Part shown: in pieces, positions 1 to 16,979 of the stretch | How the letters are laid out: every line of letters begins with the position of its first letter | Position numbering within the stretch: position 1 is the first letter of the stretch | Virus record (IMG/VR): IMGVR_UViG_2713896771_000020 | Coordinates: 1-16,979 of that record | Direction: 5' to 3' (one strand) | Length of the DNA: 16,979 nucleotides | Source: a virus | Lineage: Duplodnaviria; Heunggongvirae; Uroviricota; Caudoviricetes | Translations under genes and position numbers: made by a program | Notes under the pieces: generated by a model | Told to the model about the DNA's origin: nothing | The model's database searches: none | What the model saw: only the letters and a program-made list of their open reading frames with translations

Positions 1-309
1 CTAGTACTCAGGAAGATTTTCTAAATTATCCTTAGATGTACCATTGGCTCTAGTTGTAATGTAATCAATGTTGTTAACACGGTCTTTAACCACTTTTTGA
101 CCCTTCTTCCACTTACCGTCATCACCTATGAAAATGGTGTAAAACGTATAACCACTATCGATCTTATTCACTACCCACTGCCGTGTTTCTGATACCCCTC
201 CCCCAACAGTATCCCCCTTATCAACATGCACATACACATGGGTAATGTGAGTGTGCTTGTCGTTATATCGGACTTTAGAAATAAGGTAATCAGCCCATTT
301 ATCAATCAT
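1..309 (-). CDS. Hypothetical cargo protein, possibly DUF3892-like; ATG at 307-309 preferred, alternative TTG start at 361-363
   Basis: Complete ORF with stop at 1-3. GGTGG Shine-Dalgarno-like sequence just upstream of the ATG at 309. Motifs HTHITHV ... SGYTFYT ... NLENLPEY recalled as resembling DUF3892, tentative. About 35% GC by eye, well below the neighbouring terL. Confidence 0.45.
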   Translation of the reverse strand: MIDKWADYLISKVRYNDKHTHITHVYVHVDKGDTVGGGVSETRQWVVNKIDSGYTFYTIFIGDDGKWKKGQKVVKDRVNNIDYITTRANGTSKDNLENLPEY

Positions 310-458
310 ATTCCACCATAAGTTTGAACAGGAAAAGTCCTGCAATACTCTTATAAACAACAAAGCAGCGGCTTCCTACCCCACGATGGTAATATAGTGA
401 TCTAGAGCAATTTATATTTCCGATAACATCGACACAACTCCACATTTACACTCTATTC

Positions 459-2120
459 TCAAATTCCATTAAATAAAGCCAACCGTTCTTTGTGGCTGTC
501 GCTCATATCGAATGCAAATTCCTCATGCTCTGCCTGGAATGTGCCAAACGCCATCAGCGCCGCAACGCTCGGGTCTATCTTGTTGGATGATTTTTTCTTG
601 TTCGGCTTGATATTGGCGTTTGCGTCACTCTGCATCACAACATTACTCATTGACCAGGCCAGCACCGGATCACCACTATGCACAATCACCTTCCGGTTAA
701 CAAAAACCTCGAACGATTTCGCCGCCGGACTGAAACGAAGGTATGTTTGCGGGAACGGCTCCACCTCAAATCCTGCCCCCTGTAGCTGCGTCCTCAGGTG
801 TGTGGCGTTCCATGTATCGAAGCCCACCAGCCTGATATTGAAATTCTCTGCATCCGCCATGATGTCATCACGGATACGGTCATAATCAATGCAGTCACCC
901 GGTGTTGTGCGTATCCAGCCCGCCTTTACCCACTGGCGATAGATGGCGCGGTTTTTATTGGCGGGGTTCTGTAGCTGAAATTCCGGCAGATAGTGACGGG
1001 AAACCAGCATAATCTTTTTACCGACCGGAAAGGCATAGCACACGCTGGAAATATCGCTGGTTGATGATAAGTCCAGCCCCGCGTAGCACTCCTGCCCGTA
1101 TAAATCCGCCTCCGCGAACGTTCCGGCGCACTCCGCCCATGCACCGTTACCCATCCACGGCGTAGCCCCCTGACACCAGATATTGAATCGCTTGGTGAGC
1201 ATTTCCACCCACTGCGACGGAATACCCCGCGCTTTCTGGATGGTTGATGCCAGTTTTTCACGATCGACGGAAACATCGATATTGGGATTCGCCTTTATCC
1301 ACATCGCCGGATCGTCAACCTCGCTTTCATCATCCAGCTCGTAAATCAGCACGAACATGGATTCGTTCACCTCTTCACCATCCAGTATCTGGCAGCAATA
1401 GTCGTAGTGTTGTTTACAGGCTGAAACAACGTTGCTCCCCGATGTGGTGATGGCAAATAACAGCCCCTCCGGACGCGCCCCCATTCCCAGCTCAAGCGCG
1501 GAATAAACCCCGTTGTCAGGATGCAGGTGATATTCATCCACAATGGCAAGACTCGGGTTTGTACCTTCAATGGTTGCCGCTTTTGCTGCCAGTGGCTTTA
1601 ACAGGCTGTTGGTTTTCGGGTGTATCACCTTGTGTGCCTGAATATTTACCCGCTTTCGCAACGGTCGGGATAAAAGGCACATCTGACGCGCATCATCAAA
1701 CACGATCCGCGCCTGATCACGACTCACGGCGGCGGTGTAAATATCCTGCTGCCCGTTTTCCATAACCAGAAACCAGTTAGCCAGGATAGCGGCGACCGTG
1801 GATTTGGCATTTTTTCGCGGCACTTCAATGAATGCGCTGGTGTATTTGCGCCGTCCGGTGGCCTTAACCTTAAAGCCCAGGATGCACGCAAAGGCGAACT
1901 GCTGCCACGGCTCCAGCTCAATGGGGCTACCGCGCATTGCGCCTTTTACGTGCGGACACACCCTGGAAAAGGCAATAAACCGCTCCACGACCTCCGGATC
2001 GAACGTGTAAAGGGGGTTTTCAAGGTCAGAAAAATACCGTTTAACGGCCTGTTTCAGTCGTTTACAGGCCGTAATTTTGCCGTTTTTTACGCCTTCTGCG
2101 TACTCATGCCAGGCGGTCAA
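459..2120 (-). CDS. terL: Terminase large subunit
   Basis: 553-aa ORF with an ATPase P-loop region (EVPRKNAKST) and overall terminase-like length and layout. TTG start at 2118-2120 preceded by GAGGA, overlapping the terS stop by 17 nt. Confidence 0.85.
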   Translation of the reverse strand: MTAWHEYAEGVKNGKITACKRLKQAVKRYFSDLENPLYTFDPEVVERFIAFSRVCPHVKGAMRGSPIELEPWQQFAFACILGFKVKATGRRKYTSAFIEVPRKNAKSTVAAILANWFLVMENGQQDIYTAAVSRDQARIVFDDARQMCLLSRPLRKRVNIQAHKVIHPKTNSLLKPLAAKAATIEGTNPSLAIVDEYHLHPDNGVYSALELGMGARPEGLLFAITTSGSNVVSACKQHYDYCCQILDGEEVNESMFVLIYELDDESEVDDPAMWIKANPNIDVSVDREKLASTIQKARGIPSQWVEMLTKRFNIWCQGATPWMGNGAWAECAGTFAEADLYGQECYAGLDLSSTSDISSVCYAFPVGKKIMLVSRHYLPEFQLQNPANKNRAIYRQWVKAGWIRTTPGDCIDYDRIRDDIMADAENFNIRLVGFDTWNATHLRTQLQGAGFEVEPFPQTYLRFSPAAKSFEVFVNRKVIVHSGDPVLAWSMSNVVMQSDANANIKPNKKKSSNKIDPSVAALMAFGTFQAEHEEFAFDMSDSHKERLALFNGI

Positions 2121-2460
2121 GCTCGTCCTCTTCCTCTGTTTCCGGTGGATTTCTGCGGCGACTTACCGGGTCAAAACCCAGCAAAGAAGCCATTTTGATC
2201 ATTATTCTTTCAGCGTCAGCCTTTGCGCTCAGGGCGGGGTTTCTGCTCTCGCTGCCCTGACTGTTAACAATGCTGAACCCGCGCGTGGCAAGGTCTTCGA
2301 CGGCTTTGCGGTATATGGAGTAGTTAACGCAATACAGCTCCAGATTGCTCCAGTCGGCGGGGGTAAGGTCTTCCCGTCCGGAAAGCTGGCGCGATTTTTC
2401 CTTCCACTGCCTGACCGCGATTTCATCCAGGTAAGCGGGGGCTTTTGGTGGTCTTGCCAT
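2104..2460 (-). CDS. terS: Terminase small subunit (P27-like family)
   Basis: Start at ATG 2458-2460 (MARPPKAPAYLDE...). Size and motifs (LELYCVNYSIYRKA ... NPAL ... FGFDPVSRRR) typical of P27-type small terminases. Sits immediately upstream of and overlapping terL. Confidence 0.8.
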   Translation of the reverse strand: MARPPKAPAYLDEIAVRQWKEKSRQLSGREDLTPADWSNLELYCVNYSIYRKAVEDLATRGFSIVNSQGSESRNPALSAKADAERIMIKMASLLGFDPVSRRRNPPETEEEDELDRLA

Positions 2461-2582
2461 GTTCTTTTTTCGCCCAATTATTTTCAAAAAAATTCCCGTG
2501 CACAAAAATTTGAGGAGGCGTTCGGTGCCCGGCGGGGTCGGGTTTGTCCTGAAAACGCCCCCCACCCCGCCATACAGCCTCA

Positions 2583-2765
2583 TCAGCGATTGCGGAAACA
2601 TTCCATAACCTCGCGGTCACGGTCGGTTAATCGCTTCGCTGTGATGCGTTCTGCGCGTCCTGACGCTTTATCTTTATGCCCTGTTTCCTGTGTCTTCCAT
2701 GCGTCACGCTGCCTTATAAGTCCACGGATAAGGCGGTTTTGTTCCCGCTCATTCATCAGCGTCAT
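2583..2765 (-). CDS. Questionable small basic ORF (60 aa) in the HNH-terS spacer
   Basis: ATG at 2763-2765 and in-frame ORF, but no convincing Shine-Dalgarno and it overlaps the HNH 3' end. It may be non-coding and part of a cos or regulatory region. Confidence 0.2.
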   Translation of the reverse strand: MTLMNEREQNRLIRGLIRQRDAWKTQETGHKDKASGRAERITAKRLTDRDREVMECFRNR

Positions 2766-3189
2766 ACATCCAGTTATTGCGGTTAGCGGCCCGTTCTTCA
2801 TCTTCACGAAATCCACCTGCGGCACGCTTGCTTTTTGTTGCCGGATCAAGCCATTTCGTTTTCTGGTTATGACACGCCTGACACAATGGCTGATGGTTCC
2901 ATTCGGGCCAGAAGAGAACATCATCGCCGCCATCGATGGGGATAATGTGATCCACCACCACGGCGGGCGTATATATCCCCTTCTCAAGGCATCGCACGCA
3001 TAACGGGTTTTTACTCAGATACATGGCGCGGTATTTGTCCCACTGTCTGGAGTACCCACGCGCGCGGCGGTGTCCTCGTCTGGCATCCTCTGCACGCCAT
3101 GCCGCCCGCCTGTGCTCCTCACACTTACCGGACTTAACGCGCCTGTTACAGCCTGGTTCTGTACATCGTCTTAATGGTTGCCACGGCAT
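2749..3189 (-). CDS. HNH endonuclease (terminase-associated)
   Basis: Cys pairs and HNH core: CNRRVKSGKC ... CVRC ... VDHIIP ... WNHQPLCQACHNQKT. Located directly upstream of terS, as in HK97-like cos packaging modules. Confidence 0.9.
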   Translation of the reverse strand: MPWQPLRRCTEPGCNRRVKSGKCEEHRRAAWRAEDARRGHRRARGYSRQWDKYRAMYLSKNPLCVRCLEKGIYTPAVVVDHIIPIDGGDDVLFWPEWNHQPLCQACHNQKTKWLDPATKSKRAAGGFREDEERAANRNNWMYDADE

Positions 3190-3482
3190 CAGTACACCCC
3201 CACATCACGGTAAGCCGTCCAGAGTGCGCCTATCGTCATGGGTACGCGCGTTTTTGCGTTATCCGCGACAATCTGGCGATTTTCATACAGGTGAGCGATA
3301 AACATCATGCAGCCAATCTTTATGGCTGGCGTGAACTCCAGCCCGTCATCAAAGCGCCTGCCTATGTGTATCTGGCACGCCTCAAGCGATGCGGCAATGT
3401 ATCCGCTGATTAACTGGTCTTCATCGTCGCCATCGATGCGGCAATGGAGTTTCACTTCTTCCAGGGTGATAAGTTCTGTCAT
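3189..3482 (-). CDS. Head-tail connector protein (gp6-like)
   Basis: 97-aa protein MTELITLEEVKLHCRIDGDDEDQLI..., matching the characteristic N-terminus of gp6-type connectors. ATGA start/stop overlap with the upstream gene. Confidence 0.7.
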   Translation of the reverse strand: MTELITLEEVKLHCRIDGDDEDQLISGYIAASLEACQIHIGRRFDDGLEFTPAIKIGCMMFIAHLYENRQIVADNAKTRVPMTIGALWTAYRDVGVY

Positions 3483-3817
3483 TTTTCCGCGCCCTCACGA
3501 CAAAGAATTTCAAGGCGTGTCCTGGCGGCATCTGGCAGCGGTTGCCCGATGATATTCAGTACACGCCCCGCCAGCGGCCCCGTATTGACCTTTATCCGAC
3601 TGGTGGCGTTGATGTCCTTCCGGTAGCGTATCCATATCCTTACAGTTCCAGTCGCCAGCTCTGCACCTGATGAAATGGCCTCCTTGCTGCTGATCATGTT
3701 CACGCTTGCCCAGAGTGTGTGACCGTCCAGCCACGTTTCGAGTATTTCACCCGTCATGGCTCTGGTCTGTTTCAGGGTCTGAATCGTTACCCTGTCACGC
3801 AGTCGCCCTATGTTCAT
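3479..3817 (-). CDS. Head closure / head-tail adaptor protein
   Basis: MNIGRLRDRVTIQ ... TLWASV ... IRYRKDI ... pattern of head-closure proteins. ATG at 3815-3817 overlaps the portal stop (ATGA coupling). An upstream in-frame ATG at 3857-3859 is less likely. Confidence 0.65.
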   Translation of the reverse strand: MNIGRLRDRVTIQTLKQTRAMTGEILETWLDGHTLWASVNMISSKEAISSGAELATGTVRIWIRYRKDINATSRIKVNTGPLAGRVLNIIGQPLPDAARTRLEILCREGAEK

Positions 3818-5025
3818 TCCGGTTTTTCTCCCTCGCTGATTTTTACTTCCTGTTTCCATGCCTGGCTGAACTCATCACCACCATCACGCGGTGACAGTCC
3901 TTCACGTTCGCGGGCTTCGTTCGGACACATAACGCCGGATTTGATGCCGCGCTCATAGGTGGCAAAGCGTTCGCCAGGTGTGGCCCGTAACAGGTCCGCG
4001 CTGTCAAACTCCACCTGATACCGGATACCAGGTACAGGCGAGGCCACCAGCAGGGCGTTTTTTATCTGCTGCTCAAAGTTCGCCAGCCACGGGCGCATCG
4101 TCATGGTGAGAAATGCGCGGCTTGCCTCGCTGAAATTGCTGTAGGTGCTGTTGCTGTATTCCTGCAAAAAAATCGGCGAGACGTTGAACATTCTGGCGAT
4201 GTCTTCAATGGTGAAGCGACGGGAGGCCAGCCATTCAGCATCCTGATTACTCATGCCCAGCTGCTGATAGCTCATACCCCCTTCAAGGATGGGCGTTTTT
4301 CCGGCGTTTCTGGCCCCTTTGTAGCGTTCCAGTGCGGCTAATGCCTGTTTGCCCTTCACGCCGTCCAGCCATTCGCCTGACGTGATAACCCCTGCCGCCA
4401 TCATGCCATCACGCATCACGCTCGCGCCGTGGCGTTGTTGGGCCAGCCCAAGCCCCAGCGATTCGCGGCAGATGGTTACAGGTGAGCGCCCCATAAAACC
4501 GTCATCCGTGGAGTAACGAAGGTGGAGAACCTCCCACGGTAAATAGTTGCGGGTGTTTCCGGTGTAAGCGTCAGTGATGCAGTAGCGCCAGTTGTGTTCT
4601 CCTGTCTGCTCCATGTTCACCGACTGCGGCGGGTAAGGATGCAAAGCCGCCGGAAAACCATCACGCCCCCACTGAATCACCGCGTAAGCATTACCGTTTA
4701 ACAGGCAGTGGCGGATCATCATTCGCTTAAACTGGTAGGGAGTCTGCCACGCGTTCGGGCGCTCGTTGAGGATGTGATCGACCGGATGAGAATCAAGCCA
4801 CTCGCGGGCCTCCTTCCCCTTCTCATTGCGTACCAGGTACAGGTAACACGGCATGGTAGCCACCGCCTCAGAGATGACCGTCACGGCGTTCATGACGGCG
4901 GGCAGTGATTCCGCTGTCCCCGATGATACGTACTCACCCGCCCCCGTGTTCGATGTGCCAGCCAGCGCCATAAACTCATCAAGCGTCATGCTGCGCTGCT
5001 CTTTTTTTCTTCTGAAAGGCCACAT
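3814..5025 (-). CDS. Portal protein (HK97 family)
   Basis: 403-aa ORF with size and composition of HK97-type portals. GGGGG Shine-Dalgarno 6 nt upstream of ATG 5023-5025. Flanked by protease and adaptor genes. Confidence 0.85.
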   Translation of the reverse strand: MWPFRRKKEQRSMTLDEFMALAGTSNTGAGEYVSSGTAESLPAVMNAVTVISEAVATMPCYLYLVRNEKGKEAREWLDSHPVDHILNERPNAWQTPYQFKRMMIRHCLLNGNAYAVIQWGRDGFPAALHPYPPQSVNMEQTGEHNWRYCITDAYTGNTRNYLPWEVLHLRYSTDDGFMGRSPVTICRESLGLGLAQQRHGASVMRDGMMAAGVITSGEWLDGVKGKQALAALERYKGARNAGKTPILEGGMSYQQLGMSNQDAEWLASRRFTIEDIARMFNVSPIFLQEYSNSTYSNFSEASRAFLTMTMRPWLANFEQQIKNALLVASPVPGIRYQVEFDSADLLRATPGERFATYERGIKSGVMCPNEAREREGLSPRDGGDEFSQAWKQEVKISEGEKPE

Positions 5026-5026
5026 A

Positions 5027-5599
5027 TCACACCCCCGCTAAATCCGCCCACCAGCGGCGATTATCCGCACGCGGCATTTTTTCGGGGTGCTGCTCGTACA
5101 GGGAGCGGCGGGCCAGCTCCACGCCGGAATCAGGGTAAGCCGGTACGGATGTGACGGTAATTTCGTACAGTTCCGCAACCAGCACGGTGCGCACGCATGG
5201 ATCTGTTGTGGTATCCCATACATCCTTACGGGAACGAAAGCCAAAGCTCATGCCGGATATATCACCACGCTTAACCAGTTCGATAACGTCGCGCCCTGTA
5301 CTGGTATCCGGTGGGGTCAGTTCAAAGCGTAACCCTGTTTCATCCTCTTCCAGTTTCAGCGTGCCGGAACGGGTGCGCCCCAGTAACATACTGTGGTCAT
5401 GCTCATACAGGCCGCGAACGTCATTACCCGCCGCAAGCCATTCAGTAAACGCCCCCCGCTGGAATTTTTCGTAAAACTCACCCCATAACAGTTCTGAAAG
5501 CTTATCCCAGCGAACAACGTAGCCTGTAAGCGTGTTGCTGCCGCTGGTGGTGATTTCCGATGACCGGATTTCCATACTCTTCATAATTTTTTCACCCAT
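5027..5599 (-). CDS. Prohead maturation protease (HK97 family)
   Basis: 190-aa ORF; motif LYEHDHSMLLGRTRSGTL typical of HK97-type prohead proteases. Start among ATGs at 5597, 5582 or 5573 is uncertain. Confidence 0.8.
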   Translation of the reverse strand: MGEKIMKSMEIRSSEITTSGSNTLTGYVVRWDKLSELLWGEFYEKFQRGAFTEWLAAGNDVRGLYEHDHSMLLGRTRSGTLKLEEDETGLRFELTPPDTSTGRDVIELVKRGDISGMSFGFRSRKDVWDTTTDPCVRTVLVAELYEITVTSVPAYPDSGVELARRSLYEQHPEKMPRADNRRWWADLAGV

Positions 5600-5608
5600 A
5601 AAACACTA

Positions 5609-5628
5609 AAGGGGCTTTTAAGCCCCTT
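5609..5628 (-). terminator. Hairpin immediately after the major capsid gene (partial terminator or attenuator)
   Basis: 8-bp stem AAGGGGCT/AGCCCCTT with a 4-nt loop, followed on the minus strand by GUGUUUUAUGG. Lies between the capsid stop (5639) and the protease start. Confidence 0.5.
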
Positions 5629-5638
5629 CTGTATGCTG

Positions 5639-6796
5639 TTAATCGTCGTCCTGTGGCAGTTCCAGAATCTTGATCGCGTTCGAATCCACCACGCCACCGC
5701 CTAAATATTTCTGCGTGAAAATTTTGATGAAGCCCGGCTCTGTGAGGTTGTCCGGTCTGGTGCGAACACCTGTTTCGTGATCAACAATGTAGTAACCGCG
5801 TTTGAAGTCACCCAGGGCAATAACGTTATCAGGCATAAACTCCAGATATTCGACCGGAAGGCCCAGCAACGTATCAGGATCACCCGCCTGTAAACGGTCG
5901 CGCCAGATATAATCACCGTTCGCGTTCTTCACCTTCTGGAGTTTTGCCGCCGTCGTGGAGTTAACCACCCAGACCGCGTTTTTGCGGTATTTTTTACGTA
6001 ATGCAAATTTCAGGTCGATCAGCGGGTCCGCAGATGTCCACGCCAGAGATTCGGAAGGTTTAATTACCTGTAACGTACCAAAATCACGCTCTTTGTCGTT
6101 CTTCTCTGCACGGGGTACGGATAAAAAGCCTTTTGCTTTTTTGTCACCATCGCCCACAACCAGATCGCTTTCTTCGGTTTCCGTGAAGGTGTCGCCAATC
6201 TCACCCGTCAGCCATGAAAGGATGTCCACATCGGAAAAATCCACGATTTCCTGTGTGGTGCGCGGGTACGCATAGACCGGATACAGCTTAATGCTCACCT
6301 CGTTAATCTGCGGGGTGCTGGTCTGTTCGCGTGCCTTACCCTCTTCACCGTGGTTAACGGTCGCACCGCCAGCGGAAACAAGCTGCTTAAACTCGTTGCT
6401 GCTGATTTTCTTCACGGTACAGATGCGGCGCATGGTGGATTCATCCGCCAGCATTCGCATGATTTCGGTGTTCAGTTCAGGGATAACGGTATAACCACCA
6501 TCAGCGGGAACGCCTGTACTTAATGCGCGGGTTTCACCTGTCAGAATGTAGTTGCGGAGTTCTGCGGGGTCAGTGGTCTGACTGCTTTTACCTGGCTTGC
6601 TGCGCTCTTCGTCTGCAATGGCTTCAAGGCGGGAAATGTCTTTATCGAGGGATTCAGCTTTAGCGCGTAATTCGTCAAATGTTGCGCCCTCAGCATCGTT
6701 AAGACTGCGGTTTTCTTTTTCCGCGTTCTCCAGCATGTCGCGCATCTGATTTTTAATGGCGGTTTTCTGCTGGCGTAATTCGATTATTCTCGGCAT
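5639..6796 (-). CDS. Major capsid protein, HK97 fold, with N-terminal scaffold-like (delta) domain
   Basis: 385-aa ORF. N-terminal ~100 aa is charged and coiled-coil-like (ELRQQKTAIKNQMRDMLENAEKENRSL...), followed by a capsid-like body. Adjacent prohead protease. Confidence 0.88.
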   Translation of the reverse strand: MPRIIELRQQKTAIKNQMRDMLENAEKENRSLNDAEGATFDELRAKAESLDKDISRLEAIADEERSKPGKSSQTTDPAELRNYILTGETRALSTGVPADGGYTVIPELNTEIMRMLADESTMRRICTVKKISSNEFKQLVSAGGATVNHGEEGKAREQTSTPQINEVSIKLYPVYAYPRTTQEIVDFSDVDILSWLTGEIGDTFTETEESDLVVGDGDKKAKGFLSVPRAEKNDKERDFGTLQVIKPSESLAWTSADPLIDLKFALRKKYRKNAVWVVNSTTAAKLQKVKNANGDYIWRDRLQAGDPDTLLGLPVEYLEFMPDNVIALGDFKRGYYIVDHETGVRTRPDNLTEPGFIKIFTQKYLGGGVVDSNAIKILELPQDDD

Positions 6797-7050
6797 AAAA
6801 AAAGTCCTGGGGTTAAGTAAGGAACTCCAGGACGCGGCAAAAACTCAACCGTTTTTCATAAGGAAATCAGCAATCGCACCGATCGTTTTCCCGCCTGGTA
6901 ATGAATATTGGCGAGAACATTAACAGGCGGAAAAGTGGCCCCAGCGTCCTGGCACCACGGGCGAGAATAATCATGATTCAGTTCGGGTAAAATATGCCGA
7001 TCCTGTCAGTGAACAACGTGGAACAACCGCGAACAAATAATTTACAAAAA
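6797..7050 (-). promoter_or_regulatory. Leader and promoter region of the capsid/packaging operon
   Basis: 254-bp non-coding gap. Three 10-bp-phased TTGTTC repeats (7011-7036) lie upstream of a candidate -10 TATTTT (~6989-6994). Hairpin 6804-6833 followed by T7 abuts the capsid ATG. Confidence 0.5.
7011..7036 (-). repeat. Three direct repeats GAACAA (TTGTTC on the minus strand) at exact 10-bp spacing
   Basis: Plus strand reads GAACAAcgtgGAACAAccgcGAACAA at 7011-7016, 7021-7026 and 7031-7036. Confidence 0.9.
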
Positions 7051-7055
7051 ATGAC

Positions 7056-7083
7056 AAAAAGCCGGATTGCTCCGGCTGTATGC
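7056..7083 (-). terminator. Rho-independent terminator
   Basis: Stem GCCGGA/TCCGGC (7061-7066 and 7071-7076) with loop TTGC, followed on the minus strand by TTTTTGTCATTTTTT. Near-identical copy at 7408-7434. Confidence 0.75.
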
Positions 7084-7087
7084 GTGC

Positions 7088-7312
7088 TCAGTCCCTGATC
7101 CCTTTCAGAAATTCTATCAATGCATCTATCTGTTCAGGATTTACCGCCAGCATTTCACCGGACAGAGCACATCTCACAAAACCATGCTGATCCTTTTCAA
7201 TCAGTGCGCCCGTCTCCAGGAATGCGCGGTAATCATTGATGCTCATCGTCTCCATGTTGTCAGCATGGTATTTATCACGCTGTTTTAATATCTCATCAAA
7301 TTTCATCGGCAT
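7088..7312 (-). CDS. Hypothetical 74-aa protein in a moron-like cassette
   Basis: ATG at 7310-7312 with AGAGGA Shine-Dalgarno 8 nt upstream (MPMKFDEILKQRDKYH...). Bracketed by two near-identical intrinsic terminators. Confidence 0.55.
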   Translation of the reverse strand: MPMKFDEILKQRDKYHADNMETMSINDYRAFLETGALIEKDQHGFVRCALSGEMLAVNPEQIDALIEFLKGIRD

Positions 7313-7407
7313 TGTTTTTTCCTCTGTTGTGTCTGTTTGTTTCAGATAGTAACTATGCCTGACCGTGACGAAAACCCGGTAATGCGCCATACCGTTTCAA
7401 CTGGTGC

Positions 7408-7434
7408 AAAAAAAGCCGGATTTCTCCGGCTGTG
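7408..7434 (-). terminator. Rho-independent terminator (second copy of the same element)
   Basis: Stem GCCGGA/TCCGGC (7415-7420 and 7425-7430) with loop TTTC, followed on the minus strand by T7. Immediately after the stop of the 7438-7710 gene. Confidence 0.8.
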
Positions 7435-7437
7435 TGA

Positions 7438-7710
7438 TTAGCTGTCCTGGTAATTTCGCCATATTTCATCACCAGCACCATCCATACCCATTTCGGCATA
7501 AGTGCGATCGACCGCCTTTTTCAGGTCTCCGTAATTATCCGGCGGCTCCGGTGGCCTCTGTGCCTTCCTGGAACATTCCAGCCGTCGCATCGTAACCTGA
7601 TGCCGTTCCTTGTCTGTCTCCACCAGCAGCATGACTTCACCCCATCGCGCCGACGCCCTCCGGTAAAAGCCTTTTGCCTCGAGTTCCTCCGCTATGCGGT
7701 CATGTACCAT
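7438..7710 (-). CDS. Hypothetical 90-aa protein
   Basis: ATG at 7708-7710 with GAGGGGG Shine-Dalgarno, just downstream of the ssb stop. The longer ORF-track start overlaps ssb out of frame and is rejected. Confidence 0.5.
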   Translation of the reverse strand: MVHDRIAEELEAKGFYRRASARWGEVMLLVETDKERHQVTMRRLECSRKAQRPPEPPDNYGDLKKAVDRTYAEMGMDGAGDEIWRNYQDS

Positions 7711-7720
7711 CGTCACCCCC

Positions 7721-8131
7721 TCAGAACGGAATATCATCACCGTAGGGGTCATCGTCTCCCGCTGGTGGCTGATTACCCTGTGTGCCTGTGGTTTTGCGTC
7801 TGTTCCCGCCAGGACGTGCCGCACGGGCACTGATTACGCTGTCTGCAATAACCTGATACCCCTGCCGTGTTTCCCCGTTCTGTCCGGTCCACTGGCTTAC
7901 CTGCATCGTGCCGGATACGCTGGCAACATCGCCTTTTTGATGTTTAGCCAGGAAATCGGCCTGTTTGCCAAATGCGATAACCGATAACCATAACGTCGCC
8001 TGTCCGTCATGTGCCTGGCTGCATGGCAACGATACCGCCATACGCGCCAGAGTCATCGGTGTGCCCTTGCTGCTCTGTTTTACCAGCGGGTCGTCCACCA
8101 GGCGCCCGTAAGCTGCAATTTGTGCTGTCAT
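7721..8131 (-). CDS. ssb: Single-stranded DNA-binding protein with acidic C-terminal tip
   Basis: 136-aa ORF with SSB-like core (TLWLSVIAFGKQADFLAKHQKGDVASVSGTMQVSQW), Gly-rich linker and C-terminal DDDPYGDDIPF, the conserved SSB tail. GAGGTGG Shine-Dalgarno. Confidence 0.8.
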   Translation of the reverse strand: MTAQIAAYGRLVDDPLVKQSSKGTPMTLARMAVSLPCSQAHDGQATLWLSVIAFGKQADFLAKHQKGDVASVSGTMQVSQWTGQNGETRQGYQVIADSVISARAARPGGNRRKTTGTQGNQPPAGDDDPYGDDIPF

Positions 8132-8140
8132 ATTGCCACC

Positions 8141-8446
8141 TCAGTGAAGCGATCCGGCGTTGTTCTTTTTCATCTCTTCCATCATTTTTTCAGTGAGCAT
8201 TACGCACTGAAAACCCATGTTTTTGATGTCTACGGGTTTCATGCCTTTGTCAGTGGATATCACAGGCAGAATATCCTGATACACATCGCGGTCAGGGTAA
8301 CTAAGCACACAAAGCGCCCATGATGCCACGGGTGAGGATCCTTCGTCTGTTTCAACCCACCAGCCTGGTGTAGCTGCGCTTATTTGCAGAATCGTGATCA
8401 GTCCGTTGTGCTTGTAAAGTTTTTCACCAAATTTTGGTTCGCTCAT
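8141..8446 (-). CDS. Hypothetical 101-aa protein
   Basis: ATG 8444-8446 with GGAGAGGTGG Shine-Dalgarno. ATGA overlap with the upstream gene. No recognisable motif. Confidence 0.5.
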   Translation of the reverse strand: MSEPKFGEKLYKHNGLITILQISAATPGWWVETDEGSSPVASWALCVLSYPDRDVYQDILPVISTDKGMKPVDIKNMGFQCVMLTEKMMEEMKKNNAGSLH

Positions 8447-8694
8447 GATTCCACCTCTCCGGTTTTAACGTTGATGGTTGTTACCTGTTCCGCTTCGGCA
8501 ATCTCCCGTTCTGTCAGCGTGGCAAAGTTTGCCGCCGCCGTGGTCATGAATGCGCTTATCAGGTCGGGATGTTCCTTCGCGTATCCTTCCCGCGTGTGGC
8601 GGTCTATCGTTCTGATTGCCACCTTTAAGGTGTGCTCAGTCATGTCTAACGCTTTATATTTTGGCTCTGTTCTGTCTCTGCGTTTTTGGGTCAT
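8443..8694 (-). CDS. Hypothetical 83-aa protein (start uncertain: 8694, 8724 or 8643)
   Basis: In-frame ORF translationally coupled to the downstream gene. Its upstream region overlaps the iteron array. Confidence 0.4.
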   Translation of the reverse strand: MTQKRRDRTEPKYKALDMTEHTLKVAIRTIDRHTREGYAKEHPDLISAFMTTAAANFATLTEREIAEAEQVTTINVKTGEVES

Positions 8695-8703
8695 TTCTCG
8701 CAA

Positions 8704-8897
8704 CCTCTCACTTTTTCGCCTCACTTTTTCAAGCGTCTCACTTCGTCGCAGCTGGGATTTTCGGTTTTTCTATGTGTGTGTTTCATAAGTATTTTTTTAC
8801 CCCTCACTTTTGAGGATGTATACAGGTCGAAAAGTGAGGGAGAGCAGGCTAATTTTGGCCCTCTTTCTATCCACCTCGCTTTTGCTCCTCACTTTTA
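8704..8897. repeat. Iteron array, putative replication origin of the island
   Basis: CTCACTTTT-type repeats at 8707, 8720, 8737 (degenerate), 8803, 8874 (degenerate) and 8888, plus one inverted copy AAAAGTGAG at 8830-8838. Adjacent AT-rich tract 8783-8800. Lies immediately 3' of the replicase gene. Confidence 0.65.
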
Positions 8898-10295
8898 TAG
8901 CGGCGCTACATCATCCCCATCGATACGAATAACCCCATCTTTTTCCAGCTTGTACAGCCAGCGCCGGAAGTTTTTCATTTCATACCCCAGCTTTTTCATG
9001 TCATCACGTAACAGCGGGATCGTGCACTTGTCGCCGTTCTGTGTGCGTGAACGGATGCACCCCCATAAAGCGGTATGGTTTTCCGTCTTGTTCCCGGCCT
9101 CCTCGATGCGCTCCAGTTCAACAGGAGGGCGCGGATCATCCACCACCACCAGCGACGTGATTAATTCACCGTCAGCGTCGGTAAAAAGCTCCACCACGCG
9201 TAAGTCATATGCGGCTTCTTTGAGTTCCTCCGCGTCCTTCATTTTGGTGCATGAGATAACCAGCGCTTCGCTTCCTGCGTCCTCCCTGCGTATCCGGTAT
9301 TCAGCATCCAGCGAAGCACGAAATGCACTGGAACCGCGCGCGCCTTTCGTCTCATCCTTGCCGGAATGGTGAACCACCAGCACCGTGGCCCCTGTGCGTC
9401 GTTTCAGTTCGTCACAACCACGGATAAACGCCCCCATATCACGGGAATCATTTTCATCATTCCCACCAAAGCAACGCGCCAGCGTATCCAGAATAATCAT
9501 GCGAACAGGTTTACCCGTTTCCCGCTCCACCTGACGGGCAGCGATAACCATTTCATCAACATCAAGCGGGGCAGCCGGAAAGATGGGGCGGTTTACCAGA
9601 TACAGATTTTTCACCTGCTCATCGTGCACAACCTCCCAGGCTTTTACACGACGCGGAACACCTATACCGCCTTCACCAACCACATAGAGAACCGCACCAT
9701 GCGCAACCCTGCGGCCTCCCCACTGGCGACCAGTGGCAACATGGCACGCCCACGATCCGGCAAGGAATGATTTATAGGACCCGCTAGCCCCGTATATGCT
9801 GCATAGCGATACCGCCGGAATAATCCCCTTAACCACGTAATCCAGTTGCGTGTCGTATCCGGTAGATCCAACGCTCATCGGTAGCGTGGTTTTTCGCTGG
9901 TGGTTTTTTTCTTCCGCCGGCTCTTTCCCACGCACCCGTTCCAGGTATTCGCGCCAGTTCTCCCGCATATGGCTGTGCATCCCTTCGGGGTAATAATTCG
10001 CATCAGTTACACCCGCCGCCGCCAGCTTGTGCGCAATGGCATTAATATTTGATGGCCTGATGTGGCCTGCCTTGTACAGCCGGACACAATAGCGCCCCTC
10101 GTCGATGATTCTCAGGTCTGCCAGTTCATCCAGTTGATCATCAGCCAGCACAACGGGAGGCACATTATCGCCAGCCAGTCGCCCGTCCTGTTCCTGCCAC
10201 TGTTTCGCATGTGCCCAGGCATCACTACCCGCAAAAATAATGACTTCGGTCATCTTGTCGTAAGGCTGTTTTTTTAAGTTCGGTGCGCTTTTCAT
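8895..10295 (-). CDS. Primase/replicase-type replication initiator with RecA-like (RepA/AAA_25-type) ATPase domain
   Basis: 466-aa ORF. P-loop-like YGASGSYKS, Walker B MIILDTL, and VVHHSGKD motif typical of RepA-like helicase loaders. ATGA coupling to the upstream gene. Confidence 0.75.
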   Translation of the reverse strand: MKSAPNLKKQPYDKMTEVIIFAGSDAWAHAKQWQEQDGRLAGDNVPPVVLADDQLDELADLRIIDEGRYCVRLYKAGHIRPSNINAIAHKLAAAGVTDANYYPEGMHSHMRENWREYLERVRGKEPAEEKNHQRKTTLPMSVGSTGYDTQLDYVVKGIIPAVSLCSIYGASGSYKSFLAGSWACHVATGRQWGGRRVAHGAVLYVVGEGGIGVPRRVKAWEVVHDEQVKNLYLVNRPIFPAAPLDVDEMVIAARQVERETGKPVRMIILDTLARCFGGNDENDSRDMGAFIRGCDELKRRTGATVLVVHHSGKDETKGARGSSAFRASLDAEYRIRREDAGSEALVISCTKMKDAEELKEAAYDLRVVELFTDADGELITSLVVVDDPRPPVELERIEEAGNKTENHTALWGCIRSRTQNGDKCTIPLLRDDMKKLGYEMKNFRRWLYKLEKDGVIRIDGDDVAPL

Positions 10296-10591
10296 TTCTT
10301 GCCCCTGAATACGTTAAGCATCTTTTTTATTTCCTGAATATTGGCGCGTGCTTTCTCCCTGCTGGTTGGTTTACTGCGGGGCGCTGCCTGTACCAGAGAA
10401 AAATCACGCCGGAACTGATAAACAGGCATCACGCAGTCATATTCGTAGCCTTCACGGCGGTAGGTAATGCGTCGCTCTTCTACACCTTTAATCGTTACGG
10501 TGCCGCCGTACTGGTCGCGGTAAATATCGCCGCGCGTAAATTTAGGGTGAGTGTTGCCACTGGCAGTTAAGCCAGAATATTTAAGTTTCAT
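10292..10591 (-). CDS. Hypothetical 99-aa protein
   Basis: ATG 10589-10591; intact ORF in the same operon directly upstream of the replicase. Confidence 0.5.
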   Translation of the reverse strand: MKLKYSGLTASGNTHPKFTRGDIYRDQYGGTVTIKGVEERRITYRREGYEYDCVMPVYQFRRDFSLVQAAPRSKPTSREKARANIQEIKKMLNVFRGKK

Positions 10592-10596
10592 TATTT

Positions 10597-10830
10597 TTAT
10601 TCTCCGGTGTGCTGTTCTTTATATCTGTCGTGCAATATATCTATTTCTTGCAGTTCCATTATTACAGGATCAAGAAGCGTTATTAATGCCGTGGCAATTC
10701 TTGATTTTTGTTTGTCGCGTTCATTGTCGCCAAGTGTTTCAAGCCATATGCGCAATATTTCCAGCATGTTTTCACTGTGAGAAAGTGCAAGAAATGCGCG
10801 GTCTATTGTTTGGTGGTAAATATCACGCAT
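10597..10830 (-). CDS. Hypothetical 77-aa protein, AT-rich gene
   Basis: ATG 10828-10830 with GAGGA Shine-Dalgarno. Local GC visibly lower than flanking genes. Confidence 0.5.
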   Translation of the reverse strand: MRDIYHQTIDRAFLALSHSENMLEILRIWLETLGDNERDKQKSRIATALITLLDPVIMELQEIDILHDRYKEQHTGE

Positions 10831-11272
10831 GGCTTACATCCTCAGGAAATTTTCTTCTATAACGCGCCTCTGCCACATATTCCGCATAATCGGCGGCGAT
10901 ATTCAGTACATCAAGCCCCGTTGATTTATATTCTCTCGTGGAAAGTAAGAAAAAAGCCGCTCTAATAAGTTCTGGCATTGACGAAAGCGCATCAGCCGCA
11001 TCATCAGGAACGCCGGAAAATTCCTGTTTCAGGGAATTAAAACGATCATCACGCATAACCCCCCCCCCATTTTCACAATCAGCAACAAGAATATTTTTAG
11101 CGTCATTCAGCGACCGCGTTGCGGTGTATCGGATACATTCCAGGGCGAATAGTGTGTATTCTTCCCTTTCTTCCTTTTGTGCAAGCTCTGCTGTGCATTC
11201 AATATCAATAAGCGCGTGCATCAGCGTAGTGAGTGCGGCGGCGGCTGCGTCCGGTGTGGTTTTATTGCACAT
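10823..11272 (-). CDS. Hypothetical 149-aa protein containing a G10 homopolymer tract
   Basis: ATG 11270-11272 with GGAGGGG Shine-Dalgarno. The coding strand carries GGGGGGGGGG (plus-strand C10 at 11059-11068) encoding ENGGGV. Confidence 0.5.
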   Translation of the reverse strand: MCNKTTPDAAAAALTTLMHALIDIECTAELAQKEEREEYTLFALECIRYTATRSLNDAKNILVADCENGGGVMRDDRFNSLKQEFSGVPDDAADALSSMPELIRAAFFLLSTREYKSTGLDVLNIAADYAEYVAEARYRRKFPEDVSHA

Positions 11273-11492
11273 GTACCCCTCCGCATTTTTTTTCGTTAGA
11301 AATAAGCGTTCTTCTTTCCTGTTCATCGATCAGGAATACGCAGACCTCACCGCTAAGGCGTTTAAGTAAGCCGATGATTGCCCCTGATTCGCTGTCGGTC
11401 ATCATGCCTGGGTAATCCTCTGCCAGTGCGCAAATAACTTCGATTTGGTGGGCGCGTTCTACTGCCTGTTGTAGTGTGATTTCCTGGCTCAT
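11262..11492 (-). CDS. Hypothetical 76-aa acidic protein
   Basis: ATG 11490-11492 overlapping the stop of the upstream gene (ATGA). No recognisable motif. Confidence 0.5.
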   Translation of the reverse strand: MSQEITLQQAVERAHQIEVICALAEDYPGMMTDSESGAIIGLLKRLSGEVCVFLIDEQERRTLISNEKKCGGVHVQ

Positions 11493-11689
11493 AAGCCTAC
11501 CCCCTGACGAATACGGGCAGCGAATACCATCACGCAGCCAGCCGGGGATTGCAGGCGTGCTTCCTGTTCGCTGGTGGCCTCAATGGTAATCACGCGCGGT
11601 TGTGCAGTGCTCAGGGCGATAAAACGCCAAATGTATTTATTCAGGTTGTGCGAGTCCCGCCCTTGCGGGTGTGTGGTATGATTTCTCAT
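11489..11689 (-). CDS. Hypothetical 66-aa protein, first gene of the leftward early operon
   Basis: ATG 11687-11689 with GAGGT Shine-Dalgarno (MRNHTTHPQGRDSHNLNKYIWRF...). The ORF-track 381-aa extension upstream is non-coding promoter sequence. Confidence 0.5.
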   Translation of the reverse strand: MRNHTTHPQGRDSHNLNKYIWRFIALSTAQPRVITIEATSEQEARLQSPAGCVMVFAARIRQGVGL

Positions 11690-11885
11690 AGCTACCTCGA
11701 TACTCTCGTTATCGTTGGTGGTTAGAAGCCCCGTTACTGCTCCTACAGTGCGGGGTTTCGTCGTTTCTGCACCTTGCATTAACAAGGTGTAAGTAACTTT
11801 ATTTATAGGTGGCTTACATGTCAATGCTTTTATGTAAGACTTTTTATGTGTATATTGTCTTACACTTTCATTGAGAGGATTACAG
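11690..11885. promoter_or_regulatory. Divergent promoter/operator switch region
   Basis: Minus-strand promoter: perfect -35 TTGACA (11819-11824), 17-nt spacer, -10 TAAAGT (11796-11801). Plus-strand candidate -10 TATATT (11851-11856). Inverted repeats CTTACAT/ATGTAAG (11814-11820 and 11833-11839), TGTAAGAC/GTCTTACA (11834-11841 and 11858-11865), CACCTTG-N6-CAAGGTG (11770-11789). Confidence 0.6.
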
Positions 11886-12191
11886 ATGGCTACAGGTTCA
11901 AAAAACGCAAAATCACAATCACTGACAGCTCGGATCCCGCATGATGTTATTGAAGGCATGGAATCCGTAAAACTGGACGGTGAAAGCAACGCCGGATTCA
12001 TAGTAACCGCCATGCGCGGTGAAATCGCCCGCCGCCAGGCAGAAGGAAGCGGAGAAAACCTCCTGATTTCTTCGCTCAATGCACTGGCGCAGGTGGAAAA
12101 ACTCGGAATCAAAGCCGCCGAGGAGATCGGGCAGCTCGTCACTGTCGCACGTGAAGAACTCCAGCGCCGCAAGACTAAAGAACCAGAGTAA
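11886..12191 (+). CDS. Small ribbon-helix-helix-like DNA-binding protein, candidate island repressor
   Basis: ATG 11886 with GAGAGGA Shine-Dalgarno. N-terminal beta-strand/helix pattern SLTARIPHDVIEGMESVKLDGESNAGFIVTAMRGEIARRQ resembles Arc/CopG-type folds. Divergent from the early operon. Confidence 0.5.
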   Translation: MATGSKNAKSQSLTARIPHDVIEGMESVKLDGESNAGFIVTAMRGEIARRQAEGSGENLLISSLNALAQVEKLGIKAAEEIGQLVTVAREELQRRKTKEPE

Positions 12192-12248
12192 TCACCATCA
12201 GCGCCGTGGTGTAAGGTATTACGGCGCATTGCTATGCAGGACAACACA

Positions 12249-12422
12249 ATGACCGATAAAGAATTGACCAAAACATTATCACCGGCACGGAAAAGACGGC
12301 GCAGAAAGATAGAGCATGAATCAGAAAGATTCGCGCCATGTGCTTTTGCCCTTGAGCAATTCCTTAAAGAGTACAGGGAAAAGCGCTCATTGCAGGTATG
12401 GCAACGAACTGAACCAGACTGA
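12249..12422 (+). CDS. Hypothetical 57-aa basic protein
   Basis: ATG 12249 with AGGA Shine-Dalgarno 7 nt upstream (MTDKELTKTLSPARKRRRRK...). Second gene of the short plus-strand operon. Confidence 0.4.
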   Translation: MTDKELTKTLSPARKRRRRKIEHESERFAPCAFALEQFLKEYREKRSLQVWQRTEPD

Positions 12423-12517
12423 TTGCATTGCCCACCAGCCTGATAGCGGCTATCATCCCCGTGCTTATGTTTGGGATCACATACACAAACGGCGCAGCGG
12501 GTTATCTGTTCAGAAAG

Positions 12518-12545
12518 GCGGCTCCATTTCGGGGCCGCTTTTTTT
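12518..12545 (+). terminator. Rho-independent terminator of the plus-strand regulator operon
   Basis: 8-bp stem GCGGCTCC/GGGGCCGC with one G-U pair and loop ATTTC, followed by T7. A second AU-rich hairpin CTGAAAAAC/GTTTTTCAG lies at 12550-12579. Confidence 0.7.
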
Positions 12546-12691
12546 ATACCTGAAAAACCCCAATTTTGTTGTTTTTCAGTTTCACCAGGGCGAACGAATC
12601 CCCGCCCACGTTCTGGCGTATATTCAATCTTCATGGTTATGGCTCTGTGTTCAGATGATTGATGTGTGGCGGCTGCGTGCCGCCAGCGTGA

Positions 12692-12880
12692 TTAATGAAC
12701 TGCCTTGCAGCTATCCTTCCAGGCCAGAACCTCGGATAAAGACCAGCCAACGGAACGACCGCCAAGTTTACGACGTGATGGGAATTGTCCGGCCTTTTCC
12801 AGGCGGTAGCGGCATGAGCGGCTAAGGCCTGTTAGCTTTTCGCATTCTTTTTCACGTATAAACCGATCAGTGCTTAACAC
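12692..12880 (-). CDS. alpA: AlpA-family (excisionase-like) transcriptional regulator
   Basis: 62-aa protein; core LTGLSRSCRYRLEKAGQFPSRRKLGGRSVGWSLSEVLAWKDS matches the AlpA/Xis-like winged-helix signature. GTG start with GGGGG Shine-Dalgarno. Immediately downstream of int in the same orientation. Confidence 0.85.
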   Translation of the reverse strand: MLSTDRFIREKECEKLTGLSRSCRYRLEKAGQFPSRRKLGGRSVGWSLSEVLAWKDSCKAVH

Positions 12881-13163
12881 TATTGCCCCCTTTCGTTTCT
12901 TAAAGAGTTATTTCGTGTTCTATTGCGTTGGGATGTGTCTGATTGTGTCAGGATGATTCAGAGTTGGCAAATGTTGAGGCCGTATGGTTTACAGAAAGAG
13001 GAATAATCAGGATAAAATCATTTAAATTCATGTTAATACAAAGGCATAAAATATTGTTTCATGCCTTTTTTCTCGCTATTTAAAGAGTGATTCGCTAGTG
13101 TATAAAAAACCAGTAACACATTAAAAATCAGCTACTTATAAATCTGTACACTTTTTCGCCTCT

Positions 13164-13208
13164 TGTTCGTAGTTGTTCCGCATTGTTGCTCATTGTTGCA
13201 CGTTGTAT
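13164..13208 (+). repeat. Four to five direct repeats TTGTT(C/G) at 10-bp spacing
   Basis: TTGTTC at 13164 and 13174, TTGTTG at 13184 and 13194, degenerate TTGTAT at 13203. Same motif and phasing as the arrays at 7011-7036 and 14539-14574. Confidence 0.85.
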
Positions 13209-13221
13209 CTGTTCGCATATC

Positions 13222-13237
13222 CAGTATGCGCATACTG
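13222..13237. promoter_or_regulatory. Perfect 16-bp palindrome CAGTATGCGCATACTG
   Basis: Exact dyad symmetry directly adjacent to the repeat array, in the int-alpA intergenic region. No flanking U-run, so a protein site is more likely than a terminator. Confidence 0.5.
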
Positions 13238-13254
13238 AAAAAATACGAAAAAAA

Positions 13255-14484
13255 TTATTTTCTTCTGGCTACTGGTAGCGTGGTTACGTTTTCATGTGTT
13301 CCCGCCAGTATCCCTAACCGCTCCATCCACATATCCAGCACATTGCGTTTAGCATCCAGATAACGGGAATGATTATAAACTCGCTGCATTCCTGGCATCT
13401 GGTGGCCTGTAAGCTGCTCCACGACATGCGGATCAACGCCTAAATCGTTCAGCATGGTTGTAAAGGTGCGCCGGATGTCATGCAGTGACCAGTGAGGATG
13501 ATTAAGCCTCCTGTGCGCTAATCTTCCATACTGCGATACGCTGGCCTCCTGTTTCACTTCCCCCAGCAATAAGCCCGTGTGCCTGTTCTGCTCCACCAGC
13601 TGCGTGACGAACGGCAGGATCGCTTCCGGTATGGGCCGGAATATTGCGACCTTCGTTTTGCTGTGCTCCTTCGGAACGGTCCATAGCATTTCCGTAAAAT
13701 CCCACTCCCCGATCTCCGATAGCCTCAGTTCTACCGTCCTGGCTCCGAAGACAATCAGGAGGCGGATTAACGCGACGTAGTAAGGGGAAAATATTTTTTT
13801 GTCCAGTGCCTGCAATAATTCGCCAAGTTCTTTGTTACTTAAGACACGTTCGCTTATATCCGGTTTTTTCCCAACGTCCGCCACGTTCAGATCGTCCAGA
13901 ACGTTGCTGATTGCATAGCGCCGCCTACGGCAGAACTTAAGCGCCTGTTTGCACGCCTGTAGCACGAATCCGGCAGTAACAGGCGTTCGCTTTGCCACCT
14001 GGTCAAAACAGGCCAGCCAGTGCCGTAGCTCGCATTTATCCAGCGGCATAGCACCAATCTGCTGTATTACGTGATTATTAAGTCGCCTTTTCAGGGCGAT
14101 ATAATCCACGCGGTTTTCCTTTACGTAATACTCAAGCCAGTAGGTGAGCGCATCGCCAACCGTTACGGGCTTTAACGCTTCCTGTACGGTGTAATTCATC
14201 TCATGACGTGGATTTTTCCCCTCAGCCAGCCATGTGCGACACTGTGCGGCTTTTTCCCTGGCTGCTTTCAGGCTCAGATCAGGATAACTTCCCAGCTTAA
14301 TGCGTTCGGGTCGTGTCTCCCTTCCCGTTCCGGCCCTGTATGTGAAATACCAGGTCAATTTCCCTGATGTTAAATATTTCACGCTCAGGTTTCCGCCATC
14401 ACTATAAAACGTGTTTTTCTCCGCTGGCTTACCATGAAGTTTCCTTAGCAAGGTATCGCTCAGTTTGTTCATTGCTCTGCTCAC
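13255..14484 (-). CDS. int: Tyrosine site-specific integrase (P4-like family)
   Basis: 409-aa ORF; C-terminal catalytic region with HDIRRTF ... LTGHQ ... RVYNHSRY (R, H-x-x-R, Y). GTG start 14482-14484 with AGAGGGGG Shine-Dalgarno; alternative ATG at 14472. Adjacent to the insertion junction. Confidence 0.9.
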   Translation of the reverse strand: MSRAMNKLSDTLLRKLHGKPAEKNTFYSDGGNLSVKYLTSGKLTWYFTYRAGTGRETRPERIKLGSYPDLSLKAAREKAAQCRTWLAEGKNPRHEMNYTVQEALKPVTVGDALTYWLEYYVKENRVDYIALKRRLNNHVIQQIGAMPLDKCELRHWLACFDQVAKRTPVTAGFVLQACKQALKFCRRRRYAISNVLDDLNVADVGKKPDISERVLSNKELGELLQALDKKIFSPYYVALIRLLIVFGARTVELRLSEIGEWDFTEMLWTVPKEHSKTKVAIFRPIPEAILPFVTQLVEQNRHTGLLLGEVKQEASVSQYGRLAHRRLNHPHWSLHDIRRTFTTMLNDLGVDPHVVEQLTGHQMPGMQRVYNHSRYLDAKRNVLDMWMERLGILAGTHENVTTLPVARRK

Positions 14485-14507
14485 GTTTTACCCCCTCTTT
14501 ACGAAAA

Positions 14508-14531
14508 AGTGACTACACCAGTGACTACACC
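14508..14531. repeat. Perfect tandem 12-bp direct repeat AGTGACTACACC x2 in the int promoter region
   Basis: Copies at 14508-14519 and 14520-14531, about 25 bp upstream of the int start codon. Confidence 0.9.
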
Positions 14532-14538
14532 GATCGTT

Positions 14539-14574
14539 GCACAAAGGGCTACAACGTGAAACAAGCTGGAACAA
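14539..14574 (-). repeat. Four 10-bp-phased TTGT repeats upstream of int
   Basis: Plus strand has ACAA at 14541, 14551, 14561 and 14571. Minus strand reads TTGTTC, TTGTTT, TTGTAG, TTGTGC at exact 10-bp intervals. Confidence 0.8.
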
Positions 14575-14660
14575 GGAAAATCACAAATCTGTTGATAATC
14601 AAAAACATAATGCACAGCCTGAAACATTATGAAACAGCAAAAAACACTAAATGATAAAAT

Positions 14661-15566
14661 GCTGTTATTCTTAACCCGCTGGTGCAACACATGGTCCGCT
14701 GGCGAGTGCCGCGTGTACTGGCGGTGTCGATTTTGATGACCATCATCGTGATGGCGATGGTGTTGCTATTAGCTTATCTGGGTTCCGCGCTCAACGAGTT
14801 GACGCGGACGTTACCGCAATATCGCAACTCTATTATGACGCCGCTGCAAGCTCTTGAGCCGTTGTTGCAACGCGTAGGGATTGACGTCTCAGTTGACCAG
14901 CTGGCGCATTACATTGATCCGAACGCGGCGATGACGTTGCTCACCAACTTATTGACGCAGTTATCTAATGCCATGTCATCAATATTTTTATTGCTGCTGA
15001 CGGTGCTGTTTATGCTGCTCGAAGTGCCACAATTGCCCGGAAAATTTCAGCAAATGATGGCGCGTCCGGTTGAAGGGATGGCGGCGATTCAACGTGCAAT
15101 TGACAGTGTTTCTCATTATCTGGTGCTGAAAACAGCCATCAGCATCATCACCGGCCTGGTCGCCTGGGCGATGCTCGCCGCACTCGATGTTCGCTTCGCT
15201 TTTGTCTGGGGATTGCTGGCCTTTGCGCTTAATTACATCCCTAATATTGGTTCAGTTCTCGCGGCAATCCCCCCTATCGCTCAGGTACTGGTGTTTAATG
15301 GCTTCTACGAAGCGTTGCTGGTGCTGGCGGGATATCTGCTGATTAATCTGGTCTTCGGCAATATTCTGGAGCCGCGCATCATGGGACGTGGGCTGGGGCT
15401 TTCCACATTGGTGGTATTTTTGTCGTTGATTTTTTGGGGATGGTTGTTAGGACCGGTGGGTATGCTGCTTTCCGTGCCGTTAACAATTATTGTCAAAATT
15501 GCGCTTGAACAAACAGCGGGAGGTCAAAGCATCGCCGTTCTGTTAAGCGATCTCAATAAAGAGTGG
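14661..15566 (+). pseudogene. tqsA: 5'-truncated tqsA (AI-2 exporter, AI-2E family), disrupted by the island
   Basis: Translation from 14661 reads [22 protein letters not shown]... through the conserved AI-2E transporter body. An in-frame stop at 14652-14654 and AT-rich island DNA lie immediately upstream, so the N-terminal transmembrane segment and promoter are absent. 3' limit set by the expected stop near 15564, which is TGG in this sequence. Confidence 0.7.
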
Positions 15567-15584
15567 CGGCCTCCGCAGAGGCCG
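15567..15584. terminator. Convergent intergenic hairpin between tqsA and pntB
   Basis: 7-bp stem CGGCCTC/GAGGCCG with loop CGCA, between the expected tqsA end and the pntB stop at 15591. No strong U-run. Confidence 0.4.
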
Positions 15585-15590
15585 TCAGGG

Positions 15591-16979
<1,389 letters not shown>

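Follow-up and report, generated by a model that had tools for sequence, protein, structure and literature searches.

A probable EcCIEDL933-type cf-PICI integrated in the tqsA gene of Escherichia coli

Positions 1-14668 of the analyzed DNA (the window, 16,979 nucleotides at its full length) very probably represent most of a capsid-forming phage-inducible chromosomal island (cf-PICI) of the EcCIEDL933 type, integrated by its own tyrosine integrase at around codon 44 of the E. coli tqsA gene (probability about 0.92). Sequence comparison makes the island a close allele of EcCIEDL933 and a member of a kind of satellite that is already known. EcCIEDL933, also designated O-island 51, CP-933C, or Sakai Sp7, is the prototype cf-PICI, found in E. 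coli O157:H7 EDL933 (Alqurainy et al., bioRxiv 10.1101/2022.09.08.507074). Membership was scored on the SatelliteFinder model (PMC10085698), and all 11 of the 11 cfPICI core components were present at full length. The original prediction of a cf-PICI was thus borne out, since the proteins of the nine-gene packaging module (capsid, protease, portal, head closure, connector, HNH, 60-aa ORF, TerS, and TerL) were 88-100% identical to those of EcCIEDL933. Its description of the family as sparsely characterized did not hold, since every packaging gene has been studied genetically, a capsid structure has been solved, and 969 elements have been cataloged. With family, mechanism, capsid structure, and prevalence all published, the island has little value as a discovery, and it serves as a clean annotated example in which pipeline calls of "terminase", "portal", and "capsid" denote a satellite, not a prophage remnant. 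Some 0.6-0.9 kb of the island and the left att lie beyond position 1, outside the window, and the completeness and exact size given here are inferred from relatives.

Head and packaging genes

The ORFs were searched against Pfam, as the original prediction had called for, and against NCBIfam and PHROGs profiles, and the families found agreed with the gene content and coordinates it had given. Assigned genes made up 85% of positions 1-14659, with a largest unassigned gap of 500 bp, and all identified island genes except a divergent YlcI/YnfO-family ORF lay on the minus strand. The head and packaging genes are listed below, with percentages giving protein identity to EcCIEDL933.

7088-7312, minus: 74-aa ORF (phrog_1957), 100%
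5639-6796, minus: HK97-fold major capsid protein, 385 aa (Pfam Phage_capsid 1.5e-61)
5027-5599, minus: HK97-family S78 prohead protease (Pfam Peptidase_S78 4e-48), 98.9%
3814-5025, minus: portal (Pfam Phage_portal 4e-90), 99.0%
3479-3817, minus: head closure protein (Hc1, SPP1 gp16-like; Phage_HCP 2.1e-22, TIGR01563, phrog_25), 95.5%
3189-3482, minus: head-tail connector/adaptor (gp6-like, Ad1; Pfam Phage_connect_1 5.4e-12, phrog_40), 98.9%
2749-3189, minus: HNH endonuclease, packaging cofactor (Pfam HNH 1.2e-8, phrog_144 1e-44), 99.3%
2583-2765, minus: 60-aa ORF between HNH and TerS (phrog_3173), 100%
2104-2460, minus: TerS, P27 family, 118 aa (Pfam Terminase_4 4.2e-23, TIGR01558), 88.0%
459-2120, minus: TerL, 553 aa (Pfam TerL_ATPase 4e-26, TerL_nuclease 1e-52), 93.1%

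The major capsid protein was identical at 382 of 385 residues (99.2%) to the EcCIEDL933 capsid solved by cryo-EM (PDB 9GYI), and likewise to the EDL933 protein. The S93-x-G-x-x-A-D99 motif, D257, K290, D295, E319, R345, and the loop 227-248 were all conserved, as were all the capsid residues shown to be essential in EcCIEDL933. The capsid proteins of the true phages examined were at most ~40% identical; the only closer "phage" records were fragments, two elements of 15-16.5 kb, and one 106-kb Klebsiella record. The 60-aa ORF is probably "gene 1792" of EcCIEDL933, as obtained by counting from gene 1786, the capsid gene. Start/stop overlaps at five junctions (TerS/TerL, 60-aa ORF/HNH, HNH/connector, connector/head closure, and head closure/portal) support the translational coupling that had been proposed.

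Near-identical terminator-like hairpins at 7431-7414 and 7077-7060 flank the 74-aa ORF. A LexA-box search returned eight one-mismatch matches versus 4.9 expected, which was not significant, and upstream of the capsid gene only a weak site at 7076 was found. The sigma-70 promoter scan gave fewer sites than in shuffled sequences and was uninformative, and no RNA family was detected in the window by Rfam at gathering thresholds.

The alternative of a P4-like satellite, or of a classical capsid-redirecting PICI that uses the capsid proteins of its helper, draws on the P4-like Int, AlpA, Icd-like, and replication genes that such elements have in common with the island. Classical PICIs of the EcCICFT073/EcCIED1a type have an int-alpA-DUF4222-RepA-SSB-PerC half with the architecture seen in the window, and the RepA of classical PICIs at roxA/phoQ is 100% identical to that of the window. 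However, the island encodes its own capsid, protease, portal, connectors, and TerL, whereas classical PICIs depend on helper capsids and carry the capsid-redirecting genes Phage_cap_E, HDPD, and Nu1-like TerS/Rpp in place of the head and terminase set. These packaging genes, Phage_cap_E, HDPD, and Nu1-like, are present in the classical elements compared (L016-L023) and absent from the window, and such an origin is extremely improbable. The portal, adaptor, and connector are "forbidden" in the PICI model (PMC10085698).

As specific candidates, a classical PICI of the EcCICFT073 type was ruled out by the portal, connectors, and TerL without capsid-redirecting genes, and a P4-like satellite by the full capsid and terminase set. 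No match to the Sid, Psu, or Delta families was found among all ORFs using Pfam and PHROGs, in agreement with the earlier statement that the element is not P4-like.

Replication genes, regulators, and insertion site

The remainder of the island and the adjoining host gene contained the following features.

14660-15566, plus: 3′ part of tqsA, the disrupted host gene, outside the island (AI-2E_transport 2.6e-70)
14660-14668: att core TGCTGTTAT, 9 bp, junction on the integrase side, within tqsA near codon 44
14508-14531: tandem 12-nt repeat AGTGACTACACC, two copies (100% tandem repeat)
13255-14484, minus: tyrosine integrase, 409 aa (Pfam Arm-DNA-bind_3 1.5e-18, Phage_integrase 2.9e-16)
12692-12880, minus: AlpA regulator, 62 aa (Pfam Phage_AlpA 5e-18)
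11886-12191, plus: divergent YlcI/YnfO-family ORF (phrog_6522 5.5e-56)
11489-11689, minus: Icd-like protein, 66 aa (NCBIfam phage_ICD_like 2.4e-19)
10597-11492, minus: three small ORFs of 76, 167, and 77 aa (phrog_1478, phrog_2512, phrog_2196, "unknown function")
10292-10591, minus: DUF4222 protein, 99 aa, RgdR homologue (Pfam DUF4222 3e-24)
8895-10295, minus: RepA-family helicase replicase, 466 aa (Pfam AAA_25 2.4e-43, phrog_2850 5.7e-267)
8706-8894, minus: iteron cluster of AAGTGAGR repeats, presumed replication origin
8141-8694, minus: two small ORFs of 83 and 101 aa (phrog_1231, phrog_27268; function unknown)
7721-8131, minus: SSB single-stranded DNA-binding protein (Pfam SSB 6.5e-16)
7438-7710, minus: PerC-family regulator, PchE-like (Pfam PerC 8.4e-44)

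The iteron origin proposed next to the replicase was confirmed in position, as all six of the six AAGTGAGR matches in the window fell within 8706-8894, directly downstream of the replicase. Six matches compare with 0.79 expected by chance, and none of 200 shuffles reached this number. The cluster is presumed to be the island's own origin.

The AlpA-type regulator adjoins int and is 98.4% identical to AlpA of EcCIEDL933, in which alpA is essential, its mutation abolishing induction and transfer. The repressor-like switch of the original prediction was not found in CI/Cro form; the region contained only the Icd-like ORF and the YlcI/YnfO-family ORF, which was named from the JB2 annotation and had no Pfam match. 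A 381-aa ORF at 11489-12634 is probably a mechanical read-through. The DUF4222 protein has an RGD motif at residues 20-22 and is 90.9% identical to the EcCIEDL933 copy, and the PerC-family protein is 91% identical to its counterpart there. The island thus has members of the RgdR family (RgdR is described in PMC3378721) and of the PerC family, regulators with known effects on LEE expression in EHEC. PADLOC returned no defense-system match for ten accessory ORFs, including the DUF3892 gene.

K-12 tqsA aligned with window positions 14660-15718, and the right boundary predicted at 14660 proved exact, with the alignment starting there and including the 9-bp duplicated core. The tqsA fragment in the window is 98.9% identical to K-12 tqsA, and its Pfam AI-2E_transport match covers only profile positions 40-326. 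The interrupted gene is that of the AI-2 exporter, which is inactivated by the island. A tRNA scan of the window found none, which rules out a tRNA as the att site. The site had been considered unusual, which was not the case: among 5,426 complete E. coli genomes, 172 contain 80% or more of the window, together with the tqsA/pntB flank. A related PICI of strain ED1a, at the window's locus between ydgD and ydgG (tqsA), was reported in 2011 (PMC3378721), and no literature naming both "tqsA" and "PICI" was found.

The att site is common to the window, the cf-PICI of strain JB2 (NZ_CP182203.1), and ~170 other complete E. coli genomes. The JB2 island is 98.5% identical at the nucleotide level over window positions 492-16979, measures 15.3 kb between two tqsA fragments, contains no tail genes, and has the TGCTGTTAT core at both ends, of which the window contains the right one. 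The opposite end of the JB2 island has a 25-nt identical copy of the repeat region at 14508-14531, and EcCIEDL933 bears repeats of the ACTACACC type at each of its ends. The tandem repeat is therefore a probable arm-type binding site of the integrase.

EcCIEDL933 has a similar size (15.47 kb) and arm repeats of the ACTACACC type, and it matches the window in the order of its genes from int to terL. Its nucleotide identity was 95.7% over window positions 492-8142 (SSB, PerC, and the packaging module; 7.65 kb) and 92.2% over the int-alpA end at 12194-14660. It differs in a 710-aa DUF927 primase, related to the 466-aa RepA/AAA_25 protein of the window only in the N-terminal ~122 aa, in the small ORFs between alpA and rep, in its TerS and TerL alleles, and in its last gene, which encodes a 93-aa hypothetical protein instead of DUF3892. 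Its att core is GGACATATTT, located between roxA and phoQ, whereas the window has TGCTGTTAT in tqsA. The integrase is 100% identical to that of JB2 and 90.7% identical to that of EcCIEDL933, yet the latter pair uses different att cores, and it could be used to map the determinants of site choice.

These boundaries bear on a further alternative, decay of an HK97-like prophage through deletion of its tail and lysis modules. The phage-derived head and packaging genes speak for it, as does the first annotation of the EDL933 homologue OI-51/CP-933C as a cryptic prophage. Nevertheless, the JB2 element is exactly bounded by the 9-bp att duplication, and elements of this compact architecture are found at several att sites, in each case with terL and one cargo gene at the end. 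Moreover, the left half is identical to that of classical PICIs, the nearest true tailed phages are distant in their capsids, all genes are intact, and EcCIEDL933 is an experimentally autonomous satellite, so that decay from a prophage is very unlikely. The earlier judgment against a degraded prophage is supported by these intact genes and by relatives bounded at ~15 kb.

No ORF in 1-14668 matched a tail or lysis family in Pfam or PHROGs, which agrees with the predicted lack of such genes in ~14.7 kb. The original prediction had named tail or lysis genes just left of position 1 as evidence for an ordinary prophage; none were present in any relative looked at, and the window itself ends at position 1. 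A temperate HK97-like prophage was rejected as a candidate, as no tail module, lysis cassette, or CI/Cro immunity region was found using Pfam and PHROGs.

Recombinant terminase end

The cf-PICI in the window ends with two further features.

2461-2582, minus: conserved intergenic region, presumed cos, holding a recombination breakpoint at ~2490-2520
1-309, minus: DUF3892 cargo gene, 102 aa, the last island gene (Pfam DUF3892 1.7e-9)

On sequence grounds, the island is a mosaic, whose terS-terL-DUF3892 end (1 to ~2490) came from another cf-PICI lineage and was joined in the conserved cos region. The island body (~2520-14668) was 100% identical at the protein level to the JB2 tqsA island, with the HNH-to-Int proteins also put at 98-100%. 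The terS-terL-DUF3892 end was 99-100% identical to cf-PICIs at clpS/cspD (E. coli tcmA_3, TUM9757, and B1W1); TerS was 100% and TerL 99.8% identical to the tcmA_3 island, and TerS had a different C-terminus from that of EcCIEDL933. Within 2461-2582, identity switches from the tcmA_3 type to the JB2 type. Because the window has this recombinant end, JB2 differs in TerS (88%), TerL (92.8%), and an unrelated last gene. The clpS/cspD islands have the overall cf-PICI architecture in common with the window but differ in head lineage (capsid 74%, protease 62%, connector 56%), integrase (75%), and att site, and a separate head-closure gene is not annotated in them. The island illustrates modular exchange, with one half identical in classical PICIs and the terminase end swapped between cf-PICI lineages.

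The region 2461-2582 is presumed to be the cos site by analogy with the HNH-cos-TerS arrangement of HK97-like phages. Its mean column identity among four islands was 93%, and we therefore assume that the JB2/EDL933-type cos region and the swapped TerS are compatible. A cf-PICI by descent that has become immobile, owing to a terS-terL end mismatched to cos or to damage at the unseen left end, is unlikely. The crossover within the presumed cos region, the location of the left att outside the window, and the absence of the exact mosaic from the complete genomes would fit such a copy, but every core gene is full length and free of stops in comparison with the functional EcCIEDL933, and the cos region is conserved between the donor and recipient lineages. 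Furthermore, another assembly (L009/L010) pairs the same TerL allele with head genes of the EcCIEDL933 type, which suggests that the combination propagates. The genome search covered 5,426 complete E. coli genomes, with a best match of 98.5% over 97% of the window; public assemblies with the exact TerL or RepA yielded relatives, and no contig with the exact mosaic at tqsA.

The stop codon of the DUF3892 gene lies at window position 1, and this gene is also the last one in related cf-PICIs inserted elsewhere in the chromosome. In six other contexts it was the last island gene, followed by chromosomal genes, with the island end within 0.9 kb; in JB2, the tqsA 5′ fragment begins ~0.75 kb past the last gene. 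No DUF3892 relative with a solved structure was found, and a single-sequence AlphaFold model had a mean pLDDT of 40.9 and was unusable. DUF3892 could act, for example, on helper phages or packaging. Tentatively, the terS-terL-DUF3892 end might be a cassette exchanged among cf-PICI head lineages and att sites through recombination at cos, with DUF3892 as an accessory gene hitch-hiking with the terminase; this is possible rather than probable. The sites at which this end was seen were tqsA, clpS/cspD, proV-nrd, and yifB/ilvY.

Proposed life cycle

Helper induction, island-made small capsids, and transfer dependent only on helper tails have been shown experimentally for EcCIEDL933. Based on the 88-100% protein identity, we infer that the same mechanism applies to the island in the window. 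An HNH-dependent cos-type helper phage (HK106/HK446-like) would activate alpA, upon which the island would excise and replicate from its own origin via the RepA helicase and the iterons at 8706-8894. Expression of the nine-gene module would then yield small T=4 capsids of the HK97 fold, formed by the major capsid protein, protease, and portal. The island DNA would be packaged by its own TerS, TerL, and HNH from the cos between HNH and terS, and its own connector and head-closure proteins would seal the head. The phage would supply only tails, and lysis, and the connector pair would set which tails fit.

Gene content and class of the element

Nearly all credible genes of the island part of the window (1-14668) lie on the minus strand, and assigned genes cover 85% of it, with a longest unassigned stretch of 500 bp. 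Gene identities were obtained from profile searches (Pfam, NCBIfam, PHROGs), in which the matches were unambiguous.

Genes of the island and of its right flank
1-309, minus: DUF3892 protein, 102 aa, last island gene
459-2120, minus: TerL
2104-2460, minus: P27-family TerS
2583-2765, minus: 60-aa ORF
2749-3189, minus: HNH endonuclease
3189-3482, minus: gp6-like head-tail connector
3479-3817, minus: head-closure protein
3814-5025, minus: portal
5027-5599, minus: S78 prohead protease
5639-6796, minus: HK97-type major capsid protein
7088-7312, minus: 74-aa ORF
7438-7710, minus: PerC-family regulator
7721-8131, minus: SSB
8141-8694, minus: two small ORFs
8895-10295, minus: RepA-family AAA_25 helicase, 466 aa
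10292-10591, minus: DUF4222 protein, 99 aa
10597-11492, minus: three small ORFs, function unknown
11489-11689, minus: Icd-like ORF, 66 aa
11886-12191, plus: YlcI/YnfO-family ORF, sole convincing plus-strand gene of the island
12692-12880, minus: AlpA
13255-14484, minus: tyrosine integrase
14660-15566, right of the island: tqsA, 3′ 88%
15591-16979, right of the island: pntB, complete

The SatelliteFinder definition of a cfPICI comprises 11 core components (integrase, regulator, primase-replicase, capsid, protease, portal, head-tail adaptor, head-tail connector, HNH, TerS, and TerL) and lists tails and holins as forbidden (PMC10085698). All 11 were present and intact with no forbidden component, and the island was therefore assigned as a 'Type A' element. 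This supports the original prediction of a capsid-forming PICI (cf-PICI), a satellite that uses the tails of a helper phage, its function being read from likeness to the prototype EcCIEDL933. As had also been predicted, no island ORF matched a tail, baseplate, fibre, holin, or endolysin family in the profile searches.

Other classes of element were considered and rejected. Classical PICIs and P4-like satellites both lack a capsid, portal, and TerL of their own. A prophage requires tail and lysis modules, and among the records inspected the capsid proteins of the nearest genuine tailed phages were at most about 40% identical. Four 'phage' records were closer in capsid, comprising a 3.8-kb fragment, two elements of 15-16.5 kb, and a 106-kb Klebsiella record. 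LR881103.1 ('Escherichia phage vB_KppS-Ant', 16,548 bp, 'induced prophage', capsid 65% identical) and OR544139.1 ('Pasteurella phage Pmp8', 15,321 bp, capsid 58% identical) are cf-PICI-sized, and either may be a cf-PICI submitted under a phage name.

The iteron cluster proposed as an origin beside the replicase proved real: all six AAGTGAGR matches in the window fell inside 8706-8894, directly downstream of the replicase, where 0.79 were expected by chance, and six matches were reached in 0 of 200 shuffles. The proposed 'repressor-like switch' was unsupported as such, since no CI/Cro-type protein was found among the window ORFs. Annotations of the interval between alpA and icd differ among relatives: E. 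coli JB2 (NZ_CP182203.1, a strain with a tqsA-integrated island) has a pseudogene beside a 66-aa Icd-like gene, EDL933 a 247-aa hypothetical protein, and others ORFs of 314-343 aa. A mechanically listed 381-aa ORF (11489-12634, minus strand) crosses the YlcI/YnfO-family gene in antisense and is most likely the Icd-like gene extended through that antisense frame.

Ahead of the capsid operon, near-identical terminator-like hairpins at 7431-7414 and 7077-7060 (minus strand), consisting of AGCCGGAGnAATCCGGCT followed by a T-run, lie on either side of the 74-aa ORF and may point to regulated read-through into the packaging module. A third strong hairpin (5629-5608, minus strand) follows the capsid gene. 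The DUF4222 protein, whose RGD motif occupies residues 20-22, is a full-length homologue of RgdR, and the counterpart of the PerC-family gene is PchE. Experiments in EHEC showed that RgdR increases expression of LEE and type III secretion; the Pch proteins, which are homologues of PerC, reportedly regulate LEE positively (PMC3378721).

Likeness to EcCIEDL933 and the expected cycle

EcCIEDL933 (Alqurainy et al., bioRxiv 10.1101/2022.09.08.507074) lies in the roxA-phoQ interval of the EDL933 chromosome with the 10-bp core GGACATATTT at both ends, and measured 15.47 kb here (published, 15.4 kb). The window was 95.7% identical to it in nucleotide sequence over 492-8142 (TerL through SSB) and 92.2% over 12194-14660 (alpA, int). 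At the protein level, identity was 99.2% for the major capsid protein, 99.0% for portal, 98.9% for protease, 99.3% for HNH, 98.9% for connector, 95.5% for head closure, 100% for the 60-aa ORF, 93.1% for TerL, 88.0% for TerS, 98.4% for AlpA, and 90.7% for integrase. The capsid protein agreed with the solved capsid (PDB 9GYI) at 382 of 385 residues, and the three differences are exactly the EDL933 residues. Also conserved were the maturation motif S93-x-G-x-x-A-D99, the 227-248 loop, and the residues D257, K290, D295, E319, and R345, mutation of which abolishes or reduces transfer in the prototype.

EcCIEDL933 is induced via alpA by the helper phages HK106 and HK446. Its transfer requires every gene of the packaging module, none of which the phage needs; it is still transferred by phage capsid and terminase mutants, but not by mutants in the major tail or tape measure genes. 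It builds small capsids (T=4, 47.5 nm), and its adaptor/connector pair sets which phage tails fit (HK106, yes; HK022, no). Because the proteins concerned are 95-100% identical, the present island would be expected to follow the same cycle, probably with HK106-type tails. The arrangement of HK97-type genomes suggests that the cos site lies between the end of HNH and terS, presumably within 2461-2582. With genetics, a cryo-EM capsid structure, and tail-swapping experiments now available, the family can no longer be called sparsely characterised, as it had been.

The replication module differs, with a RepA helicase and iterons here and a DUF927 primase in EcCIEDL933. The exact RepA protein is very common, occurring in 10,148 blocks of the sequence index and in classical PICIs at roxA/phoQ (comparison loci L016-L023, e.g., CP148349.1 1189556-1210956), which carry Phage_cap_E, HDPD, and Nu1-like genes in place of the head and terminase set. 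Thus, the replication half is common to both satellite families, in agreement with the published statement that PICIs and cf-PICIs share the int-proximal half (PMC10085698).

Boundaries and the tqsA site

The predicted right boundary at 14660 was exact. Window positions 14660-15718 align with K-12 tqsA, and in JB2 the other tqsA piece terminates in the same 9 bp as 14660-14668, which places the att core TGCTGTTAT at 14660-14668, near codon 44 of tqsA. Only this integrase-proximal core lies within the window; since the DUF3892 gene ends with its stop codon at position 1, the left att, and with it the full size, lies beyond position 1. The other window edge, 16979, is the pntB start codon, so the window was apparently cut on gene boundaries and the left att is therefore missing. 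The tandem pair of AGTGACTACACC at 14508-14531 recurs unchanged at the opposite end of the JB2 island, and similar repeats stand at each end of EcCIEDL933; these would be arm-type integrase sites (ACTACACC-type arm repeats).

The integrase shares 90.7% identity with its EcCIEDL933 counterpart (L004, the EDL933 island locus, 830-2059), yet the att cores differ, being TGCTGTTAT within tqsA here and GGACATATTT between roxA and phoQ there (L004 649/16110). Among the 37 differences between the two integrases, 21 fall within the first 100 residues and 9 within residues 119-200. Through the insertion, tqsA has lost its first ~44 codons, and an in-frame stop at 14655-14657 is followed, in the tqsA frame, by GTG at 14682 and ATG at 14691. 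An N-terminally truncated TqsA is conceivable, although a non-functional product is more likely, and carriers of the insertion are probably AI-2 exporter mutants.

Relatives and mosaic structure

The window matches E. coli chromosomes. At the same site, the 15.3-kb JB2 island lies between two tqsA fragments with mdtJ and mdtI on the far side, is 98.5% identical over window 492-16979, and contains no tail genes. Of the 5,426 complete E. coli genomes, 172 contain 80% or more of the window together with its tqsA/pntB flank, and 403 (7.4%) contain 80% or more of the module from HNH to capsid. The site, thought unusual in the original prediction, is instead a common one. A 2011 paper had already described the EDL933 element as O-island 51/CP-933C and had placed its ED1a relative in the ydgD-ydgG interval (ydgG = tqsA) (PMC3378721), and 969 cf-PICI elements have been catalogued, including in 13% of Enterobacteriaceae genomes (PMC10085698). 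The island represents a mosaic variant of a satellite that has been published and dissected by experiment, inserted where such islands commonly integrate.

Sliding comparison revealed a sharp identity switch at ~2490-2520. To its left, DUF3892, TerL, and TerS were 96-100% identical to the clpS/cspD-integrated cf-PICIs tcmA_3, TUM9757, and B1W1; to its right, the sequence was 100% identical to the JB2 tqsA island. Judged from this pattern, the island is a recombinant with its crossover in the HNH-terS intergenic region (2461-2582), the presumed cos site, which is 93% conserved across all four islands compared. The exact TerL protein occurs on cf-PICIs by proVWX/nrd, by yifB/ilvY, and at clpS/cspD, paired with either of two head-gene lineages, and usually precedes DUF3892, the final island gene. 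Neither a match in a defence-system search (PADLOC) nor a relative with a solved structure (PDB) was found for DUF3892. Its gene closes cf-PICIs at no fewer than four chromosomal sites together with one terS-terL allele and in both head-gene lineages, with copies at window 1-309 and in the comparison loci L002 (18001-18309), L009 (8587-8895), L010, L011, L013, L014, and L015.

Follow-up and report, generated by a model that had tools for sequence, protein, structure and literature searches.

The stretch of DNA analysed here (hereafter the window; 16,979 nt, one strand, positions 1 to 16,979 of the IMG/VR record IMGVR_UViG_2713896771_000020, Caudoviricetes) ends in a small gene for a DUF3892 protein which, in all likelihood, is an autonomous accessory cassette of the "moron" type carried at the edge of a satellite. 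For the arrangement as a whole we favour, on balance, an explanation in which this cassette has replaced a 93-aa gene (p93) of sibling satellites, was gained together with terS and terL, and may serve in phage-host conflict. The find is an instance of a known pattern, accessory satellite cargo, encoding an annotated domain of unknown function; the protein sequence is already annotated, and what had not been described is its place as the end cassette of capsid-forming PICIs (cf-PICIs).

The gene is read from the minus strand, with its TAG stop codon at 3-1 forming the very edge of the window and its ATG at 309-307 (Table 1). We take this ATG as the true start because the N-termini of homologues (M-x-x-KWADY in 41 of 41 aligned sequences), the Shine-Dalgarno-like sequence (kept in position as GGTGA, GGAGGA or GGATA among nine contexts) and the RefSeq annotation all point to it, the last being a 309-nt CDS on 100%-identical DNA with the product name "DUF3892 domain-containing protein" (WP_024226535.1). 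A TTG at 363, which opens the mechanical ORF 1-363 of 120 aa, was ruled out as a start by the homologue N-termini, the GGTGG at 317-313 and RefSeq; a 47-aa ORF at 302-445 was likewise discarded as a gene since its ATG is absent in locus L002. The preliminary description of this DNA was right to place a protein of about 100 aa (102 aa) as the final gene downstream of terL, but the 95-nt spacer that it gave is in fact 149 nt of non-coding DNA, counted from the ATG at 309 to the terL stop at 459. Its claim that the gene is AT-richer than terL also holds, with a GC content of 0.392 (GC3 0.398) against 0.523 (GC3 0.606); the spacer has a GC content of 0.383, the island as a whole 0.51, and the remaining large island genes 0.51-0.57 each. 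Positions 1-458 lie 3.0 standard deviations below the rest of the window, and the 1.2% of equal-sized segments that are equally low in GC all fall within the intergenic region between a regulator and the integrase gene. That region (~12810-13300, from the HTH regulator to the integrase gene; GC ~0.36) is the sole AT-rich stretch of the window to equal the cassette. In all hosts examined the DUF3892 gene is AT-rich (GC 0.34-0.44).

Membership of the family, earlier a tentative suggestion to be checked by a Pfam HMM search, is supported by a match to PF13031 (DUF3892) of 39.2 bits, compared with a curated gathering score of 22.3 bits (E = 9.6e-10; residues 10-100 on profile positions 2-71 of 71), and by an end-to-end match to PHROG 32719 (E = 3e-54). 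Within the enterobacterial subfamily of PF13031, the 100% DNA identity over window positions 1-460 equates the protein with the RefSeq entry named above. Of the two motifs singled out at first, HTHITHV and NLENLPEY, both are present, but only the C-terminal one is a family signature ("DNLENLPE[YF]", with D94, N95, L96, N98, L99 and P100 invariant in 42 sequences) and HTHITHV is confined to close relatives; the other family signature in the window protein is the N-terminal KWADY-IS. NCBIfam gave no real match for the protein and a PDB sequence search returned nothing, and the sole match among the PADLOC-DB v2.0.0 defence models was a chance-level one to PtuA (E = 0.03, 32 residues). A literature search found no experimental report on the DUF3892 family.

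Table 1. Features of the cassette and its surroundings in the window.
Feature	Position	Strand	Basis
DUF3892 CDS, stand-alone, 102 aa, 11.8 kDa, pI 7.9	1-309	minus	translation, Pfam, PHROG, RefSeq
Cassette leader and junction	310-491	minus	sibling cf-PICIs align only from 492
Shine-Dalgarno-like GGTGG, 3 nt 5' of the ATG	313-317	minus	sequence and conserved position
Conserved leader hairpin, GCAGGA-CUUU-UCCUGU (putative)	328-343	minus	RNAfold, alignment
Promoter-like boxes TAGGAA (378-373) and TATAAG (355-350), 17-nt spacer	350-378	minus	conservation
terL (large terminase)	459-2120	minus	ORF and RefSeq names for homologous DNA
Recombination breakpoint, G-rich intergenic stretch upstream of terS	2470-2580		mismatch profile
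Tandem GTGACTACACC repeats, integrase-side island end inside split tqsA	14509-14531	plus	pattern search; both ends of L003

The island is inserted in tqsA, adjoining pntB, and encodes, all on the minus strand and in this order, an integrase (13255-14484), regulators, a RepA-type helicase (8895-10295) that occupies the primase/replicase slot, an SSB, a major capsid protein (5639-6796), a prohead protease, a portal, head closure/connector proteins, an HNH protein, terS and terL; these names are supported by the RefSeq products of a 98.5%-identical sibling (L003). Proteobacterial cf-PICIs carry capsid and packaging genes of their own with the order hnh-terS-terL, the prototype being EcCIEDL933 (10.1101/2022.09.08.507074), and the window shows the corresponding gene content and order (integrase, regulators, replicase, capsid, protease, portal, connectors, hnh-terS-terL). 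By analogy with the sibling, no tail or lysis genes are present between the integrase gene (14484) and position 1. The earlier view of the host element as a satellite with the gene at its distal end is borne out, and by gene set and order we identify it as a capsid-forming PICI. Island ends of two att-site classes have tandem 11-12-nt repeats that include ACTACACC (GTGACTACACC twice and ATTAACTACACC twice); these lie at 14509-14531 in the window, at 4978-5004 in the sibling and at 15395-15421 in a clpS-site island (L001), and may be integrase binding sites. Some cf-PICIs are bordered not by a chromosomal att site but by phage head genes or a prophage terL that is truncated (L005 2728-3981; L019 5606-6997), a pattern that suggests insertion into or beside a resident prophage or phage-like replicon.

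Comparison with other islands delimits what is foreign at the distal end. The terL lineage of the window is found in 537 of 5426 complete E. coli genomes; in most of these, homology ends at window position 480-492, and in 15 of the 537 it continues through the DUF3892 gene. Over 492-16979 the window matches the nearest islands of its own att site at 98.5% identity; before 492 it is unrelated to them, and positions 1 to ~491 have no counterpart in these islands, the last ~10 terL codons (459-491) being part of the swapped segment. Their slot holds p93, a phrog_1561 member without a Pfam match, which starts 13 nt after terL and has a GC content of 0.56; 1579 of the 5426 genomes (29%) carry it, and neither the window nor any DUF3892-type island examined does. 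In most cf-PICIs a post-terL p93 of 93-94 aa follows terL directly (for example L003 5673-5954 and L006 3691-3975). As siblings hold p93 in the same slot, the cassette is a replacement and not an addition to a free cargo region. The initial expectation of accessory cargo at this kind of position was therefore correct in that the gene is non-core (15/537), but not in treating the position as a free cargo slot, since it normally holds one conserved 93-aa gene. SatelliteFinder defines a cf-PICI as the stretch from the integrase to the farthest core component, and genes past terL are missing from cf-PICI catalogues because this boundary is the last core gene.

Since the cassette sits precisely where sibling satellites have a conserved gene, it could substitute for that gene in function instead of being free cargo. 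The DUF3892 protein would then be a factor of the satellite life cycle standing in for p93, as a packaging, head-completion or helper-interference accessory encoded by the last gene of the capsid-packaging operon. Consistent with this, the gene fills the phrog_1561 slot exactly and no island examined carries both genes; no terminator was found between terL and the DUF3892 gene, which makes read-through from the packaging operon likely; and in the 14 cf-PICI contigs of IMG/VR with DUF3892 the gene sits at a fixed 153 nt after terL, at the contig end. We consider such a substitution quite improbable, however, as p93 and the DUF3892 protein share no similarity (p93 has no Pfam match and belongs to another PHROG) and their genes differ in GC content (0.56 and 0.39), the cassette has a conserved leader and a terminator of its own, and it persists where there is no capsid or terminase module, namely in hpt-site islands, in RM islands, in archaea and, in Pectobacterium, alone beside fis.

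The accessory cassette reached this island as part of a larger segment. From position 1 to ~2500 the window has 0-3 mismatches per 100 nt to the clpS-site DUF3892 island versus 5-16 to the tqsA-site sibling, and from ~2500 on it has 0-2 mismatches per 100 nt to the tqsA-site sibling versus 7-41 to the clpS-site island. The left 2.5 kb (terS, terL and DUF3892) are accordingly ~99% identical to the clpS-site island and the remainder is ~99-100% identical to the tqsA-site island. On this mismatch profile the island is a recombinant of two cf-PICI lineages, and because the window switches lineage at ~2500, the DUF3892 gene came in with terS-terL. The breakpoint stretch upstream of terS is possibly the cos region.

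The terminator and the end of the island lie beyond the window and are known from relatives. An intrinsic terminator is found 24-30 nt after the stop codon in L001, L007 and L013 and aligns between contexts; by analogy we expect a terminator AAAGCACCA-TAC-TGGTGCTTTTT beyond position 1, ~24 nt after the stop. In the clpS-site island the gene is followed on its 3' side by the terminator, a 155-bp degenerate copy of a fis-site att/terminator, a 123-bp element and an att repeat ~590 bp from the stop; in fis-site islands the att repeat lies ~95 bp from the DUF3892 stop. No annotated or plausible gene was found between the DUF3892 gene and the att repeat in the relatives examined, and Rfam returned nothing for the DNA 3' of the gene in the clpS-site island, where the ORFs up to the att site are all <=81 aa and unannotated and were judged spurious. 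The suggestion that more cargo may lie just left of position 1 runs counter to all the relatives examined, in each of which DUF3892 is the last gene and is followed by the terminator, non-coding DNA and att; further cargo directly left of position 1 is, by analogy, unlikely. The degenerate fis-site copy (L001 15846-16000), which now resides at clpS/cspD, is the fossil of a former integration site, carried along with the cassette. The 123-bp element, perhaps a site of recombination or protein binding, occurs with 94% identity in the non-coding ends of two otherwise different islands (L001 15698-15820 and L003 5262-5384) and holds a perfect palindrome, GAGTTGCAGATCTGCAACTC.

Alignment of the contexts indicates that the travelling unit consists of a shared leader of ~80-100 nt, the gene and the intrinsic terminator. 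Homology to the Klebsiella hpt-site cassette begins at ~385-400; between -80 and -1 the two leaders share 75% identity, whereas identity is 59% for third codon positions and 45% for the DNA between -150 and -81. Two promoter-like boxes (T-GGAA and TATAA) keep a spacing of 16-17 nt in nine contexts from E. coli, Morganella, Klebsiella, Pectobacterium, Pantoea and Cedecea, with a spacer of variable sequence. None of the four contexts scanned contains a consensus sigma-70 promoter, the -35 being weak and the -10 having no T at position 6. The promoter of its own that had been proposed for the gene is thus supported by the conserved upstream region and the non-canonical boxes but not by a consensus sigma-70 match, and because the boxes fail that scan we only infer it. 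RNAfold predicts the same hairpin in the same place in seven of the nine leaders, the two Klebsiella hpt-site leaders forming a longer alternative helix. Its arms change in paired fashion in Pectobacterium (GCAGAA/UUCUGC; the MAFFT alignment misplaces the 3' arm here) and in Pantoea (CAGC/GCUG), which over seven distinct sequences is suggestive of a covarying leader hairpin.

Portability of the cassette is evident from the range of elements that carry it. Its DNA occurs in 18 E. coli genomes, four times at the clpS/cspD site (99-100% identical), eleven times at fis/yhdJ (87.6%) and three times truncated near hpt, and the gene is also carried by cf-PICIs in Morganella (fis site) and in a Klebsiella phage-like replicon. 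Among the 2.9 million viral contigs of IMG/VR there are 22 DUF3892 loci, of which the cf-PICIs make up 14, and just one of 50,697 phage records, itself a 1.9-kb record, has a DUF3892 gene. The gene lies at the hpt-proximal end of Klebsiella islands that encode a D5-type primase and vary in their further genes (SEFIR-TIR, reverse transcriptase, DUF4238 or HATPase). In Pectobacterium the gene is solitary, between fis and an unrelated gene and without att repeats; in Pantoea it belongs to an integrative element and stands beside a TIR gene; and in a metagenomic genome it lies between type IIG and type I restriction systems. In the islands examined the DUF3892 gene is the nearest gene to the att site.

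Several further loci were observed in the course of this comparison. The hpt-site islands of Klebsiella and relatives (L007-L012 and L102) may also have DUF4365 in their variable slot and all end with DUF3892 beside hpt, and some D5-type-primase hpt islands contain tail-fibre or tail-fibre-assembly-like genes (Gp53-like_C, Caudo_TAP). E. coli Ec1120 has an integrase-BrxR-BREX type 1 island between gcd and hpt (L101 865-22948), at the end of which are IS debris and a truncated DUF3892 copy of 81 aa. A contig labelled as a Clostridium sp. MAG (L022) has a leader almost identical to the Pantoea-type enterobacterial leader, which suggests either bin contamination or very recent transfer.

Beyond these mobile elements the family is large. 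A profile built from 42 homologues retrieved at least 1500 clusters at 50% identity (1507, of which 811 at E <= 1e-10), almost all of them stand-alone proteins of ~100 aa, and ~140 of the 150 best representatives are 89-115 aa long. The 80 genome loci collected come from Proteobacteria, Firmicutes, Actinobacteria, Chloroflexi, Bacteroidota, CPR bacteria and several archaeal phyla; their proteins share 36-82% identity with the query. No conserved partner gene was found across these 80 bacterial and archaeal genomes, the largest neighbour cluster comprising 7 loci; the nearest neighbours are mixed, with a minority of SMODS cyclases, CapH/CapP, IetA, DUF2188, IS110 transposases, and integrases or resolvases.

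Given its place nearest the att site, the gene might be read as a neutral passenger, a flank remnant acquired when islands excised imprecisely or turned over at the fis or hpt att sites, and retained for no other reason than its place beside the att core. The degenerate fis-site att/terminator copy directly 3' of the gene in the clpS-site island, the solitary copy beside fis in Pectobacterium and the truncated copy in three E. coli genomes all fit such an origin. Against it, the DUF3892 protein is, to judge from dN/dS values of 0.02-0.29 among enterobacterial copies with synonymous sites saturated between genera, under strong purifying selection; the leader is conserved above the synonymous rate; and more than 1500 clusters at 50% identity across bacteria and archaea, whose members are still 36-59% identical to the window protein, are hard to reconcile with a passenger. 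Capture may explain how the gene arrived in the island but not a lack of function in the gene, and we regard a neutral passenger as very improbable.

An AlphaFold2 model of the 102-aa protein (pLDDT 93.5) agrees with the published description of the DUF3892 domain in predicting a three-strand meander plus helix (residues 8-51). Relative to the 71-position PF13031 model the window protein has ~20 extra residues, with a four-strand sheet modelled at 56-85. A fold resembling a dsRBD or a ribosome hibernation factor has been proposed for DUF3892 (10.1101/2025.01.14.632903); comparison of the model with solved dsRBD or HPF structures found no structural similarity, and no relative of the DUF3892 protein with a solved structure was found. 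The possibility that the C-terminal LPEY/F mimics the free C-terminal tail of SSB was dropped because the tail is modelled with a pLDDT of ~91-94 and strand bridges, seemingly packed on the domain.

A role in phage-host conflict is plausible for the accessory cassette on the sequence evidence, and fits the island contexts, a TIR fusion, published predictions and the rarity of the gene in phages. The fusion, AbiJ_NTD5-TIR-DUF3892, is rare (3 of 41 relatives of that protein). DUF3892 has been linked by prediction to defence and to CapH/CapP-regulated operons (10.1101/2022.04.27.489752; 10.1101/2025.01.14.632903). As a specific assignment, a conflict or defence function of the cassette is a possibility that we put forward tentatively, with less than even confidence. 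A more detailed version, in which a single-gene conflict factor of novel fold acts on a target shared by bacteria and archaea (the ribosome, RNA or a nucleotide signal), thereby blocks or modulates phage infection, travels as a plug-in cassette and uses the leader hairpin as an autoregulatory operator to which it binds, seems to us somewhat unlikely.

The same ties to immune proteins would also suit a counter-defence decoy or sponge, that is, a small stand-alone copy of a sensor domain that would titrate the triggers or signals of those TIR, CBASS or Min-Wnt immune proteins whose sensor is DUF3892 and so aid the satellite or its helper in establishing in new hosts. Proteins such as Tad1, Tad2 and Acb2 are known sponges, and the stand-alone DUF3892 form resembles them in being small and having neither an effector domain nor a partner gene. 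The same domain of ~100 residues is the C-terminal module of the AbiJ_NTD5-TIR proteins and has been reported fused to Min-Wnt effectors (10.1101/2025.01.14.632903). Anti-defence genes concentrate in bona fide phage genomes, however, from which DUF3892 is nearly absent, and the gene occurs in chromosomal contexts resembling defence islands; a decoy is therefore unlikely in our judgement.

Taken as a moron-type cassette, the unit would comprise the conserved leader of ~80-100 nt with its boxes and 5' hairpin, the 102-aa DUF3892 gene and a terminator just past the window edge. It has taken the slot of p93 at the integrase-distal end of the cf-PICI, and the island gained it, with terS-terL, through homologous recombination with another cf-PICI lineage. 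The cassette would stand outside the capsid and packaging machinery of the satellite; unrelated integrative islands maintain it at their ends, and it also occurs singly. It would probably be expressed from its own promoter when the island is integrated, and by packaging-operon read-through after induction. The protein may work without a partner, and its target may be one that bacteria and archaea share, such as nucleic acid, the ribosome or a nucleotide-derived signal, and its most likely service would be in conflict with phages or between mobile elements, as defence, exclusion or interference.

Two side results are of interest in their own right, namely an exchangeable end module of cf-PICIs that includes the widespread p93, and DUF3892 as a tractable candidate for testing. 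The post-terL position is a real exchange point at which p93 can be swapped for a foreign cassette, and whole end modules pass between cf-PICI lineages by recombination, in elements described so far as minimal and with catalogues ending at terL. The DUF3892 family is large and has repeated circumstantial ties to immune loci, and a 102-aa protein with its own leader makes an easy experimental construct.

Phage morons are independent promoter-gene-terminator units placed between conserved genes, as described by Hendrix and colleagues. The cassette shares with them presence or absence at a fixed junction (480-492), a deviant GC content, a terminator of its own and a conserved upstream region, and differs in that its host is a satellite, that a resident gene was replaced instead of there being a pure insertion, and that the promoter here consists of conserved boxes only. 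Judged by its sibling, the island would resemble other cf-PICIs in lacking tail and lysis genes and, with its left end beyond the window, would at ~14-15 kb be of about the expected size (~10-15 kb), but it has DUF3892 instead of the 93-aa gene as end module and is a recombinant of two lineages. A survey of E. cloacae reported no defence system in its cf-PICI (one genotype, two isolates). The cassette is unlike satellite defence cargo in that it matches no known defence model and encodes a single 102-aa protein without an enzymatic domain. With the cargo hotspots of PICIs and P4-like satellites (PMC10085698; PMC13612085) it has in common that a variable gene sits at the edge of the element, outside the core modules.

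Follow-up and report, generated by a model that had tools for sequence, protein, structure and literature searches.

The window, by which we mean the whole stretch of 16,979 nucleotides that was analysed, carries between positions 459 and 6796 eight head and packaging genes, all on the minus strand, which are transcribed from 6796 towards 459 in the order major capsid protein, S78 protease, portal, head closure, gp6-like adaptor, HNH endonuclease, small terminase (TerS) and large terminase (TerL). This order, from capsid to TerL, had been proposed in an earlier note on the same DNA and is borne out: all eight assignments lie above the Pfam cut-offs and receive the same functions in PHROGs, so that the families of capsid, portal and terminase all hold on profile search; gene junctions were read straight from the coordinates. 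Overlooked in that note were a ninth, small gene (2583-2765) and a probable cos site (2461-2582), both between HNH and TerS. The features of the operon, followed by those of the rest of the island, are:

6804-6958, minus strand: structured 5' leader of the operon (P1, 6935-6958; P2, 6886-6934; P3, 6804-6833)
5639-6796, minus strand: major capsid protein with the HK97 fold, which opens the operon; Phage_capsid PF05065, 208.7 bits (cut-off 24.2)
5608-5629, minus strand: terminator-like hairpin in the 39-nt spacer between capsid and protease genes
5027-5599, minus strand: prohead serine protease (S78); Peptidase_S78 PF04586, 164 bits; phrog_80
3814-5025, minus strand: portal protein; Phage_portal PF04860, 303 bits; phrog_12
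3479-3817, minus strand: head closure protein Hc1 (HK97 gp7-like); Phage_HCP PF05521, 80 bits; phrog_25; the ORF can be extended to 3859, and the start at 3817 follows the RefSeq annotation of the 98.5%-identical island of strain JB2
3189-3482, minus strand: head-tail adaptor Ad1 (HK97 gp6-like); Phage_connect_1 PF05135, 46 bits; phrog_40
2749-3189, minus strand: HNH endonuclease (packaging accessory, HK97 gp74-like); PF01844, 35 bits; phrog_144
2583-2765, minus strand: small conserved basic ORF of 60 amino acids, ninth gene of the module, from translation and tblastn
2461-2582, minus strand: conserved non-coding block, the putative cos site
2104-2460, minus strand: small terminase (P27/Terminase_4 family); PF05119, 82 bits
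459-2120, minus strand: large terminase, last gene of the operon; TerL_ATPase PF03354 and TerL_nuclease PF20441; phrog_9, 606 bits
1-363: DUF3892 accessory gene beyond TerL
8895-10295: RepA/AAA_25 helicase
12692-12880: AlpA-like excisionase/regulator; phrog_2790
13255-14484: tyrosine integrase

We take the nine genes at 459-6796 to be the packaging operon of an EcCIEDL933-type capsid-forming phage-inducible chromosomal island (cf-PICI), sitting in tqsA of an Escherichia-type chromosome, and put the probability of this reading at roughly 93%. The capsid protein is identical at 382 of 385 positions to PDB entry 9GYI, which is the T=4 capsid of EcCIEDL933 (He et al. 2025); the comparison was made through this entry, and the EDL933 chromosome at 1.70-1.75 Mb, a location guessed from 'gene 1786', held only a lambda-like prophage. 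The element is inserted in tqsA, adjoining pntB, and its integrase, AlpA-like excisionase/regulator, RepA-type helicase, SSB and PerC provide integration, regulation (AlpA) and replication modules of the PICI type. Gene content and order, the former taken from Pfam and PHROGs and the latter from coordinates, are those of Proteobacterial cf-PICIs. No tail or lysis family was found among the 20 window ORFs scanned with Pfam or PHROGs, and in this, as in its gene order, the locus differs from a canonical HK97-like prophage, in which tail genes come after the adaptors and a lysis cassette precedes HNH/cos. About 14.5 kb of the island lie inside the window, from position 1 up to the att region beside int; as the left end lies outside, the size of the island and the absence of tail genes are in part deduced from the JB2 island, which measures ~15.2 kb between two tqsA fragments (cf-PICIs are expected at about 10-18 kb) and has only one hypothetical gene of 282 nt beyond TerL. 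Nothing that we met contradicts the assignment.

Judged by identity values rather than by a tree, capsid and terminase also stand apart from their phage homologues. Capsids of 80 satellite-type genome loci selected by capsid share at least 56% identity with that of the window, and those of IMG/VR loci 58-76%, while its identity to any true phage in the phage collection is at most 40%; for TerL, the values are 70-83% against satellite-sized records and at most 37% against phages. Among the matches listed in a search for capsid homologues, all of at least 66% identity, there were no intermediates between satellites and phages.

The window shares with EcCIEDL933, the prototype from E. coli O157:H7 EDL933, the nine-gene module in the same order and a backbone of int, alpA, rep and PerC in an island of ~15 kb. 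It nonetheless represents a different copy, with strain JB2 as its best complete-genome match (98.5%), and differs from the prototype in the lineage of TerS-TerL, as discussed below, and in the accessory gene beyond TerL, which is DUF3892 (1-363) in the window. According to published work, EcCIEDL933 is induced by a helper phage, builds T=4 HK97-fold capsids of its own out of the capsid, protease and portal proteins, loses transfer when capsid, protease, portal, connector, HNH, TerS or TerL is mutated, and needs only tails from its helper phage (HK106). Given the near-identity of the two (capsid 99%, same architecture), this capsid-making and tail-borrowing would carry over to the window. Helper tails would dock through the head closure and adaptor proteins, as published swaps of tail specificity suggest, while HNH, TerS and TerL would cut the island's own cos at ~2461-2582, between the small ORF and TerS, so that the operon would be transcribed across cos. 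The genes from capsid to HNH and the TerS-TerL pair would then come to lie at opposite ends of the packaged linear DNA.

The 60-residue ORF is kept in 72 related loci (tblastn E < 1e-3), always between HNH and TerS, and probably corresponds to hypothetical gene 1792 of EcCIEDL933, mutation of which severely reduced transfer in published genetics. The TerS start at 2460 (giving 357 nt) follows the RefSeq annotation of the JB2 island and alignment; a longer TerS ORF (165 aa, to 2601) runs through the conserved non-coding block, and the comparison of cos was based on the short form since translated cos DNA confounds it with the long one. The block itself, 2461-2582, comprises ~120 nt conserved across Enterobacterales, Pasteurellales and Orbales, its position matches that of HK97 cos, between HNH and TerS, and the records of vB_KppS-Ant and P12620-1 both break within it. 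We thus suggest that this is probably the cos site, with ends placed by assembly breaks and homology; the ends of vB_KppS-Ant do not fix cos exactly, as ~75 nt found in relatives are absent between them, and this record was used only as evidence for a break within the HNH-TerS spacer.

The TerS-TerL pair of the window has 88-90% nucleotide identity to the JB2 island but reaches 98-99.7% with IMG/VR loci in which the identity of the head genes is only 65-82%. Judging from these values, TerS and TerL stem from another cf-PICI lineage than the head genes do, and their compatibility with the latter here is therefore an assumption. Recombination among cf-PICIs has a breakpoint at cos, and has been described around the connector genes as well (He et al. 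2025). In evolutionary terms the packaging module consists of two blocks, with recombination between them at cos.

The same gene order was found without exception in ~140 loci of Enterobacterales, Pasteurellales and Orbales, down to 56% capsid identity. All of the 80 genome loci found via the capsid that are long enough to tell share it; among 80 IMG/VR loci found via a non-coding motif, every one of the 78 that extend past the motif has a cf-PICI-type capsid gene 120-146 nt downstream, and every further gene detected follows in the same order. About ten of the nearest true phages, in contrast, have portal before capsid, as in the canonical order. The survey thus supports the earlier suggestion that the permuted order is a family signature, but this was already published: Alqurainy et al. 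(2022) report exactly the capsid-first order for Proteobacterial cf-PICIs, unlike that of the helper phage, and describe the modules of PICI and helper HK106 as 'different genetic organisations'. The capsid-first order is real, yet it is an already documented hallmark of the cf-PICI family; it is a fixed ancestral arrangement of the Proteobacterial cf-PICI lineage, and a marker of that lineage rather than an adaptation peculiar to this locus.

HK97/HK106-type modules are built from the same families (HK97-fold capsid, S78 protease, portal, gp6-like adaptor, gp7-like head closure, gp74-like HNH, P27-type TerS, and TerL), and the adjacency of HNH, cos, TerS and TerL is common to HK97 and the window. 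The canonical order had been given correctly in the earlier note: the annotated HK97 record starts at its left end with TerS, TerL, portal, protease, capsid, Ad1 and Hc1, and has the HNH gene at its right end. The difference is larger than noted there, however. The head genes lie downstream of TerL in HK97 but upstream of HNH in the window, where the internal orders are moreover reversed with the strand kept, portal-protease-capsid becoming capsid-protease-portal and Ad1-Hc1 becoming Hc1-Ad1. HK97/HK106 capsids have T=7 as opposed to T=4 in the cf-PICI (EcCIEDL933 structure), and HK97 has the tail and lysis genes that the island lacks. Classical Gram-negative PICIs such as EcCICFT073 and EcCIED1a share int, alpA and rep genes with the window, as published, and often have PerC-like genes, but they have no capsid or terminase genes and redirect helper packaging with Rpp. 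The cf-PICIs of Firmicutes (Bacillus/Clostridium/Staphylococcus; Lactococcus/Enterococcus) have, according to Alqurainy et al., the same gene content and lifestyle but an independent origin, with either portal-protease-capsid or HNH-TerS-TerL first; as they use these two other orders, capsid-first is not required for the cf-PICI lifestyle.

The hairpin behind the capsid gene, placed by the earlier note at 5609-5628, is real and spans 5608-5629, with a 9-bp stem (GAAGGGGCT/AGCCCCTTT), a tail reading AGTGTTTTAT and a folding energy of -17.3 kcal/mol (z = -3.5). Of 116 distinct capsid 3' junctions in relatives, 104 show an equivalent hairpin, which in 88 cases has a T-rich tail, while a comparable hairpin occurs in 0-6% at most other gene junctions; the spacer that holds it is the only real one inside the head block. 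At the corresponding position in HK97, directly after gp5, a putative terminator is annotated, and in VW-6S a hairpin likewise follows the capsid gene. Since both phages have their terminase genes ahead of the capsid gene, the hairpin is not a consequence of the permuted order but travels with HK97-type capsid genes; it is a family-wide feature common to cf-PICIs and HK97. That it would act as an attenuator favouring capsid, as had been proposed, is plausible given its conservation and its specificity to this junction, although the U-tract is interrupted in the window (TTTAGTGTTTT), so that termination may be weak; the hairpin could instead be a stabiliser of the mRNA 3' end. The capsid gene would stand alone between a structured leader and this conserved terminator-like hairpin, followed by two chains of abutting or overlapping, putatively translationally coupled genes (protease through the small ORF, and TerS-TerL), a layout that would be compatible with high capsid output and lower output downstream.

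The leader RNA is a side finding that lies outside the claims of the earlier note. It forms three helices in front of the capsid gene, and an SD-like AGGA lies within the 3' arm of P3. RNAalifold on 15 Enterobacterales leaders gave 30 pairs, of which 18 show compensatory double changes, and 92% of the alignment cells were paired compared to ~40% in slid controls, statistics that rest on alignment A2, as the trimmed A3 misaligned the divergent P2 and P3 of the window; the single-sequence fold has z = -4.95. Rfam gave no match for the whole window at the gathering threshold, nor for 2400-7500 at E <= 1, and a sigma-70 scan found no minus-strand promoter in 1-8000, including no consensus in 6797-7087. 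A single 25-nt motif of the leader suffices to pick out cf-PICIs in viral metagenomes, and none of the 78 checkable cases had a false context. Neither the leader RNA nor the post-capsid hairpin was found described in the cf-PICI literature examined. We speculate that the conserved ~160-nt leader RNA and the hairpin, which bracket the capsid gene, could along with the capsid-first order make up a dedicated control unit, a tentative idea that we ourselves consider unlikely to hold. If it were true, such a unit might set the stoichiometry of capsid to accessory proteins or make head-gene expression depend on a helper or island factor, for instance through antitermination or translational unmasking, and the leader would be a new class of cis-regulatory RNA specific to cf-PICI satellites.

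As to why the order is what it is, the explanation that fares best, at not quite even odds, is that a rearranged head module became fixed in the founder of the Proteobacterial cf-PICIs with no selective advantage over the canonical order, and has persisted through tight gene coupling and block exchange within the family. Three independent cf-PICI groups have three different orders, and the order is invariant across the ~140 loci surveyed; overlapping and abutting junctions would make more shuffling costly, and the only places where recombination is seen are the cos spacer and the surroundings of the connector genes (He et al. 2025 for the latter). On the other hand, going from the HK97 order to that of the window needs at least two or three strand-keeping transpositions, which is many for a neutral change, and the conserved hairpin and leader suggest selection on capsid expression.

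Selection may alternatively have favoured an expression gradient, with the capsid first, then a partial terminator, and the low-copy proteins (portal, connectors, terminase) downstream; we regard this as possible, though on balance improbable. The conservation of the hairpin, its specificity to the capsid 3' junction and its place in the only real spacer of the head block argue for such a gradient, and the gene order roughly tracks falling copy number in the T=4 particle. This particle has about 235 capsid subunits and 12 portal subunits, with terminase in catalytic amounts. However, HK97 and VW-6S have their hairpins with terminase upstream, so the hairpin is older than the permutation; in Firmicutes, cf-PICIs function with the portal or the terminase genes in front, and the interrupted U-tract of the window again points to possibly weak termination.

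The proposal of the earlier note that the order guards against recombination with helper phages finds no support, and we consider it very improbable. The general idea is that non-collinear modules give non-viable recombinants, but the module and HK97 are alike over only one 84-nt stretch, at 71% identity, and their proteins are 25-49% identical (49% for Hc1 and gp7, 41% for HNH and the HNH gene at the HK97 right end) or undetectable by tblastn; the nearest phage capsids and TerL proteins are no closer than the 40% and 37% given above. This near-absence of nucleotide similarity precludes homologous recombination with HK97 whatever the order. That the locus is what remains of an HK97-like prophage after decay and loss of tail and lysis genes is scarcely credible, for although tail genes are absent and a Xenorhabdus homologue is named 'capsid protein of prophage CP-933C', suggesting past annotation as a cryptic prophage, the compact architecture, size and intact ORFs recur in the ~140 loci from three gammaproteobacterial orders, PICI-type int, alpA and rep genes are present, and published genetics refute such an origin for the prototype, which has been mobilised in experiments and builds capsids of its own.

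Elements of the cf-PICI type carry DNA from one species to another in capsids that they make themselves and equip with tails taken from phages, and the window is one more example of these satellites, integrated in tqsA. Its gene order teaches nothing new, since the published family definition includes it and it already serves as a search criterion. What could be of use to researchers working on satellites are rather the post-capsid hairpin, the covarying leader RNA with its 25-nt search motif, and the recombination of two blocks at cos.

The capsid-first order that the earlier note had read across 459-6796 was confirmed by Pfam and PHROGs, and its coordinates proved good; the family assignments of capsid, portal and terminase, on which that reading depended, held up on HMM search. 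Eight of the nine operon genes far exceed the Pfam cut-offs, with concordant PHROGs matches; these eight had been listed correctly, while a conserved small ORF and the probable cos site had been overlooked.

Genes of the packaging operon in order of transcription (Pfam and PHROGs assignments except for the seventh)
5639-6796, minus strand: capsid, first
5027-5599, minus strand: S78 prohead protease, second
3814-5025, minus strand: portal, third
3479-3817, minus strand: head closure protein (Hc1, gp7-like), fourth
3189-3482, minus strand: gp6-like head-tail adaptor (Ad1), fifth
2749-3189, minus strand: HNH, sixth
2583-2765, minus strand: conserved small ORF of 60 aa, seventh; no family matched; recurs in 72 related loci
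2104-2460, minus strand: P27-type TerS, eighth
459-2120, minus strand: TerL, ninth and last

By these coordinates, protease and portal are separated by a 1-nt gap, portal/Hc1 and Hc1/Ad1 overlap by 4 nt each, Ad1/HNH by 1 nt, and HNH/small ORF and TerS/TerL by 17 nt each; besides the capsid-protease spacer, the putative cos spacer is the sole other non-coding gap in the module.

The capsid is identical at 382 of 385 residues to PDB 9GYI, the T=4 capsid of the capsid-forming phage-inducible chromosomal island (cf-PICI) EcCIEDL933 (He et al. 2025). By sequence, the solved structure ranking next is 6TB9 (E = 9e-47), the gene transfer agent capsid of Rhodobacter capsulatus, and HK97 gp5 is absent at E <= 1e-3 among the solved relatives of the 5639-6796 product. 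In EcCIEDL933, mutagenesis found capsid, protease, portal, connectors, HNH, TerS and TerL each to be needed for transfer, with a strong effect of the hypothetical gene 1792, and the helper contributes tails only (Alqurainy et al. 2022). The same study published the order of Proteobacterial cf-PICIs, including hnh-terS-terL, as differing from that of the helper HK106, and described two groups of Firmicutes cf-PICIs with other orders and independent origins (Alqurainy et al. 2022); the capsid-first order now serves as a cf-PICI search criterion (He et al. 2025). The observation is a rediscovery of a known hallmark, and the suggestion that the order is a family signature, while correct, was already in print.

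The window is set in an Escherichia-type chromosome, its pntB end being matched by nearly every complete E. coli genome. A genome search found at least 80% of it in 172 genomes, the best match being strain JB2 (98.5% over 492-16979). The island is inserted in tqsA, and no tail or lysis gene was found among 20 ORFs scanned with Pfam and PHROGs. In addition to a RepA/AAA_25 helicase, an SSB and a PerC-family gene, it carries:

13255-14484: tyrosine integrase, next to truncated tqsA and pntB
12692-12880: AlpA-like excisionase/regulator

Beyond TerL, within 1-491, lies a DUF3892/phrog_32719 gene (1-363) without a match in JB2-type islands, which instead hold a different 282-nt hypothetical gene in this slot; the difference agrees with published work, in which the flanks of the packaging operon are described as variable accessory slots. 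A 381-aa ORF is intact at 11489-12634 (minus strand), and its C-terminal ~90 residues match families of phage transcriptional repressors (phrog_6196); for this stretch the JB2 annotation has a short Icd-like gene and, next to it, a pseudogene that is also Icd-like.

The synteny comparison that the earlier note had proposed gave a uniform order in related islands and the canonical one in HK97 and Pseudomonas phage VW-6S. Capsid alignment to one-genome-per-species contigs yielded 80 loci from Enterobacterales, Pasteurellales and Orbales (capsid identity 56-99%), and in every one of them long enough the genes follow the same order, on a single strand. The full set of eight was found in 42 of the 80, and 22 more are short of Hc1 alone, which is too diverged there for tblastn. 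A second, independent collection of 80 IMG/VR loci was drawn solely by a 25-nt non-coding motif from leader helix P1; in 78/78 usable loci the motif is followed, 120-146 nt downstream, by a cf-PICI-type capsid, and all detected downstream genes keep the order. In the phage collection, the records with at least 58% capsid identity (vB_KppS-Ant, the end of Klebsiella phage P12620-1, a 3.8-kb Salmonella fragment and Pasteurella Pmp8) are all satellite-sized or chimeric and all capsid first, while portal precedes capsid in about ten true phages at 33-37% identity (ST64B, SfI, SfII, SfIV, YeP1-3, As1, three vB_EcoM phages and S.Typ Adana). A similar gap exists for TerL, with 70-83% identity to satellite-sized records vs at most 37% to phages. 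The capsid-first order is a clean lineage marker among all homologues sampled, a sampling that covers capsid identities of at least 56% and, in true phages, of at most 40%.

A complete cf-PICI genome makes up the final ~16 kb of the 106.5-kb record 'Klebsiella phage P12620-1' (PQ569648.1, 90271-106503; our locus L005), so that this assembly is probably chimeric. Two further records filed as phages, vB_KppS-Ant (16.5 kb) and Pmp8 (15.3 kb), share the gene order of cf-PICIs and are therefore cf-PICI-like elements; Pmp7 (10.7 kb), judged by its size and 70%-identical TerL alone, is probably another (accessions for this group: LR881103.1, OR544139.1, OR544138.1).

The left end of the annotated HK97 genome reads TerS, TerL, portal, protease, capsid, Ad1 (gp6), Hc1 (gp7) and then tail genes, while its HNH gene is at the right end, so that HNH, cos and TerS are adjacent in the circular form; VW-6S, whose capsid is the closest among true phages (37% identity), also has the canonical order. 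HNH-TerS-TerL is thus common to HK97 and the island, whereas the island's head genes are placed upstream of HNH, and both portal-protease-capsid and Ad1-Hc1 are internally reversed with no change of strand; several independent transpositions, rather than one, are needed to account for this. The further proposal that the order acts as a recombination barrier to helpers is unsupported: the module shares with HK97 DNA a single 84-nt match at 71% identity, which makes a gene-order barrier to homologous recombination unnecessary. Protein identity to HK97 is 25% for portal, 28% for TerL, 41% for HNH and 49% for Hc1, and capsid, protease, Ad1 and TerS had no tblastn match to HK97. The relatively high identity of Hc1 to HK97 gp7 is in keeping with the role that we infer for it from He et al., at the point where the borrowed tail joins.

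We place a probable cos site between the small ORF and TerS, at roughly 2461-2582. This ~120-nt non-coding block is conserved in Enterobacterales, E. coli included, in Pasteurellales (Pasteurellaceae) and in Orbales (GGGGTGGGGG..TTTCAGGACAAA...TCAAATTTTTACGCACGG..ATTTTTTTGAAAATA). In the 16.5-kb vB_KppS-Ant, TerS-TerL occupy one end and capsid through HNH and small ORF the opposite one; P12620-1 has the same end layout in its last 16 kb, and both records break within the equivalent block. The position, 5' of TerS, is that of cos in HK97. Since the putative cos is inside the operon, transcription would run across it, as it must in the HK97 late operon, and in packaged DNA the module would be divided between the two genome ends. 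In Shigella flexneri SFBU1023 (L006), a 90-bp deletion at 7-nt microhomology, corresponding to window 2441-2530, takes the side of the putative cos block next to TerS, along with the first 20 nt of that gene; this island copy is probably immobilised.

The module is a mosaic, and the breakpoint between the head block and TerS-TerL lies in the same spacer. From the small ORF through the leader (2583-7059) the DNA is 100% identical to the JB2 island, while in 459-2460 TerS is 88% and TerL 90% identical; in three IMG/VR loci (L107, L149, L162), TerS-TerL are 98-99.7% identical and the head genes merely 65-82%. Recombination does take place inside the cf-PICI family. We speculate that such breakpoints could arise when cohesive ends of two co-packaged lineages are joined.

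Upstream of the capsid ATG, Enterobacterales loci share a three-helix leader, at 6804-6958 (minus strand) in the window:

6935-6958, minus strand: leader helix P1
6886-6934, minus strand: leader helix P2
6804-6833, minus strand: leader helix P3

RNAalifold gave 30 pairs, 18 of them with compensatory double changes; 92% of cells pair vs about 40% with slid partners, and 0/500 shuffles reached the observed covariation score. In the window, each of the three helices departs from the consensus, but the leader keeps the same fold (z = -4.95), as does that of Ant. There are 18 G.U cells against 4 A.C cells, a bias that favours a sense-strand RNA, and Rfam had no match to the leader. The 3' arm of P3 covers an SD-like AGGA, and in the window a U7 lies between P3 and the ATG, directly before the latter. 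Further upstream, between the PerC-family gene and the leader, a small ORF (7088-7312, phrog_1957) is bracketed by two strong terminators of nearly the same sequence (7414-7431 and 7060-7077, minus strand; AGCCGGAG(A/C)AATCCGGCT, then a T-run); the arrangement at 7060-7431 looks like an inserted gene cassette with a duplicated terminator. A promoter scan found no sigma-70 consensus between terminators and leader.

The 39-nt capsid-protease spacer holds a terminator-like stem, GAAGGGGCT-TAAA-AGCCCCTTT, at 5629-5608, followed by AGTGTTTTAT. Scored as a stem of 6 bp or more that includes 4 or more G-C pairs, a hairpin is present at 104 of 116 distinct capsid 3' junctions of relatives, 88 of the 104 with a T-rich tail (T6-T8 in Pasteurellaceae); the frequency is 0-6% at the protease, portal, Ad1 and HNH junctions, and 20% at the TerS junction, there with zero T-rich tails. 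The G-C core stays constant while loops and stem lengths vary. By this conservation the hairpin is a selected feature. The spacer downstream of it is an insertion site in some relatives: a Testudinibacter locus (L057, 11226-12020) has a 264-aa ORF with a weak, below-cut-off Lambda_tail_I match (E = 0.0013), an IMG/VR locus (L100, 1610-2155) an HNH_3 + AP2 homing-endonuclease-like gene, and L136 and L166 a similar surplus length of ~540 nt.

HK97 has an annotated putative terminator in exactly the same place after gp5 (5192-5213; -26.6 kcal/mol, z = -4.2), and VW-6S likewise has a hairpin after its capsid gene. The hairpin therefore belongs to HK97-type capsid genes generally, and it predates the permuted order. 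The putative attenuator role is reasonable; the hairpin may act in termination, in attenuation or in stabilising the capsid mRNA 3' end, and the window's interrupted U-tract suggests partial termination at most. In the canonical order such a hairpin would touch connector and tail genes alone, while in the permuted order it would cut transcription of all remaining operon genes.

Follow-up and report, generated by a model that had tools for sequence, protein, structure and literature searches.

The capsids of capsid-forming PICIs (cf-PICIs) are made by the satellite itself, and only the tails come from the helper phage. For control of the head and packaging operon of these elements, the literature that we searched gives only a requirement for alpA and no control mechanism. 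Several described systems resemble the control region that we report here. Attenuators of the trp and pyrBI type and riboswitch platforms follow a four-segment logic, in which segments 1 and 2 form an upstream hairpin, segments 3 and 4 form the terminator, and segments 2 and 3 form the alternative. Translational riboswitches, RNA thermometers and rpoS-type leaders sequester the Shine-Dalgarno sequence, and in rpoS-type anti-antisense activation it is set free when a segment further upstream captures the arm that pairs with it. Leader switches in Gram-negative bacteria are usually translational. In the late control of lambda (PR', tR' and Q, with the 6S RNA), a promoter is followed by a leader of ~160-190 nt and by an intrinsic terminator that blocks the structural genes, and read-through licenses virions. 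The lambda 6S RNA and StxS of Stx phages are short, promoter-proximal transcripts of phages with a terminator at their end, and the put RNA of HK022 consists of two adjacent hairpins. The CI RNA of P4 and the c4 RNA of P1 and P7 carry a 5'-proximal stem-loop complementary to a downstream site near the ribosome-binding site, through which premature termination or translation is controlled.

The stretch of DNA that we analysed, a window of 16,979 nucleotides, is a cf-PICI of E. coli. The major capsid gene is the first gene of its packaging operon and is followed by those for the protease, the portal, the connectors, HNH, TerS and TerL. The capsid start codon (ATG, 6796-6794, minus strand) is the same as that called by PGAP in the identical locus of E. 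coli H19, and alignment of the capsid N-terminus with capsid homologues supports it. A sequence-only reading of this DNA had described a terminator-like hairpin next to the start codon and had proposed that capsid expression is gated there. We found that this hairpin, H3, is the 3' module of a structured leader of ~160 nt that is common to hundreds of cf-PICIs and that the earlier reader had missed; its layout is a 5'-terminal hairpin (H1), a long hairpin (H2), and then H3 over the ribosome-binding site (Table 1). Our modelling suggests that this leader probably holds the capsid and packaging genes off until a signal refolds it.

Table 1. Coordinates of the capsid gene, its leader and the upstream DNA elements in the window
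Feature	Position	Strand	Basis or description
Major capsid gene, HK97-type	5639..6796	minus	Pfam PF05065, E = 1.5e-61; PGAP annotation
U7 tract, adjoining both the H3 stem and the start codon	6797..6803	minus	sequence; U7 or U8 in lineage relatives
H3, terminator-like/sequestering hairpin	6804..6833	minus	7-bp stem, 1x1 mismatch, 3 bp, 8-nt loop
GCGUCCUGG, the H3 5' arm (6833-6827) plus two extra bases	6827..6835	minus	perfect complement of the H1 segment 6952-6944
H2, long hairpin	6886..6934	minus	core CCGCCUG 6930-6924 with CAGGCGG 6897-6891
H1, 5'-terminal hairpin	6935..6958	minus	GUGGUG-CCAG-GACG-CUGG-GGCCAC, -15.6 kcal/mol; compensatory pairs in inner stem
Tentative element GATTATTCTCG, overlapping the -10 hexamer	6962..6972	minus	perfect complement of capsid codons 2-5, CGAGAAUAAUC, 6792-6782
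Sigma-70 promoter, weak, predicted	6964..6991	minus	-35 TTTACC 6991-6986, 16-nt spacer, -10 TATTCT 6969-6964
TTGTTC direct repeats, three copies	7011..7036	minus	centres about -55, -65 and -75 from the predicted start (span about -55 to -78)
Conserved DNA motif TTTTGTAAATTATT	7036..7049	minus	upstream of the capsid leader in nearly all cf-PICI lineages examined
Canonical intrinsic terminator (AGCCGGAGCAATCCGGCT plus T-run), ending the upstream early unit	7055..7077	minus	terminator scan

The hairpin at the start codon and its promoter

The layout described in the earlier reading proved exact on the minus strand, where GTCCTGG (6833-6827) is followed by the 16-nt stretch AGTTCCTTACTTAACC, by CCAGGAC (6810-6804), by TTTTTTT (6803-6797) and by ATG (6796-6794). 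The occluded ribosome-binding site was also borne out, as AGGA (6808-6805) is the sole purine-rich Shine-Dalgarno candidate within the final 25 nt and belongs to the 3' arm of H3, and every sequence feature of the proposed likeness to an intrinsic terminator ending at the start codon is present (stem, then U7, then ATG). What had been taken as a 16-nt loop is shorter, since ViennaRNA adds GUU-AAC pairs across the 1x1 mismatch and leaves an effective loop of 8 nt. With five G-C pairs in its 7-bp stem and an energy of -12.7 to -14.1 kcal/mol, H3 is a G+C-rich stem-loop with U7 from the first base after the stem, as in intrinsic terminators, whose U-tracts are of about 7-9 nt. A consensus terminator scan of the window did not list it, and the scan's loop limit of 8 is the likely reason. 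On both strands of the 16,979-base window, no perfect stem of 7 bp or more other than H3 is followed by a run of at least six T; from the 33 such T-runs in the window we estimate a chance expectation of 0.04-0.1 for sites of this kind. With a z-score of only -2.05 for the local fold, the case against chance rests mainly on conservation. In the dominant fold predicted for the window lineage, the Shine-Dalgarno region is paired with a probability of 0.84.

The predicted promoter places H3 inside the capsid transcription unit. Among 115 unique leaders, the T, A and T at positions 1, 2 and 6 of the -10 hexamer are invariant (115/115 each), and 112-115 leaders retain the TTT of the -35 element. A promoter scan of the window did not list this promoter because only 8 of 12 consensus positions match. 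The predicted transcription start, at ~6958, is the first base of H1, which puts H3 ~160 nt downstream of the promoter. The U-run adjoins the ATG directly, which leaves no room for a further promoter-like site between H3 and the capsid gene. Within the capsid transcription unit and downstream of the promoter, H3 can therefore act on the capsid and packaging operon only as an attenuator or gate.

Further upstream, the TTGTTC array of the earlier reading is present, with its three copies spaced by 10 bp (7036-7031, 7026-7021 and 7016-7011). The sequence of repeats of this type varies between lineages, and we regard them as probable activator sites; the motif TTTTGTAAATTATT is presumably a protein-binding site. 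The canonical terminator that precedes these elements is the left boundary of a leader-plus-capsid module in recombinant islands, and matches to E. coli genomes break at query positions 369-395, which correspond to 7082-7056 of the window. Counting H3 and its U-run, there are three same-strand terminators in series upstream of the capsid gene (7431-7408, 7077-7055 and 6833-6797).

The region also holds an 11-nt match between GATTATTCTCG and CGAGAAUAAUC, of which GATTATTCTCG would be carried only by transcripts read through from upstream. This is reminiscent of fold-back inhibition in IS10, which protects against outside transcripts, with a segment overlapping the -10 (6972-6962) that is complementary to the coding start and would silence only read-through transcripts. 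Unlike in IS10, there is only an 11-nt match with weak statistical support, which is additional to H3 and does not explain it. A generic test for pairing of the folded-back 5' end with the start region was not significant (median z = -1.0). In AT-rich cf-PICI lineages, an inverted repeat of 9-14 bp joins the promoter spacer to the start codon.

Conservation of the leader

Compensatory changes were found with RNAalifold in 13 of the 18 pairs of H1 and H2, and G-U pairs also occur. On this evidence, the RNA structure of the cf-PICI leader is real. H1 does not vary between host genera, and other lineages share the position and structure of H2, but not its sequence. Main-lineage leaders were retrieved via H3 in search of H1 variants, but all true members carry the standard H1 and the main lineage therefore shows no covariation within itself. 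With the window lineage left out, a covariance model of main-lineage leaders places its position 1 at 6958 and matches only H1 and H2, with a weak score of 13.3 bits (E = 4e-4 in 601 nt, filters off). The window leader has the characters that we propose for a cf-PICI capsid-leader RNA family, namely an H1 with a GACG loop, a long variable H2, a promoter upstream and the capsid gene downstream.

We found no description of this RNA in Rfam or in the literature searched. Known RNA families were rejected at both gathering and permissive thresholds, as the window searched against Rfam 15 at the gathering score gave no match to the leader (C4/CI antisense RNA and riboswitches included), and the window leader and those of L005 and L061 gave no relevant match at E <= 5-10. 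The idea that the element is common to true phages was likewise discarded, with 0 matches of the window leader in 50,697 phage records; the main-lineage leader has three matching phage records, the best of which is a satellite-sized 'phage' record of 16.5 kb. The small RNA Esr41 of EHEC was set aside, as it belongs to another island, SpLE1.

To follow H3 itself, leaders of the window lineage were retrieved with patterns that leave the hairpin out, which gave 80 loci with 21 unique leaders. The position of the hairpin and the run of U7-8 are kept in all 26 of 26 unique leaders of the window lineage, and a U-run beside the start codon occurs in 0 of 171 leaders of other lineages. Substitutions in H3 are mostly stem-preserving or stem-extending. 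The standard form among the 80 loci has an energy of -14.1 kcal/mol, a TG variant reaches -15.2 kcal/mol, and a CC-to-TT double variant changes a G-C pair to G-U and fills the internal mismatch, for a total of 11 bp and -16.6 kcal/mol; only two natural variants weaken the stem. In the sub-lineage L061, whose capsid is 69% identical, the loop is unrelated, yet there is a 10-bp stem (-15.4 kcal/mol) and U8. The two sub-lineages thus both keep U7-8 and a G+C-rich stem despite the divergence of the remainder of the 3' leader.

The 3' half of the window leader does not align with that of the main lineage, and the 3' arm and U-run are lineage-specific. The main-lineage H3 sequence (GGUUUCACGUC ... 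ACGGAAACC) is absent here, with CGUC and a portion of the loop (CUUAAC) as the sole shared parts. Pairing of the Shine-Dalgarno region is nevertheless predicted in the main lineage (probability 0.93) and in lineage X (0.76), and the AUG is predicted to be paired at a probability of 0.79-0.99 in the Gilliamella and AT-rich lineages. What cf-PICIs have in common, judged from these predicted folds, is a sequestered Shine-Dalgarno sequence or AUG and not termination; the U-run is specific to one lineage.

An alternative pairing and a possible switch

The 5' arm of H3 is complementary to H1 at 9 of 9 positions (CCAGGACGC with GCGTCCTGG), and the resulting alternative (ALT) helix, formed by CCAGGACGC (6952-6944) and GCGUCCUGG (6835-6827), has 9 bp and an energy of -17.1 kcal/mol. 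The 9-mer CCAGGACGC has two occurrences in the window, one per strand. Over three sequence states only, which represent about two evolutionary events, the ALT helix is 80-82% paired, versus 23-52% with the partner slid. One of its pairs is found as U-A (20 sequences), G-C (5) or C-G (3), with no unpaired case, and the core GACG:CGUC is invariant. Inside the main lineage both partners are invariant, for which a sequence-specific binding partner would be another explanation. The register also differs between lineages, as the strand used in H1 is the 5' strand plus loop here and the loop plus 3' strand in the main lineage. Folding of growing transcripts showed that the lowest-energy structure at 132-148 nt, when the 3' arm of H3 has not yet been made, has all 9 ALT pairs and no H1, and that from 150 nt onward it is back to H1 and the terminator. 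For the full length, the two folds differ by 9.5 kcal/mol here and by 4.3 kcal/mol in the main lineage. Like an attenuator, the leader thus has an upstream pairing that takes up the 5' arm of the terminator and excludes the terminator hairpin.

These sequence features, together with the conservation, the energetics and the covariation of H1, H2 and the ALT pairing, were computed, whereas we infer the transcription start, the actual termination and the direction of the switch. On balance, we give roughly equal weight to believing and doubting the model in which H3 would be the expression platform of a leader that acts as a conditional attenuator and as a translational sequestrator and carries its own antiterminator. 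Transcription would start from the weak promoter at ~6958, probably with the need for an activator at the three upstream TTGTTC repeats. The first 24 nt of the transcript would fold into H1, followed by the long H2. Once ~125 nt have been transcribed, GCGUCCUGG would emerge and have two possible partners. Pairing with CCAGGACGC in H1 would give the 9-bp antiterminator and anti-sequestrator; pairing with the CCAGGAC-U7 made ~20 nt later would give an intrinsic terminator that also buries AGGA. By default the terminator/sequestrator would form because H1 forms first, so that the operon would be attenuated and little protein would be made from read-through mRNA. If a cue kept H1 from forming or opened it, CCAGGACGC would become available to bind the 5' arm of H3, leading to read-through and an exposed ribosome-binding site. 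The stable H1 (-15.6 kcal/mol) that forms first is a kinetic barrier, and the ALT pairing may never form without a factor.

Examination of leader peptides and Rfam aptamers identified no sensor that would select between the folds. A leader peptide, for which there is a 35-codon ORF starting from the ATG at 6975-6973 here and a 10-codon ORF in the main lineage, was rejected, as this ATG is upstream of the predicted start and is missing in L055, L007 and L120. A 3-codon mini-ORF (6859-6845) was dropped for want of conservation in L061. The gene directly upstream encodes a 74-aa phrog_1957 protein, a candidate regulator whose predicted structure has a mean pLDDT of 57 and which has no PDB or Pfam match.

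Placed beside the described systems, the window leader corresponds to trp/pyrBI-type attenuators in that segments 1 and 2 are H1 and segments 3 and 4 are the terminator, and the ALT pairing overlaps the 5' arm of the terminator and exceeds it (9 versus 7 bp), with folds close in energy. In contrast to them, it has no conserved leader peptide and no known ligand-binding fold, as judged by the negative Rfam search. Because the transcript begins with segment 1, a stalled ribosome cannot be the sensor. The leader shares with the sequestering leaders a Shine-Dalgarno sequence or AUG that is predicted to be buried in every cf-PICI lineage, but the hairpin of the window lineage has a perfect U7-8 with which the same stem could also act on transcription, and the releasing segment is in cis, in the 5'-terminal hairpin. 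The succession of promoter, leader and terminator ahead of structural genes recalls lambda late control, but the cf-PICI leader is highly structured and covarying, has its own antiterminator pairing, and ends in a terminator that lies directly against the start codon and masks the ribosome-binding site. Pairing in P4 and P1 inhibits, and the RNA is processed and is a trans-acting immunity factor, whereas pairing would here relieve repression; the Rfam C4 family also has no match to the window leader.

Alternative explanations and significance

H3 could control translation only, masking the Shine-Dalgarno sequence while RNA polymerase reads through and the U-run acts as a spacer or enhancer rich in A/U. 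All lineages share a sequestered Shine-Dalgarno sequence or AUG and the U-run is found in one, a purely translational action is the usual one for Gram-negative leader switches, and a U-rich spacer behind the Shine-Dalgarno sequence can itself favour translation. H3, with its mismatch and 8-nt loop, is also less compact than the two canonical terminators upstream. We nevertheless consider this explanation unlikely, as a spacer does not need to be a homopolymer, the uninterrupted U7-8 against a G+C-rich stem is kept in both sub-lineages while the 3' leader has otherwise diverged, and the stem energy and U-tract are inside the range of functional terminators. That H3 has no regulatory function at all, being a chance inverted repeat by a T-run or an element acting at the DNA level (an operator or recombination site), would fit the modest fold z-score and a window-wide chance expectation that is not negligible. 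It is hard to reconcile with the stem-preserving G-U and mismatch-filling substitutions, with the U-run in every leader of the lineage and with the wholly replaced loop of L061 above a kept stem, and G-U changes suit RNA pairing and not a DNA palindrome; we regard it as highly improbable.

The earlier reading had suggested antitermination or translational unmasking as the gate on capsid expression, with helper-phage signals licensing late expression. Gating is favoured by the upstream promoter, the conserved stem, the occluded Shine-Dalgarno sequence and the competing pairing, but the signals or domains for antitermination of the Q, N or AlpA type are absent. A constitutive terminator could be overridden by processive antitermination through a helper or island factor (Q-, N-, put- or AlpA-like), with all three terminators in series read through. 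Besides that series, two hairpins right after the predicted start recall the layout of the HK022 put RNA, and the invariance of H1 across host genera would suit recognition by a conserved host machine. For a qut site of the Q type, however, the first 36 nt of the predicted transcript lack the -10-like pause element, with no TANNNT ahead of +37, and no Q-like protein is found among the island ORFs. For lambda N and nut, boxA (CGCTCTTA-like) matches only on the plus strand, at 4997 and 6087, and is absent on the transcribed strand. The island AlpA (12692-12880, minus strand) has 62 aa, with a PF05930 HTH over residues 5-54 as its only domain. In the AlpA antiterminator of P. aeruginosa, the N-terminal segment is the ring at the RNA exit channel, and the DNA-contact residues are R128-H142 (PMC9371919); the island AlpA is too short for such an N-terminal ring. 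All three types were rejected on the absence of their defining signals or domains, and with a dedicated promoter between the second and third terminators and no Rfam match, processive antitermination seems to us distinctly unlikely. The leader might instead yield a small RNA of ~160 nt (6958 to about 6797) that acts in trans on helper or host RNAs, with capsid expression as a by-product of leakage. Its architecture is like that of lambda 6S RNA and StxS, and in a related island a gene of the ProQ/FinO family is immediately upstream of the leader. Other lineages have H1 and H2 yet no terminator there, which means no discrete small RNA, and a second, target-like copy of H1 in islands was sought as a trans target and none recurs consistently. 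We think a trans-acting small RNA very unlikely.

Returning to the conditional attenuator and sequestrator, a broader proposal can be made, which we put forward tentatively and with less than even confidence. The capsid leaders of cf-PICIs may be an undescribed, satellite-specific family of riboregulators, with at least four lineages and hundreds of elements, in which H1 and the hairpin at the ribosome-binding site compete for one strand and a helper or host cue times capsid production. The output would be swapped between lineages, with a sequestrator in most and a true terminator in the E. coli EDL933/H19 type.

A satellite of this kind must keep a full head and packaging operon silent in the lysogen and then activate it at the right time. 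Our analysis provides for this a concrete control region that is amenable to mutational analysis, consisting of a weak promoter, phased upstream repeats, and a leader with a competitor pairing whose last hairpin, according to the predicted folds, may halt RNA polymerase as well as mask the ribosome-binding site. Should the switch prove real, it would offer a handle for finding the licensing signal and a new RNA family for annotation, and it would be a natural case of a regulatory leader that swaps a translational for a transcriptional output.

Gene order and upstream signals of the capsid operon

Gene assignments showed a complete cf-PICI encoded on the minus strand of the window, with a gene order that matches that of the cf-PICI EcCIEDL933 (Alqurainy et al., bioRxiv 10.1101/2022.09.08.507074). 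An E. coli H19 island inserted in tqsA is identical in sequence to the window, and PGAP uses the same capsid start at that locus. Published cf-PICI and E. coli PICI work states that induction needs alpA, and no description of packaging-operon control was found in the cf-PICI and E. coli PICI literature searched. Two related islands (L-numbers are handles of the loci compared) carry features of their own. In the E. coli cf-PICI L002, a gene of the ProQ/FinO family of RNA chaperones (2190-2732) occupies PerC's position, two genes upstream of the structured capsid leader. L005 has a near-perfect hairpin of ~95 nt (1826-1919) with spurious microRNA-precursor matches in Rfam on both strands, which is possibly the island replication origin or another DNA-level palindrome.

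Features of the window and of the main-lineage leader
Feature	Position	Strand	Details
Integrase	13255-14484	minus	
AlpA, 62 aa	12692-12880	minus	PF05930 HTH domain only
RepA-type helicase	8895-10295	minus	
SSB		minus	between RepA-type helicase and PerC in gene order
PerC	7438-7830	minus	
Two nearly identical canonical terminators	7431-7408 and 7077-7055	minus	AGCCGGAG[A/C]AATCCGGCT + T-run; listed by the terminator scan at 7431-7414 and 7077-7060
phrog_1957 protein, 74 aa	7088-7312	minus	
TTTTGTAAATTATT motif + repeats	7049-7011	minus	also L001 4018-4060 and upstream regions of L005, L257, L314
Predicted promoter -35	6991-6986	minus	TTTACC; alignment of 115 leaders
Predicted promoter -10	6969-6964	minus	TATTCT; alignment of 115 leaders
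HK97-type capsid	5639-6796	minus	
Protease, portal, head completion + connector proteins, HNH, TerS, TerL		minus	after capsid, in this order
TerL	459-2120	minus	
Main-lineage H1			GUGGCA-CUCA-GACG-UGAG-CCGCCAC; leader alignment
Main-lineage H2			long hairpin; stem sequence wholly different among sub-lineages, always complementary
Main-lineage linker			pyrimidine-rich; between H2 and H3
Main-lineage H3			UGGUUUCaCGU, ~16-nt loop, ACGgAAACCA; ends 5-6 nt before AUG

We aligned 115 unique capsid-upstream regions of relatives, counting positions from the first base of H1, the 5'-terminal hairpin of the capsid leader RNA. Positions -11, -10 and -6 are T, A and T in 115/115, giving a -10 hexamer TAtnTT, and TTT at -33 to -31 in 112-115 of the 115 gives a -35 element TTT(A/T)C(T/A) with a 16-nt spacer. 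The predicted transcription start (~6958) is H1's first base, and the promoter was judged weak because only 8 of 12 consensus positions match. Upstream, the motif TTTTGTAAATTATT is kept in nearly all cf-PICI lineages examined, including the AT-rich ones, with a weaker form, TTTGTAATTAATT, in one Gilliamella island. Three direct repeats at 10-bp spacing come next, and their sequence depends on the lineage (TTGTTC in the window versus CGTAC/TTTAC/ATTAC in L005). In the window, the TTGTTC repeats fall on one helix face, about -53 to -78 from the predicted start, a placement that fits activator sites, and the motif with its phased repeats looks like a candidate activator site of swappable specificity. 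PerC is not required for TTGTTC-type repeats, because the island L003 lacks it.

The two terminators upstream of the capsid gene bracket the phrog_1957 gene, which thereby forms a separate, insulated unit between PerC and the capsid promoter. The one nearer the capsid gene also serves as the boundary at which the leader-plus-capsid module recombines among E. coli islands. The scan also lists one terminator after the capsid gene. A hairpin that has a weak T-rich tail (GAAGGGGCTTAAAAGCCCCTT; 5629-5608, minus strand) separates the capsid stop codon from the protease gene; it may act as a partial terminator or mRNA stabiliser setting the capsid:protease ratio. The -10 region (6972-6962) is perfectly complementary over 11 nt to capsid codons 2-5 (6792-6782, minus strand), and in AT-rich lineages (L290, L298, L288) an inverted repeat of 9-14 bp, TTTTTCATGNNGTT ... 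AACNNCATGAAAAA, with some compensatory changes, connects the start codon with the promoter spacer. By analogy with IS10 fold-back inhibition, such complementarity could silence transcripts reading through from upstream; it was not significant in a generic statistical test.

The hairpin at the capsid start codon

On the minus strand, 6833-6794 reads GTCCTGG, 16 nt, CCAGGAC, T7 and ATG, exactly as the sequence-only reading had described, and the AGGA it had placed in the 3' arm was found there, 8 nt from the ATG. ViennaRNA predicts a 3-bp extension inside the 16-nt loop, leaving an effective loop of 8 nt and a hairpin of -12.7 to -14.1 kcal/mol. With a perfect stem of at least 7 bp and a T run of at least 6, it is unique on both strands of the window. 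The consensus terminator scan of the window did not list it, likely because of that scan's 8-nt loop limit. The hairpin lies ~125-160 nt downstream of the predicted start and so within the transcript of the capsid operon itself, which leaves attenuation or gating as its only possible roles.

Relatives were gathered by capsid homology and DNA patterns outside the hairpin, yielding for lineage W, the window's own, 80 loci with 21 unique leaders, some loci being the same contig fetched twice. Every lineage W leader has U7 or U8 adjoining the ATG. A CC-to-TT double substitution changes G-C to G-U and fills an internal mismatch, producing an 11-bp stem (-16.6 kcal/mol); a TG variant reaches -15.2, and two variants have weakened stems (-10.1 and -7.5). 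Sub-lineage L061/L349, with a capsid 69% identical, has an unrelated loop, a 10-bp stem (-15.4) and U8. The arms and U-run are thus conserved amid a 3' leader otherwise hard to align between the two W sub-lineages. The hairpin is more than chance, and the G-U changes fit selection on RNA rather than a DNA palindrome.

Of the 197 unique leaders compared, 26/26 from lineage W and 0/171 others have six or more T in a row no further than 14 nt from the start codon, and the predicted terminator function is confined to this one lineage. Predicted sequestration of the Shine-Dalgarno region or AUG is, in contrast, general: the Shine-Dalgarno region has a pairing probability of 0.93 (main lineage), 0.84 (W) and 0.76 (a third lineage, X), with the AUG paired instead in the Gilliamella (0.99) and AT-rich (0.79) lineages. 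One stretch of the W hairpin, CGUCCUG...CUUAACC, shows homology with the E. coli 'B' variant of H3, the ribosome-binding-site hairpin, covering its 5' arm and loop. It therefore appears that lineage W converted a hairpin that sequesters into one shaped like a terminator. In another leader type (L317, L319, also L322 and L324), T7 follows an H2-like hairpin ~40-90 nt upstream of the capsid start, so a terminator-like output arose at another position in another lineage.

A proposed leader RNA family and a predicted competing pairing

Other cf-PICI lineages have TTTTGTAAATTATT and the phased repeats in common with the window, with a divergent leader. One 17-nt motif taken from H1 was found in at least 120 viral contigs. 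RNAalifold predicted H1 and the long second hairpin H2; of their 18 pairs, 13 show compensatory changes. The H1 inner stem, CCAG/CUGG in W versus CUCA/UGAG, differs by three compensatory pairs. A covariance model built from the main lineage only finds lineage X at 69-73 bits; the window was found only with filters off (13.3 bits, E = 4e-4 in 601 nt). That match begins exactly at 6958 and aligns H1 and H2 without the 3' part, so the window shares the 5' two-thirds of the leader and has a different 3' module. Rfam 15 gave no match to the leader at any threshold tried, and the window leader had none among 50,697 phage records, where the main-lineage leader matched three, the best being a 16.5-kb satellite-sized 'phage' record. 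The leader family was not found in Rfam or the literature searched.

Besides the promoter and start codon, the only columns invariant in all lineages include GACG in the H1 loop and CGUC in the H3 5' arm, which are reverse complements. In the window, CCAGGACGC (6952-6944) is complementary to GCGUCCUGG (6835-6827) at 9/9 bases, and this exact 9-mer occurs at these two places only. The main lineage pairs AGACGUGAG with UUCACGUCU, and lineage X GACGGGAG with UUCCCGUC. On the alignments this alternative helix is 80-82% paired, versus 23-52% after sliding the partner 1-3 columns. At one position the pair is U-A in 20 sequences, G-C in 5 and C-G in 3, unpaired in none, and both bases of three further pairs differ between the main lineage and W, a covariation amounting to about two evolutionary events. 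The register of the helix is not the same in all lineages. Gilliamella islands appear to follow the same logic with unrelated sequence: CAGAUAUG has one copy in the 5' hairpin and another at the start codon, opposite CAUAUCU. Neither partner varies within the main lineage, even among leaders retrieved via H3, which could equally reflect a conserved binding partner or a double pairing constraint.

At a transcript length of 132-148 nt, when the window leader holds the H3 5' arm and the 3' arm is not yet made, the lowest-energy fold has all 9 alternative pairs with H1 open; from 150 nt upwards H1 and the terminator hairpin are again favoured. In the full-length leader the alternative fold is costlier by 9.5 kcal/mol in the window and by 4.3 in the main lineage. 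The 1:2, 2:3 and 3:4 pairing layout is that of a classical attenuator, the 2:3 helix overlapping the terminator 5' arm and reaching two pairs further. Since H1 (-15.6 kcal/mol) forms first, the default without a factor would be terminator and sequestrator.

Candidate sensors and the nature of the probable gate

No conserved leader peptide was found in the aligned leaders. Two ORFs fall within the leader or overlap it: a 35-codon ORF (6975-6868, minus strand), which starts upstream of the predicted transcription start, and a 3-codon mini-ORF (ATG AAA AAC GGT TGA, 6859-6845, minus strand). Sister sub-lineage L061 conserves neither. We found no Q- or N-type antitermination signals, and no aptamer matched in Rfam. 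The P. aeruginosa AlpA antiterminator has an N-terminal RNA-exit-channel ring (PMC9371919); the island AlpA has the same name but is too short for this ring, so the shared name is no ground for transferring function, and AlpA-type antitermination was rejected.

The earlier proposal that capsid expression is gated by antitermination or unmasking holds in part. Such a gate very probably exists and is encoded in cis, and a candidate antiterminator partner of the hairpin can be named; the predicted terminator function is limited to one lineage. In mechanism the gate would combine an attenuator with a Shine-Dalgarno sequestrator, which is a known type of control.

Follow-up and report, generated by a model that had tools for sequence, protein, structure and literature searches.

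The TTGTT-type repeats that recur one helical turn apart at several points of this island raise the question of which protein reads them and what it does there. The window analysed here (the whole stretch of 16,979 nucleotides) contains a capsid-forming PICI of E. coli, of the EcCIEDL933 type, inserted in tqsA. The island is ~15 kb and carries int, alpA, a replication module and genes for capsid, protease, portal, connector, HNH, TerS and TerL, and tail and lysis genes are absent, in keeping with the description of the family (bioRxiv 10.1101/2022.09.08.507074). These gene assignments come from Pfam matches and from the RefSeq annotation of L001, a locus with an identical right end and island. 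The island splits tqsA. The core and right junction (TGCTGTTAT) is at 14660..14668 and a second copy is found at the left junction.

The major capsid gene (5639..6796, minus strand; Pfam Phage_capsid, E=1.5e-61, and the RefSeq annotation of L001) is the first gene of the late operon and is followed by protease, portal, head-tail, HNH, TerS and TerL. The int gene (13255..14484, minus strand) encodes a tyrosine integrase of the P4 type whose N-terminus carries an arm-binding domain (Pfam Arm-DNA-bind_3, E=1.5e-18; Phage_integrase, E=2.9e-16). Adjoining int and co-oriented with it is alpA (12692..12880, minus strand, GTG start). The 62-aa product (Pfam PF05930 Phage_AlpA, E=5e-18) is a small HTH/winged-helix protein encoded in the integration module, as directionality factors are, and is our candidate for the protein that binds the arrays.

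Phased arrays in the island

An earlier note on this DNA had placed phased TTGTT arrays upstream of the capsid operon, downstream of int and upstream of int. All three are there, with slightly refined limits. Array 1 (7007-7036, minus strand) has three units in exact 10-bp phase (TTGTTCGCGG TTGTTCCACG TTGTTCACTG), and with two weaker upstream units (TTGTCATTTT, TTGTAAATTAT) it reaches 7057 if one 11-bp step is permitted. It lies between the capsid operon, whose ATG is 211 bp downstream, and the intrinsic terminator of the alpA-rep-ssb-perC early operon, directly upstream (7054..7077, minus strand; AGCCGGAGCAATCCGGCT followed by TTTTGT). Array 2 (13163-13212, plus strand) has five units (TTGTTCGTAG TTGTTCCGCA TTGTTGCTCA TTGTTGCACG TTGTATCTGT) in the int-alpA spacer, 43 bp past the int stop. 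The alpA start is 283 bp downstream, and array 2 is the only one oriented oppositely to the rest. Array 3 (14535-14574, minus strand) has four 10-bp-phased units (TTGTTCCAGC TTGTTTCACG TTGTAGCCCT TTGTGCAACG), and a TTGTGAT unit one 12-bp step on takes it to 14586. Array 3b (14621-14647, minus strand), ~15 bp from the core, has three phased units of the GAAACA/TGTTTC type (GAAACATTAT GAAACAGCAA AAAACAC). Another array is at the left end of the island, outside the window (L001 6847-6876). A weaker phased block (12914..12949, minus strand; GACACAATCA GACACATCCC AACGCAATAG AACACG) overlaps the -10 of the predicted alpA promoter (TTGCCA-17-CACAAT, 12942-12970). This was the sole sigma-70-like alpA promoter found, and array 2 is ~200 bp upstream of it.

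The arrays of both arms are directly adjoined by a tandem 12-mer motif (GTGACTACACC(A/G), twice). These 12-mers are putative integrase arm-type sites, located at 14509..14532 (plus strand; GTGACTACACCA GTGACTACACCG) in the int-proximal arm and at L001 6811-6834 in the other. The two pairs flank the core in the same orientation, at 143.5 and 89.5 bp from its centre, and array 3 sits between the int-proximal pair and the core. Tandem 12-bp arm repeats on both sides, together with an Arm-DNA-bind_3 integrase of the P4 family, make up a P4-type attP architecture. The left-end array, the 12-mers and the position of the int-proximal array within an att arm had escaped the earlier note.

The phasing is well beyond chance. 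TTGTTN5TTGTT with at most one mismatch has 11 matches, compared with a mean of 1.75 and a maximum of 7 in 200 dinucleotide-preserving shuffles. In 1000 first-order Markov simulations, 0.003 chains of three or more TTGT units at exactly 10 bp were expected, and the window has three. An unbiased scan for chains of at least three units of any 4-mer at 10 bp recovered only arrays 1-3 and 14621-14647, with eight chain calls observed versus 0.39 expected. The arrays are thus direct-repeat sites one helical turn apart, in exact 10-bp chains of three to five units. Phased places are largely confined to islands, with 31 in 106 kb of island DNA and 1 in 153 kb of host flank (eight loci).

Conservation among related islands

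We compared ten islands (window island/L001, L002 and L005-L011) at what we counted as six integration sites: tqsA, phoQ/roxA, smrA/abgR, clpS/cspD, thiM/rcnR and that of L002. The arrays always lie inside the island, and they turn up again in either att arm and between int and alpA. Both-arm arrays are present in the nine E. coli islands in which both ends were read, and L002 has the int-proximal arm array. In these nine islands the main arm arrays are 2-15 bp from the tandem 12-mers in both arms, as the sites of a directionality factor would be. Array 3 is identical in L002, L005, L006 and L009, and L007 keeps its cores. Array 3b is kept in L005, L006 and L009, and L008 has a CGAACAC x2 equivalent. 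Repeats upstream of alpA were found in 10/10 islands, as clear arrays in seven, in degenerate form in L008 and L010, and shrunk to a pair, TTGTTCG and GTTCG, in L011. EcCICFT073 has the same arm and int-alpA arrays. The counterpart of array 2 has six units there (285-338 bp upstream of alpA) and in L006, and L007 has three exact units (six in register, one broken). Across gap-free orthologous arrays, 1/60 columns of the TTGT core are variable versus 11/90 of the others (Fisher p=0.028). The arrays persist with RepA-helicase or primase replication modules and with PerC present or absent.

AlpA is similarly constant in its core. Its identity to the AlpA of L005-L007, which are related E. coli islands, is 92-98%, the accession WP_000953274.1 is common to EcCICFT073 and L006, and the helix-turn-helix core LTG..R..RY..EK.G.FPSR..LGGRSVGW does not change across islands. 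L008, L010 and L011, whose AlpA alleles are ~60% identical, retain the CGAACAA motif in their arrays. In the Klebsiella capsid-forming island 'Ant', with an AlpA 47% identical, phased arrays occur in the int-alpA spacer and are missing from the att arms and from the region upstream of the capsid gene. The link between AlpA and the arrays is one of co-constancy, not of positive covariation.

The array before the capsid operon has a narrower distribution. It is kept in L002 and L006, and CGAACAA-type units are found at this place in L010 and L011. It is absent before the other late modules of L005, L007, L008 and L009, and EcCICFT073, a classical PICI, is likewise without it. By this comparison the capsid-proximal array goes only with the HK97-type capsid-forming late module and is not general to these islands. 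The last unit of array 1 is abutted by CTGACA (7004..7009, minus strand), a -35-like hexamer of a putative promoter, and sequence comparison shows that the two variants of the capsid-forming late module share it (CTGACAGG). A sigma-70 scan before the capsid operon found no full consensus promoter. Since the leader of the operon ends in a terminator-like hairpin, its control may not be simple activation.

AlpA and other candidate binders

The arrays are probably operators of AlpA, which would be both a directionality factor of the Vis/Xis type and an activator. The TTGTTC(C/G) units would be operator half-turn sites for the 62-aa helix-turn-helix protein, and AlpA would assemble along one face of the DNA in head-to-tail order, like other recombination directionality factors. 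There would be five such places, two in the int-proximal att arm, one in the distal arm, one upstream of alpA and one at the capsid operon. On the arm arrays, AlpA would bend the arms and aid the integrase in forming the excisive complex at attL and attR. The five-unit array upstream of alpA would mediate AlpA autoactivation, which experiments have demonstrated in the near-identical EcCICFT073 module (PMC6092414), and the capsid array, abutting the -35-like box just after the early-operon terminator, would make the capsid/packaging operon AlpA-dependent. AlpA may in this way couple excision of the island to turning on alpA and the capsid genes. The sequences show the arrays, their phasing, their confinement to the island, their conservation and the modules that they do or do not follow; AlpA as the binder, and the sign and mechanism of its action at each site, we infer.

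AlpA is needed for PICI excision and induction and activates PalpA, and EcCICFT073 and EcCIEDL933 cannot be induced, excised or transferred without it (PMC6092414; bioRxiv 10.1101/2022.09.08.507074; PMC11773190). Directionality factors are known to bind direct repeats one turn apart, head-to-tail, and Apl, Cox and P4 Vis control promoters far from att via similar sites (PMC7498355). Arrays of the island likewise occur away from att, upstream of alpA and before the capsid operon, where promoters are presumed. We did not find a published AlpA operator or binding site for PICIs in the literature. Several observations count against assigning the arrays to AlpA: the inversion of array 2 relative to the other arrays and its distance from the predicted alpA promoter, the failure to locate a promoter for the capsid operon, the lack of arm and capsid arrays in 'Ant', the retention of one motif with AlpA alleles ~60% identical, and the occurrence of arrays in both arms, unlike P4 and lambda.

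Some claims of the earlier note need to be recast. It had listed the array upstream of int among the control points of the island; the position holds, but the array lies in the att arm, where it is paired with the 12-mers and mirrored in the other arm. Its job is likely excision and not control of Pint. In published reporter data for the near-identical EcCICFT073 module, Pint was unaffected by AlpA (PMC6092414). The array described as downstream of int is correctly located and is better read as an upstream element of alpA, which is autoactivated (PMC6092414). The idea of one AlpA-type regulator linking excision to capsid expression fits the comparative evidence, with the exception that the capsid array is not general. 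The view of phased repeats as the binding mode of Xis/Vis/AlpA proteins is in line with published work on dual-purpose directionality factors (PMC7498355) and on P4 Vis (PMC2603039).

A protein of the helper phage or the host, such as a helper Xis or an OmpR/PhoB-type response regulator, might bind the arrays in place of AlpA, which we regard as unlikely. Response regulators of the OmpR/PhoB type also bind direct repeats at 10-11 bp, head-to-tail; the TorR box is CTGTTCATAT and the PhoP box is TGTTTA-N5-TGTTTA. The array units share TGTTC with the tor boxes, the int-alpA array of 'Ant' being CTGTTCATCA, and a constant host factor would explain equally well why one motif is kept across AlpA alleles ~60% identical. 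A helper signal turns on alpA (PMC6092414), which would also fit a helper-encoded binder. However, in both arms the arrays lie 2-15 bp from the integrase arm sites, where a directionality factor encoded by the element itself classically binds, and the 153 kb of host flank (eight loci) contain no comparable array. In EcCICFT073, overexpression of AlpA was sufficient for excision, replication and activation of PalpA in the absence of a helper (PMC6092414).

The arrays could also be extra arm-type sites for the N-terminal domain of the integrase, with the 12-mers belonging to AlpA or another protein. Tyrosine integrases have short direct repeats in the att arms as their arm-type sites, two or three of the five array places are in arms, and the authors of a study of helper-embedded PICIs were undecided between Int and AlpA for a doubled 12-mer motif (PMC10111431). 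It is nevertheless the 12-mers, and not the arrays, whose sequence follows the integrase N-domain. There are three classes: GTGACTACACC pairs with integrase K36-Y37-L38/K42, ATTAACTACACC with R-H-S/L and AACTGACCACAC with another divergent N-domain, and the array motif TTGTTC is unchanged throughout. We therefore assign the integrase to the 12-mers and not to the arrays. The integrases of the window and L005 have 19 differences in residues 1-66 and 19 in the other 343 (p=2.6e-7), and AlpA is 98% identical between islands with differing 12-mers. The arrays upstream of alpA and before the capsid operon, 1.4 and 7.6 kb from the core, are without precedent as integrase arm sites, and the P4 annotation names the 12-mer pairs as the arm repeats. 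This assignment of the arrays to the integrase is very unlikely.

It is scarcely credible that the arrays are replication-origin iterons for an island replication initiator. PICI and P4 origins do hold short repeated motifs, and the P4-type GGTGAACAG iterons of 'Ant' include TGTTC, but the same arrays accompany RepA-helicase, P4-family primase and DUF5906 primase modules, as iterons would not, no array adjoins a replication gene, and head-to-tail units in exact 10-bp phase within both att arms do not resemble an origin. It is equally improbable that the arrays are relics without function, left by att-arm modules that were duplicated and spread through recombination among islands. The two arm modules do repeat each other directly over ~80 bp and the string ACAACGTG-N-AACAA is common to several arrays, but cores are more conserved than spacers, the int-alpA arrays of L006, L007 and L009 vary in unit number and spacer yet hold core and phase, and in the divergent islands L008, L010 and L011 the array sequences differ while motif and positions are the same.

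Comparison with known systems

As presumed operators of AlpA, the arrays most likely place this island with known dual-purpose directionality-factor systems such as P4 Vis, 186 Apl and P2 Cox. The AlpA proteins of EcCICFT073 and EcCIEDL933 are 95-98% identical to the one here. Helper-embedded PICIs carry two copies of a doubled 12-bp motif in tandem, which point the same way and lie 81 and 132 bp from the attP centre (Mageeney et al., PMC10111431), compared with 89.5 and 143.5 bp for the 12-mers here. It has a different sequence (TGTATTGC core), adjacent 10-bp arrays were not reported, and the authors did not find the motif in other PICIs (PMC10111431). The Pseudomonas AlpA antiterminator with its ABE element was considered and rejected, as it has a single site, a different motif and no arrays. 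That protein is Q-like and enters the RNA exit channel, and the one GGGACG element that it recognises is located between the -35 and the -10 (PMC9371919). It must be much larger than the 62-aa AlpA, because its DNA-contact residues are at positions 128-142 (PMC9371919).

In the KplE1 prophage, attL contains five TorI directionality-factor sites in two blocks, beside the arm-type sites of the integrase IntS and overlapping Pint (PMC2951348). The TorI site cores are GTTCG, GATCG and GTCCG (PMC2951348), and GTTCG occurs within the TTGTTCG units here. For TorI, sites have been described only in attL, and it is not known to act on a late operon. A TorI query sequence fell below the PF05930 threshold, with HTH_17 as its only match, also below threshold. 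Monomers of 186 Apl and P2 Cox line up head-to-tail, with cooperative binding, on 6-bp direct repeats spaced 10-11 bp apart, at att and at distant promoters (PMC7498355). They belong to a sequence family unrelated to AlpA, repress face-to-face lytic and lysogenic promoters, and are encoded by the first genes of a phage lytic operon, whereas alpA is part of a satellite int-alpA module.

P4 Vis is in the same Pfam family as AlpA (PF05930) and is 44% identical to it. The P4 attP has annotated 'attP arm sequence repeat' pairs (3942-3965 and 4151-4174) in a layout like that of the 12-mers here, 134 and 75 bp from the core centre compared with 143.5 and 89.5 bp, and co-oriented in both. In P4, a 10-bp-phased block (CGGA x3 plus AGGA) adjoins only the int-proximal pair and its motif differs from TTGTTC, whereas the island has arrays in both arms, which is also unlike lambda. 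Vis is reportedly a repressor of its own late promoter. Its binding to attP was shown by EMSA and footprinting, and late promoters are under its control (PMC2603039); it also represses Pint (PMC7286903; PMC7498355), whereas PICI AlpA is an autoactivator and master inducer without an effect on Pint (PMC6092414). Coupling of excision to gene activation is already known in P4, and we propose the same link here. The distal target is sid-delta-psu in P4 and would be the full capsid and terminase operon in this island.

Phased arrays in the island and its relatives

The element (about 15.3 kb) splits tqsA, and TGCTGTTAT is duplicated at both junctions. All island genes except one are on the minus strand. 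They include a P4-type int with an Arm-DNA-bind_3 domain (13255-14484), alpA (12692-12880, PF05930; protein WP_000953271), genes for a RepA-family helicase, an SSB and PerC located between alpA and the capsid gene, and the major capsid gene (5639-6796), which is followed by prohead protease, portal, connectors, HNH, TerS and TerL. By its gene set and size, the element matches the capsid-forming PICIs of the EcCIEDL933 type, whose induction and transfer need alpA (bioRxiv 10.1101/2022.09.08.507074). The int-alpA region is found, with most of its length intact, in 877 of 5,426 complete E. coli genomes, and islands with an integrase of this clade number roughly 1,200 in E. coli.

The three arrays of 10-bp-phased TTGTTC units reported in the earlier note were all recovered at their positions: array 1 near the capsid gene (7007-7057), array 2 in the int-alpA spacer (13163-13212) and array 3 in the int-proximal att arm (14535-14586). 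TTGTTN5TTGTT with at most one mismatch resulted in 11 matches against 1.75 expected, and runs of three or more TTGT spaced exactly 10 bp apart were observed 3 times against 0.003 expected. A chain scan with any 4-mer returned only these arrays and 14621-14647, which lies approximately 15 bp away from the att core. If one 11-bp step is permitted, five units can be read in array 1. A further array is located at the left island end, outside the window (6847-6876 of L001, a locus with the same island). The consensus unit is TTGT-T-C-(C/G)-a-n-g, in which positions 5-7 are informative and 8-10 contribute little.

Int as the single query of contigs found one locus only (Shigella), and complete E. 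coli genomes were used instead. Nine relatives were fetched, among them L002 (Shigella), L005 (O157, phoQ/roxA), L006 (capsid-forming, with a primase, phoQ/roxA), L007 (smrA/abgR, with a DUF5906 primase, a protease-capsid fusion and PerC not annotated), L008 and L010 (clpS/cspD, AlpA ~60% identical), L009 (EcCICFT073 itself) and L011 (thiM/rcnR, divergent integrase). The proposal of a shared regulator depended on conservation in such islands, and the arrays do recur. In every E. coli island examined, each of the two arms has a (C)GAACAA array adjoining tandem 12-mers, and the region upstream of alpA contains repeats of this kind too. Across eight loci, 31 phased places (any 4-mer) fall in 106 kb of island DNA versus one in 153 kb of flanking chromosome. 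In gap-free alignments of orthologous arrays, 1/60 core columns vary versus 11/90 of the others (p=0.028). The int-alpA arrays of L006, EcCICFT073 and L007 differ in spacers and unit numbers, with core and phase constant.

Arm 12-mers and the integrase

The array of the int-proximal arm is preceded by the 12-mer pair GTGACTACACCA GTGACTACACCG (14509-14532, plus strand), and that of the left arm by ATGACTACACCA GTGACTACACCG (L001 6811-6834, plus strand). Within the island, exact or one-mismatch copies of the 12-mers occur only at these two sites, whose distances to the core centre are 143.5 and 89.5 bp. P4 has the same design: in its GenBank record, each side of the core carries a tandem pair of co-oriented 12-bp repeats, annotated as 'attP arm sequence repeat', 134 and 75 bp away from the core centre. 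In helper-embedded PICIs, too, a 12-bp motif is doubled, at 132 and 81 bp, and its binder was left open by the authors (PMC10111431).

The integrase N-terminal domain falls into three classes and the 12-mers change along with it. The window's integrase (K36-Y37-L38...K42) is paired with GTGACTACACC, those of L005-L010 (R-H-S...L) with ATTAACTACACC, and the more divergent domain of L011 with AACTGACCACAC. The integrases of the window and L005 differ at 19 of the first 66 residues versus 19 of the remaining 343 (p=2.6e-7). Because the 12-mers covary with the N-terminal domain, the comparison indicates that these repeats, which form the doubled attP motif in this clade of PICI integrases, are read by the integrase arm domain and not by AlpA. 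This assignment would answer, by covariation, the binder question for the helper-embedded PICIs, and the pairing would provide a rule for predicting att arms in the clade. Array 3 is indeed located upstream of int, as first described, yet it is better seen as part of the att arm, paired with the 12-mers, than as a control point for int. It likely serves excision.

The alpA and capsid control regions

Array 2 was placed correctly downstream of int; it is better assigned to the control of alpA. EcCICFT073 carries the same arrays, including six units 285-338 bp upstream of alpA. A weaker phased block, GACACAATCA GACACATCCC AACGCAATAG AACACG (12914-12949, minus strand), overlaps the predicted -10 of alpA (TTGCCA-17-CACAAT, 12942-12970), and similar blocks are found in L005-L007. 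Between array 2 and the predicted promoter is a conserved hairpin, AAAGGCAT-N13-ATGCCTTT followed by GTATT (13040-13068, minus strand), which is retained in L006 and L007 with a G-U change and could act upstream of alpA as a terminator or an attenuator. The stretch from the int stop codon to array 2 contains a perfect 16-bp palindrome, CAGTATGCGCATACTG (13222-13237), which L005 shares and L006 and L007 lack. A dimeric regulator, conceivably the helper signal, may bind this palindrome.

The array upstream of the capsid operon is present as claimed. It is not a general feature of the islands, however, and goes only with the HK97-type capsid-forming late module. It occurs in the window, in L002 and in L006; L010 and L011 have it in the form of CGAACAA units. 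Its position is always just past the early-operon terminator, and a conserved CTGACAGG follows it. In L005, L007, L008 and EcCICFT073, which have other late modules, the terminator is kept and the array there is absent. The window has a near-identical pair of intrinsic terminators, AGCCGGAG(A/C)AATCCGGCT plus a T-run (7414-7431 and 7060-7077, minus strand), one on either side of the last small ORF in the early operon. All related islands keep the second one, right ahead of the late module.

A sigma-70 scan of the region ahead of the capsid operon found no consensus promoter, in keeping with a promoter that depends on an activator. The -35 and -10 boxes placed by eye were inconsistent between the two late-module variants, so only the conserved CTGACAGG was retained. 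The capsid leader (200 nt; 6790-6995, minus strand) is strongly structured (MFE -64.7 kcal/mol, z = -3.64). At its end is a hairpin, GTCCTGG...CCAGGAC plus U7 (6797-6833), immediately 5′ of the capsid ATG, and the only Shine-Dalgarno-like AGGA before that ATG sits within the stem. The hairpin resembles a terminator or a translational gate controlling the late operon. Thus, an additional layer of control is likely.

AlpA as candidate binder of the arrays

Directionality factors bend att DNA and bind head-to-tail on direct repeats that are spaced by one helical turn, and for Apl, Cox and P4 Vis similar sites also control promoters far from att (PMC7498355). P4 Vis is of the same family as the AlpA studied here. 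It binds attP and regulates late promoters, as cited in PMC2603039, and represses Pint, as cited in PMC7286903. In a scan of the whole P4 genome (X51522), the only phased 4-mer chains were the 'ori type 2' repeats and CGGA x3 plus AGGA in exact 10-bp phase (3973-4006). The latter adjoins the annotated int-proximal arm repeats and, by analogy, is likely a candidate Vis site. The TorI sites of KplE1 have GTTCG-type cores in two blocks beside the IntS arm sites (PMC2951348); a TorI query sequence did not reach the threshold for PF05930.

Experiments have established AlpA as the master regulator of Gram-negative and capsid-forming PICIs. It autoactivates, overexpressing it is enough to trigger excision and replication, and Pint in EcCICFT073 is unaffected by it (PMC6092414). 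EcCIMP1 excision also requires AlpA (PMC11773190). The array motif follows neither integrase class, replication module nor PerC presence. AlpA is 92-98% identical in L005-L007 (the EcCICFT073 protein is identical to that of L006), and its core, LTG..R..RY..EK.G.FPSR..LGGRSVGW, is kept even in the 60%-identical alleles. We therefore consider AlpA the candidate binder, since it is constant alongside the arrays, and integrase, replication module and PerC were set aside; this exclusion and co-constancy make for a weaker assignment than that of the 12-mers. The main weaknesses of the AlpA reading are that AlpA and the motif show no positive covariation, that array 2 has an odd position and orientation, and that the scan gave no late promoter. 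A single AlpA-type regulator, as the earlier note proposed, thus agrees with the sequences, in which motif and protein are constant together, with the roles of individual arrays corrected. The arrays are a putative AlpA operator in a known kind of system, not a new mechanism. No AlpA operator for PICIs is described in the literature searched, and the CP4So AlpA paper gives no site. The sole solved AlpA-family relative is PDB 8C3T (E=2.6e-6), for which no paper was found.

PerC was rejected as the binder: L005 and EcCICFT073 carry PerC without a capsid array, and L007, without an annotated PerC, still has arm and int-alpA arrays. The AlpA/ABE antiterminator model of P. aeruginosa was likewise set aside, as it involves a different, larger protein and a single GGGACG site (PMC9371919).

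It is possible, though we think it improbable, that AlpA is the single direct switch of the satellite. AlpA would polymerise on the arrays in both att arms to form a symmetric excisive complex; arrays in both arms are not seen in P4 and differ from lambda. On the capsid array, which abuts a -35-like box, it would switch on the satellite's own capsid and terminase genes with no need for any helper late activator, and this would account for capsid-forming PICIs making capsids on a schedule of their own. The inverted array 2 at the int 3′ end could also fire antisense transcription into int and so prevent re-integration.

The proposed operator, TTGTTC(C/G) head-to-tail at 10 bp, and its five-site map constitute a testable regulon of the PICI master regulator. 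They make testable the conversion of helper induction into excision, the mechanism of AlpA autoactivation, and whether the capsid operon is wired to AlpA or to helper late regulators.

The Klebsiella element vB_KppS-Ant (LR881103; features at 7130-7324, and at 4850-4871 and 5083-5104) failed as an independent replicate of the multi-site design because its arrays occur only in the int-alpA spacer. This capsid-forming element has three different 10-bp arrays there (CATTCAACAG x4, GACACGTAAC x3 and TGTTCATC x5). Its attP carries TGTATAAACA tandem 12-mers in both arms, with arm arrays absent, and the interval from its primase gene to its capsid gene holds P4-type GGTGAACAG iterons.

Several other features were observed. 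An Rfam scan of the window matched no family. After alpA (11489-12634 and 11871-12191) there is an Icd-like pseudogene on the minus strand, and the same region holds the sole plus-strand island gene, encoding a YlcI/YnfO-family protein (the 'RHH' protein of the earlier note) with no phased TTGTT array associated. Another 10-11-bp phased array, (T)GTCAC x4, is located near the left island end, downstream of the last late gene, in L007 (6300-6334), L008 (7063-7098) and L010 (3511-3546). No exact counterpart was seen in the window's island; the array may be a packaging (TerS) site. The interrupted tqsA, an AI-2 transporter gene, leaves a 144-bp 5′ fragment at the left end (L001 6601-6744). Its 3′ part (14682-15560) keeps, at the right junction, an in-frame ORF that starts with GTG, and thus a truncated TqsA might still be made.

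Follow-up and report, generated by a model that had tools for sequence, protein, structure and literature searches.

Between the replication genes and the capsid gene of the DNA analyzed here (the window, 16,979 nt in full) lies a small gene, orf74, that is bracketed by two nearly identical terminator-like hairpins. This raises the question of what kind of unit the gene and its terminators form, and of how such a unit is gained, kept, or lost. A sequence-only reading of the window had proposed an independently acquired transcription unit, a moron, which might encode a phage-interference or host-modulating factor.

Judged by its gene content, the window is E. coli chromosome with a satellite of the capsid-forming PICI (cf-PICI) type that is close to EcCIEDL933. 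Pfam matches were obtained for an integrase, AlpA, replication genes, an HK97-type capsid protein, a protease, and a portal, as well as for the further members of the cf-PICI gene set, i.e., head-tail adaptors, HNH, TerS, and TerL. The ORF list and the Pfam scan revealed no tail or lysis genes in the window, and no tRNA genes were found in it. All island genes are located on the minus strand (Table 1). At the nucleotide level, the window and the O157:H7 copy of the EcCIEDL933 island share 96.5-98.7% identity in the genes for portal, protease, and capsid. The site of orf74 was confirmed to lie between the replication module, with SSB and PerC (7438-8131) on this side, and the HK97-type capsid gene. 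The PF06069 match spans residues 41-129 of a longer listed perC ORF, and the RefSeq annotation of relatives contains the same 273-nt CDS that is given here. In O157, the neighboring perC appears to be pchE (ECs1588) in region Sp7 of strain Sakai (PMC1890555). It has been reported that pchE is a repressor of curli and adhesion (PMC6265319), and a PerC-family protein of a PICI was found to repress LEE1 (PMC11773190).

Table 1. Positions of the island features in the window, in the order of transcription.
Feature	Position (nt)	Strand	Basis and remarks
Integrase	13255-14484	minus	Tyrosine recombinase with Arm DNA-binding domain
AlpA	12692-12880	minus	Pfam; several small genes then follow in transcription order
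DUF4222 protein gene	10292-10591	minus	Pfam
RepA/AAA_25 helicase gene	8895-10295	minus	Pfam; iteron-rich gap next
Two small genes	8443-8724 and 8141-8446	minus	ORF list; between iteron gap and SSB
SSB gene	7721-8131	minus	Pfam
perC-family gene, 90 aa	7438-7710	minus	Pfam PF06069 PerC, E=8e-44; last gene before cassette
Terminator B (upstream copy; perC terminator)	7410-7436; stem 7414-7431, U7 tail 7408-7414	minus	Repeat, hairpin, U-tract
Cassette leader, 97 nt	7313-7409	minus	Alignment of variants, promoter scan
orf74, 74 aa	7088-7312 (ATG side 7312)	minus	phrog_1957, no Pfam
Terminator A (downstream copy)	7056-7082; stem 7060-7077, U5 tail 7056-7060	minus	Repeat, hairpin, U-tract
HK97-type major capsid gene	5639-6796	minus	Pfam PF05065, E=1.5e-61; first of packaging module
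Prohead protease, portal, head completion protein, head-tail connector, HNH, TerS	downstream of capsid gene, in that order	minus	Pfam
TerL	459-2120	minus	Pfam; end of packaging series

Several further features of the island were noted. The gap 3′ of the RepA/AAA_25 helicase gene (8690-8900) contains at least six copies of AAAGTGAG(G/A), one of them inverted, which reach into the start of the next ORF, and it is probably the replication origin of the island. Islands of Klebsiella/Citrobacter and of Phytobacter contain other iterons (GTGAACAC-type and GTGCGGCA-type) at the same place. Beside the integrase end lies a gene for an AI-2E-family transporter (14682-15590, plus strand), and its Pfam match starts only at position 40 of 327, so that the island seems to be inserted in, or to replace, the 5′ end of this gene. 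We take the transporter gene to be tqsA, which adjoins pntB; the listed transporter ORF of 458 aa continues into pntB in antisense orientation and is not real past about residue 300. At the other end, downstream of TerL, a gene for a DUF3892 protein is present (1-363, minus strand). EDL933 has a different hypothetical gene of 93 aa there, indicating that this island end is a second variable accessory slot. The leader of the capsid operon (6797-7055, minus strand) has the same sequence in islands with and without the cassette. It includes three TTGTTC repeats with an exact spacing of 10 bp (about 7012-7040), which resemble a regulator-binding array, and a strong hairpin (6887-6934, -20.6 kcal/mol, z -4.5). 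Another hairpin followed by U7 (6804-6833) abuts the capsid ATG and holds the only AGGA upstream of it. A sigma-70 match of 9/12 or better was not found in the capsid leader.

The terminator pair was characterized by a repeat search, which yielded one two-copy repeat family of 27 nt. The two copies are identical at 25 of 27 positions (93%), and the mismatches are one loop base and one flank base. The duplication had therefore been described correctly in the sequence-only reading, apart from coordinates that were off by 1-2 nt. The hairpin pattern AGCCGGANNNNTCCGGCT has two matches in the window compared with 0.05 expected, and none of 200 shuffled sequences reached two. Both hairpins are oriented for the minus strand, like all island genes, and have a 7-bp stem with five G-C pairs. 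The loops are GAAA in terminator B and GCAA in terminator A, and thus a GNRA tetraloop is kept despite the one-base difference. The hairpin energies are -12.6 and -14.4 kcal/mol, with z values of about -3.3. Terminator B begins 6 nt past the TAA stop codon of perC (7438-7440), and terminator A begins 10 nt past the stop codon of orf74 and has a second U6 run beyond its tail, at 7046-7051 (U5-G-UCA-U6). A G+C-rich hairpin, a U-tract, and a location downstream of a stop codon are the hallmarks of intrinsic (Rho-independent) terminators; both copies have them, and these features identify the two hairpins as canonical predicted minus-strand intrinsic terminators.

Similar sequences were observed elsewhere. 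With the REP consensus of REP/BIME elements, the repeat has only GCCGGAT in common. A search of Rfam revealed no family over the window, and in 6700-7500 only a sub-threshold chance match was obtained. Satellites with a lambda-type capsid have a further terminator copy about 2.3 kb downstream on the transcribed strand (L002, 1728-1748; L005, 663-683), which is identical to the start of copy B at 21 of 21 positions and, in L002, lies between a gene for a 137-aa protein and TerS. This shows that the same terminator sequence is reused at several junctions. An unrelated IMG/VR contig (L094), for which a comparison with the E. coli genomes gave no match, contains an identical hairpin, AAAAAGCCGGATTTCTCCGGCT, twice (5206 and 8261, 3 kb apart), and the two copies share a flank of their own, TGAAAGGACAAAA. 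Such copies could be due to convergence, given how simple the terminator is, or to an element that is spread more widely, and they illustrate that identical terminators can arise or spread outside this system. In many genomes, the RefSeq annotation places a short CDS named "trigger factor", or a pseudogene with a frameshift, over terminator B and the end of perC (corresponding to 7353-7499, minus strand, in the window, 3557-3672 in L003, and 2770-2883 in L028). As this CDS overlaps the terminator hairpin, it is most likely an annotation artefact.

Next to the perC terminator, the unit bracketed by the repeats is a cassette of 354 bp, which directly follows terminator B and consists of the 97-nt leader, the gene, and the intrinsic terminator A. 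Its distribution was analyzed by searching 5426 complete E. coli genomes with positions 6797-7830 as a query. Three kinds of loci were found, namely full-length matches, matches that start exactly at terminator A and are followed by a different packaging module, and matches in two pieces that fall short by about 352 nt. The HK97-type backbone of the window recurs in strain YL3, where perC and the capsid leader are separated by one terminator and nothing else, i.e., the site is empty. In strain 319, the cassette is part of a different satellite, whose morphogenesis genes encode TerS, a decoration protein, and a major capsid protein of the lambda type; the backbone of strain 319 is also present in strain 181.1, with one terminator and an empty site. 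The homology break was at the A/T-run of the terminator in every aligned case. The comparison with cassette-free islands, which the sequence-only reading had recommended, thus yielded exact empty sites with boundaries in the terminator repeat. Like the extra DNA of a moron, the cassette is optional in collinear elements and has sharp ends, and this holds for two backbones.

Both states occur frequently. The cassette interior was found at 592 places in 539 of the 5426 complete genomes, and perC at 873 places in 766 genomes. Among the IMG/VR loci, 16 with an HK97-type backbone have the cassette and 21 lack it, and the respective numbers for the lambda-type backbone are 19 and 16. These frequencies are rough, as the IMG/VR loci were chosen by two variants of the terminator and O157 is overrepresented among the E. 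coli genomes, but clearly both states are common in both backbones despite the sample bias. The cassette-free E. coli islands include ones with intact capsid genes that are 99% identical. Universal presence, which together with co-transcription and a lack of independent promoter activity would have spoken against the moron reading, was therefore not observed; the cassette is absent from about a third to half of the related islands. Some 30-50% of the islands that are otherwise intact do without orf74, which makes it a non-essential accessory gene.

The sequence identities indicate how the cassette moves. Compared with the O157:H7 island, it is identical at 327 of 327 positions, whereas the identities of the flanking genes are 93.8% for perC, 93.4% for ssb, and 98.7% for the capsid gene. 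Among the IMG/VR loci, the identities are 99-100% for the orf74 proteins, 88-100% for the adjacent PerC proteins, and 99-100% for the HK97 capsids. The loop bases of the two terminators form different combinations, and at occupied sites G+T is the commonest, with G+G and T+T also occurring, while empty sites have a single G or a single T in both backbones. All mixes of loop states, together with the jump in identity at terminator B, indicate that crossovers fall inside the repeats. The cassette was found together with at least three kinds of replication genes; that of the window encodes RepA/AAA_25, that of EDL933 a DUF927 protein, and that of OkiPb01697 a protein of the DNA primase family. 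Its G+C content is 0.44 compared with 0.575 for perC/ssb and 0.46-0.49 for the downstream leader, and thus there is a clear difference on one side only.

These patterns show that homologous recombination in the repeats can add, remove, or swap the module, as far as can be read from aligned sequences, and the terminator of 24-27 bp appears to behave as a portable junction for gain, loss, and exchange. The conserved gene order in other genera (see below) suggests that orf74 is old in HK97-type islands, and at least some of the empty HK97-type sites are then probably deletions. For the lambda-type islands, acquisition of the cassette through recombination is probable, with crossovers in the terminator on one side and in perC/ssb on the other.

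The gene itself was as had been read from the sequence, with a good Shine-Dalgarno motif (GAGGA, 7324-7320) 7 nt upstream of its ATG. A longer version of 100 aa from an upstream ATG was rejected, as the phrog_1957 profile begins at its M27, and a plus-strand ORF (7067-7288) was rejected in favor of the 74-aa frame on the minus strand. Among E. coli variants of orf74, dN/dS is 0.09-0.20 with dS of up to 0.37, and these substitution patterns identify orf74 as a real gene that is under purifying selection. A word-indexed protein search with orf74 detected E. coli proteins only. An exhaustive HMMER search revealed relatives of 75-106 aa with identities of about 35-42%, and a profile search resulted in 161 family members in the Enterobacterales (Klebsiella, Citrobacter, Serratia, Raoultella, Enterobacter, Hafnia, Pectobacterium, and others). 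All 161 proteins are annotated as hypothetical, and none has a Pfam domain. The PHROGs match of orf74, phrog_1957, is also annotated as "unknown function", and no significant match was obtained for orf74 in Pfam or NCBIfam. The PADLOC defence models did not match orf74 or three distant homologues at E<=0.1. In a profile search of PDB sequences, a weak partial match to N.BspD6I (E 0.002 over 39 residues) was judged to be a chance match.

Structure prediction and an HMM search of the 74-aa protein had also been recommended, and these yielded a confident model and a large family, but no known fold or Pfam domain. AlphaFold2 with an alignment of 111 sequences predicted two helices, a three-stranded sheet, and a C-terminal helix (pLDDT 92.9, pTM 0.76), and a structure comparison with this model matched no known fold. 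A single-sequence model was poor (pLDDT 57) and was set aside. The protein is acidic, with a net charge of -5 as counted from the sequence. Using tblastn, neither the E. coli orf74 nor a Serratia relative had a match in 50,697 phage genomes, and by this measure the family appears to be satellite-specific. The few "plasmid" matches to orf74 include records of 16-17 kb, which are probably excised satellites. Three of them, CP018459.1 (16,971 bp), NZ_CP038627.1 (15,977 bp), and NZ_CP123539.1 (16,022 bp), have the size of a cf-PICI and encode orf74 homologues; they are listed as "non-mobilizable plasmids" of Klebsiella and Arsenophonus and may be excised circular satellites. A literature search did not yield a mention of orf74, nor did a search of the EcCIEDL933 paper for terms that denote its neighbors (bioRxiv 10.1101/2022.09.08.507074).

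The expression signals of the cassette were analyzed by scanning the region between terminator B and the orf74 ATG (7313-7413). No sigma-70 match of at least 8/12 was detected in scans at 9/12 and 8/12. The best match upstream of orf74 is TTTTCG (7374-7369), a spacer of 17 nt, and TACTAT (7351-7346), i.e., 7/12, and the only 10/12 match on the coding strand of the island is located at 11796-11824. The claim of an independently acquired unit was thus borne out in part, as the cassette is discrete, optional, furnished with its own terminator, and exchanged apart from its flanks, but no promoter of this quality was detected. A block of 43 nt (7317-7359) is unchanged in four cassette variants, although the overall divergence of the cassette is up to 8.9%. 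At the overall divergence rate, the chance of this is about 0.02, and it is far less at the synonymous rate. This indicates that something in the orf74 leader is under constraint; the block includes the candidate -10 element and the ribosome-binding site. No significant structure (z -0.84) and no Rfam match were found for the leader RNA (7290-7413). We infer that the expression of orf74 may be low and may depend on a weak promoter within the 43-nt block and/or on read-through of terminator B.

At least ten genera of enterobacteria (Klebsiella, Serratia, Citrobacter, Phytobacter, Enterobacter, Pectobacterium, Kluyvera, Leclercia, Proteus, and Xenorhabdus) have cf-PICIs in which this slot is occupied by a homologue that is 32-46% identical to orf74. 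Of the 19 informative loci from outside E. coli, 18 have the homologue on the same strand as the HK97-type capsid gene and 0.6-1.65 kb upstream of it; the exception is one locus of Erwinia psidii. In the loci inspected, it is located directly behind the replication gene and the iteron origin. Three other genera were scanned, and the stretch from the replication gene to the homologue contained no terminator-like site, while in two of the three a terminator-like hairpin is present 3′ of the homologue. The lack of a terminator before the gene suggests that in these genera the homologue is probably the tail of an early/replication operon. The interval from the homologue to the capsid operon often contains unrelated genes in the opposite orientation, and these have no matches to defence models.

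The results for Klebsiella-type cf-PICI loci were not uniform, as the homologue is present in 52 of 74 and absent from 22. In one island of this type without the homologue (L116, 3995-5730), the slot contains a 69-aa AlpA-like gene, a gene for an acidic protein of 111 aa, a bidirectional terminator, and two opposite-strand genes (170 and 201 aa), and the presence of other genes indicates that the slot is a general variable region. From these comparisons, the orf74 family would be the usual but optional occupant of a variable slot between the origin and the packaging operon. A foreign insertion peculiar to this island, as had been proposed, is at odds with this distribution, because homologues are habitually found in the same slot in at least ten genera, which is not a pattern of sporadic acquisition.

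With moderate confidence, we regard the orf74 unit as a non-essential, satellite-specific accessory module in a recombination-bounded slot of E. coli PICIs. The module's own terminator duplicates that of perC, and direct repeats of 24-27 bp thus flank the module. Terminator B would end early/perC transcription, and terminator A would shield the packaging operon, which would have to be switched on separately, from orf74 transcription. The dispensability of orf74 and its independence of the replication and packaging types argue against a role in the island's own machinery, and its small size and acidity argue for protein binding over DNA binding; the product may bind a host or phage protein. A role in phage interference, as had been proposed, is unlikely for the helpers tested with EcCIEDL933, because this island has the identical cassette and was reported not to block helper phages or reduce their titres (bioRxiv 10.1101/2022.09.08.507074). 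There was no PADLOC match for orf74. A more far-reaching possibility, which we consider doubtful, is that orf74 is the founder of a satellite-only family with a previously unseen small alpha/beta fold that mediates the interaction of cf-PICIs with the host, helpers, or competing phages, and that the terminator-bounded cassette is a dedicated exchange format between PICI lineages via the shared terminator.

Other explanations have to be weighed against the accessory module. The cassette might be a moron in the classical sense, i.e., an independently acquired unit with a constitutive promoter of its own that is on in the quiescent island and confers a new host trait such as phage exclusion or host modulation. 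The presence/absence polymorphism with sharp ends, the terminator, and a G+C content below that of the upstream genes are in agreement with this, and the weak candidate promoter lies partly in the block that is invariant across variants. In addition, the adjoining perC of the pchE type was reported to be active under non-inducing conditions (PMC6265319), indicating that some transcription reaches the region in the quiescent island. Nevertheless, we consider a classical moron unlikely, because the best promoter match is only 7/12, the occupation of one slot in so many genera does not fit a one-off acquisition, and without a terminator-like site in front of it the gene resembles the tail of an early operon in three genera. 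Furthermore, no defence model was matched, and EcCIEDL933 leaves its helpers unblocked in spite of an identical cassette (bioRxiv 10.1101/2022.09.08.507074).

At the other extreme, orf74 could be a core gene that the satellite requires, for example as a switch of the packaging operon or as a helper of replication, and it would then be co-transcribed with its neighbors, with the terminators being bypassed upon induction. The conserved position between origin and capsid operon in many genera, the lack of a consensus promoter for orf74 as well as for the capsid operon, and the single strand of all island genes would be compatible with this. Yet the gene is absent from about half of the E. coli islands with intact, 99% identical capsid genes and from the 22 Klebsiella-type islands mentioned above, and it is found with unrelated replication and packaging modules and hence is matched to neither, which makes an essential function improbable. 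A bypass of terminators might be mediated by an antiterminator, and complexes of the Pseudomonas AlpA antiterminator with RNA polymerase have been solved. The island AlpA has no detectable link to it; at E<=1, only an "AlpA family phage regulatory protein" (8c3t) was matched among PDB chains, and as no homology is given in the papers, the idea of a processive antiterminator of the Pseudomonas AlpA type was dropped. Lastly, there might be no real cassette at all, the two terminators being similar by convergence and the ORF between them incidental. GC-rich hairpins with a GNRA loop are indeed simple, and the same 22-mer occurs twice in an unrelated viral contig. However, the identity of the two copies reaches past the hairpin into both flanks, the empty sites are exact, and the ORF, which evolves under purifying selection, is a member of a wide family with a confident predicted fold, so that a coincidence can be regarded as extremely improbable.

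Taken together, the orf74 cassette is an optional, swappable accessory gene and not anything radically new. The cf-PICIs are a recently described and actively studied class of satellites, and orf74 sits in their prototype, EcCIEDL933. As a widespread satellite-only family with a fixed slot and optional presence, it is well suited to studies by gene deletion and of protein interactions. The terminator duplication is a concrete example of how satellites reshuffle accessory genes, with the terminator doubling as the homology for precise gain and loss. If orf74 acts on phages or on host regulation, it would be relevant for enterohaemorrhagic E. coli, because the cassette adjoins a gene for a PerC/Pch-type regulator.

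Among the closest known systems is EcCIEDL933, the prototype cf-PICI (bioRxiv 10.1101/2022.09.08.507074), which has the same packaging module as the window, with a nucleotide identity of about 98-99% to the O157:H7 copy. The EDL933 island contains the identical cassette at the same place (327/327 in the O157:H7 copy). The two islands differ in the replication gene, which encodes a RepA/AAA_25 helicase in the window and a DUF927 primase in EDL933, and in the integration site, as the island of the window lies beside the 5′-shortened AI-2E transporter gene and pntB, while that of EDL933 lies between phoQ and roxA.

A likeness to integron cassettes was also considered, as the unit is a promoter-less single ORF with hairpin-forming repeats at its ends and is present or absent as a whole. 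Among the proteins scanned there was no integron-type integrase, the sole integrase seen being the tyrosine recombinase of the island. By eye, the perfect hairpin of 18 nt with its U-tract resembles a terminator rather than attC. With no IntI and no attC-like site by eye, this interpretation was dropped.

In SaPIs, the small gene ppi is located between the replication gene/origin and the packaging operon of the satellite, and orf74 resembles it in position and small size. Ppi is a small protein that acts by binding phage TerS (as summarised in bioRxiv 10.1101/2022.09.08.507074). In contrast to an island with such a function, EcCIEDL933 does not interfere with its helpers (same reference). The cf-PICIs bring their own terminase and capsid, and thus there is no obvious need for interference of the Ppi type.

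The morons of lambdoid and HK97-like phages, described by Hendrix and colleagues, are extra DNA between genes that are adjacent in relatives, and they have their own terminator, a deviant G+C content, and are dispensable. The cassette is similar in that it is dispensable extra DNA between neighboring genes, with its own intrinsic terminator, while its G+C content differs clearly from the neighbors on one side only. In contrast to a moron, no promoter of 8/12 or better was recognised upstream of its gene, its carrier is a satellite and not a phage, its family occurs regularly in one slot across genera, and its two terminator copies are recombination handles. In this last respect, it is reminiscent of the boundary or linker sequences of lambdoid phages, which in the model of modular evolution are short conserved sequences at junctions where recombination reassorts modules. 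Here as well, a short conserved junction sequence is common to otherwise different elements. In contrast to the lambdoid linkers, however, the junction is an intrinsic terminator of a working type and stands in tandem around one gene, permitting its precise gain and loss.

What the first reader, a model, noticed from the sequence alone, without database searches (positions are those of the whole stretch)
8704..8897. Iteron-type origin immediately 3' of the replicase gene
At least six CTCACTT(T) repeats, one of them inverted, plus an AT-rich tract lie between the replicase stop and the next gene, with the last repeat overlapping the replicase 3' end. This is the expected arrangement of a satellite origin bound by its cognate initiator, and it defines replicon specificity.
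Basis: partly seen in the sequence, partly recalled or inferred. Interest (0 to 1): 0.45.

Follow-up and report, generated by a model that had tools for sequence, protein, structure and literature searches.

The report
Iteron origin of a phage satellite
The 200-base gap after the replication-helicase gene of this E. coli phage satellite holds seven short repeats around an AT-rich tract, and they look like the docking sites of that helicase. This is the expected satellite replication origin, so it is ordinary but very well supported by comparison with related elements.

Summary
All six exact CTCACTT copies in the window lie in 8707-8894, with a seventh degenerate copy and a 25%-GC tract. They fill the gap between the Rep stop and the next gene.

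The window is a capsid-forming PICI-type satellite inserted in tqsA.
- About 90 Rep homologues across Enterobacterales have the same layout after the stop codon.
- The repeat sequence changes with the Rep C-terminal domain, which is predicted to be a winged helix.
- Residue 442 sits at the start of helix 3. Asn goes with AAGTGAGG (31/31 loci) and His with AAGTGGGG (16/16).
- Two E. coli alleles identical over their last 62 residues except N442H carry fully switched arrays.

The kind is already published. [quoted passage not shown] EcCI042, a catalogued PICI, has a 465/466-identical Rep and a 208/211-identical origin. The experimentally validated EcCICFT073 replicon sits in the same gene context but uses an SF3 helicase and TGTCTACC iterons. 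Here the core is RecA-type (AAA_25, RSF1010 RepA-like).

Verdict: a new member of a known kind, of low to moderate interest.

The parts
8895..10295 (-). Rep, 466 aa: N-terminal alpha/beta domain (~17-123), RecA-type AAA_25 helicase core (~148-390), C-terminal winged helix (~400-466)
   Evidence: Pfam AAA_25, E 2.4e-43. PDB profile hit to the RSF1010 RepA helicase 1g8y, E 5e-5. AF2 models. RefSeq annotates it as 'helicase RepA family protein'.
8898..9098 (-). Rep C-terminal winged-helix domain (residues 400-466), the inferred iteron reader
   Evidence: The C-terminal-domain-only AF2 model has pLDDT 90 with an H-H-H-beta-beta topology. All top Foldseek PDB hits are winged-helix DNA-binding domains, with probability 0.9-0.99, TM 0.55-0.76 and weak E-values of 0.07-0.2.
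8970..8972 (-). Codon of Asn442 (AAC), at the N-cap of winged-helix helix 3; the residue that co-varies with iteron base 6
   Evidence: This is the only Rep column separating GTGAGG-type from GTGGGG-type E. coli loci. KN goes with GTGAGG in 31/31 loci and KH with GTGGGG in 16/16. The P0047/P0004 pair shows the same switch.
8887..8896 (-). Iteron 1, AAAAGTGAGG; overlaps the Rep stop codon by 2 nt
8874..8883 (-). Iteron 2, degenerate: AAAAGCGAGG
   Evidence: The position is conserved as a full iteron in other alleles.
8830..8839 (+). Iteron 3, AAAAGTGAGG, inverted relative to the others; left arm of the palindrome
   Evidence: An inverted copy sits at +45 to +60 from the stop in nearly all homologous loci.
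8801..8840 (.). 40-bp palindrome made of iterons 3 and 4 around GTATAC (8818-8823); proposed head-to-head Rep assembly site
   Evidence: Inverted repeats I1 and I2. The TATA-rich centre and the 29-nt spacing are conserved across genera.
8802..8811 (-). Iteron 4, AAAAGTGAGG
8755..8800 (.). AT-rich tract (25% GC in 8760-8799; A-rich on the sense strand), the presumed unwinding element
   Evidence: An AT-rich gap of ~55-65 nt sits at the same place in homologous loci.
8736..8745 (-). Iteron 5, CGAAGTGAGA
8719..8728 (-). Iteron 6, AAAAGTGAGG
8706..8715 (-). Iteron 7, AAAAGTGAGA; overlaps the Shine-Dalgarno region of the next gene
10292..10591 (-). DUF4222 gene, translationally coupled to rep (ATGA overlap); constant companion of the module
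   Evidence: No column of it tracks the iteron type.
8443..8694 (-). 83-aa gene directly after the origin (phrog_1231, function unknown)
   Evidence: It is absent in L089 and L092, which still carry GTGAGG iterons.
7721..8131 (-). Element-encoded single-strand DNA-binding protein
   Evidence: Pfam SSB, E 6.5e-16

Best explanation
The stretch 8706-8896 is the vegetative replication origin of a capsid-forming PICI-type phage satellite.

Its Rep is a single polypeptide with a RecA-type (AAA_25, RSF1010-RepA-like) helicase core and a C-terminal winged-helix domain. The winged helix reads the 8-10-bp iteron AAAAGTGAGG. The residue at the N-cap of helix 3 (Asn442) is inferred to discriminate base 6 of the iteron (A versus G).

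The layout runs as follows from the rep stop codon:
- two iterons right at the stop;
- an inverted pair forming a 40-bp palindrome around GTATAC;
- a ~45-bp AT-rich tract;
- three more direct iterons.

Inferred mechanism: after helper-phage induction and excision, Rep oligomers bind both iteron sets, with the palindrome nucleating a head-to-head pair. The AT-rich tract then melts, the helicase loads itself, and the element's SSB and the host replisome take over.

What is shown: the repeat anatomy, its conservation, its co-variation with the Rep C-terminal domain, and the predicted domain folds. What is inferred: binding, melting, self-loading and replication.
For: 1. The repeats are non-random and confined to the gap after rep.

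2. The same layout recurs in ~80 loci from many Enterobacterales genera and in 15 E. coli loci. Direct copies sit at +2 to +30 from the stop, an inverted copy at ~+45 to +60, a direct copy 29 nt later, an AT-rich gap follows, and direct copies sit at ~+145 to +185. The motif is near-absent from the remaining 5-7 kb of each locus.

3. The motif differs between loci and tracks the Rep C-terminal domain:
- KN-F goes with AAGTGAGG, 31/31 loci (26 distinct C-terminal domains);
- KH-F goes with AAGTGGGG, 16/16;
- KK-F goes with AAGTGGGGG, 28/28;
- RKS-F goes with AAGTGCGGC, 7/8;
- RKG-F goes with AAATGCGC, 1/1.

4. P0047 and P0004 are identical over their last 62 residues except N442H. Their origins carry GTGAGG and GTGGGG respectively at every iteron position, including the inverted one.

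5. In eight mosaic E. coli alleles, position 442 is the only Rep column that separates the two origin types. No DUF4222 column does.

6. The C-terminal domain is confidently predicted as a winged helix, with residue 442 at the start of helix 3.

7. The array sits where PICI origins are documented, and EcCICFT073 rep-ori in the same gene context drives plasmid replication (PMC6092414).

8. Between the window, O157:H7 SS52 and EcCI042, the three SNPs in the origin all lie outside the iteron cores.
Against: There is no experimental test for this Rep type; binding, melting and replication are all inferred.

The eight-allele column test is weak on its own. 17 of the 35 possible 4/4 partitions also have at least one separating column.

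The AT-rich tract is not the least stable DNA in the window.

No primase domain was found in Rep, so priming is unexplained.

Foldseek E-values for the short C-terminal domain are weak (0.07-0.2), and the helicase core of the full-length model is partly low-confidence.

Co-resident elements with the same iteron class exist in one chromosome (L005 with L008, L006 with L011). So 'specificity' need not mean incompatibility.
Confidence: 0.85

Rival explanations
1. The repeats are operator sites for a transcription factor other than Rep, for example the AlpA-like regulator, PerC, DUF4222 or the 83-aa downstream protein. On this reading they control the downstream SSB/PerC/packaging operon and are not an origin.
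For: The array lies upstream of the next gene, and the last repeat overlaps its ribosome-binding region. All island genes are co-oriented, so the gap could hold a regulatory element.
Against: No sigma-70-like promoter is found in 8300-9300.

The repeat sequence tracks the Rep C-terminal domain, not DUF4222: no separating column exists, and DUF4222 is 90.6% identical between L089 and L090, which differ in iteron type.

The 83-aa gene is absent from L089 and L092, which keep the same iterons and layout.

The layout of iterons flanking an AT-rich tract 3' of rep is the documented PICI origin.

Rep binding could still also affect transcription.
Confidence: 0.06
2. The 40-bp palindrome acts as an RNA or DNA hairpin, such as a terminator, attenuator or processing site between rep and the downstream genes. 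The other copies would then be incidental.
For: The sense-strand RNA folds into an 11-13-bp stem of -16.3 kcal/mol, z = -3.0. Both arms change together between alleles, which also preserves pairing.
Against: No U-tract follows the stem on the sense strand (GGUAAAAAAAUA), and the terminator scan does not flag it.

The five direct copies outside the palindrome change in concert with the arms. A hairpin does not explain that.
Confidence: 0.04
3. The repeats are a packaging signal, that is cos/pac or TerS binding sites, for the satellite's own terminase.
For: Terminase small subunits often bind short repeated sites, and the element encodes its own TerS, TerL and HNH.
Against: The array is about 6 kb from the HNH-TerS-TerL genes.

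The same Rep-ori module is joined to three unrelated capsid and packaging modules: Phage_cap_E, HK97 Phage_capsid and a ClpP-capsid fusion. It also occurs in EcCI042, which lacks portal and terminase genes.

The repeats co-vary with Rep.
Confidence: 0.02
4. The cluster is a chance or low-complexity feature with no function.
For: The units are short (7-10 nt) and the region is purine/pyrimidine-skewed.
Against: 0 of 200 shuffles reach the observed count. Block shuffles give at most 4 hits per 200 nt against 7 observed. The positional layout is conserved across genera while the motif itself changes.
Confidence: 0.01

Closest known systems
EcCI042 (E. coli 042 PICI at tqsA; Fillol-Salom et al. 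2018, ISME J, PMC6092414, Table S1)
   Same: Same attachment site, tqsA with core ATAACAGCA. Rep is 465/466 identical and the origin region 208/211 identical. The order DUF4222-Rep-gap-83 aa-SSB-PerC is the same. The paper states that all PICIs it identified share the iteron/AT-rich origin organisation.
   Different: EcCI042 carries only capsid and decoration genes, with no portal or terminase, so the morphogenesis half differs. I could not see Fig. 2a, so I do not know whether its iterons were drawn. Its replicon was not the one tested.
EcCICFT073 pri-rep-ori (the experimentally validated Gram-negative PICI replicon; PMC6092414)
   Same: Identical gene context: int, HTH, Icd-like, DUF4222, Rep, ~200-290-nt gap, small ORF, SSB, PerC. 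The first ~125 Rep residues are 62% identical. The gap holds many 8-9-bp iterons. Its rep-ori supports plasmid replication, and deleting rep or ori abolishes it.
   Different: Its Rep is 584 aa with D5_N, DUF5906 and Pox_D5 domains (SF3 type), not AAA_25. Its iterons are T(G/A)TCTACC, arranged as two opposed sets. In the window they are mostly direct, with one inverted pair on one side of the AT tract. The helicase, DNA-binding domain and origin appear to be exchanged together as a cassette.
SaPI Rep/ori (Ubeda et al. 2007; Qiao et al. 2022, PMC9371898)
   Same: The origin is immediately downstream of rep. It has 6-12 short iterons split by a central AT-rich region. The initiator is a self-loading helicase whose C-terminal winged helix reads the iterons, and Rep-ori pairs are specific.
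   Different: SaPI Reps are SF3/AAA+ helicases that move 3' to 5'. Here the core is RecA-type and RSF1010-RepA-like. SaPI iterons are 5-6 nt, with at least two on each side pointing in opposite directions. Here the unit is 8-10 nt and the only inverted copy is on the rep-proximal side.
Phage P4 alpha protein with ori and crr
   Same: A satellite initiator that fuses a helicase to a C-terminal DNA-binding domain recognising short repeated octamers (established knowledge; P4 is mentioned).
   Different: P4 alpha has a primase domain and an SF3 helicase and needs two separated sites, ori and crr. The window has only one iteron cluster and no detectable primase domain.
IncQ plasmid RSF1010 (RepA helicase, RepC initiator, RepB primase)
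   Same: The ATPase core is homologous to the RSF1010 RepA hexameric helicase (1g8y, E 5e-5). Both origins combine iterons with an AT-rich region.
   Different: In RSF1010 a separate protein, RepC, binds 20-bp iterons, and RepA has no DNA-binding domain (established knowledge). Here the helicase and the iteron reader are one polypeptide and the iterons are 8-10 bp.
Classical iteron plasmids (pPS10, R6K, RK2, F) and the SV40 large-T origin
   Same: A cognate initiator binds repeated sites next to an AT-rich unwinding element. The palindromic pair of sites next to an AT tract resembles, by analogy, the SV40 core origin, where a helicase-initiator forms a head-to-head double hexamer (established knowledge).
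   Different: Plasmid iterons are 17-22 bp and phased, are read by WH1-WH2 initiators without a helicase, and depend on DnaA and DnaB. No conserved DnaA box is present here: only a 7/9 match at 8867-8875, absent from other alleles. SV40 T antigen is an SF3 helicase with a different DNA-binding fold.

Membership tests
PICI/SaPI-type replication origin | Lies immediately 3' of the replication initiator gene | tested here: met
   The array starts at the Rep stop codon and fills the 200-nt gap to the next gene.
PICI/SaPI-type replication origin | [quoted passage not shown] | tested here: met
   Four copies lie at 8802-8896, a 25%-GC tract at 8760-8799, and three copies at 8706-8745.
PICI/SaPI-type replication origin | [quoted passage not shown] | tested here: not met
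   Six of seven copies share one orientation. The single inverted copy is on the rep-proximal side and pairs with its neighbour. EcCICFT073 does show opposed sets.
PICI/SaPI-type replication origin | Initiator is a helicase with a C-terminal winged-helix domain that reads the iterons specifically | tested here: met
   Fold by prediction only: AAA_25 core and a winged-helix C-terminal domain. Specificity is inferred from co-variation. Binding itself was not tested.
PICI/SaPI-type replication origin | Initiator helicase belongs to SF3 (AAA+, D5-like) | tested here: not met
   Pfam AAA_25, plus similarity to RSF1010 RepA, RadA and Rad51 (RecA fold). EcCICFT073 Rep is D5_N/Pox_D5.
PICI/SaPI-type replication origin | The rep-ori fragment replicates autonomously and depends on both rep and ori | not testable with these tools
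   This needs cloning. It has been done for EcCICFT073, SaPIbov1, SaPI1 and EfCIV583 only.
Capsid-forming PICI (the host element) | Integrase, AlpA-type regulator and rep, plus own capsid, protease, portal, head-tail connectors, HNH, TerS and TerL; no tail or lysis genes; ~15 kb between att sites | tested here: met
   Annotation of the 99.7%-identical H19 locus and Pfam/PHROG scans. The component list comes from PMC10085698. The att core is at 14660-14668. Helper-dependent induction was not tested.
Classical iteron-plasmid oriV | 17-22-bp phased iterons read by a helicase-less WH1-WH2 Rep, with DnaA boxes | tested here: not met
   The units are 8-10 bp with spacings of 13, 13 and 17 nt within the direct runs and 29 nt across the inverted pair. 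Rep carries its own helicase. There is no conserved DnaA box.
P4-type ori/crr system | Two separated iteron clusters (ori and crr) and a primase-helicase alpha protein | tested here: not met
   There is only one cluster in the window, and no primase domain above threshold.

The most novel reading that the evidence does not exclude
Satellite replicon specificity in this family may be set by a simple one-residue, one-base code. The residue at the N-cap of the winged-helix recognition helix (N, H, K or S at position 442) would choose base 6 of the iteron (A, G, G or C). New specificity groups would then arise by one amino-acid change plus concerted change of all about seven iterons.

The initiator would also be a self-loading RecA-type (SF4-like) helicase fused to its own origin reader. 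That would be a bacterial counterpart of the SF3 viral initiators, exchanged with the SF3 version as a helicase-DBD-ori cassette behind a shared N-terminal domain.
Probability: 0.55. Interest if true: 0.5.

Novelty: new member of a known kind. Interest (0 to 1): 0.3.

Why it matters
It places the origin of a very common E. coli satellite replicon. Homologous Rep-ori DNA matches 1631 of 5426 complete genomes, and this origin allele matches 492.

It also gives a ready experimental handle: a natural N442H / A-to-G pair for testing how a helicase-initiator reads its origin.

It shows that the helicase, DNA-binding domain and origin travel together as a swappable cassette among PICIs and capsid-forming PICIs with different capsid modules.

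It does not change the current picture of PICI replication. It fills in one replicon type.

Tried and rejected
- **Literature.** The cf-PICI papers do not mention ori or iterons. No paper in the library links DUF4222 or AAA_25 to PICIs. Iteron sequences could not be found in the 2018 supplement, and Fig. 2a itself is not held.
- **Full-length fold search.** The full-length AF2 model was mediocre (pLDDT 65). Its Foldseek search gave only RecA-fold (Rad51/RadA, T7 gp4) and noise hits. I therefore re-predicted the C-terminal domain alone.
- **Promoter and terminator scan.** Nothing relevant was found in the gap.
- **Second iteron cluster (P4 crr-like).** None was found.
- **DnaA box.** There is only a 7/9 match at 8867-8875, and it is not conserved in other alleles.
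- **Phage collection.** No phage has the full Rep architecture; only the ATPase core matches.
- **Eight-allele discriminating-column test.** It is not significant by itself, because 17 of 35 partitions have a separating column. I do not lean on it alone.
- **AT tract as the least stable DNA of the window.** Rejected; it is in the top 1-2% only.

Full report
**What the window is.** All island genes run on the minus strand. From right to left they are:
- a tyrosine integrase (13255-14484);
- an AlpA-like HTH gene and Icd-like genes;
- DUF4222 (10292-10591);
- a 466-aa 'helicase RepA family' protein (8895-10295);
- a 200-nt gap;
- an 83-aa gene (8443-8694) and a 101-aa gene;
- SSB (7721-8131) and PerC;
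- major capsid, prohead protease, portal, head closure, connector, HNH, TerS and TerL.

The DNA is 99.7% identical to E. coli H19, where the island sits between two tqsA fragments next to pntB. The published PICI att core for tqsA, ATAACAGCA, is at 14660-14668, just beyond int. With its own capsid and packaging genes and no tail or lysis genes, the element fits the capsid-forming PICI description.

**Checking the observation.** CTCACTT occurs six times in the window, and all six are in 8707-8894. Five are on one strand and one is inverted. About 1.5 are expected, and no shuffle out of 200 reaches six. On the gene-sense strand the unit is AAAAGTGAGG. With one mismatch allowed, 7 of the window's 12 hits are in this gap, against at most 4 per 200 nt in block shuffles.

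Read from the Rep stop codon, the order is:
- iteron 1 (8887-8896, overlapping the TAA stop by two bases);
- degenerate iteron 2 (8874-8883);
- an inverted iteron (8830-8839) and a direct iteron (8802-8811), which together form a 40-bp palindrome centred on GTATAC;
- an AT-rich tract (8760-8799, 25% GC);
- three direct iterons (8736-8745, 8719-8728, 8706-8715), the last touching the ribosome-binding region of the next gene.

**Comparative anatomy.** A scan of one genome per species returned 80 loci with Rep homologues, from Citrobacter, Xenorhabdus, Kosakonia, Pantoea, Pectobacterium, Serratia, Morganella, Erwinia and others. I added 15 E. coli loci carrying different Rep alleles.

In almost every locus the 250 nt after the Rep stop has the same plan:
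- one to three direct repeats at +2 to +30;
- an inverted copy at about +45 to +60;
- a TATA-rich centre;
- a direct copy 29 nt after the inverted one;
- an AT-rich gap of 55-65 nt;
- two to four direct copies at about +145 to +185.

The dominant motif is nearly absent from the other 5-7 kb of each locus. So the layout is conserved while the motif itself changes.

**Co-variation with Rep.** The motif falls into classes that follow the residues just before the conserved F-x-R-W of the Rep C-terminus:
- K-N goes with AAGTGAGG in 31 of 31 loci with at least three copies (26 distinct C-terminal sequences);
- K-H goes with AAGTGGGG in 16 of 16;
- K-K goes with AAGTGGGGG in 28 of 28;
- R-K-S goes with AAGTGCGGC in 7 of 8;
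- R-K-G goes with AAATGCGC in 1 of 1.

The N and H classes each occur both in E. coli and in other genera, on different C-terminal backgrounds.

The sharpest case is a natural pair, P0047 and P0004. They are identical over their last 62 residues except Asn442 versus His. Their origins carry GTGAGG and GTGGGG respectively at every iteron position, including the inverted arm.

Among eight mosaic E. coli alleles (63-91% identical), position 442 is the only Rep column that separates the two origin types, and no DUF4222 column does. That test alone is weak, because 17 of the 35 possible 4/4 splits also have a separating column. The weight rests on three things: the near-isogenic pair, the replication in other genera, and where the residue sits.

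The three SNPs that distinguish the window's origin from those of O157:H7 SS52 and EcCI042 all fall outside iteron cores.

**The initiator.** Pfam places residues 148-315 in AAA_25. A profile search of the PDB finds the RSF1010 RepA hexameric helicase. NCBIfam and Foldseek give only RadA/Rad51-type RecA folds.

The C-terminal 70 residues are predicted with pLDDT 90 as helix-helix-helix-hairpin. All top structural neighbours are winged-helix DNA-binding domains: HrcA, IclR, LexA, MarR, Fur, DtxR, the MCM8 WH domain and histone H1. Their probabilities are 0.9-0.99 but their E-values are weak. Residue 442 is the N-cap of the third helix, which is the recognition helix.

No complete phage in the phage collection has this full architecture.

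[quoted passage not shown] They are read by the winged helix of a self-loading helicase.

EcCI042 is a PICI catalogued in the 2018 survey at the same tqsA site. Its Rep is 465/466 identical and its origin 208/211 identical to the window's. The survey states that all PICIs it identified share this origin organisation. So the kind, and arguably this very module, is already covered in print, although I could not see the figure that lists the iterons.

The only Gram-negative PICI replicon tested experimentally is EcCICFT073. It has the same gene context, and its first 125 Rep residues are 62% identical to those of the window Rep. Beyond that it carries D5_N/DUF5906/Pox_D5 (SF3) domains and TGTCTACC iterons in two opposed sets. 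So the helicase core, the DNA-binding domain and the origin are exchanged together behind a shared N-terminal domain. The window represents the RecA-type version of the cassette.

It fails two SaPI-derived features: an SF3 helicase, and opposed iteron sets on the two sides of the AT tract. It also does not fit classical iteron plasmids or P4 ori/crr (see the membership table).

**Mechanism and rivals.** The most likely mechanism is that Rep oligomers bind both iteron sets through the winged helix. The palindrome nucleates a head-to-head pair, the AT tract melts, the helicase loads itself, and SSB and the host replisome follow. Only the anatomy, conservation, co-variation and predicted folds are shown; the rest is inferred.

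The rivals fare poorly:
- An operator for another protein is unlikely. There is no promoter in the gap, the repeats track Rep and not DUF4222, and the 83-aa gene is dispensable for the pattern.
- A hairpin terminator is unlikely. The stem is plausible, but it has no U-tract and does not explain the direct copies changing in concert.
- A packaging site is unlikely. The module is combined with three different capsid and packaging sets, and with EcCI042, which has no terminase.
- Chance is excluded.

**Verdict.** It is a new member of a known kind and would not surprise a specialist, so overall interest is 0.3. The modestly new points are the Asn/His to A/G correspondence, the winged helix on a RecA-type helicase, and the cassette swap with the SF3 type.

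Noticed in passing
window 14660-14668: ATAACAGCA, the att core published for the tqsA-integrating PICIs EcCI042 and EcCIK1516, lies just beyond the integrase gene. It marks the int-proximal island end. The other end lies left of the window start, judging from the H19 locus.
   Followed up: partly
window 9921-10295 (Rep residues 1-125): The N-terminal alpha/beta domain of Rep is 62% identical to the N-terminus of the SF3-type EcCICFT073 Pri-Rep, while the rest of the two proteins is unrelated. It gives only a weak PHROG 'DNA primase' hit. Its role is unknown; it might be a partner-binding or priming module.
   Followed up: partly
window 8706-8715 and ATG at 8694; L094 and L090: The last iteron overlaps the Shine-Dalgarno region of the next gene. 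In His-type alleles, whose iterons are GTGGGG, the copy nearest the ATG reverts toward GTGAGG/GAGA. This suggests a dual constraint from the ribosome-binding site and Rep binding.
   Followed up: no
loci L082, L084, L086, L088, L097, L098: The same DUF4222-Rep-ori module is joined to at least three different capsid modules: Phage_cap_E with a decoration protein, HK97-type Phage_capsid, and a ClpP protease-capsid fusion. It also occurs in elements without portal or terminase genes. This shows modular exchange between PICIs and capsid-forming PICIs.
   Followed up: partly
L005 with L008 (Xenorhabdus sp. TCT-1); L006 with L011 (X. bakwenae): Two satellites with the same iteron class (GTGAGGA) co-reside in one chromosome. 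Shared origin specificity therefore does not prevent co-residence of integrated elements.
   Followed up: no
window 11489-12634 (minus strand): A 381-aa ORF whose C-terminus matches Icd-like / 'transcriptional repressor' PHROGs. In the 99.7%-identical H19 record this stretch is annotated instead as an Icd-like gene, a plus-strand YlcI/YnfO gene and a partial pseudogene.
   Followed up: no
window 10823-11326 (minus strand): A 167-aa ORF that is intact here is annotated as a frameshifted pseudogene in E. coli H19.
   Followed up: no
window 8867-8875: CTATCCACC, a 7/9 match to the DnaA box TTATCCACA, lies between iterons 2 and 3. It is not conserved in the other E. coli origin alleles, so it is probably fortuitous.
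   Followed up: partly
window 7438-7710 (minus strand): A PerC-family regulator gene lies in the satellite. The 2018 PICI survey notes that some PICI PerC homologues activate the LEE pathogenicity island, and the window's origin allele is 98.6% identical to that of many O157:H7 genomes.
   Followed up: no

What the first reader, a model, noticed from the sequence alone, without database searches (positions are those of the whole stretch)
10292..11689. Five-gene early operon of small unrecognised proteins between the switch and the replicase
Five tightly coupled ORFs of 66-149 aa show no motifs I can assign. One is conspicuously AT-rich (10597-10830). This is where satellites typically encode derepression, helper-sensing or interference functions, so they are the best candidates for novel biology in the window.
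Basis: inference. Interest (0 to 1): 0.45.

Follow-up and report, generated by a model that had tools for sequence, protein, structure and literature searches.

The report
Phage-satellite early operon ending in RgdR
These five small genes are the early operon of a phage satellite (a capsid-forming PICI) that is common in E. coli: the first gene is a relative of the P4 Kil / Icd cell-division inhibitor, the last is the already published virulence regulator RgdR, and the three in between are shuffled, satellite-only genes whose function is still unknown.

Summary
The ORFs are real, at the stated coordinates and tightly coupled, and 10597-10830 is AT-rich (39% GC). They are not all unrecognised.

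- **Element:** the window is an E. coli capsid-forming PICI inserted in tqsA, 99.5% identical to islands in sequenced strains.
- **g1 (66 aa):** an Icd-like protein in the same PHROG as P4 Kil. It lies in frame inside a 381-codon ORF that opens right after the alpA stop.
- **g5 (99 aa):** DUF4222 with RGD at residues 20-22, an orthologue of RgdR. RgdR is a published activator of LEE1/type III secretion and repressor of motility, reported in all analysed E. coli PICIs.
- **g2, g3, g4:** acidic, helical proteins found almost only in Escherichia/Shigella satellites, with no informative homologue or fold match.
- **g3:** two small genes fused through a G10 tract; the tract varies from G6 to G11 among strains.
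- **Layout:** across 73 related loci it is Icd-like, then a variable middle (16 arrangements), then a g4-family gene, rgdR and a replicase. This parallels the P4 left operon.

I found no homology to P4 epsilon or to known defence systems. The published prototype EcCIEDL933 does not interfere with its helper. Verdict: a known kind of operon, with three uncharacterised accessory genes. Interest is low to moderate.

The parts
12692..12880 (-). alpA (62 aa), the master activator of Gram-negative PICIs. It lies upstream of the operon on the same strand.
   Evidence: Pfam Phage_AlpA 5e-18. 47% identical to P4 Vis over 53 aa. Role from Fillol-Salom 2018.
11489..12634 (-). 381-codon ORF in frame with g1 and sharing its stop codon. 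The frame is open from the alpA stop codon (12692-12694) onward. This resembles the P4 eta/kil nested-gene arrangement.
   Evidence: 0 in-frame stops in 1002 nt, against 22 and 25 in the other two frames; 0 of 2000 dinucleotide shuffles reach 0. The same holds in L001-L005 despite non-homologous middle parts. GenBank holds it as 'Icd-like protein'. There is no third-position bias in its N-terminal part and no Pfam domain.
11886..12191 (+). ylcI/ynfO-family gene (101 aa), divergent from the operon and lying antisense inside the long ORF. It is a candidate regulator of the switch.
   Evidence: NCBIfam YlcI_YnfO_N 6.5e-20. RefSeq annotation of the 99.5% identical locus.
12518..12545 (+). Intrinsic terminator of the plus-strand (ylcI) unit. 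The same hairpin is weaker on the minus strand, where it lies inside the long ORF downstream of alpA.
   Evidence: Plus strand: -21.7 kcal/mol, z = -4.9, followed by U7. Minus strand: -12.3 kcal/mol.
11796..11824 (-). Sigma70-like promoter (TTGACA-17-TAAAGT, 10 of 12 matches) for the five-gene operon. It is internal to the long ORF and flanked by TGTAAGAC/GTCTTACA palindromic motifs.
   Evidence: Consensus scan, sequence, inverted repeat I10. This is a consensus match only and has not been shown to be active.
11670..11792 (-). Structured leader RNA upstream of g1.
   Evidence: MFE -36.6 kcal/mol, z = -4.39, 0 of 200 shuffles fold as well.
11489..11689 (-). g1: Icd-like / P4 Kil-like small basic protein (66 aa).
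   Evidence: NCBIfam NF033153 2.4e-19, 69 bits against a cutoff of 25. phrog_1743 1.8e-22; the C-terminal 65 aa of the P4 cI/eta ORF hit the same PHROG at 7.5e-21.
11262..11492 (-). g2: acidic 76-aa protein of unknown function. Optional member of the cassette.
   Evidence: phrog_1478 1.2e-27. Only 22 clusters, all E. coli. Present in 18 of 73 related loci.
10823..11272 (-). g3: acidic 149-aa protein that fuses two small genes, g3a (11057-11272) and g3b (10823-11056).
   Evidence: phrog_2512; the halves match phrog_5146 and phrog_24341. The gene is split in Nissle 1917. Stand-alone 72-77-aa homologues of each half exist. The model has two helical halves joined by a disordered linker, pLDDT 64.
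11059..11068 (-). G10 homopolymer (C10 on the plus strand) at the g3a/g3b junction. Its length decides whether the two halves are fused or split.
   Evidence: Lengths G6-G11 across 33 occurrences in related loci.
10597..10830 (-). g4: AT-rich, acidic 77-aa protein of unknown function. A member of its family nearly always sits immediately upstream of rgdR.
   Evidence: phrog_2196 5.5e-42. GC 39.3%. A g4-family gene precedes rgdR in 70 of 73 loci.
10292..10591 (-). g5: rgdR (99 aa, DUF4222, RGD at residues 20-22, K35).
   Evidence: Pfam DUF4222 3e-24. 86% identical to the O157:H7 allele, with residues 20-68 nearly invariant. Published function.
8895..10295 (-). Replicase (RepA-family helicase, AAA_25), coupled to rgdR by an ATGA overlap.
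   Evidence: Pfam AAA_25 2.4e-43, RefSeq name. Its N-terminal ~130 aa are shared with primase-type PICI replicases.

Best explanation
The region is the early operon (the 'dynamic/Bro zone') of a capsid-forming PICI of the EcCIEDL933 / O-island 51 family. It is built like the left operon of satellite phage P4: alpA (vis), then a long ORF with a nested Kil/Icd-like gene, then small accessory genes, then the replicase.

**Transcription (inferred).** One start would be a sigma70-like promoter at 11824-11796 that lies inside the long ORF. The other would be read-through from the helper-induced, AlpA-autoactivated alpA promoter. In that second mode, translation of the long ORF across the hairpin at 12518-12545 could suppress termination, as eta translation does in P4.

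**Products.**
- g1 is a small basic Kil/Icd-like protein. By family it is expected to arrest host division or growth when the island is induced.
- g5 is RgdR, a small basic protein with a beta-rich core and a basic C-terminal helix. It binds DNA non-specifically. In EHEC it activates LEE1/ler and represses motility (shown for the orthologue).
- rgdR is constantly placed next to, and translationally coupled with, four different replicase types. From this I infer that its native job is in the satellite's own replication or transcription, and that LEE control is a side effect.
- g2, g3a-g3b and g4 are acidic helical proteins restricted to satellites. The g4 family is near-constant; the others are shuffled accessory genes. 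Their most likely mode of action is binding and modulating host, helper or defence proteins. Their targets are unknown.
For: **Element identity.**
- int, alpA, the replicase and an HK97-type capsid/protease/portal/connector/HNH/TerS/TerL module lie on one strand, inserted in tqsA.
- The DNA is 99.5% identical to annotated islands, and some part of the cassette is present in 1847 of 5426 complete E. coli genomes.
- The cf-PICI prototype and its AlpA dependence are published.

**g1.** NCBIfam Icd-like hit above cutoff. It shares phrog_1743 with the Kil part of the P4 cI/eta ORF.

**Long nested ORF.** Zero stops in 1002 nt against 22 and 25 in the other frames; 0 of 2000 shuffles reach zero. The frame is open from the alpA stop in the window and in L001, L003 and L005. 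In L002 and L004 it opens inside the 3' end of alpA, 54 and 9 nt before its stop. The P4 eta/kil logic is summarised.

**g5.** DUF4222 hit. The RGD motif and K35 are kept and residues 20-68 are nearly invariant. [quoted passage not shown] Deleting rgdR changes type III secretion without any helper induction, which fits a constitutive promoter.

**Architecture.** Of 80 IMG/VR loci, 73 have an Icd-like gene upstream of rgdR. In 70 of those 73, a g4-family gene sits immediately before rgdR. The middle shows 16 arrangements. The adjacent replicase may be RepA-, primase-, DUF5906- or DUF927-type.

**Satellite restriction.** The cassette DNA has no match in 50,697 phage records. tblastn of g1 and g5 finds only marginal hits there.
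Against: - No function was measured here. The roles given to g1, g2-g4 and the 'native' role of RgdR are inferences.
- The promoter is only a consensus match (6 found against 5.5 expected in the region).
- The N-terminal part of the long ORF shows no third-codon-position bias (13/24/21) and has no Pfam domain, whereas P4 Eta carries Phage_ASH.
- The long ORF is not universal. Only 22 of 36 unique related loci with alpA keep it open from about the alpA stop.
- The P4-type immunity RNAs (Rfam C4/isrK) are not detectable, even at E <= 10.
Confidence: 0.7

Rival explanations
1. The operon, or its Icd-like gene together with the linked small genes and the replicase, works as a phage-triggered growth-arrest (abortive infection / superinfection exclusion) module. 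An incoming phage protein would switch the operon on, and the Icd-like product would stop the cell.
For: Silas et al. studied E. coli ECOR61. There, an Icd-like gene plus two adjacent small hypothetical genes were the transposon suppressors of cell death triggered by phage orf24. Six linked genes including a primase were needed to reconstitute the effect, and removing the Icd-like gene abolished it. In ECOR15, a P4-like alpA / Icd-like / hypothetical / primase block was hit in the Abc1-triggered screen. AlpA over-expression in EcCICFT073 reduces viability.
Against: The ECOR61 genes have different sizes (122, 62 and 64 aa). I could not compare their sequences with g1-g4. No PADLOC defence model matches. 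In EcCICFT073 the viability loss was attributed to uncontrolled replication. EcCIEDL933 does not reduce plaquing of its helpers.
Confidence: 0.2
2. The small proteins would act on the helper phage by derepressing it, sensing it or interfering with it, as P4 epsilon and the SaPI interference proteins do.
For: Position: in P4 the helper-derepression gene epsilon lies between the Kil/eta ORF and the primase. g2-g4 are small, acidic, variable and satellite-specific, as protein-binding modulators often are. The same cassette sits in classical PICIs of the type carried by Nissle 1917. Gram-negative PICIs are reported to interfere severely with their helpers.
Against: There is no homology to epsilon, ORF151 or ORF106; they fall in different PHROGs and pairwise E-values are above 0.01 in a five-sequence database. 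EcCIEDL933 does not affect helper titre or plaques. PICI induction is driven by helper-induced alpA, not by derepression of the helper. From my own knowledge, not checked here: interference in classical E. coli PICIs has been assigned to the packaging module.
Confidence: 0.12
3. g2, g3 and g4 are counter-defence (anti-restriction or anti-Abi type) proteins made early after the satellite enters a new host.
For: They are small, acidic and helical, and sit at the 5' end of the first operon expressed. They occur in 16 shuffled arrangements with mosaic alleles (74-95% identity), typical of fast-evolving accessory regions. cf-PICIs are reported to cross species and genera (abstract).
Against: No sequence or fold similarity to any characterised protein. 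No anti-defence HMM library was available to test. The families are almost confined to Escherichia/Shigella.
Confidence: 0.15
4. Some or all of the small ORFs are not real genes but chance or decaying ORFs in a cryptic prophage remnant.
For: O-island 51 was long annotated as a cryptic prophage. For g2, g3b and g4, the loci I held were too similar for a codon-position test. A G-tract fuses or splits g3.
Against: Translational coupling and ribosome-binding sites. PHROG matches at 1e-27 to 1e-67. Diverged homologues exist: a g4-like protein at 37% identity and g3 halves at 41-65%. Third-position bias in g1, g3a and g5. The island family is mobile and functional.
Confidence: 0.03

Closest known systems
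EcCIEDL933 / O-island 51 (CP-933C) of E. coli O157:H7, the prototype capsid-forming PICI, and classical PICIs such as EcCICFT073
   Same: Same gene order: int, alpA, Icd-like, small genes, rgdR, replicase, SSB, PerC, then an HK97-type packaging module. The O157:H7 locus L003 shares g3b (100% aa), g4 (96%), rgdR (86%) and the replicase N-terminus (99%). The Nissle 1917 classical PICI carries the same cassette at 93% nt identity.
   Different: The window island sits in tqsA, whereas L003 is next to roxA. Its g1 allele is only 51% identical to the O157 allele. O157 has a different second gene (70 aa) and no detectable ylcI. g3 is fused in the window but split in Nissle.
RgdR (ECs1581), the prophage-encoded regulator of type III secretion (Flockhart et al., Mol Microbiol 2011/12)
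   Same: 99 aa, pI about 10, DUF4222, RGD at residues 20-22, K35, conserved core 20-68, and the same position upstream of the island replicase.
   Different: 14 of 99 residues differ from the O157 allele, mostly in the C-terminal helix. Activity of this allele was not tested, and whether the host strain carries LEE is unknown.
Left (alpha) operon of satellite phage P4: vis, eta/kil (with cI RNA), epsilon, ORF151, ORF106, alpha
   Same: An AlpA/Vis homologue comes first. The frame then opens directly after its stop and ends in a Kil/Icd-like domain of 65-66 aa. Several small ORFs follow, then the replicase, all on one strand. A promoter internal to the long ORF is known in P4 and predicted here.
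   Different: The middle genes are not homologous. P4 Eta has a Phage_ASH domain, whereas the PICI long ORF has none and carries an antisense ylcI gene. No C4/isrK-type immunity RNA is detectable. There is no sid/delta/psu module, because this island makes its own capsids.
[quoted passage not shown]
   Same: g1 matches the family model above its cutoff.
   Different: Membership rests on sequence only. tblastn of g1 against 50,697 phage records finds one satellite-sized record and nothing else at E <= 1e-3. Division inhibition was not tested.
ECOR61 and ECOR15 satellite-encoded cell-death loci (Silas et al., bioRxiv 2023)
   Same: An Icd-like gene with an N-terminal extension, adjacent small hypothetical genes and a primase act together.
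   Different: The trigger (orf24 or Abc1) and any defence phenotype are unknown for this island.

Membership tests
Gram-negative PICI, capsid-forming subtype (cf-PICI) | int, alpA and a replicase (pri/rep) in one orientation at one end of a ~15-kb island inserted at a chromosomal site | tested here: met
   int 13255-14484, alpA 12692-12880 and the replicase 8895-10295 are all on the minus strand, and the island interrupts tqsA.
Gram-negative PICI, capsid-forming subtype (cf-PICI) | Own packaging module: major capsid, prohead protease, portal, head-tail connectors, TerS and TerL, with no tail or lysis genes | tested here: met
   RefSeq annotation of the 99.5% identical locus L001 lists all of these and no tail genes. 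Matching ORFs are present in the window.
Gram-negative PICI, capsid-forming subtype (cf-PICI) | Induction and transfer by a helper phage through alpA, using only helper tails | not testable with these tools
   Shown for EcCIEDL933 with helpers HK106/HK446, not for this island.
RgdR / DUF4222 | Match to Pfam DUF4222 above the gathering score | tested here: met
   84.8 bits against a cutoff of 27, E = 3e-24, residues 16-68.
RgdR / DUF4222 | 99-aa basic protein with RGD at residues 20-22 and the conserved core 20-68 | tested here: met
   Sequence and pI 10.1; alignment with O157, Nissle, Shigella and E. albertii alleles; criteria.
RgdR / DUF4222 | Activates LEE1/ler and type III secretion, represses motility, binds DNA non-specifically | not testable with these tools
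   Shown for ECs1581 and C1493.
Icd-like / P4 Kil | Match to NCBIfam NF033153 above cutoff, and the same profile family as P4 Kil | tested here: met
   69.1 bits against a cutoff of 25. phrog_1743: g1 at 1.8e-22, P4 Kil region at 7.5e-21.
Icd-like / P4 Kil | Nested in frame at the 3' end of a longer ORF that starts next to the alpA/vis stop | tested here: met
   It holds in 22 of 36 related loci.
Icd-like / P4 Kil | Inhibits cell division or kills the host when expressed | not testable with these tools
   Family annotation only. P4 Kil 'functions in cell killing'.
P4-type RNA immunity (CI RNA / seqA; Rfam C4 and isrK) | C4- or isrK-like RNA element within or upstream of the Kil/eta ORF | tested here: not met
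   No hit at E <= 1 over 10000-13400. Neither family is among the 10 weak hits at E <= 10 over 11450-12900.
P4 epsilon (helper derepression protein) | Sequence or profile homology to epsilon | tested here: not met
   Epsilon falls in phrog_10016/3688, and none of g1-g5 does. Pairwise comparisons are not significant.
Known anti-phage defence systems (PADLOC-DB 2.0) | Match to any defence-system protein model | tested here: not met
   0 families for all eight proteins at E <= 0.1.

The most novel reading that the evidence does not exclude
Three linked readings remain open.
1. The shuffled acidic mini-proteins (g2, g3a/g3b, g4) could be early-expressed inhibitors of host defence or of helper/host proteins.
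2. The whole block from the Icd-like gene through the small genes to the replicase could double as a phage-triggered growth-arrest module of the ECOR61 type.
3. RgdR's native role could be control of satellite replication or transcription, so that its well-known activation of the LEE virulence island would be a by-product of satellite biology.
Probability: 0.2. Interest if true: 0.55.

Novelty: already known. Interest (0 to 1): 0.25.

Why it matters
Some part of this cassette is present in about a third of complete E. coli genomes (1847 of 5426). It sits in a satellite family that moves between strains. One of its genes (rgdR) already links satellite carriage to expression of the LEE virulence island in EHEC. 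The other genes are expressed from the same operon, yet no one has assigned them a role in the satellite life cycle.

Three experiments are therefore cheap and informative:
- Deleting g1-g5 one at a time in the existing EcCIEDL933/HK106 system.
- Testing whether translation of the long Icd-frame ORF controls read-through from alpA.
- Asking what RgdR does for the island itself.

The outcome would refine a known system rather than reveal a new kind of one.

Tried and rejected
1. **Rfam.** Nothing at E <= 1 over 10000-13400, and no C4 or isrK even at E <= 10 over 11450-12900. I dropped a P4/P1-type immunity RNA.
2. **PADLOC.** No defence model matched.
3. **PDB sequence search.** Nothing for g3 or g5.
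4. **Structure prediction and fold search.**
   - The g3 model (pLDDT 64) had no Foldseek PDB hit below E = 2.
   - The matches were generic small beta-barrels (L21, EF-P domain I, Tudor, SH3, CarD, PilZ). I do not claim a fold.
   - The afdb50 library was unavailable.
5. **Deep homology.** The two big protein searches returned only near-identical E. coli sequences for g2, g3 and g4. The search of 1.84 billion representatives found only 43 relatives of g3, many of them fragments.
6. **Paralogy among g2, g3a, g3b and g4.** All are about 75 aa, and g3b and g4 both start MRD, but no comparison was significant.
7. **Homology of g2-g5 to P4 epsilon, ORF151 or ORF106.** None.
8. **Plus-strand ORFs at 12234-12422 and 12316-12825.**
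   - 12234-12422 (62 aa) matches phrog_21027.
   - Neither ORF shows third-position bias, and the 12234 start codon itself varies.
   - I do not treat either as a gene.
9. **Universality of the long Icd-frame ORF.** My first six loci all had it, but the wider sample shows it in 22 of 36. I report it as lineage-typical, not universal.
10. **Genome-contig scan with g5.** It gave only two loci because it relies on exact peptide words. I could not establish distribution beyond Escherichia/Shigella.
11. **PHROG label 'transcriptional repressor' for the g1 families.**
   - The P4 record in the phage collection labels its cI ORF 'transcriptional repressor'.
   - I suspect the PHROG name derives from that kind of P4 cI annotation.
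   - The P4 immunity factor is an RNA, so I did not adopt the label.

Full report
**Observation.** The five ORFs exist as described, on the minus strand.

| Gene | Coordinates | Length |
|---|---|---|
| g1 | 11489-11689 | 66 aa |
| g2 | 11262-11492 | 76 aa |
| g3 | 10823-11272 | 149 aa |
| g4 | 10597-10830 | 77 aa |
| g5 | 10292-10591 | 99 aa |

They are chained by ATGA, 11-nt and 8-nt overlaps and one 5-nt gap. g5 overlaps the start of a 466-aa replicase by ATGA. g4 has 39.3% GC, against 47-55% for its neighbours. All five match PHROG families at E = 1e-27 to 1e-67. Their exact sequences occur on hundreds to a thousand or more public contigs. Third-codon-position enrichment of variable sites is seen in g1, g3a and g5. 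g2, g3b and g4 were too conserved among my comparison loci to test.

**What the element is.** The window carries a tyrosine integrase, alpA, a RepA-type helicase, SSB, a PerC-family regulator and an HK97-type capsid/protease/portal/connector/HNH/TerS/TerL module. All lie on one strand, inserted in tqsA. The region is 99.5% identical to islands in sequenced E. coli. Some part of the five-gene cassette matches 1847 of 5426 complete E. coli genomes, and 260 genomes cover at least 80% of it. It has no DNA match in 50,697 phage records.

This is the capsid-forming PICI type whose prototype is EcCIEDL933. [quoted passage not shown] In Gram-negative PICIs, AlpA activates the downstream island genes and its own promoter, and helper phages switch alpA on.

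**g5 is RgdR.** g5 matches Pfam DUF4222 (3e-24). It is 99 aa with pI 10.1 and has RGD at residues 20-22 and K35. These are the published features of RgdR (ECs1581) from O-island 51 / CP-933C of O157:H7.

Published findings on RgdR:
- It activates the LEE1 promoter and type III secretion and represses motility.
- It binds DNA without sequence specificity in EMSA.
- It has orthologues in CFT073 (C1493) and ED1a (ECED1_1787, naturally inactive through R20C).
- Deleting rgdR lowers secretion in uninduced cells.

[quoted passage not shown] The window allele is 86% identical to the O157:H7 allele. Residues 20-68 are almost invariant, and the differences cluster in the C-terminal helix.

[quoted passage not shown] The C-terminal 65 residues of the P4 'cI gene product' ORF, which is the Kil part of eta, hit the same PHROG at 7.5e-21.

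The reading frame of g1 is open for 400 codons, starting immediately after the alpA stop codon; the first ATG gives 381 aa.
- Upstream of the g1 ATG there are 0 stops in 1002 nt in this frame, against 22 and 25 in the other two frames.
- None of 2000 dinucleotide shuffles reached zero.
- The same holds in five relatives whose middle segments are not homologous.
- GenBank holds this 381-aa ORF as an 'Icd-like protein'.

This mirrors P4. There, eta opens right after vis, is translationally coupled to it, contains an internal constitutive promoter, and ends in Kil. Translation of eta prevents termination, so the late promoter reads through.

Four caveats apply:
- The N-terminal part shows no third-position bias (13/24/21).
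- It has no Pfam domain, whereas P4 Eta has Phage_ASH.
- C4/isrK RNAs are not detectable.
- In a wider sample, only 22 of 36 unique loci keep the frame open from about the alpA stop.

**The regulatory surroundings.** Four features stand out.
- A sigma70-like promoter (TTGACA-17-TAAAGT, 10 of 12 matches) lies at 11824-11796 on the operon strand, inside the long ORF. TGTAAGAC/GTCTTACA motifs flank it.
- The 123-nt leader is strongly structured (z = -4.4).
- A ylcI/ynfO-family gene (11886-12191) is transcribed divergently (NCBIfam 6.5e-20). Its unit ends at a strong intrinsic terminator at 12518-12545 (-21.7 kcal/mol followed by U7).
- A stretch at about 12194-12472 is shared at 90-98% identity by six of the seven relatives compared; it is not detected in E. 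albertii (L007). Its flanks are highly diverged.

**g2, g3 and g4.** These are acidic (pI 4.6-5.1) and lack Pfam, NCBIfam, PADLOC or PDB matches. They belong to PHROGs of unknown function. Large protein searches return almost only E. coli/Shigella sequences. A full scan of 1.84 billion representatives finds only 43 relatives of g3.

g3 is a fusion of two genes:
- Its halves match separate PHROGs.
- Nissle 1917 has two 73-aa genes at this position.
- The only difference at the junction is G10 in the window against G8 in Nissle.
- Stand-alone homologues of each half exist.
- Across related loci the tract is G6 (1), G7 (9), G8 (14), G9 (5), G10 (3) and G11 (1).

The g3 model shows two helical halves joined by a disordered linker at the G tract (pLDDT 64), with no fold match. 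The four ~75-aa units are not detectably paralogous.

**Architecture across relatives.** In annotated E. coli loci the order is always alpA, Icd-like, one to five small genes, DUF4222, then a replicase. The replicase may be RepA-, primase-, DUF5906- or DUF927-type. The first ~130 residues of the replicase are conserved at 56-63% between the RepA and primase types.

Of 80 IMG/VR loci found with g5, 73 have an Icd-like gene upstream. In 70 of those, a g4-family gene (g4 or a 37%-identical variant) sits immediately before rgdR. The middle shows 16 distinct arrangements. The Icd-like gene, the g4 family and rgdR therefore behave as the core. g2, g3a, g3b and two other small genes behave as shuffled accessories. 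This matches the 'dynamic zone' between the integration and replication zones described for Gram-negative PICIs.

**Mechanism, with shown and inferred steps.**
- *Shown by sequence or literature:* the identity of the element; the family membership of g1 and g5; the phenotypes of RgdR orthologues; AlpA-dependent activation of PICI genes; the maintained long ORF.
- *Inferred:* the promoter at 11824-11796 gives basal expression, consistent with the rgdR phenotype in uninduced cells. Helper-induced alpA transcription reads through when the long ORF is translated. g1 arrests division or growth on induction. RgdR's primary role concerns the island's replication or transcription. g2-g4 act by binding other proteins.

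**Rivals.** An abortive-infection role is suggested by the ECOR61 and ECOR15 loci. There, Icd-like genes, adjacent small genes and a primase are needed for phage-protein-triggered cell death. I could not compare those sequences, no defence model matches, and EcCIEDL933 does not block its helpers.

They have no homology support, and for this island family there is published evidence against interference. A counter-defence role for g2-g4 fits their properties but is untested. Non-coding ORFs are very unlikely.

**Novelty and score.** The island family, the operon layout, RgdR and the Icd-like family are all published or routinely annotated, and the exact proteins are common in databases. What remains open is the function of three small accessory genes and the satellite-side role of RgdR and the long ORF. 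I rate the finding as already known, with interest about 0.25.

Noticed in passing
window 11489-12691 (minus strand): The frame of the Icd-like gene is free of stop codons for 400 codons, starting right after the alpA stop. It runs through the promoter region and antisense through ylcI. The other two frames have 22 and 25 stops, and 0 of 2000 shuffles match zero. The frame stays open in five relatives with non-homologous middle parts, but in only 22 of 36 loci of a wider sample. This resembles the P4 eta/kil nested genes.
   Followed up: yes
window ~12194-12530: A stretch between alpA and ylcI is 90-98% identical in six of the seven relatives compared (not detected in E. albertii), although the flanking alpA and ylcI alleles are highly diverged. 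It shows no codon-position bias in any frame and has no Rfam match. Its role (DNA site, RNA element or part of the long ORF) is unexplained.
   Followed up: partly
window 11059-11068: A G10 tract inside g3 sets whether two small genes are fused (G7, G10) or separate (G8, G9, G11). Lengths G6-G11 occur among related loci. The fused state seen in the window is the minority (12 of 33).
   Followed up: yes
window 12518-12545 (plus strand) and 11886-12191: A strong intrinsic terminator (-21.7 kcal/mol followed by U7) ends the divergent ylcI/ynfO-family transcription unit about 330 nt after the gene. The consensus terminator scan did not list it.
   Followed up: partly
window 11780-11870: Repeated TGTAAGAC / GTCTTACA / TGTAAGCC / ACTTACAC motifs surround the sigma70-like promoter between ylcI and the Icd-like gene. 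They are possible operator sites for the YlcI-family protein or AlpA.
   Followed up: no
window 9873-10295 (replicase residues 1-141): The N-terminal ~130 residues of the RepA-type replicase are 56-63% identical to the N-termini of the 'DNA primase family' replicases of other PICIs. A shared N-terminal domain therefore always follows rgdR, whichever catalytic part comes next.
   Followed up: partly
protein P0390 (Shigella flexneri, 583 aa), cluster of window 10292-10591: A protein annotated 'DNA primase' clusters at 90% identity with RgdR. It is presumably an RgdR-replicase fusion across the ATGA overlap, either natural or a frameshift artefact.
   Followed up: no
window ~7438-7710 (minus strand): A PerC-family regulator gene lies downstream of the replicase and SSB genes (by RefSeq annotation of the 99.5% identical locus). 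Some PICI PerC homologues are reported to activate LEE, so the island may carry two regulators that act on LEE.
   Followed up: no
L008 (phage P4) 8168-8584: The P4 record in the phage collection labels the cI ORF a 'transcriptional repressor', although the P4 immunity factor is an RNA. This may be the origin of the 'transcriptional repressor' label on the PHROG families that g1 matches.
   Followed up: partly

What the first reader, a model, noticed from the sequence alone, without database searches (positions are those of the whole stretch)
11059..11068. G10 homopolymer tract inside a coding sequence (possible phase-variable switch)
The 149-aa ORF contains ten consecutive G on its coding strand (C10 on the plus strand), encoding GGG. 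Tracts of this length are prone to slipped-strand changes that would frameshift the gene, and an ATG sits just downstream. It could be a stochastic on/off switch, or a sequencing or assembly weak point.
Basis: seen in the sequence. Interest (0 to 1): 0.45.

Follow-up and report, generated by a model that had tools for sequence, protein, structure and literature searches.

The report
Slippage-prone G-run joining two satellite genes
The ten-G run is real and varies in length between E. coli strains, but it sits at the boundary of two small genes of a phage-satellite island, so changing its length fuses or separates two proteins rather than switching one gene on and off.

Summary
C10 lies at 11059-11068 and is G10 on the coding minus strand. 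It is the only G/C run longer than 6 in the window, against about 0.06 expected by chance.

The tract is not inside one ancestral gene. It lies at the junction of two small genes in the AlpA-side early operon of a capsid-forming PICI-like satellite.
- G8/G11: a 73-aa and a 77-aa gene overlapping by ATGCGTGA. This is the commonest state.
- G9/G12: the upstream gene gains a 12-codon tail, which PGAP flags as 'frameshifted'.
- G7/G10: an in-frame fusion. This window has the 149-aa fusion.

In 96 homologous loci the tract runs from 7 to 12 (C7 24, C8 37+5 interrupted, C9 19, C10 5, C11 2+1, 12-nt interrupted 3). Control homopolymers in the same loci barely vary. Two O111 genomes are identical over 10,096 nt except C10 versus C9. 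By contrast, every O157:H7 genome sampled has C7.

So this is a genuine slipped-strand hot spot acting on evolutionary timescales. It also serves as the downstream gene's G-rich Shine-Dalgarno element. I found no evidence of a rapid, selected on/off switch. It is not an assembly artefact: the exact fused protein is indexed in 542 blocks of the assembly collection. The function of both proteins is unknown.

The parts
11059..11068 (-). G10 homopolymer (C10 on the plus strand). It encodes Gly-Gly-Gly plus the first base of Val in this allele. It is the slippage-prone element and the predicted Shine-Dalgarno sequence of the downstream gene.
   Evidence: presence, rarity. (length polymorphism against invariant control runs). 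(anti-SD duplex -11.1 kcal/mol, top ~1% of random 20-mers, saturating at n>=7).
10823..11272 (-). The 149-aa fused ORF present in this window, the G10 in-frame state.
   Evidence: Matches phrog_2512, the 154-aa 'fusion' family. The exact protein is indexed in 542 blocks of the assembly collection, and the 4 loci read back all carry G10.
11069..11272 (-). Upstream gene module (73-aa type, phrog_5146). The N-terminal half of the fusion, predicted to be a helical hairpin.
   Evidence: Annotated as a separate 73-aa CDS in G8 relatives L003 and L006. A homologous 73-aa gene stands alone in L005, separated from the downstream gene by a 121-aa gene. AF2 pLDDT about 78 for residues 9-67.
10823..11056 (-). 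Downstream gene module (77 aa, phrog_24341; WP_001204078.1 in RefSeq relatives) with its own ATG at 11056-11054.
   Evidence: separate CDS. (own PHROG family). (77- or 73-aa ORF intact in nearly all of 96 loci at every tract length).
11049..11056 (-). ATGCGTGA start/stop overlap motif. The TGA (11051-11049) is the upstream gene's stop codon when the tract is G8 or G11, and is out of frame here.
   Evidence: in-silico tract series. (8-nt overlaps annotated in G8 loci).
11029..11031 (-). Latent TGA used by the upstream gene when the tract is G9 or G12, giving the tail ...GGGLCVMIVLIP*.
   Evidence: L002/L098 (C9) are annotated 'frameshifted'.
10823..10830 (-). A second copy of the ATGCGTGA overlap, at the next junction (77-aa gene to the following 77-aa gene, 10597-10830). 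It shows that this overlap is the operon's normal junction design.
   Evidence: sequence and ORF coordinates. (8-nt overlaps annotated in all relatives).
11286..11293 (-). A8 run (T8 on the plus strand) in the last codons of the preceding 76-aa gene. It is a second junctional homopolymer, and A7 alleles fuse that gene to the next.
   Evidence: Proteins P0003 (221 aa), P0007 (220 aa) and P0019 (217 aa) read ...ISNEKNAEGYMCNKTT.... The run is 8 in 20 loci and 7 in 2.

Best explanation
The G-run lies at the boundary between two small genes of unknown function. These genes sit in the early, AlpA-side operon of an E. coli capsid-forming PICI-like phage satellite. The run has two roles at once. It supplies the last Gly codons of the upstream 73-aa gene, and it is the G-rich Shine-Dalgarno element placed 2 nt before the ATG of the downstream 77-aa gene.

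Because it is a long G:C homopolymer, replication slippage adds or removes single G's. This moves the upstream reading frame among three configurations.
(i) G8/G11: two genes joined by the operon's standard ATGCGTGA start/stop overlap.
(ii) G9/G12: two genes, with the upstream one extended by 12 out-of-frame codons.
(iii) G7/G10/G13: an in-frame fusion of both proteins through a Gly-Gly(-Gly)-Val linker. This window is in state (iii).

Shown here:
- the anatomy of the junction;
- the three coding outcomes;
- natural length polymorphism, including inside one clone;
- the intactness of both halves in all states.

Inferred:
- the mechanism is DNA slipped-strand mispairing;
- the run acts as an SD;
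- the states are roughly neutral alternatives that change on micro-evolutionary timescales, perhaps around 1e-7 to 1e-5 per generation and faster for longer runs, rather than a fast selected switch.
For: Junction anatomy:
- RefSeq annotates two CDSs overlapping by 8 nt in C8 loci.
- It annotates a 'frameshifted' pseudogene in C9 loci.
- It annotates one fused CDS in C7 and C10 loci.
- The in-silico series n=5-13 reproduces exactly these outcomes.

Independence of the halves:
- L005 has a 121-aa gene between them, and the 77-aa gene is again preceded by GGGGGG-TAAAC-ATGCGTGA.
- PHROGs holds separate families for the fusion, the upstream half and the downstream half.

Hypervariability:
- In 96 loci: C7 24, C8 37 (+5 interrupted), C9 19, C10 5, C11 2 (+1 interrupted), 12-nt interrupted 3.
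- Mixed lengths occur within groups sharing identical 250+250-nt flanks.
- Control runs in the same loci are nearly fixed: A6 50/50, T7 28/28, T8 20/22.
- O111 2009C-3675 (C10) and O111 RM9322 (C9) are identical over 10,096 nt apart from the tract.
- Fused proteins occur in length pairs 144/145, 148/149, 154/155 and 220/221, meaning GG versus GGG on several backgrounds.

Realness:
- Duplicate assemblies of CFT073, Nissle 1917 and ATCC 25922 give the same alignment span, implying C8.
- The exact 149-aa protein is in 542 index blocks, and the 4 loci read back all have G10.

SD role:
- Predicted anti-SD duplex is -11.1 kcal/mol, the strongest start in the operon.

Not a fast switch:
- All 34 sampled exact-match rows, mostly labelled O157:H7 or O145, show C7. 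This extrapolates to about 225 genomes.
- Three pairs identical over 2 kb agree on tract length.

No frame preference:
- Frames are 30% fused, 47% split and 23% extended, in a smooth distribution centred on 8.

Literature:
- Indel rate rises exponentially with run length in E. coli, and 8-bp G:C runs are already outlier hot spots (PMC8510543).
Against: - No reads or single-colony data were available, so the switching rate for G10 itself is not measured. It could be high enough to count as phase variation.
- The SD role rests on predicted pairing only. The 2-nt gap between run and ATG is short, so only the 5' part of the run is at a typical SD distance.
- Neutrality is inferred from an unweighted, phylogenetically non-independent length distribution. 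Balancing selection or bet-hedging would produce a similar picture.
- Most tract lengths in complete genomes were inferred from alignment spans. Only 11 loci were read directly.
- Some of the length variation in draft assemblies could still be homopolymer miscalls.
Confidence: 0.7

Rival explanations
1. This is a true contingency (phase-variable) locus. The satellite uses rapid, reversible G-tract slippage to switch a subpopulation between two separate proteins and one fusion protein. That would tune its interaction with helper phages or the host as a bet-hedging strategy.
For: - All three frame states are common in nature, and both halves stay intact in all of them.
- Changes recur on identical backgrounds and within a clone.
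- A few alleles are interrupted (CCACCCCC, CCCACCCC, CCCCCCCTCCCC), as seen for 'locked' contingency tracts.
- A second junctional homopolymer (A8) also generates fusions.
Against: - The O157:H7 genomes sampled are uniformly C7.
- Duplicate assemblies of laboratory strains agree.
- The length distribution is smooth and unimodal, with no 3-nt periodicity or frame enrichment.
- E. coli has active mismatch repair, which suppresses 1-nt loops (general knowledge).
- No function is known for either protein.
- The AF2 model gives no sign that the fusion creates a new fold.
Confidence: 0.13
2. The 149-aa fused ORF is the real, ancestral gene. Tract lengths that are not 1 mod 3 are then simple frameshift knock-outs or pseudogenes: an ON/OFF switch or decay.
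For: - PGAP labels the C9 allele 'frameshifted'.
- Fused forms are numerous and widespread, with clusters on 150-260 contigs.
- phrog_2512 models the fusion.
Against: - The split G8 layout is the most frequent.
- It uses the same ATGCGTGA overlap as the next junction in the operon.
- In L005 the downstream half has its own ATG and strong SD and stands behind an unrelated 121-aa gene. There the upstream-type gene ends on its own stop, with a normal AGGAGG SD for the next gene.
- The downstream ORF is intact in split alleles. Decay after inactivation would not predict this.
Confidence: 0.08
3. This is a recoding site. RNA-polymerase slippage or ribosomal frameshifting on the G-run produces split and fused products from a single allele. 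The genomic tract length would then matter little.
For: - A long homopolymer sits exactly where two ORFs meet, and fusion products of adjacent ORFs are the classic output of recoding (PMC5009743).
- Tolerance of all three genomic frames would be expected if every allele yields a mixture.
Against: - Documented bacterial transcriptional slippage involves runs of about 9 A or T, not G (PMC5009743).
- Programmed sites keep a conserved genomic frame and motif, whereas here the length and frame vary freely.
- G-rich runs are not canonical X XXY YYZ slippery heptamers (general knowledge).
- Nothing was tested at the RNA or protein level.
Confidence: 0.06
4. The run length in this window is a sequencing or assembly error.
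For: G/C homopolymers of about 10 are error-prone on several platforms, and no reads are available for this window.
Against: - G10 gives a clean in-frame ORF.
- Six complete genomes have the identical 96-nt context with C10, and 15 more have it with one SNP.
- The exact 149-aa protein is in 542 index blocks. Of the 4 loci read, all have G10, and 3 have a gene identical to the window's at DNA level.
- Other homopolymers in the same loci are stable.
Confidence: 0.03

Closest known systems
Poly-G contingency tracts that split or fuse adjacent ORFs in Campylobacter jejuni and Helicobacter pylori (for example cj0031/cj0032). Recalled from general knowledge, not tested here.
   Same: A G:C homopolymer of about 8-11 at the point where two annotated ORFs meet. 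Tract length decides whether they read as one protein or two, and strains differ in length.
   Different: In those organisms one state is functional and the other is a null. Switching is fast (about 1e-3 to 1e-4) because mismatch repair is absent or weak, and phenotypes are known. Here both halves are stand-alone genes with their own starts, the host is mismatch-repair-proficient E. coli, clones such as O157:H7 are fixed, and no phenotype is known.
Homopolymeric-tract microevolution in Bordetella pertussis (PMC1891110)
   Same: Tracts that are polymorphic between strains of a clonal species. Changes are seen mainly on evolutionary rather than single-culture timescales.
   Different: This is a different organism and different genes. 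I did not read the paper in depth and cite it only from its title and abstract as a comparator.
Translationally coupled overlapping gene pairs (ATGnnTGA-type overlaps) in phage and satellite operons
   Same: In the G8 state the two genes overlap by ATGCGTGA. The same motif joins the next pair (10823-10830), and an SD lies inside the upstream coding sequence.
   Different: In this window the overlap is abolished because the upstream frame reads through. The SD is an unstable homopolymer instead of AGGAGG.
Transcriptional-slippage fusions such as Shigella spa13/spa32 and mxiE, or IS-element orfAB (PMC5009743)
   Same: A homopolymer at an ORF boundary with an alternative fused product.
   Different: Those use A/T runs with a conserved genomic frame, and the change is made in RNA. 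Here the change is in the DNA, the run is G, and the genomic frame is not conserved.
EcCIEDL933 (a prototype cfPICI) and EcCICFT073 (a PICI) of E. coli (PMC10085698, PMC11773190)
   Same: The same early-region gene family and junction. The O157:H7 genomes sampled carry the C7 fused form. CFT073 carries the C8 split form (inferred from alignment span). The window's island has the cfPICI gene set.
   Different: The papers I searched and read did not mention the tract or the split/fused polymorphism. I did not check that the O157:H7 and CFT073 matches lie inside those named islands. The window's island sits at tqsA/pntB, as in strain 042.

Membership tests
Simple-sequence-repeat contingency locus (slipped-strand phase variation) | A homopolymer of about 7 or more within an ORF or promoter | tested here: met
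   G10 at 11059-11068 inside the 149-aa ORF.
Simple-sequence-repeat contingency locus (slipped-strand phase variation) | Tract length polymorphic among strains on otherwise identical sequence | tested here: met
   Lengths of 7-12 across 96 loci. Mixed lengths within identical 500-nt flank groups. O111 C10 versus C9 as the sole difference in 10,096 nt.
Simple-sequence-repeat contingency locus (slipped-strand phase variation) | A length change alters the protein product | tested here: met
   Fusion, split and extended outcomes in silico, mirrored by RefSeq annotation. However, the outcome is not a loss of either ORF.
Simple-sequence-repeat contingency locus (slipped-strand phase variation) | High-frequency reversible switching within a clonal population (about 1e-2 to 1e-5 per generation) | tested here: inconclusive
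   No reads were available. Indirectly, all sampled O157:H7 genomes are C7 and same-strain duplicate assemblies agree, which argues against fast switching at n=7-8. O111 shows both C9 and C10, so longer runs do change within a clone.
Simple-sequence-repeat contingency locus (slipped-strand phase variation) | The switch controls a selectable phenotype | not testable with these tools
   Both proteins have no Pfam or NCBIfam match and only 'unknown function' PHROGs. The AF2 model is low confidence.
Capsid-forming PICI (cfPICI) phage satellite (context of the tract) | Integrase, AlpA-type regulator and replication protein at one end | tested here: met
   Integrase at 13255-14484 (PF00589, PF13356). 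AlpA at 12692-12880 (PF05930, E=5e-18). RepA/AAA_25 helicase at 8895-10295.
Capsid-forming PICI (cfPICI) phage satellite (context of the tract) | Own capsid and packaging module: major capsid, protease, portal, adaptor/closure, HNH, TerS, TerL | tested here: met
Capsid-forming PICI (cfPICI) phage satellite (context of the tract) | No tail or holin genes (forbidden components in SatelliteFinder; PMC10085698) | tested here: inconclusive
   None of the window ORFs I screened hit tail or lysis families. However, the island's left end (before position 1) is outside the window, and small ORFs were not scanned exhaustively.
Capsid-forming PICI (cfPICI) phage satellite (context of the tract) | Induction and transfer dependent on a helper phage | not testable with these tools
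   This needs an experiment.
Programmed recoding site (transcriptional slippage or ribosomal frameshift) | A conserved slippery motif with a conserved genomic frame relationship of the two ORFs | tested here: not met
   All three genomic frame relationships occur at 23-47% each. Documented bacterial slippage runs are A/T (PMC5009743).
Translationally coupled overlapping gene pair | The upstream stop overlaps the downstream start | tested here: not met
   This is not met in this window, where G10 reads through. It is met in the G8 relatives L003, L005 and L006.

The most novel reading that the evidence does not exclude
The G-run, possibly together with the A8 run one junction upstream, is a genuine satellite-encoded contingency system. 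By stochastically fusing or separating small early proteins, it would diversify how a PICI or cfPICI population responds to different helper phages. This would be, to my knowledge, the first repeat-mediated phase-variable module reported in a phage satellite, and a rare one in mismatch-repair-proficient E. coli.
Probability: 0.1. Interest if true: 0.65.

Novelty: new member of a known kind. Interest (0 to 1): 0.35.

Why it matters
For annotation and comparative work, these PICI and cfPICI 'hypothetical proteins' appear in databases as three families (fusion, N-half, C-half) and as 'frameshifted pseudogenes'. All of them are one locus in different tract states. Recognising this avoids false gene gain/loss calls.

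Reference strains also differ at this site. The O157:H7 genomes sampled carry the fused form. CFT073, Nissle and O55:H7 carry the split form. O111 carries both C9 and C10. Anyone dissecting the early region of these satellites should therefore know which state their strain has.

Biologically, it is a clean natural example of a G:C-run hot spot in E. coli. Its consequence is protein fusion or fission rather than gene loss. It is also a candidate, still unproven, for a satellite-encoded stochastic switch.

Tried and rejected
- Pfam and NCBIfam gave no hit for either half or the neighbouring small genes. PHROGs gave only 'unknown function' families.
- AlphaFold2 on a 47-sequence alignment of fused forms gave mean pLDDT 60. 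Only the N-terminal helical hairpin was moderately confident, and there was no inter-half packing. I judged it too weak for a fold search and ran none.
- The genome-contig scan (one genome per species) found the junction only once, in Shigella flexneri. So there was no cross-genus comparison with these exact flanks.
- The ±1-kb flank pair analysis yielded few near-identical pairs because the region is highly mosaic. It gives only a rough rate.
- The EcCIMP1 paper (PMC11773190) does not mention a frameshift or homopolymer.
- The first attempt to search PMC8510543 failed on term syntax and was repeated.
- I considered a G-quadruplex or terminator role and rejected it, because a single G-run with no partner runs and no T-tract fits neither.
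- The metagenome scan was not used. It would add loci but no read-level heterogeneity.

Full report
**1. Observation**

The plus strand at 11059-11068 is C10. On the minus, coding strand it reads GAA AAT GGG GGG GGG GTT ATG CGT, which is ...E N G G G V M R.... It is the only G or C run longer than 6 in the 16,979-nt window. Dinucleotide-preserving shuffles give 0.06 such runs on average, and 10 of 200 shuffles gave at least one.

It runs from ATG 11272 to the stop at 10823 on the minus strand. Its start, M(C/H)N(K/N)TTPDAAA, is conserved across homologues and follows a GGAGGGG Shine-Dalgarno sequence.

**2. Context**

The window carries a phage-satellite island with the following parts.
- Integrase at 13255-14484.
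- AlpA at 12692-12880.
- An Icd-like gene, followed by a chain of small overlapping genes.
- A DUF4222 gene and a RepA/AAA_25 helicase at 8895-10295.
- SSB and PerC.
- HK97-type capsid, prohead protease, portal, head closure, adaptor, HNH, TerS and TerL.

None of the ORFs I screened hit tail or lysis families. This is the gene set by which capsid-forming PICIs are defined (PMC10085698). The island lies at tqsA/pntB, as does a 97.6%-identical island in E. coli 042. The tract lies in the AlpA-side early operon.

**3. What the tract really is**

RefSeq annotation of homologous loci shows that the '149-aa gene' is two genes in many strains. In C8 loci there is a 73-aa CDS and a 77-aa CDS overlapping by 8 nt (L003, L006). 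A C9 locus is flagged 'frameshifted' (L002/L098). C7 and C10 loci carry one fused CDS (L004, L001, L097, L100).

Re-building the sequence with 5-13 G's reproduces this exactly.
- n=8/11 ends the upstream gene at ...GGG(G)YA*, using the TGA of ATGCGTGA.
- n=9/12 adds the tail LCVMIVLIP*.
- n=7/10/13 reads through into the downstream gene.

The halves are independent modules. In L005 a 121-aa gene lies between them. There the upstream-type gene ends on its own stop, with an ordinary AGGAGG SD for the next gene. The 77-aa gene is again preceded by a G-rich SD, GGGGGG-TAAAC-ATGCGTGA. PHROGs even holds three families for the fusion, the N-half and the C-half. The same ATGCGTGA overlap joins the next gene pair at 10823-10830. 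So the split G8 layout is the operon's standard design, and the fusion is derived.

**4. Is the tract hypervariable?**

Yes. A pattern scan with fixed flanks recovered 89 IMG/VR loci and one Shigella locus. Together with the window and five E. coli genomes this gives 96 loci.

| Tract | Loci |
|---|---|
| C7 | 24 |
| C8 | 37, plus 5 interrupted 8-mers |
| C9 | 19 |
| C10 | 5 |
| C11 | 2, plus 1 interrupted |
| Interrupted 12-mer | 3 |

Groups of loci with identical 250-nt flanks on both sides contain mixed lengths, for example C7×4/C8×2, C10/C9, C9/C8 and C7/C9.

As an internal control, other homopolymers in the same loci are almost fixed: A6 50/50, T7 28/28, T8 20/22. Generic sequencing noise therefore does not explain the variation.

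Fused proteins occur in one-residue length pairs on at least four backgrounds, 144/145, 148/149, 154/155 and 220/221. That is GG versus GGG, or G7 versus G10.

The cleanest case is within the O111 clone. 2009C-3675 (C10) and RM9322 (C9) are identical over 10,096 nt except for one C in the tract. A third O111 genome has C10 plus one SNP. Alignment spans indicate C9 in at least ten O111 assemblies and C10 in three, including genomes from the same accession series.

**5. How fast does it change?**

It is not obviously at phase-variation speed. With a strict full-length search of the O157/O55-type allele, all 34 sampled exact-match rows had C7, the fused state. These rows were mostly labelled O157:H7 or O145, and they extrapolate to about 225 genomes. 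No O157:H7-labelled genome in any listing had another length. The related O55:H7 has C8, and O145 contains both C7 and C6 by alignment span.

Duplicate assemblies of CFT073, Nissle 1917 and ATCC 25922 all give the same alignment span, implying C8. With ±1-kb flanks, 0 of 3 identical pairs were discordant, 1 of 3 pairs with 1-2 differences, and 4 of 4 pairs with 3-10 differences.

By inference, the tract changes roughly as often as a few substitutions accumulate in 2 kb. That is some hundreds to thousands of times the per-site substitution rate. It is a hot spot, but probably orders of magnitude below classical contingency loci, at least for 7-8-mers. Literature supports an exponential rise of indel rate with run length in E. 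coli, with 8-bp G:C runs already outliers (PMC8510543). So G10, the state in this window, should be the least stable of the common alleles. The rate itself was not measurable here.

**6. Consequences and mechanism**

Both half-ORFs are intact in nearly all 96 loci whatever the tract length. The frame states are all common: fused 30%, split 47%, extended 23%. They form a smooth distribution centred on 8 with no three-base periodicity.

This fits tolerance of all three states. It does not fit an ON/OFF gene, and it does not by itself show selection for switching.

The G-run gives the strongest predicted anti-SD pairing of any start in this operon. The value is -11.1 kcal/mol, in the top ~1% of random 20-mers, and it saturates at n>=7. 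Neighbouring genes also use G-rich SDs. I therefore infer that the run's primary role is ribosome binding for the 77-aa gene, and that its expansion made it slippage-prone.

An AlphaFold2 model of the fusion is weak (pLDDT 60). It shows a helical hairpin for the N-half, a low-confidence Gly linker and C-half, and no joint fold. That is consistent with two modules on a flexible linker. Function remains unknown, with no Pfam or NCBIfam hits.

**7. Rivals**

- Adaptive phase variation is not excluded (about 0.13). It lacks rate, phenotype and frame-bias support.
- The reading 'one real gene, with other lengths as knock-outs' is contradicted by L005, by the shared junction design and by the intact downstream ORFs.
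- Programmed recoding is unlikely. The genomic frame is not conserved, and known bacterial polymerase slippage uses A/T runs (PMC5009743).
- An assembly artefact is very unlikely. The identical 96-nt context with C10 occurs in six complete genomes, and with one SNP in 15 more. The exact 149-aa protein is indexed in 542 blocks. All four loci read back have G10, and three have a gene identical to the window's at DNA level.

**8. Comparison and novelty**

Mechanistically this is slipped-strand homopolymer polymorphism, a known kind. The closest analogues are poly-G tracts that fuse or split adjacent ORFs in Campylobacter and Helicobacter (from general knowledge), and homopolymer microevolution in Bordetella (PMC1891110).

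It differs in four ways. It joins two stand-alone genes rather than interrupting one. It doubles as an SD. It sits in a phage satellite of mismatch-repair-proficient E. coli. It appears stable within some clones. The papers I searched and read (PMC11773190, PMC10085698) did not mention it.

I rate it a new member of a known kind, with moderate-to-low interest (0.35). It is useful mainly for annotation and for people working on the early region of PICIs and cfPICIs. There is a roughly 10% chance that it is a genuine satellite contingency switch, which would be considerably more interesting.

Noticed in passing
window 11286-11293 (T8 on plus, A8 on the coding strand): A second homopolymer sits at the previous gene junction, in the last codons of the 76-aa gene at 11262-11492. 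A7 alleles fuse that gene to the next. With G7/G10 they give triple fusions of 217-221 aa (P0003 on 52 contigs, P0007, P0019). The run was 8 in 20 loci and 7 in 2.
   Followed up: partly
window 10823-10830 and 11049-11056; BLAST breakpoints: The same 8-nt start/stop overlap ATGCGTGA occurs at two consecutive junctions. Most small genes in this chain end in ...HA*. Many E. coli alignments break at the gene junction (query position 234). This suggests that gene modules are shuffled by recombination at these conserved junctions.
   Followed up: partly
L001 (E. coli CD45) versus window ~11150-11180: There is a 9-nt tandem duplication in the upstream half (KEEREEREEYT versus KEEREEYT). It accounts for the 9-base length difference of the closest full-length hit.
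   Followed up: no
window 11489-12634 (-) and 11871-12191 (+): The mechanical 381-aa ORF is probably not one gene. Only its last ~90 residues match an Icd-like/'transcriptional repressor' PHROG. RefSeq relatives annotate a ~66-aa Icd-like gene plus pseudogene fragments. A YlcI/YnfO-family gene lies on the opposite strand inside it.
   Followed up: partly
window 13255-16979: The island is integrated next to a truncated tqsA with pntB beyond, as in E. coli 042. The related O111 island uses tRNA-Pro next to yejM. ARAGORN found no tRNA gene in this window.
   Followed up: partly
window 7438-7830 (-): A PerC-family transcriptional activator (PF06069, E=8e-44) lies between the replication and capsid modules. 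PerC homologues in E. coli PICIs have been linked to regulation of the LEE pathogenicity island (PMC11773190).
   Followed up: no
E. coli complete genomes: By alignment span, O145 genomes split into C7 (RM13516, RM10425-C1, RM8843-C1, FWSEC0002) and C6 (RM8995-C1, RM12367-C1). This is a possible second within-serogroup slippage event, but I did not verify it by reading the sequences.
   Followed up: no

Follow-up and report, generated by a model that had tools for sequence, protein, structure and literature searches.

We propose that the 196-bp region at positions 11690-11885 of the window (the whole stretch of DNA analysed, 16,979 bp long) is the immunity, or maintenance, switch of a capsid-forming PICI (cf-PICI). 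In this reading, which we consider likely, repression by the ribbon-helix-helix (RHH) protein YlcI would be combined with nesting of the switch in an eta-like ORF, with AlpA read-through and with an antisense RNA. As judged from the sequence, YlcI is probably the repressor that keeps the island silent; this assignment is based on the co-variation of the core of its putative operators with the YlcI strand and on the presence of an Arc-like cassette in an O157-type island. The initial annotation had described the region as a repressor-controlled lysogeny switch with the RHH protein as the likely repressor. The arrangement of operators and promoters and the co-variation agree with a repressor-controlled switch, but the element is a satellite and not a lysogenic phage. 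The choice of the RHH protein is favoured by the fact that the site core co-varies with its predicted DNA-contacting strand over 171 loci, a link that is correlative.

The window is a piece of E. coli chromosome (over a 1-kb query it matches strain 2013C-4991 at 100% identity and Nissle 1917 at 97.9%) in which an island of ~14.5 kb splits tqsA, the AI-2 transporter gene, beside pntB. The halves of tqsA are found at window positions 1-104 and 14661-15566 and, as they flank the island, it should span ~105-14660; a search for att-type direct repeats of at least 10 bp between the island ends gave none in the stretches compared. The island contains int, an AlpA-family gene, the plus-strand YlcI/YnfO gene and a leftward operon. 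This operon comprises the Icd-like gene, small ORFs, DUF4222, a RepA-family helicase, SSB and PerC, and then the capsid and packaging genes (major capsid, prohead protease, portal, connectors, HNH, TerS and TerL). No tail or lysis genes are present in the RefSeq annotation of the identical island of strain 2013C-4991. Because this gene content equals the published cf-PICI set (int, alpA, replication genes plus capsid, portal, protease, connector and terminase genes, without tail or lysis genes, in ~15 kb), the element is, by its genes, a cf-PICI satellite and not a phage. It has been reported that cf-PICI induction needs alpA, and helper-phage- and alpA-dependent induction and transfer are known only for EcCIEDL933. 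Among Gram-negative PICIs, AlpA serves as an activator and the global repressor has been described as "unclear", and the sole role that a 2026 survey gives to YlcI/YnfO in cf-PICIs is that of an accessory protein associated with prophages. Among 5426 complete E. coli genomes, 1754 contain a match to some part of the 1-kb region, at as many as six places in a genome, and 375, Nissle 1917 among them, contain at least 80% of it. The sole phage-collection record matching the Icd-like protein is LR881103.1 ("Escherichia phage vB_KppS-Ant", 16,548 bp), whose size suggests a cf-PICI deposited as a phage. We also observed that the 167-aa ORF at 10823-11326 (minus) is annotated as two genes in RefSeq, and that in PHROGs the entire ORF (phrog_2512) and either half have a family of their own.

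The 196-bp region fills exactly the gap between the ATG of the Icd-like gene (11689, minus) and the ATG of the YlcI/YnfO gene (11886, plus). The three inverted repeats previously reported there are all present, namely CTTACAT/ATGTAAG (11813-19 and 11832-38, spacer 12), TGTAAGAC/GTCTTACA (11833-40 and 11857-64, spacer 16) and CACCTTG/CAAGGTG (11770-76 and 11783-89, spacer 6). An additional pair, AAGGTGTAAG/CTTACACTTT (11784-93 and 11859-68), joins the outermost sites. We also recovered the proposed TTGACA promoter as a leftward TTGACA (11824-11819) followed after 17 nt by TAAAGT (11801-11796), which is the sole sigma-70-like match in a consensus scan of 11400-12300. The repeated sites overlap two back-to-back promoters, as had been claimed, but they do not form nested palindromes: instead of two nested operators there are four evenly spaced 11-bp sites (S1 to S4; Table 1), with distances of 22, 23 and 23 bp between their centres. 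All four are copies of the form GTG-N5-CAC, the core being TGTAAG(A) in this island. S4 is the best match to the site in the whole window, with one mismatch, and S3 is the most degenerate of the four in most of the classes compared (see below). The density of these repeats exceeds chance: out of 12 occurrences of the hexamer TGTAAG/CTTACA in the 16,979-bp window, four cluster within 80 bp (Monte Carlo P = 1.8e-4), and the 196-bp region holds four perfect 7-nt inverted-repeat seeds against 0.2 expected (dinucleotide shuffles, P = 0.002). The ylcI promoter has no good or recognisable -35, and the consensus scan of 11400-12300 did not report it.

Table 1. Features of the proposed switch and its surroundings (window coordinates).
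Feature	Position	Strand	Description
S1, putative operator	11787..11797	+	GTGTAAGTAAC; overlaps -10 and +1 of PL
S2, putative operator	11809..11819	-	minus-strand reading ATGTAAGCCAC; in PL spacer, abuts -35
S3, putative operator	11832..11842	+	ATGTAAGACTT; overlaps weak -35 region of ylcI promoter
S4, putative operator	11855..11865	-	minus-strand reading GTGTAAGACAA; overlaps -10 and start site of ylcI promoter
PL, leftward promoter	11796..11824	-	predicted start ~11788-11790; counterpart of P4 PLE
ylcI promoter -10, TATATT	11851..11856	+	fixed distance from ATG in relatives, where it is mostly TATACT; predicted start ~11863
Third inverted repeat, CACCTTG-N6-CAAGGTG	11770..11789	-	probable hairpin at mRNA 5' end
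Conserved hairpin (11725-11759) and U-rich tail	11725..11768	+	proposed terminator of antisense small RNA
Candidate antisense small RNA gene	11674..11768	+	extended -10 TGG TATGAT, 11674-11682; start ~11689; ~80 nt
Icd-like gene, 66 aa	11489..11689	-	P4 kil equivalent; NF033153, E = 2.4e-19
Eta-like long ORF, 381 aa	11489..12634	-	antisense through orf57, ylcI and the whole switch
ylcI, 101 aa, YlcI/YnfO family	11886..12191	+	proposed repressor; N-terminal ribbon-helix-helix domain
orf57, 57 aa, MTDKELTKTL...	12249..12422	+	downstream of ylcI; PHROG 21027, E = 1.2e-15, function unknown
Intrinsic terminator after orf57	12518..12545	+	read from sequence
alpA, AlpA-family helix-turn-helix	12692..12880	-	P4 vis equivalent; Pfam PF05930, E = 5e-18

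The only curated-model match of YlcI is NCBIfam YlcI_YnfO_N (E = 5.5e-20); no Pfam family was matched at E <= 0.01, and the comparison of its HMM profile with PDB sequences gave no RHH match. In the AlphaFold model residues 11-18 are extended, residues 19-28 and 35-54 form helices and the C-terminus is a long helix, so that the predicted structure has a strand-helix-helix fold of ~45 residues of the ribbon-helix-helix type. The C-terminal helix carries a helix-hairpin-helix-like motif: residues 55-90 weakly resemble this fold (L..V..LGIK.A.EI), with a match to Hef at E = 0.008 in the profile search against the PDB. A short form of the protein (59-61 aa) is found in some genera, at loci that lack S3, and the relatives from Xenorhabdus and Superficieibacter, without the C-terminal half, are likewise without S3. 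No YlcI relatives were found by tblastn in 50,697 phage records. Downstream of ylcI, orf57 is conserved in the O157-type island (L002) considered below, and the good intrinsic terminator that follows it on the plus strand is probably the end of the ylcI transcript; both orf57 and this terminator lie antisense inside the eta-like ORF.

The main evidence connecting YlcI with the four sites comes from the comparison of 171 loci with YlcI relatives, gathered from genomes of 11 species, IMG/VR and metagenomes. In all of these loci the most repeated 7-mer upstream of ylcI is placed at about -98, -74, -54 and -28 from the ATG, and the class-specific core of S1 recurs at about -98 in all classes. A leftward -35 of the TTGAC/TTGAT type with a spacer of 17-18 nt is present in 20 of 23 representative loci, 18 of which also have a TAnnnT -10, and the rightward TATAcT -10 is kept across loci. 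The site core co-varies with YlcI residues 12-15, within the strand motif 11-16, in eight classes. Thus, the strand SQS[LV]TAR goes with the core GTG-TAAGA-CAC, SQL[TF]TVR with GTG-TGTTT-CA (the sites of class B, with strand SQLTTVR, being GTGTGTTTC), SQMTTIR with GTGAGATAT / GTGATATAC, SKQISIR with GTGTGATTY, SQIKNVR with GTGTG[CT]AT, SQMTTVR with GTGTATTTCAC, SQQLNAR with GTGCGATTC and SQKLQAR with GTGGACTCCAC, giving at least eight putative specificity classes in YlcI loci. Positions 12 and 13 of the strand are among the most variable of the domain. The high variability of strand residues 12-15 and their co-variation with the core give indirect evidence that a YlcI dimer would place a two-stranded sheet in the major groove of the repeated sites. 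Conservation of the sites is 0.70 inside class A against a background of 0.51, and 0.40 across classes against a background of 0.39. This co-variation of strand and site core is what a cognate repressor-operator pair predicts, and linkage in a recombining cassette contributes to it, since the strand and the sites are only ~50 bp apart.

One locus, L010, does not fit this rule completely, as it has class-A strand residues yet mostly GTGTAATTA sites. Its contig is labelled Pseudomonas lundensis and carries a typical enterobacterial YlcI/Icd module whose sites mix GTGTAATTA and GTCTTACAT; the module could be there by contamination or by horizontal transfer. In the O157-type island L002, in which the gene order is alike, the position of ylcI is occupied by an unannotated Arc-like ORF of 57 aa (3825-3998, plus) that hits the PHROG family of an Arc-like repressor (E = 1.5e-6). 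It is accompanied by two perfect GGTAATTACC palindromes at a position equivalent to that of the switch. The ylcI gene of the DLP12 prophage of K-12 has no comparable four-site layout and is found in a different context, beside cos and nohD, and for these reasons it is uninformative on the strand-operator rule.

The region is not an intergenic one: it sits inside a leftward ORF that is kept open by selection and is equivalent to eta/kil of P4. Sequence statistics together with homology to P4 indicate that the switch is nested in a translated leftward ORF that runs from downstream of alpA to the Icd/Kil-like domain. In the window this eta-like ORF contains PL and ends in frame as the Icd-like domain, and the replication and packaging operon begins with the Icd-like gene as its first cistron. 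The minus-strand frame through ylcI and the switch is free of stops in all but four of ~100 distinct loci. For nine class representatives, the 110 bp upstream of ylcI contain no in-frame antisense stops versus 31 and 31 in the other frames (P = 1.2e-11). Within ylcI itself, with which the eta-like frame shares wobble positions, a T-ending codon never precedes a CAN codon (0/53) and a pyrimidine-ending codon never precedes a TAN codon (0/10). Such stop-codon avoidance is consistent with translation of the eta-like ORF preventing Rho-dependent termination. Elsewhere, the eta-like ORF is either fused with icd or ends ~20 nt before the icd ATG.

The start of the long ORF also appears to be coupled to a preceding gene in many relatives. 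An upstream ORF ends at or near the start codon of the long ORF in 14 of 17 loci (none in the other three), its stop overlapping the ATG or lying at most 10 nt before it in 12 of those 14, and many of the long-ORF starts among these loci carry a Shine-Dalgarno. The upstream proteins are AlpA-like or excisionase/MerR-like in three to five loci (L004, L165, L014, perhaps L011 and L113), the remaining ones being Bro-N, Rha-like or other proteins. In the window, alpA lies upstream of the eta-like ORF and shares its frame; the eta-like ATG has a weak Shine-Dalgarno and is 57 nt past the alpA stop, without overlap. The frame is open from the alpA stop onward, and right after this stop, at 12667-12694 (minus), there is a 7-bp GC-rich hairpin (TGGCGGC-ACGCA-GCCGCCA) without a U-tract. 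This weak Shine-Dalgarno with the 57-nt gap, and the weak bidirectional hairpin formed by the 12518-12545 terminator inside the eta-like ORF, count against our preferred explanation, as do the imperfect locus L010, the missing -35 of the ylcI promoter and the wide spacing of the sites. We considered that the 381-aa antisense ORF might be an artefact or shadow ORF, and dropped this idea in view of the frame-specific stop depletion, the coupled starts and the parallel with P4. RefSeq annotates 12083-12634 (minus), overlapping ylcI, as an "Icd-like pseudogene, missing C-terminus", as it also does in L002 and L003, apparently an artefact caused by the nesting of the genes.

The same skeleton is found in the left operon of P4 (PLL - vis - eta/kil - PLE, CI RNA). 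The toxic kil product (65 aa) and the Icd-like protein (66 aa) share one NCBIfam domain, the kil-like gene makes up in both cases the 3' end of an ORF whose start is upstream of an internal promoter, and this longer ORF (eta in P4) follows an AlpA homologue. The P4 ORF at 8168-8812 has the Icd-like domain at its C-terminus (E = 1.4e-20), as does the ORF of the window, and the ATGATGATG start of P4 eta overlaps the vis stop. In P4 a constitutive promoter is located inside eta, Kil being a truncated Eta, and full-length Eta comes exclusively from the late promoter upstream, in coupling with the alpA homologue, its translation preventing termination (PMC10111431). The long ORF of the window, kept open, fits this rule of eta translation. 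The two systems differ in the immunity determinant, which in P4 is an RNA (Rfam C4) that acts on seqA (Rfam isrK). Rfam detected both the C4 (CI) and isrK (seqA) RNAs in the P4 region and neither of them in the window (E <= 10) or in 20 representative loci with the RHH cassette, and this absence indicates that the protein cassette occupies the place of the RNA immunity determinants.

The description of the switch stands as regards its repeats and promoters, but it had overlooked a probable antisense RNA. The hairpin at 11725-11759 is kept in all classes, with compensatory changes in six of 13 pairs, and standard base pairs account for 98.0% on the plus strand versus 88.6% on the minus strand, where pairing is lower because many G-U pairs turn into A-C. 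We considered the hairpin as part of the leftward mRNA, perhaps a C4/CI-like RNA, a possibility that was overturned by these strand-specific counts. A -10-like hexamer is found 36-39 nt upstream of GGTTAGA, the base of the hairpin (~42-45 nt before the stem), and this distance is fixed in all icd allele types. In the window this element is the extended -10 TGG TATGAT, which falls in the first icd codons. The plus-strand segment has a fold z-score of -6.4, and the candidate small RNA is complementary to the icd Shine-Dalgarno, start codon and leader. All this suggests a plus-strand antisense RNA of ~80 nt over the icd ribosome-binding site. Rfam searches of 11400-12300 at E <= 10 and of the whole window at gathering score returned nothing relevant, with no C4, isrK or sar.

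On the leftward transcript, the third inverted repeat lies indeed at the start, as had been noted, 0-2 nt from the predicted PL start, but it is not a class-specific operator. Its arms are unchanged across classes with differing operator cores and the hairpin is absent from classes B and C, which argues against its being a YlcI operator; the 5' end of the PL transcript probably folds here into a stem-loop, and some loci form hairpins at this place from other sequences. In the same leader the conserved motif UCUAACCACC (11690-11724, minus) can pair with the icd Shine-Dalgarno GAGGUAG and may form a stem of the PL transcript that hides it.

These RNA features give some weight to a first alternative, in which YlcI does bind the sites, but mainly for autoregulation or fine-tuning, while icd and the replication genes are silenced chiefly at the RNA level as in P4, by the antisense small RNA, the leader structure that hides the Shine-Dalgarno and Rho-dependent termination, so that AlpA read-through would be the only real switch. 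The P4 precedent is wholly based on RNA and translation, the plus-strand hairpin is strongly conserved and there is a candidate small RNA, the leader stem would hide the Shine-Dalgarno, and it is known that AlpA overexpression alone induces EcCICFT073. We nevertheless regard this alternative as unlikely, given that in every class S1 and S2 extend over the PL core, that a near-consensus PL would otherwise fire constitutively and that there is no C4 or isrK RNA.

Somewhat less likely still is that some factor different from YlcI recognises the four repeats, be it AlpA, a replication initiator (the repeats being origin iterons), the Eta/Icd-like protein or a host protein, with YlcI having an unrelated role. 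Evenly spaced direct and inverted 11-mers do look like iterons, the label of the Icd-like family in PHROGs is "transcriptional repressor", the eta-like peptide antisense to ylcI also varies with the cassette, and the link between YlcI and the sites is, as mentioned, a correlation. Against this, class A loci differ in their upstream regulator, which can be AlpA, MerR-like or Rha-like. As one operator class thus occurs with different upstream genes, specificity follows ylcI and not alpA. An initiator is disfavoured since the replication genes of the loci inspected differ (a RepA-family helicase in the window, of class A, versus a primase-family protein in L003, of class B), since the sites lie on promoter elements and not beside rep, and since the cloned replication region of EcCICFT073 has the rep gene together with a putative ori site. 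Moreover, the ribbon-helix-helix domain is the sole class-specific DNA-binding fold encoded in the cassette. Finally, that the repeats are incidental to the eta-like coding sequence or to RNA folding and have no operator role is very improbable, even though selection keeps open the ORF in which the region lies and the leftward leader folds well, because coding constraint gives no class-specific 9-11-mer four times at fixed places relative to the -35 and -10 in eight classes, because the repeats are enriched within the window, and because in class E the orientation pattern differs with the core kept, which rules out RNA stems.

Under our preferred reading, in which YlcI is the repressor, YlcI dimers would bind the four 11-bp GTG-N5-CAC sites, as inferred from the positions of these sites. 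Occupation of S1 and S2 would cover the -10, the +1 and the spacer of PL and keep the icd(kil)-replication-packaging operon off, and occupation of S3 and S4 would cover the weak promoter of ylcI itself, resulting in autoregulation. The ~80-nt plus-strand RNA, antisense to the icd ribosome-binding site, is predicted to function as a second lock. By analogy with P4 and with the PICI literature, a helper phage would switch on the alpA transcript, and the ensuing transcription and translation through the antisense ylcI and the operators might bypass both YlcI repression and any block at the RNA level.

By function, the closest systems would be P4, with the same skeleton and a different effector, and immI of P22 (mnt / arc / sar RNA / ant), with the same kind of effector and a different skeleton. 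In P22 immI a divergent RHH repressor covers its target promoter and the promoters are back to back, a likeness that here is one of layout only. The P22 operator is a single one of 17-21 bp, whereas here there are four sites 22-23 bp apart, a spacing wider than that of classical Arc or Mnt operators. The regulated gene is also different, being Icd/Kil-like here and not ant, and in some relatives Bro, Rha and Ant genes are found upstream, not downstream. In P22 a small antisense RNA acts on the ribosome-binding site of the gene that comes first downstream (PMC2629481), to which the antisense RNA predicted here against the ribosome-binding site of the first gene would correspond. There is no detectable sequence homology of YlcI to Mnt or Arc, the fold alone being in common.

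Other immunity systems share parts of this arrangement. As with Stl/Rpr of SaPIs and other Gram-positive PICIs, the gene of the candidate repressor separates the integrase side from the replication-packaging operon, from which it is divergent. Stl proteins bind DNA by a helix-turn-helix domain and lose their activity through helper proteins, whereas the candidate described here is a ribbon-helix-helix protein whose gene is nested antisense in an ORF, and induction of Gram-negative PICIs runs through AlpA. In P1 immI (c4 RNA - icd - ant) an Icd-family gene is the first one translated in the controlled operon and is gated by a small RNA. An Icd-family gene heads the controlled operon in the window too, but the c4 RNA of P1 is on the same strand as its target and is Rfam C4, unlike the hairpin of the window, which is on the opposite strand and has no C4 match.

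What is new in this work is a repressor candidate for a type of satellite without a described repressor. More tentatively, and with rather less than even confidence, we suggest that the master repressors still missing from the picture of Gram-negative PICIs are RHH proteins of the YlcI/YnfO type, carried on interchangeable immunity cassettes that lie antisense within the translated eta-like ORF and have taken the place of the P4-type C4/CI RNA. These cassettes would comprise at least nine specificities, including the Arc type, with both overlapping genes under selection, and AlpA-driven transcription induced by a helper, together with eta translation, would override the repressor as well as an antisense small RNA. 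The locus is in this respect a clean case of overlapping antisense genes that are both selected. It provides a concrete candidate repressor with mapped sites and natural specificity variants for Gram-negative PICIs, and it links PICI control to the eta/kil logic of P4. If this is true, the specificity classes would decide on the immunity and compatibility of satellites residing in one genome, and the way in which such satellites are silenced and released bears on gene transfer, on phage therapy and on engineered PICI "drones".
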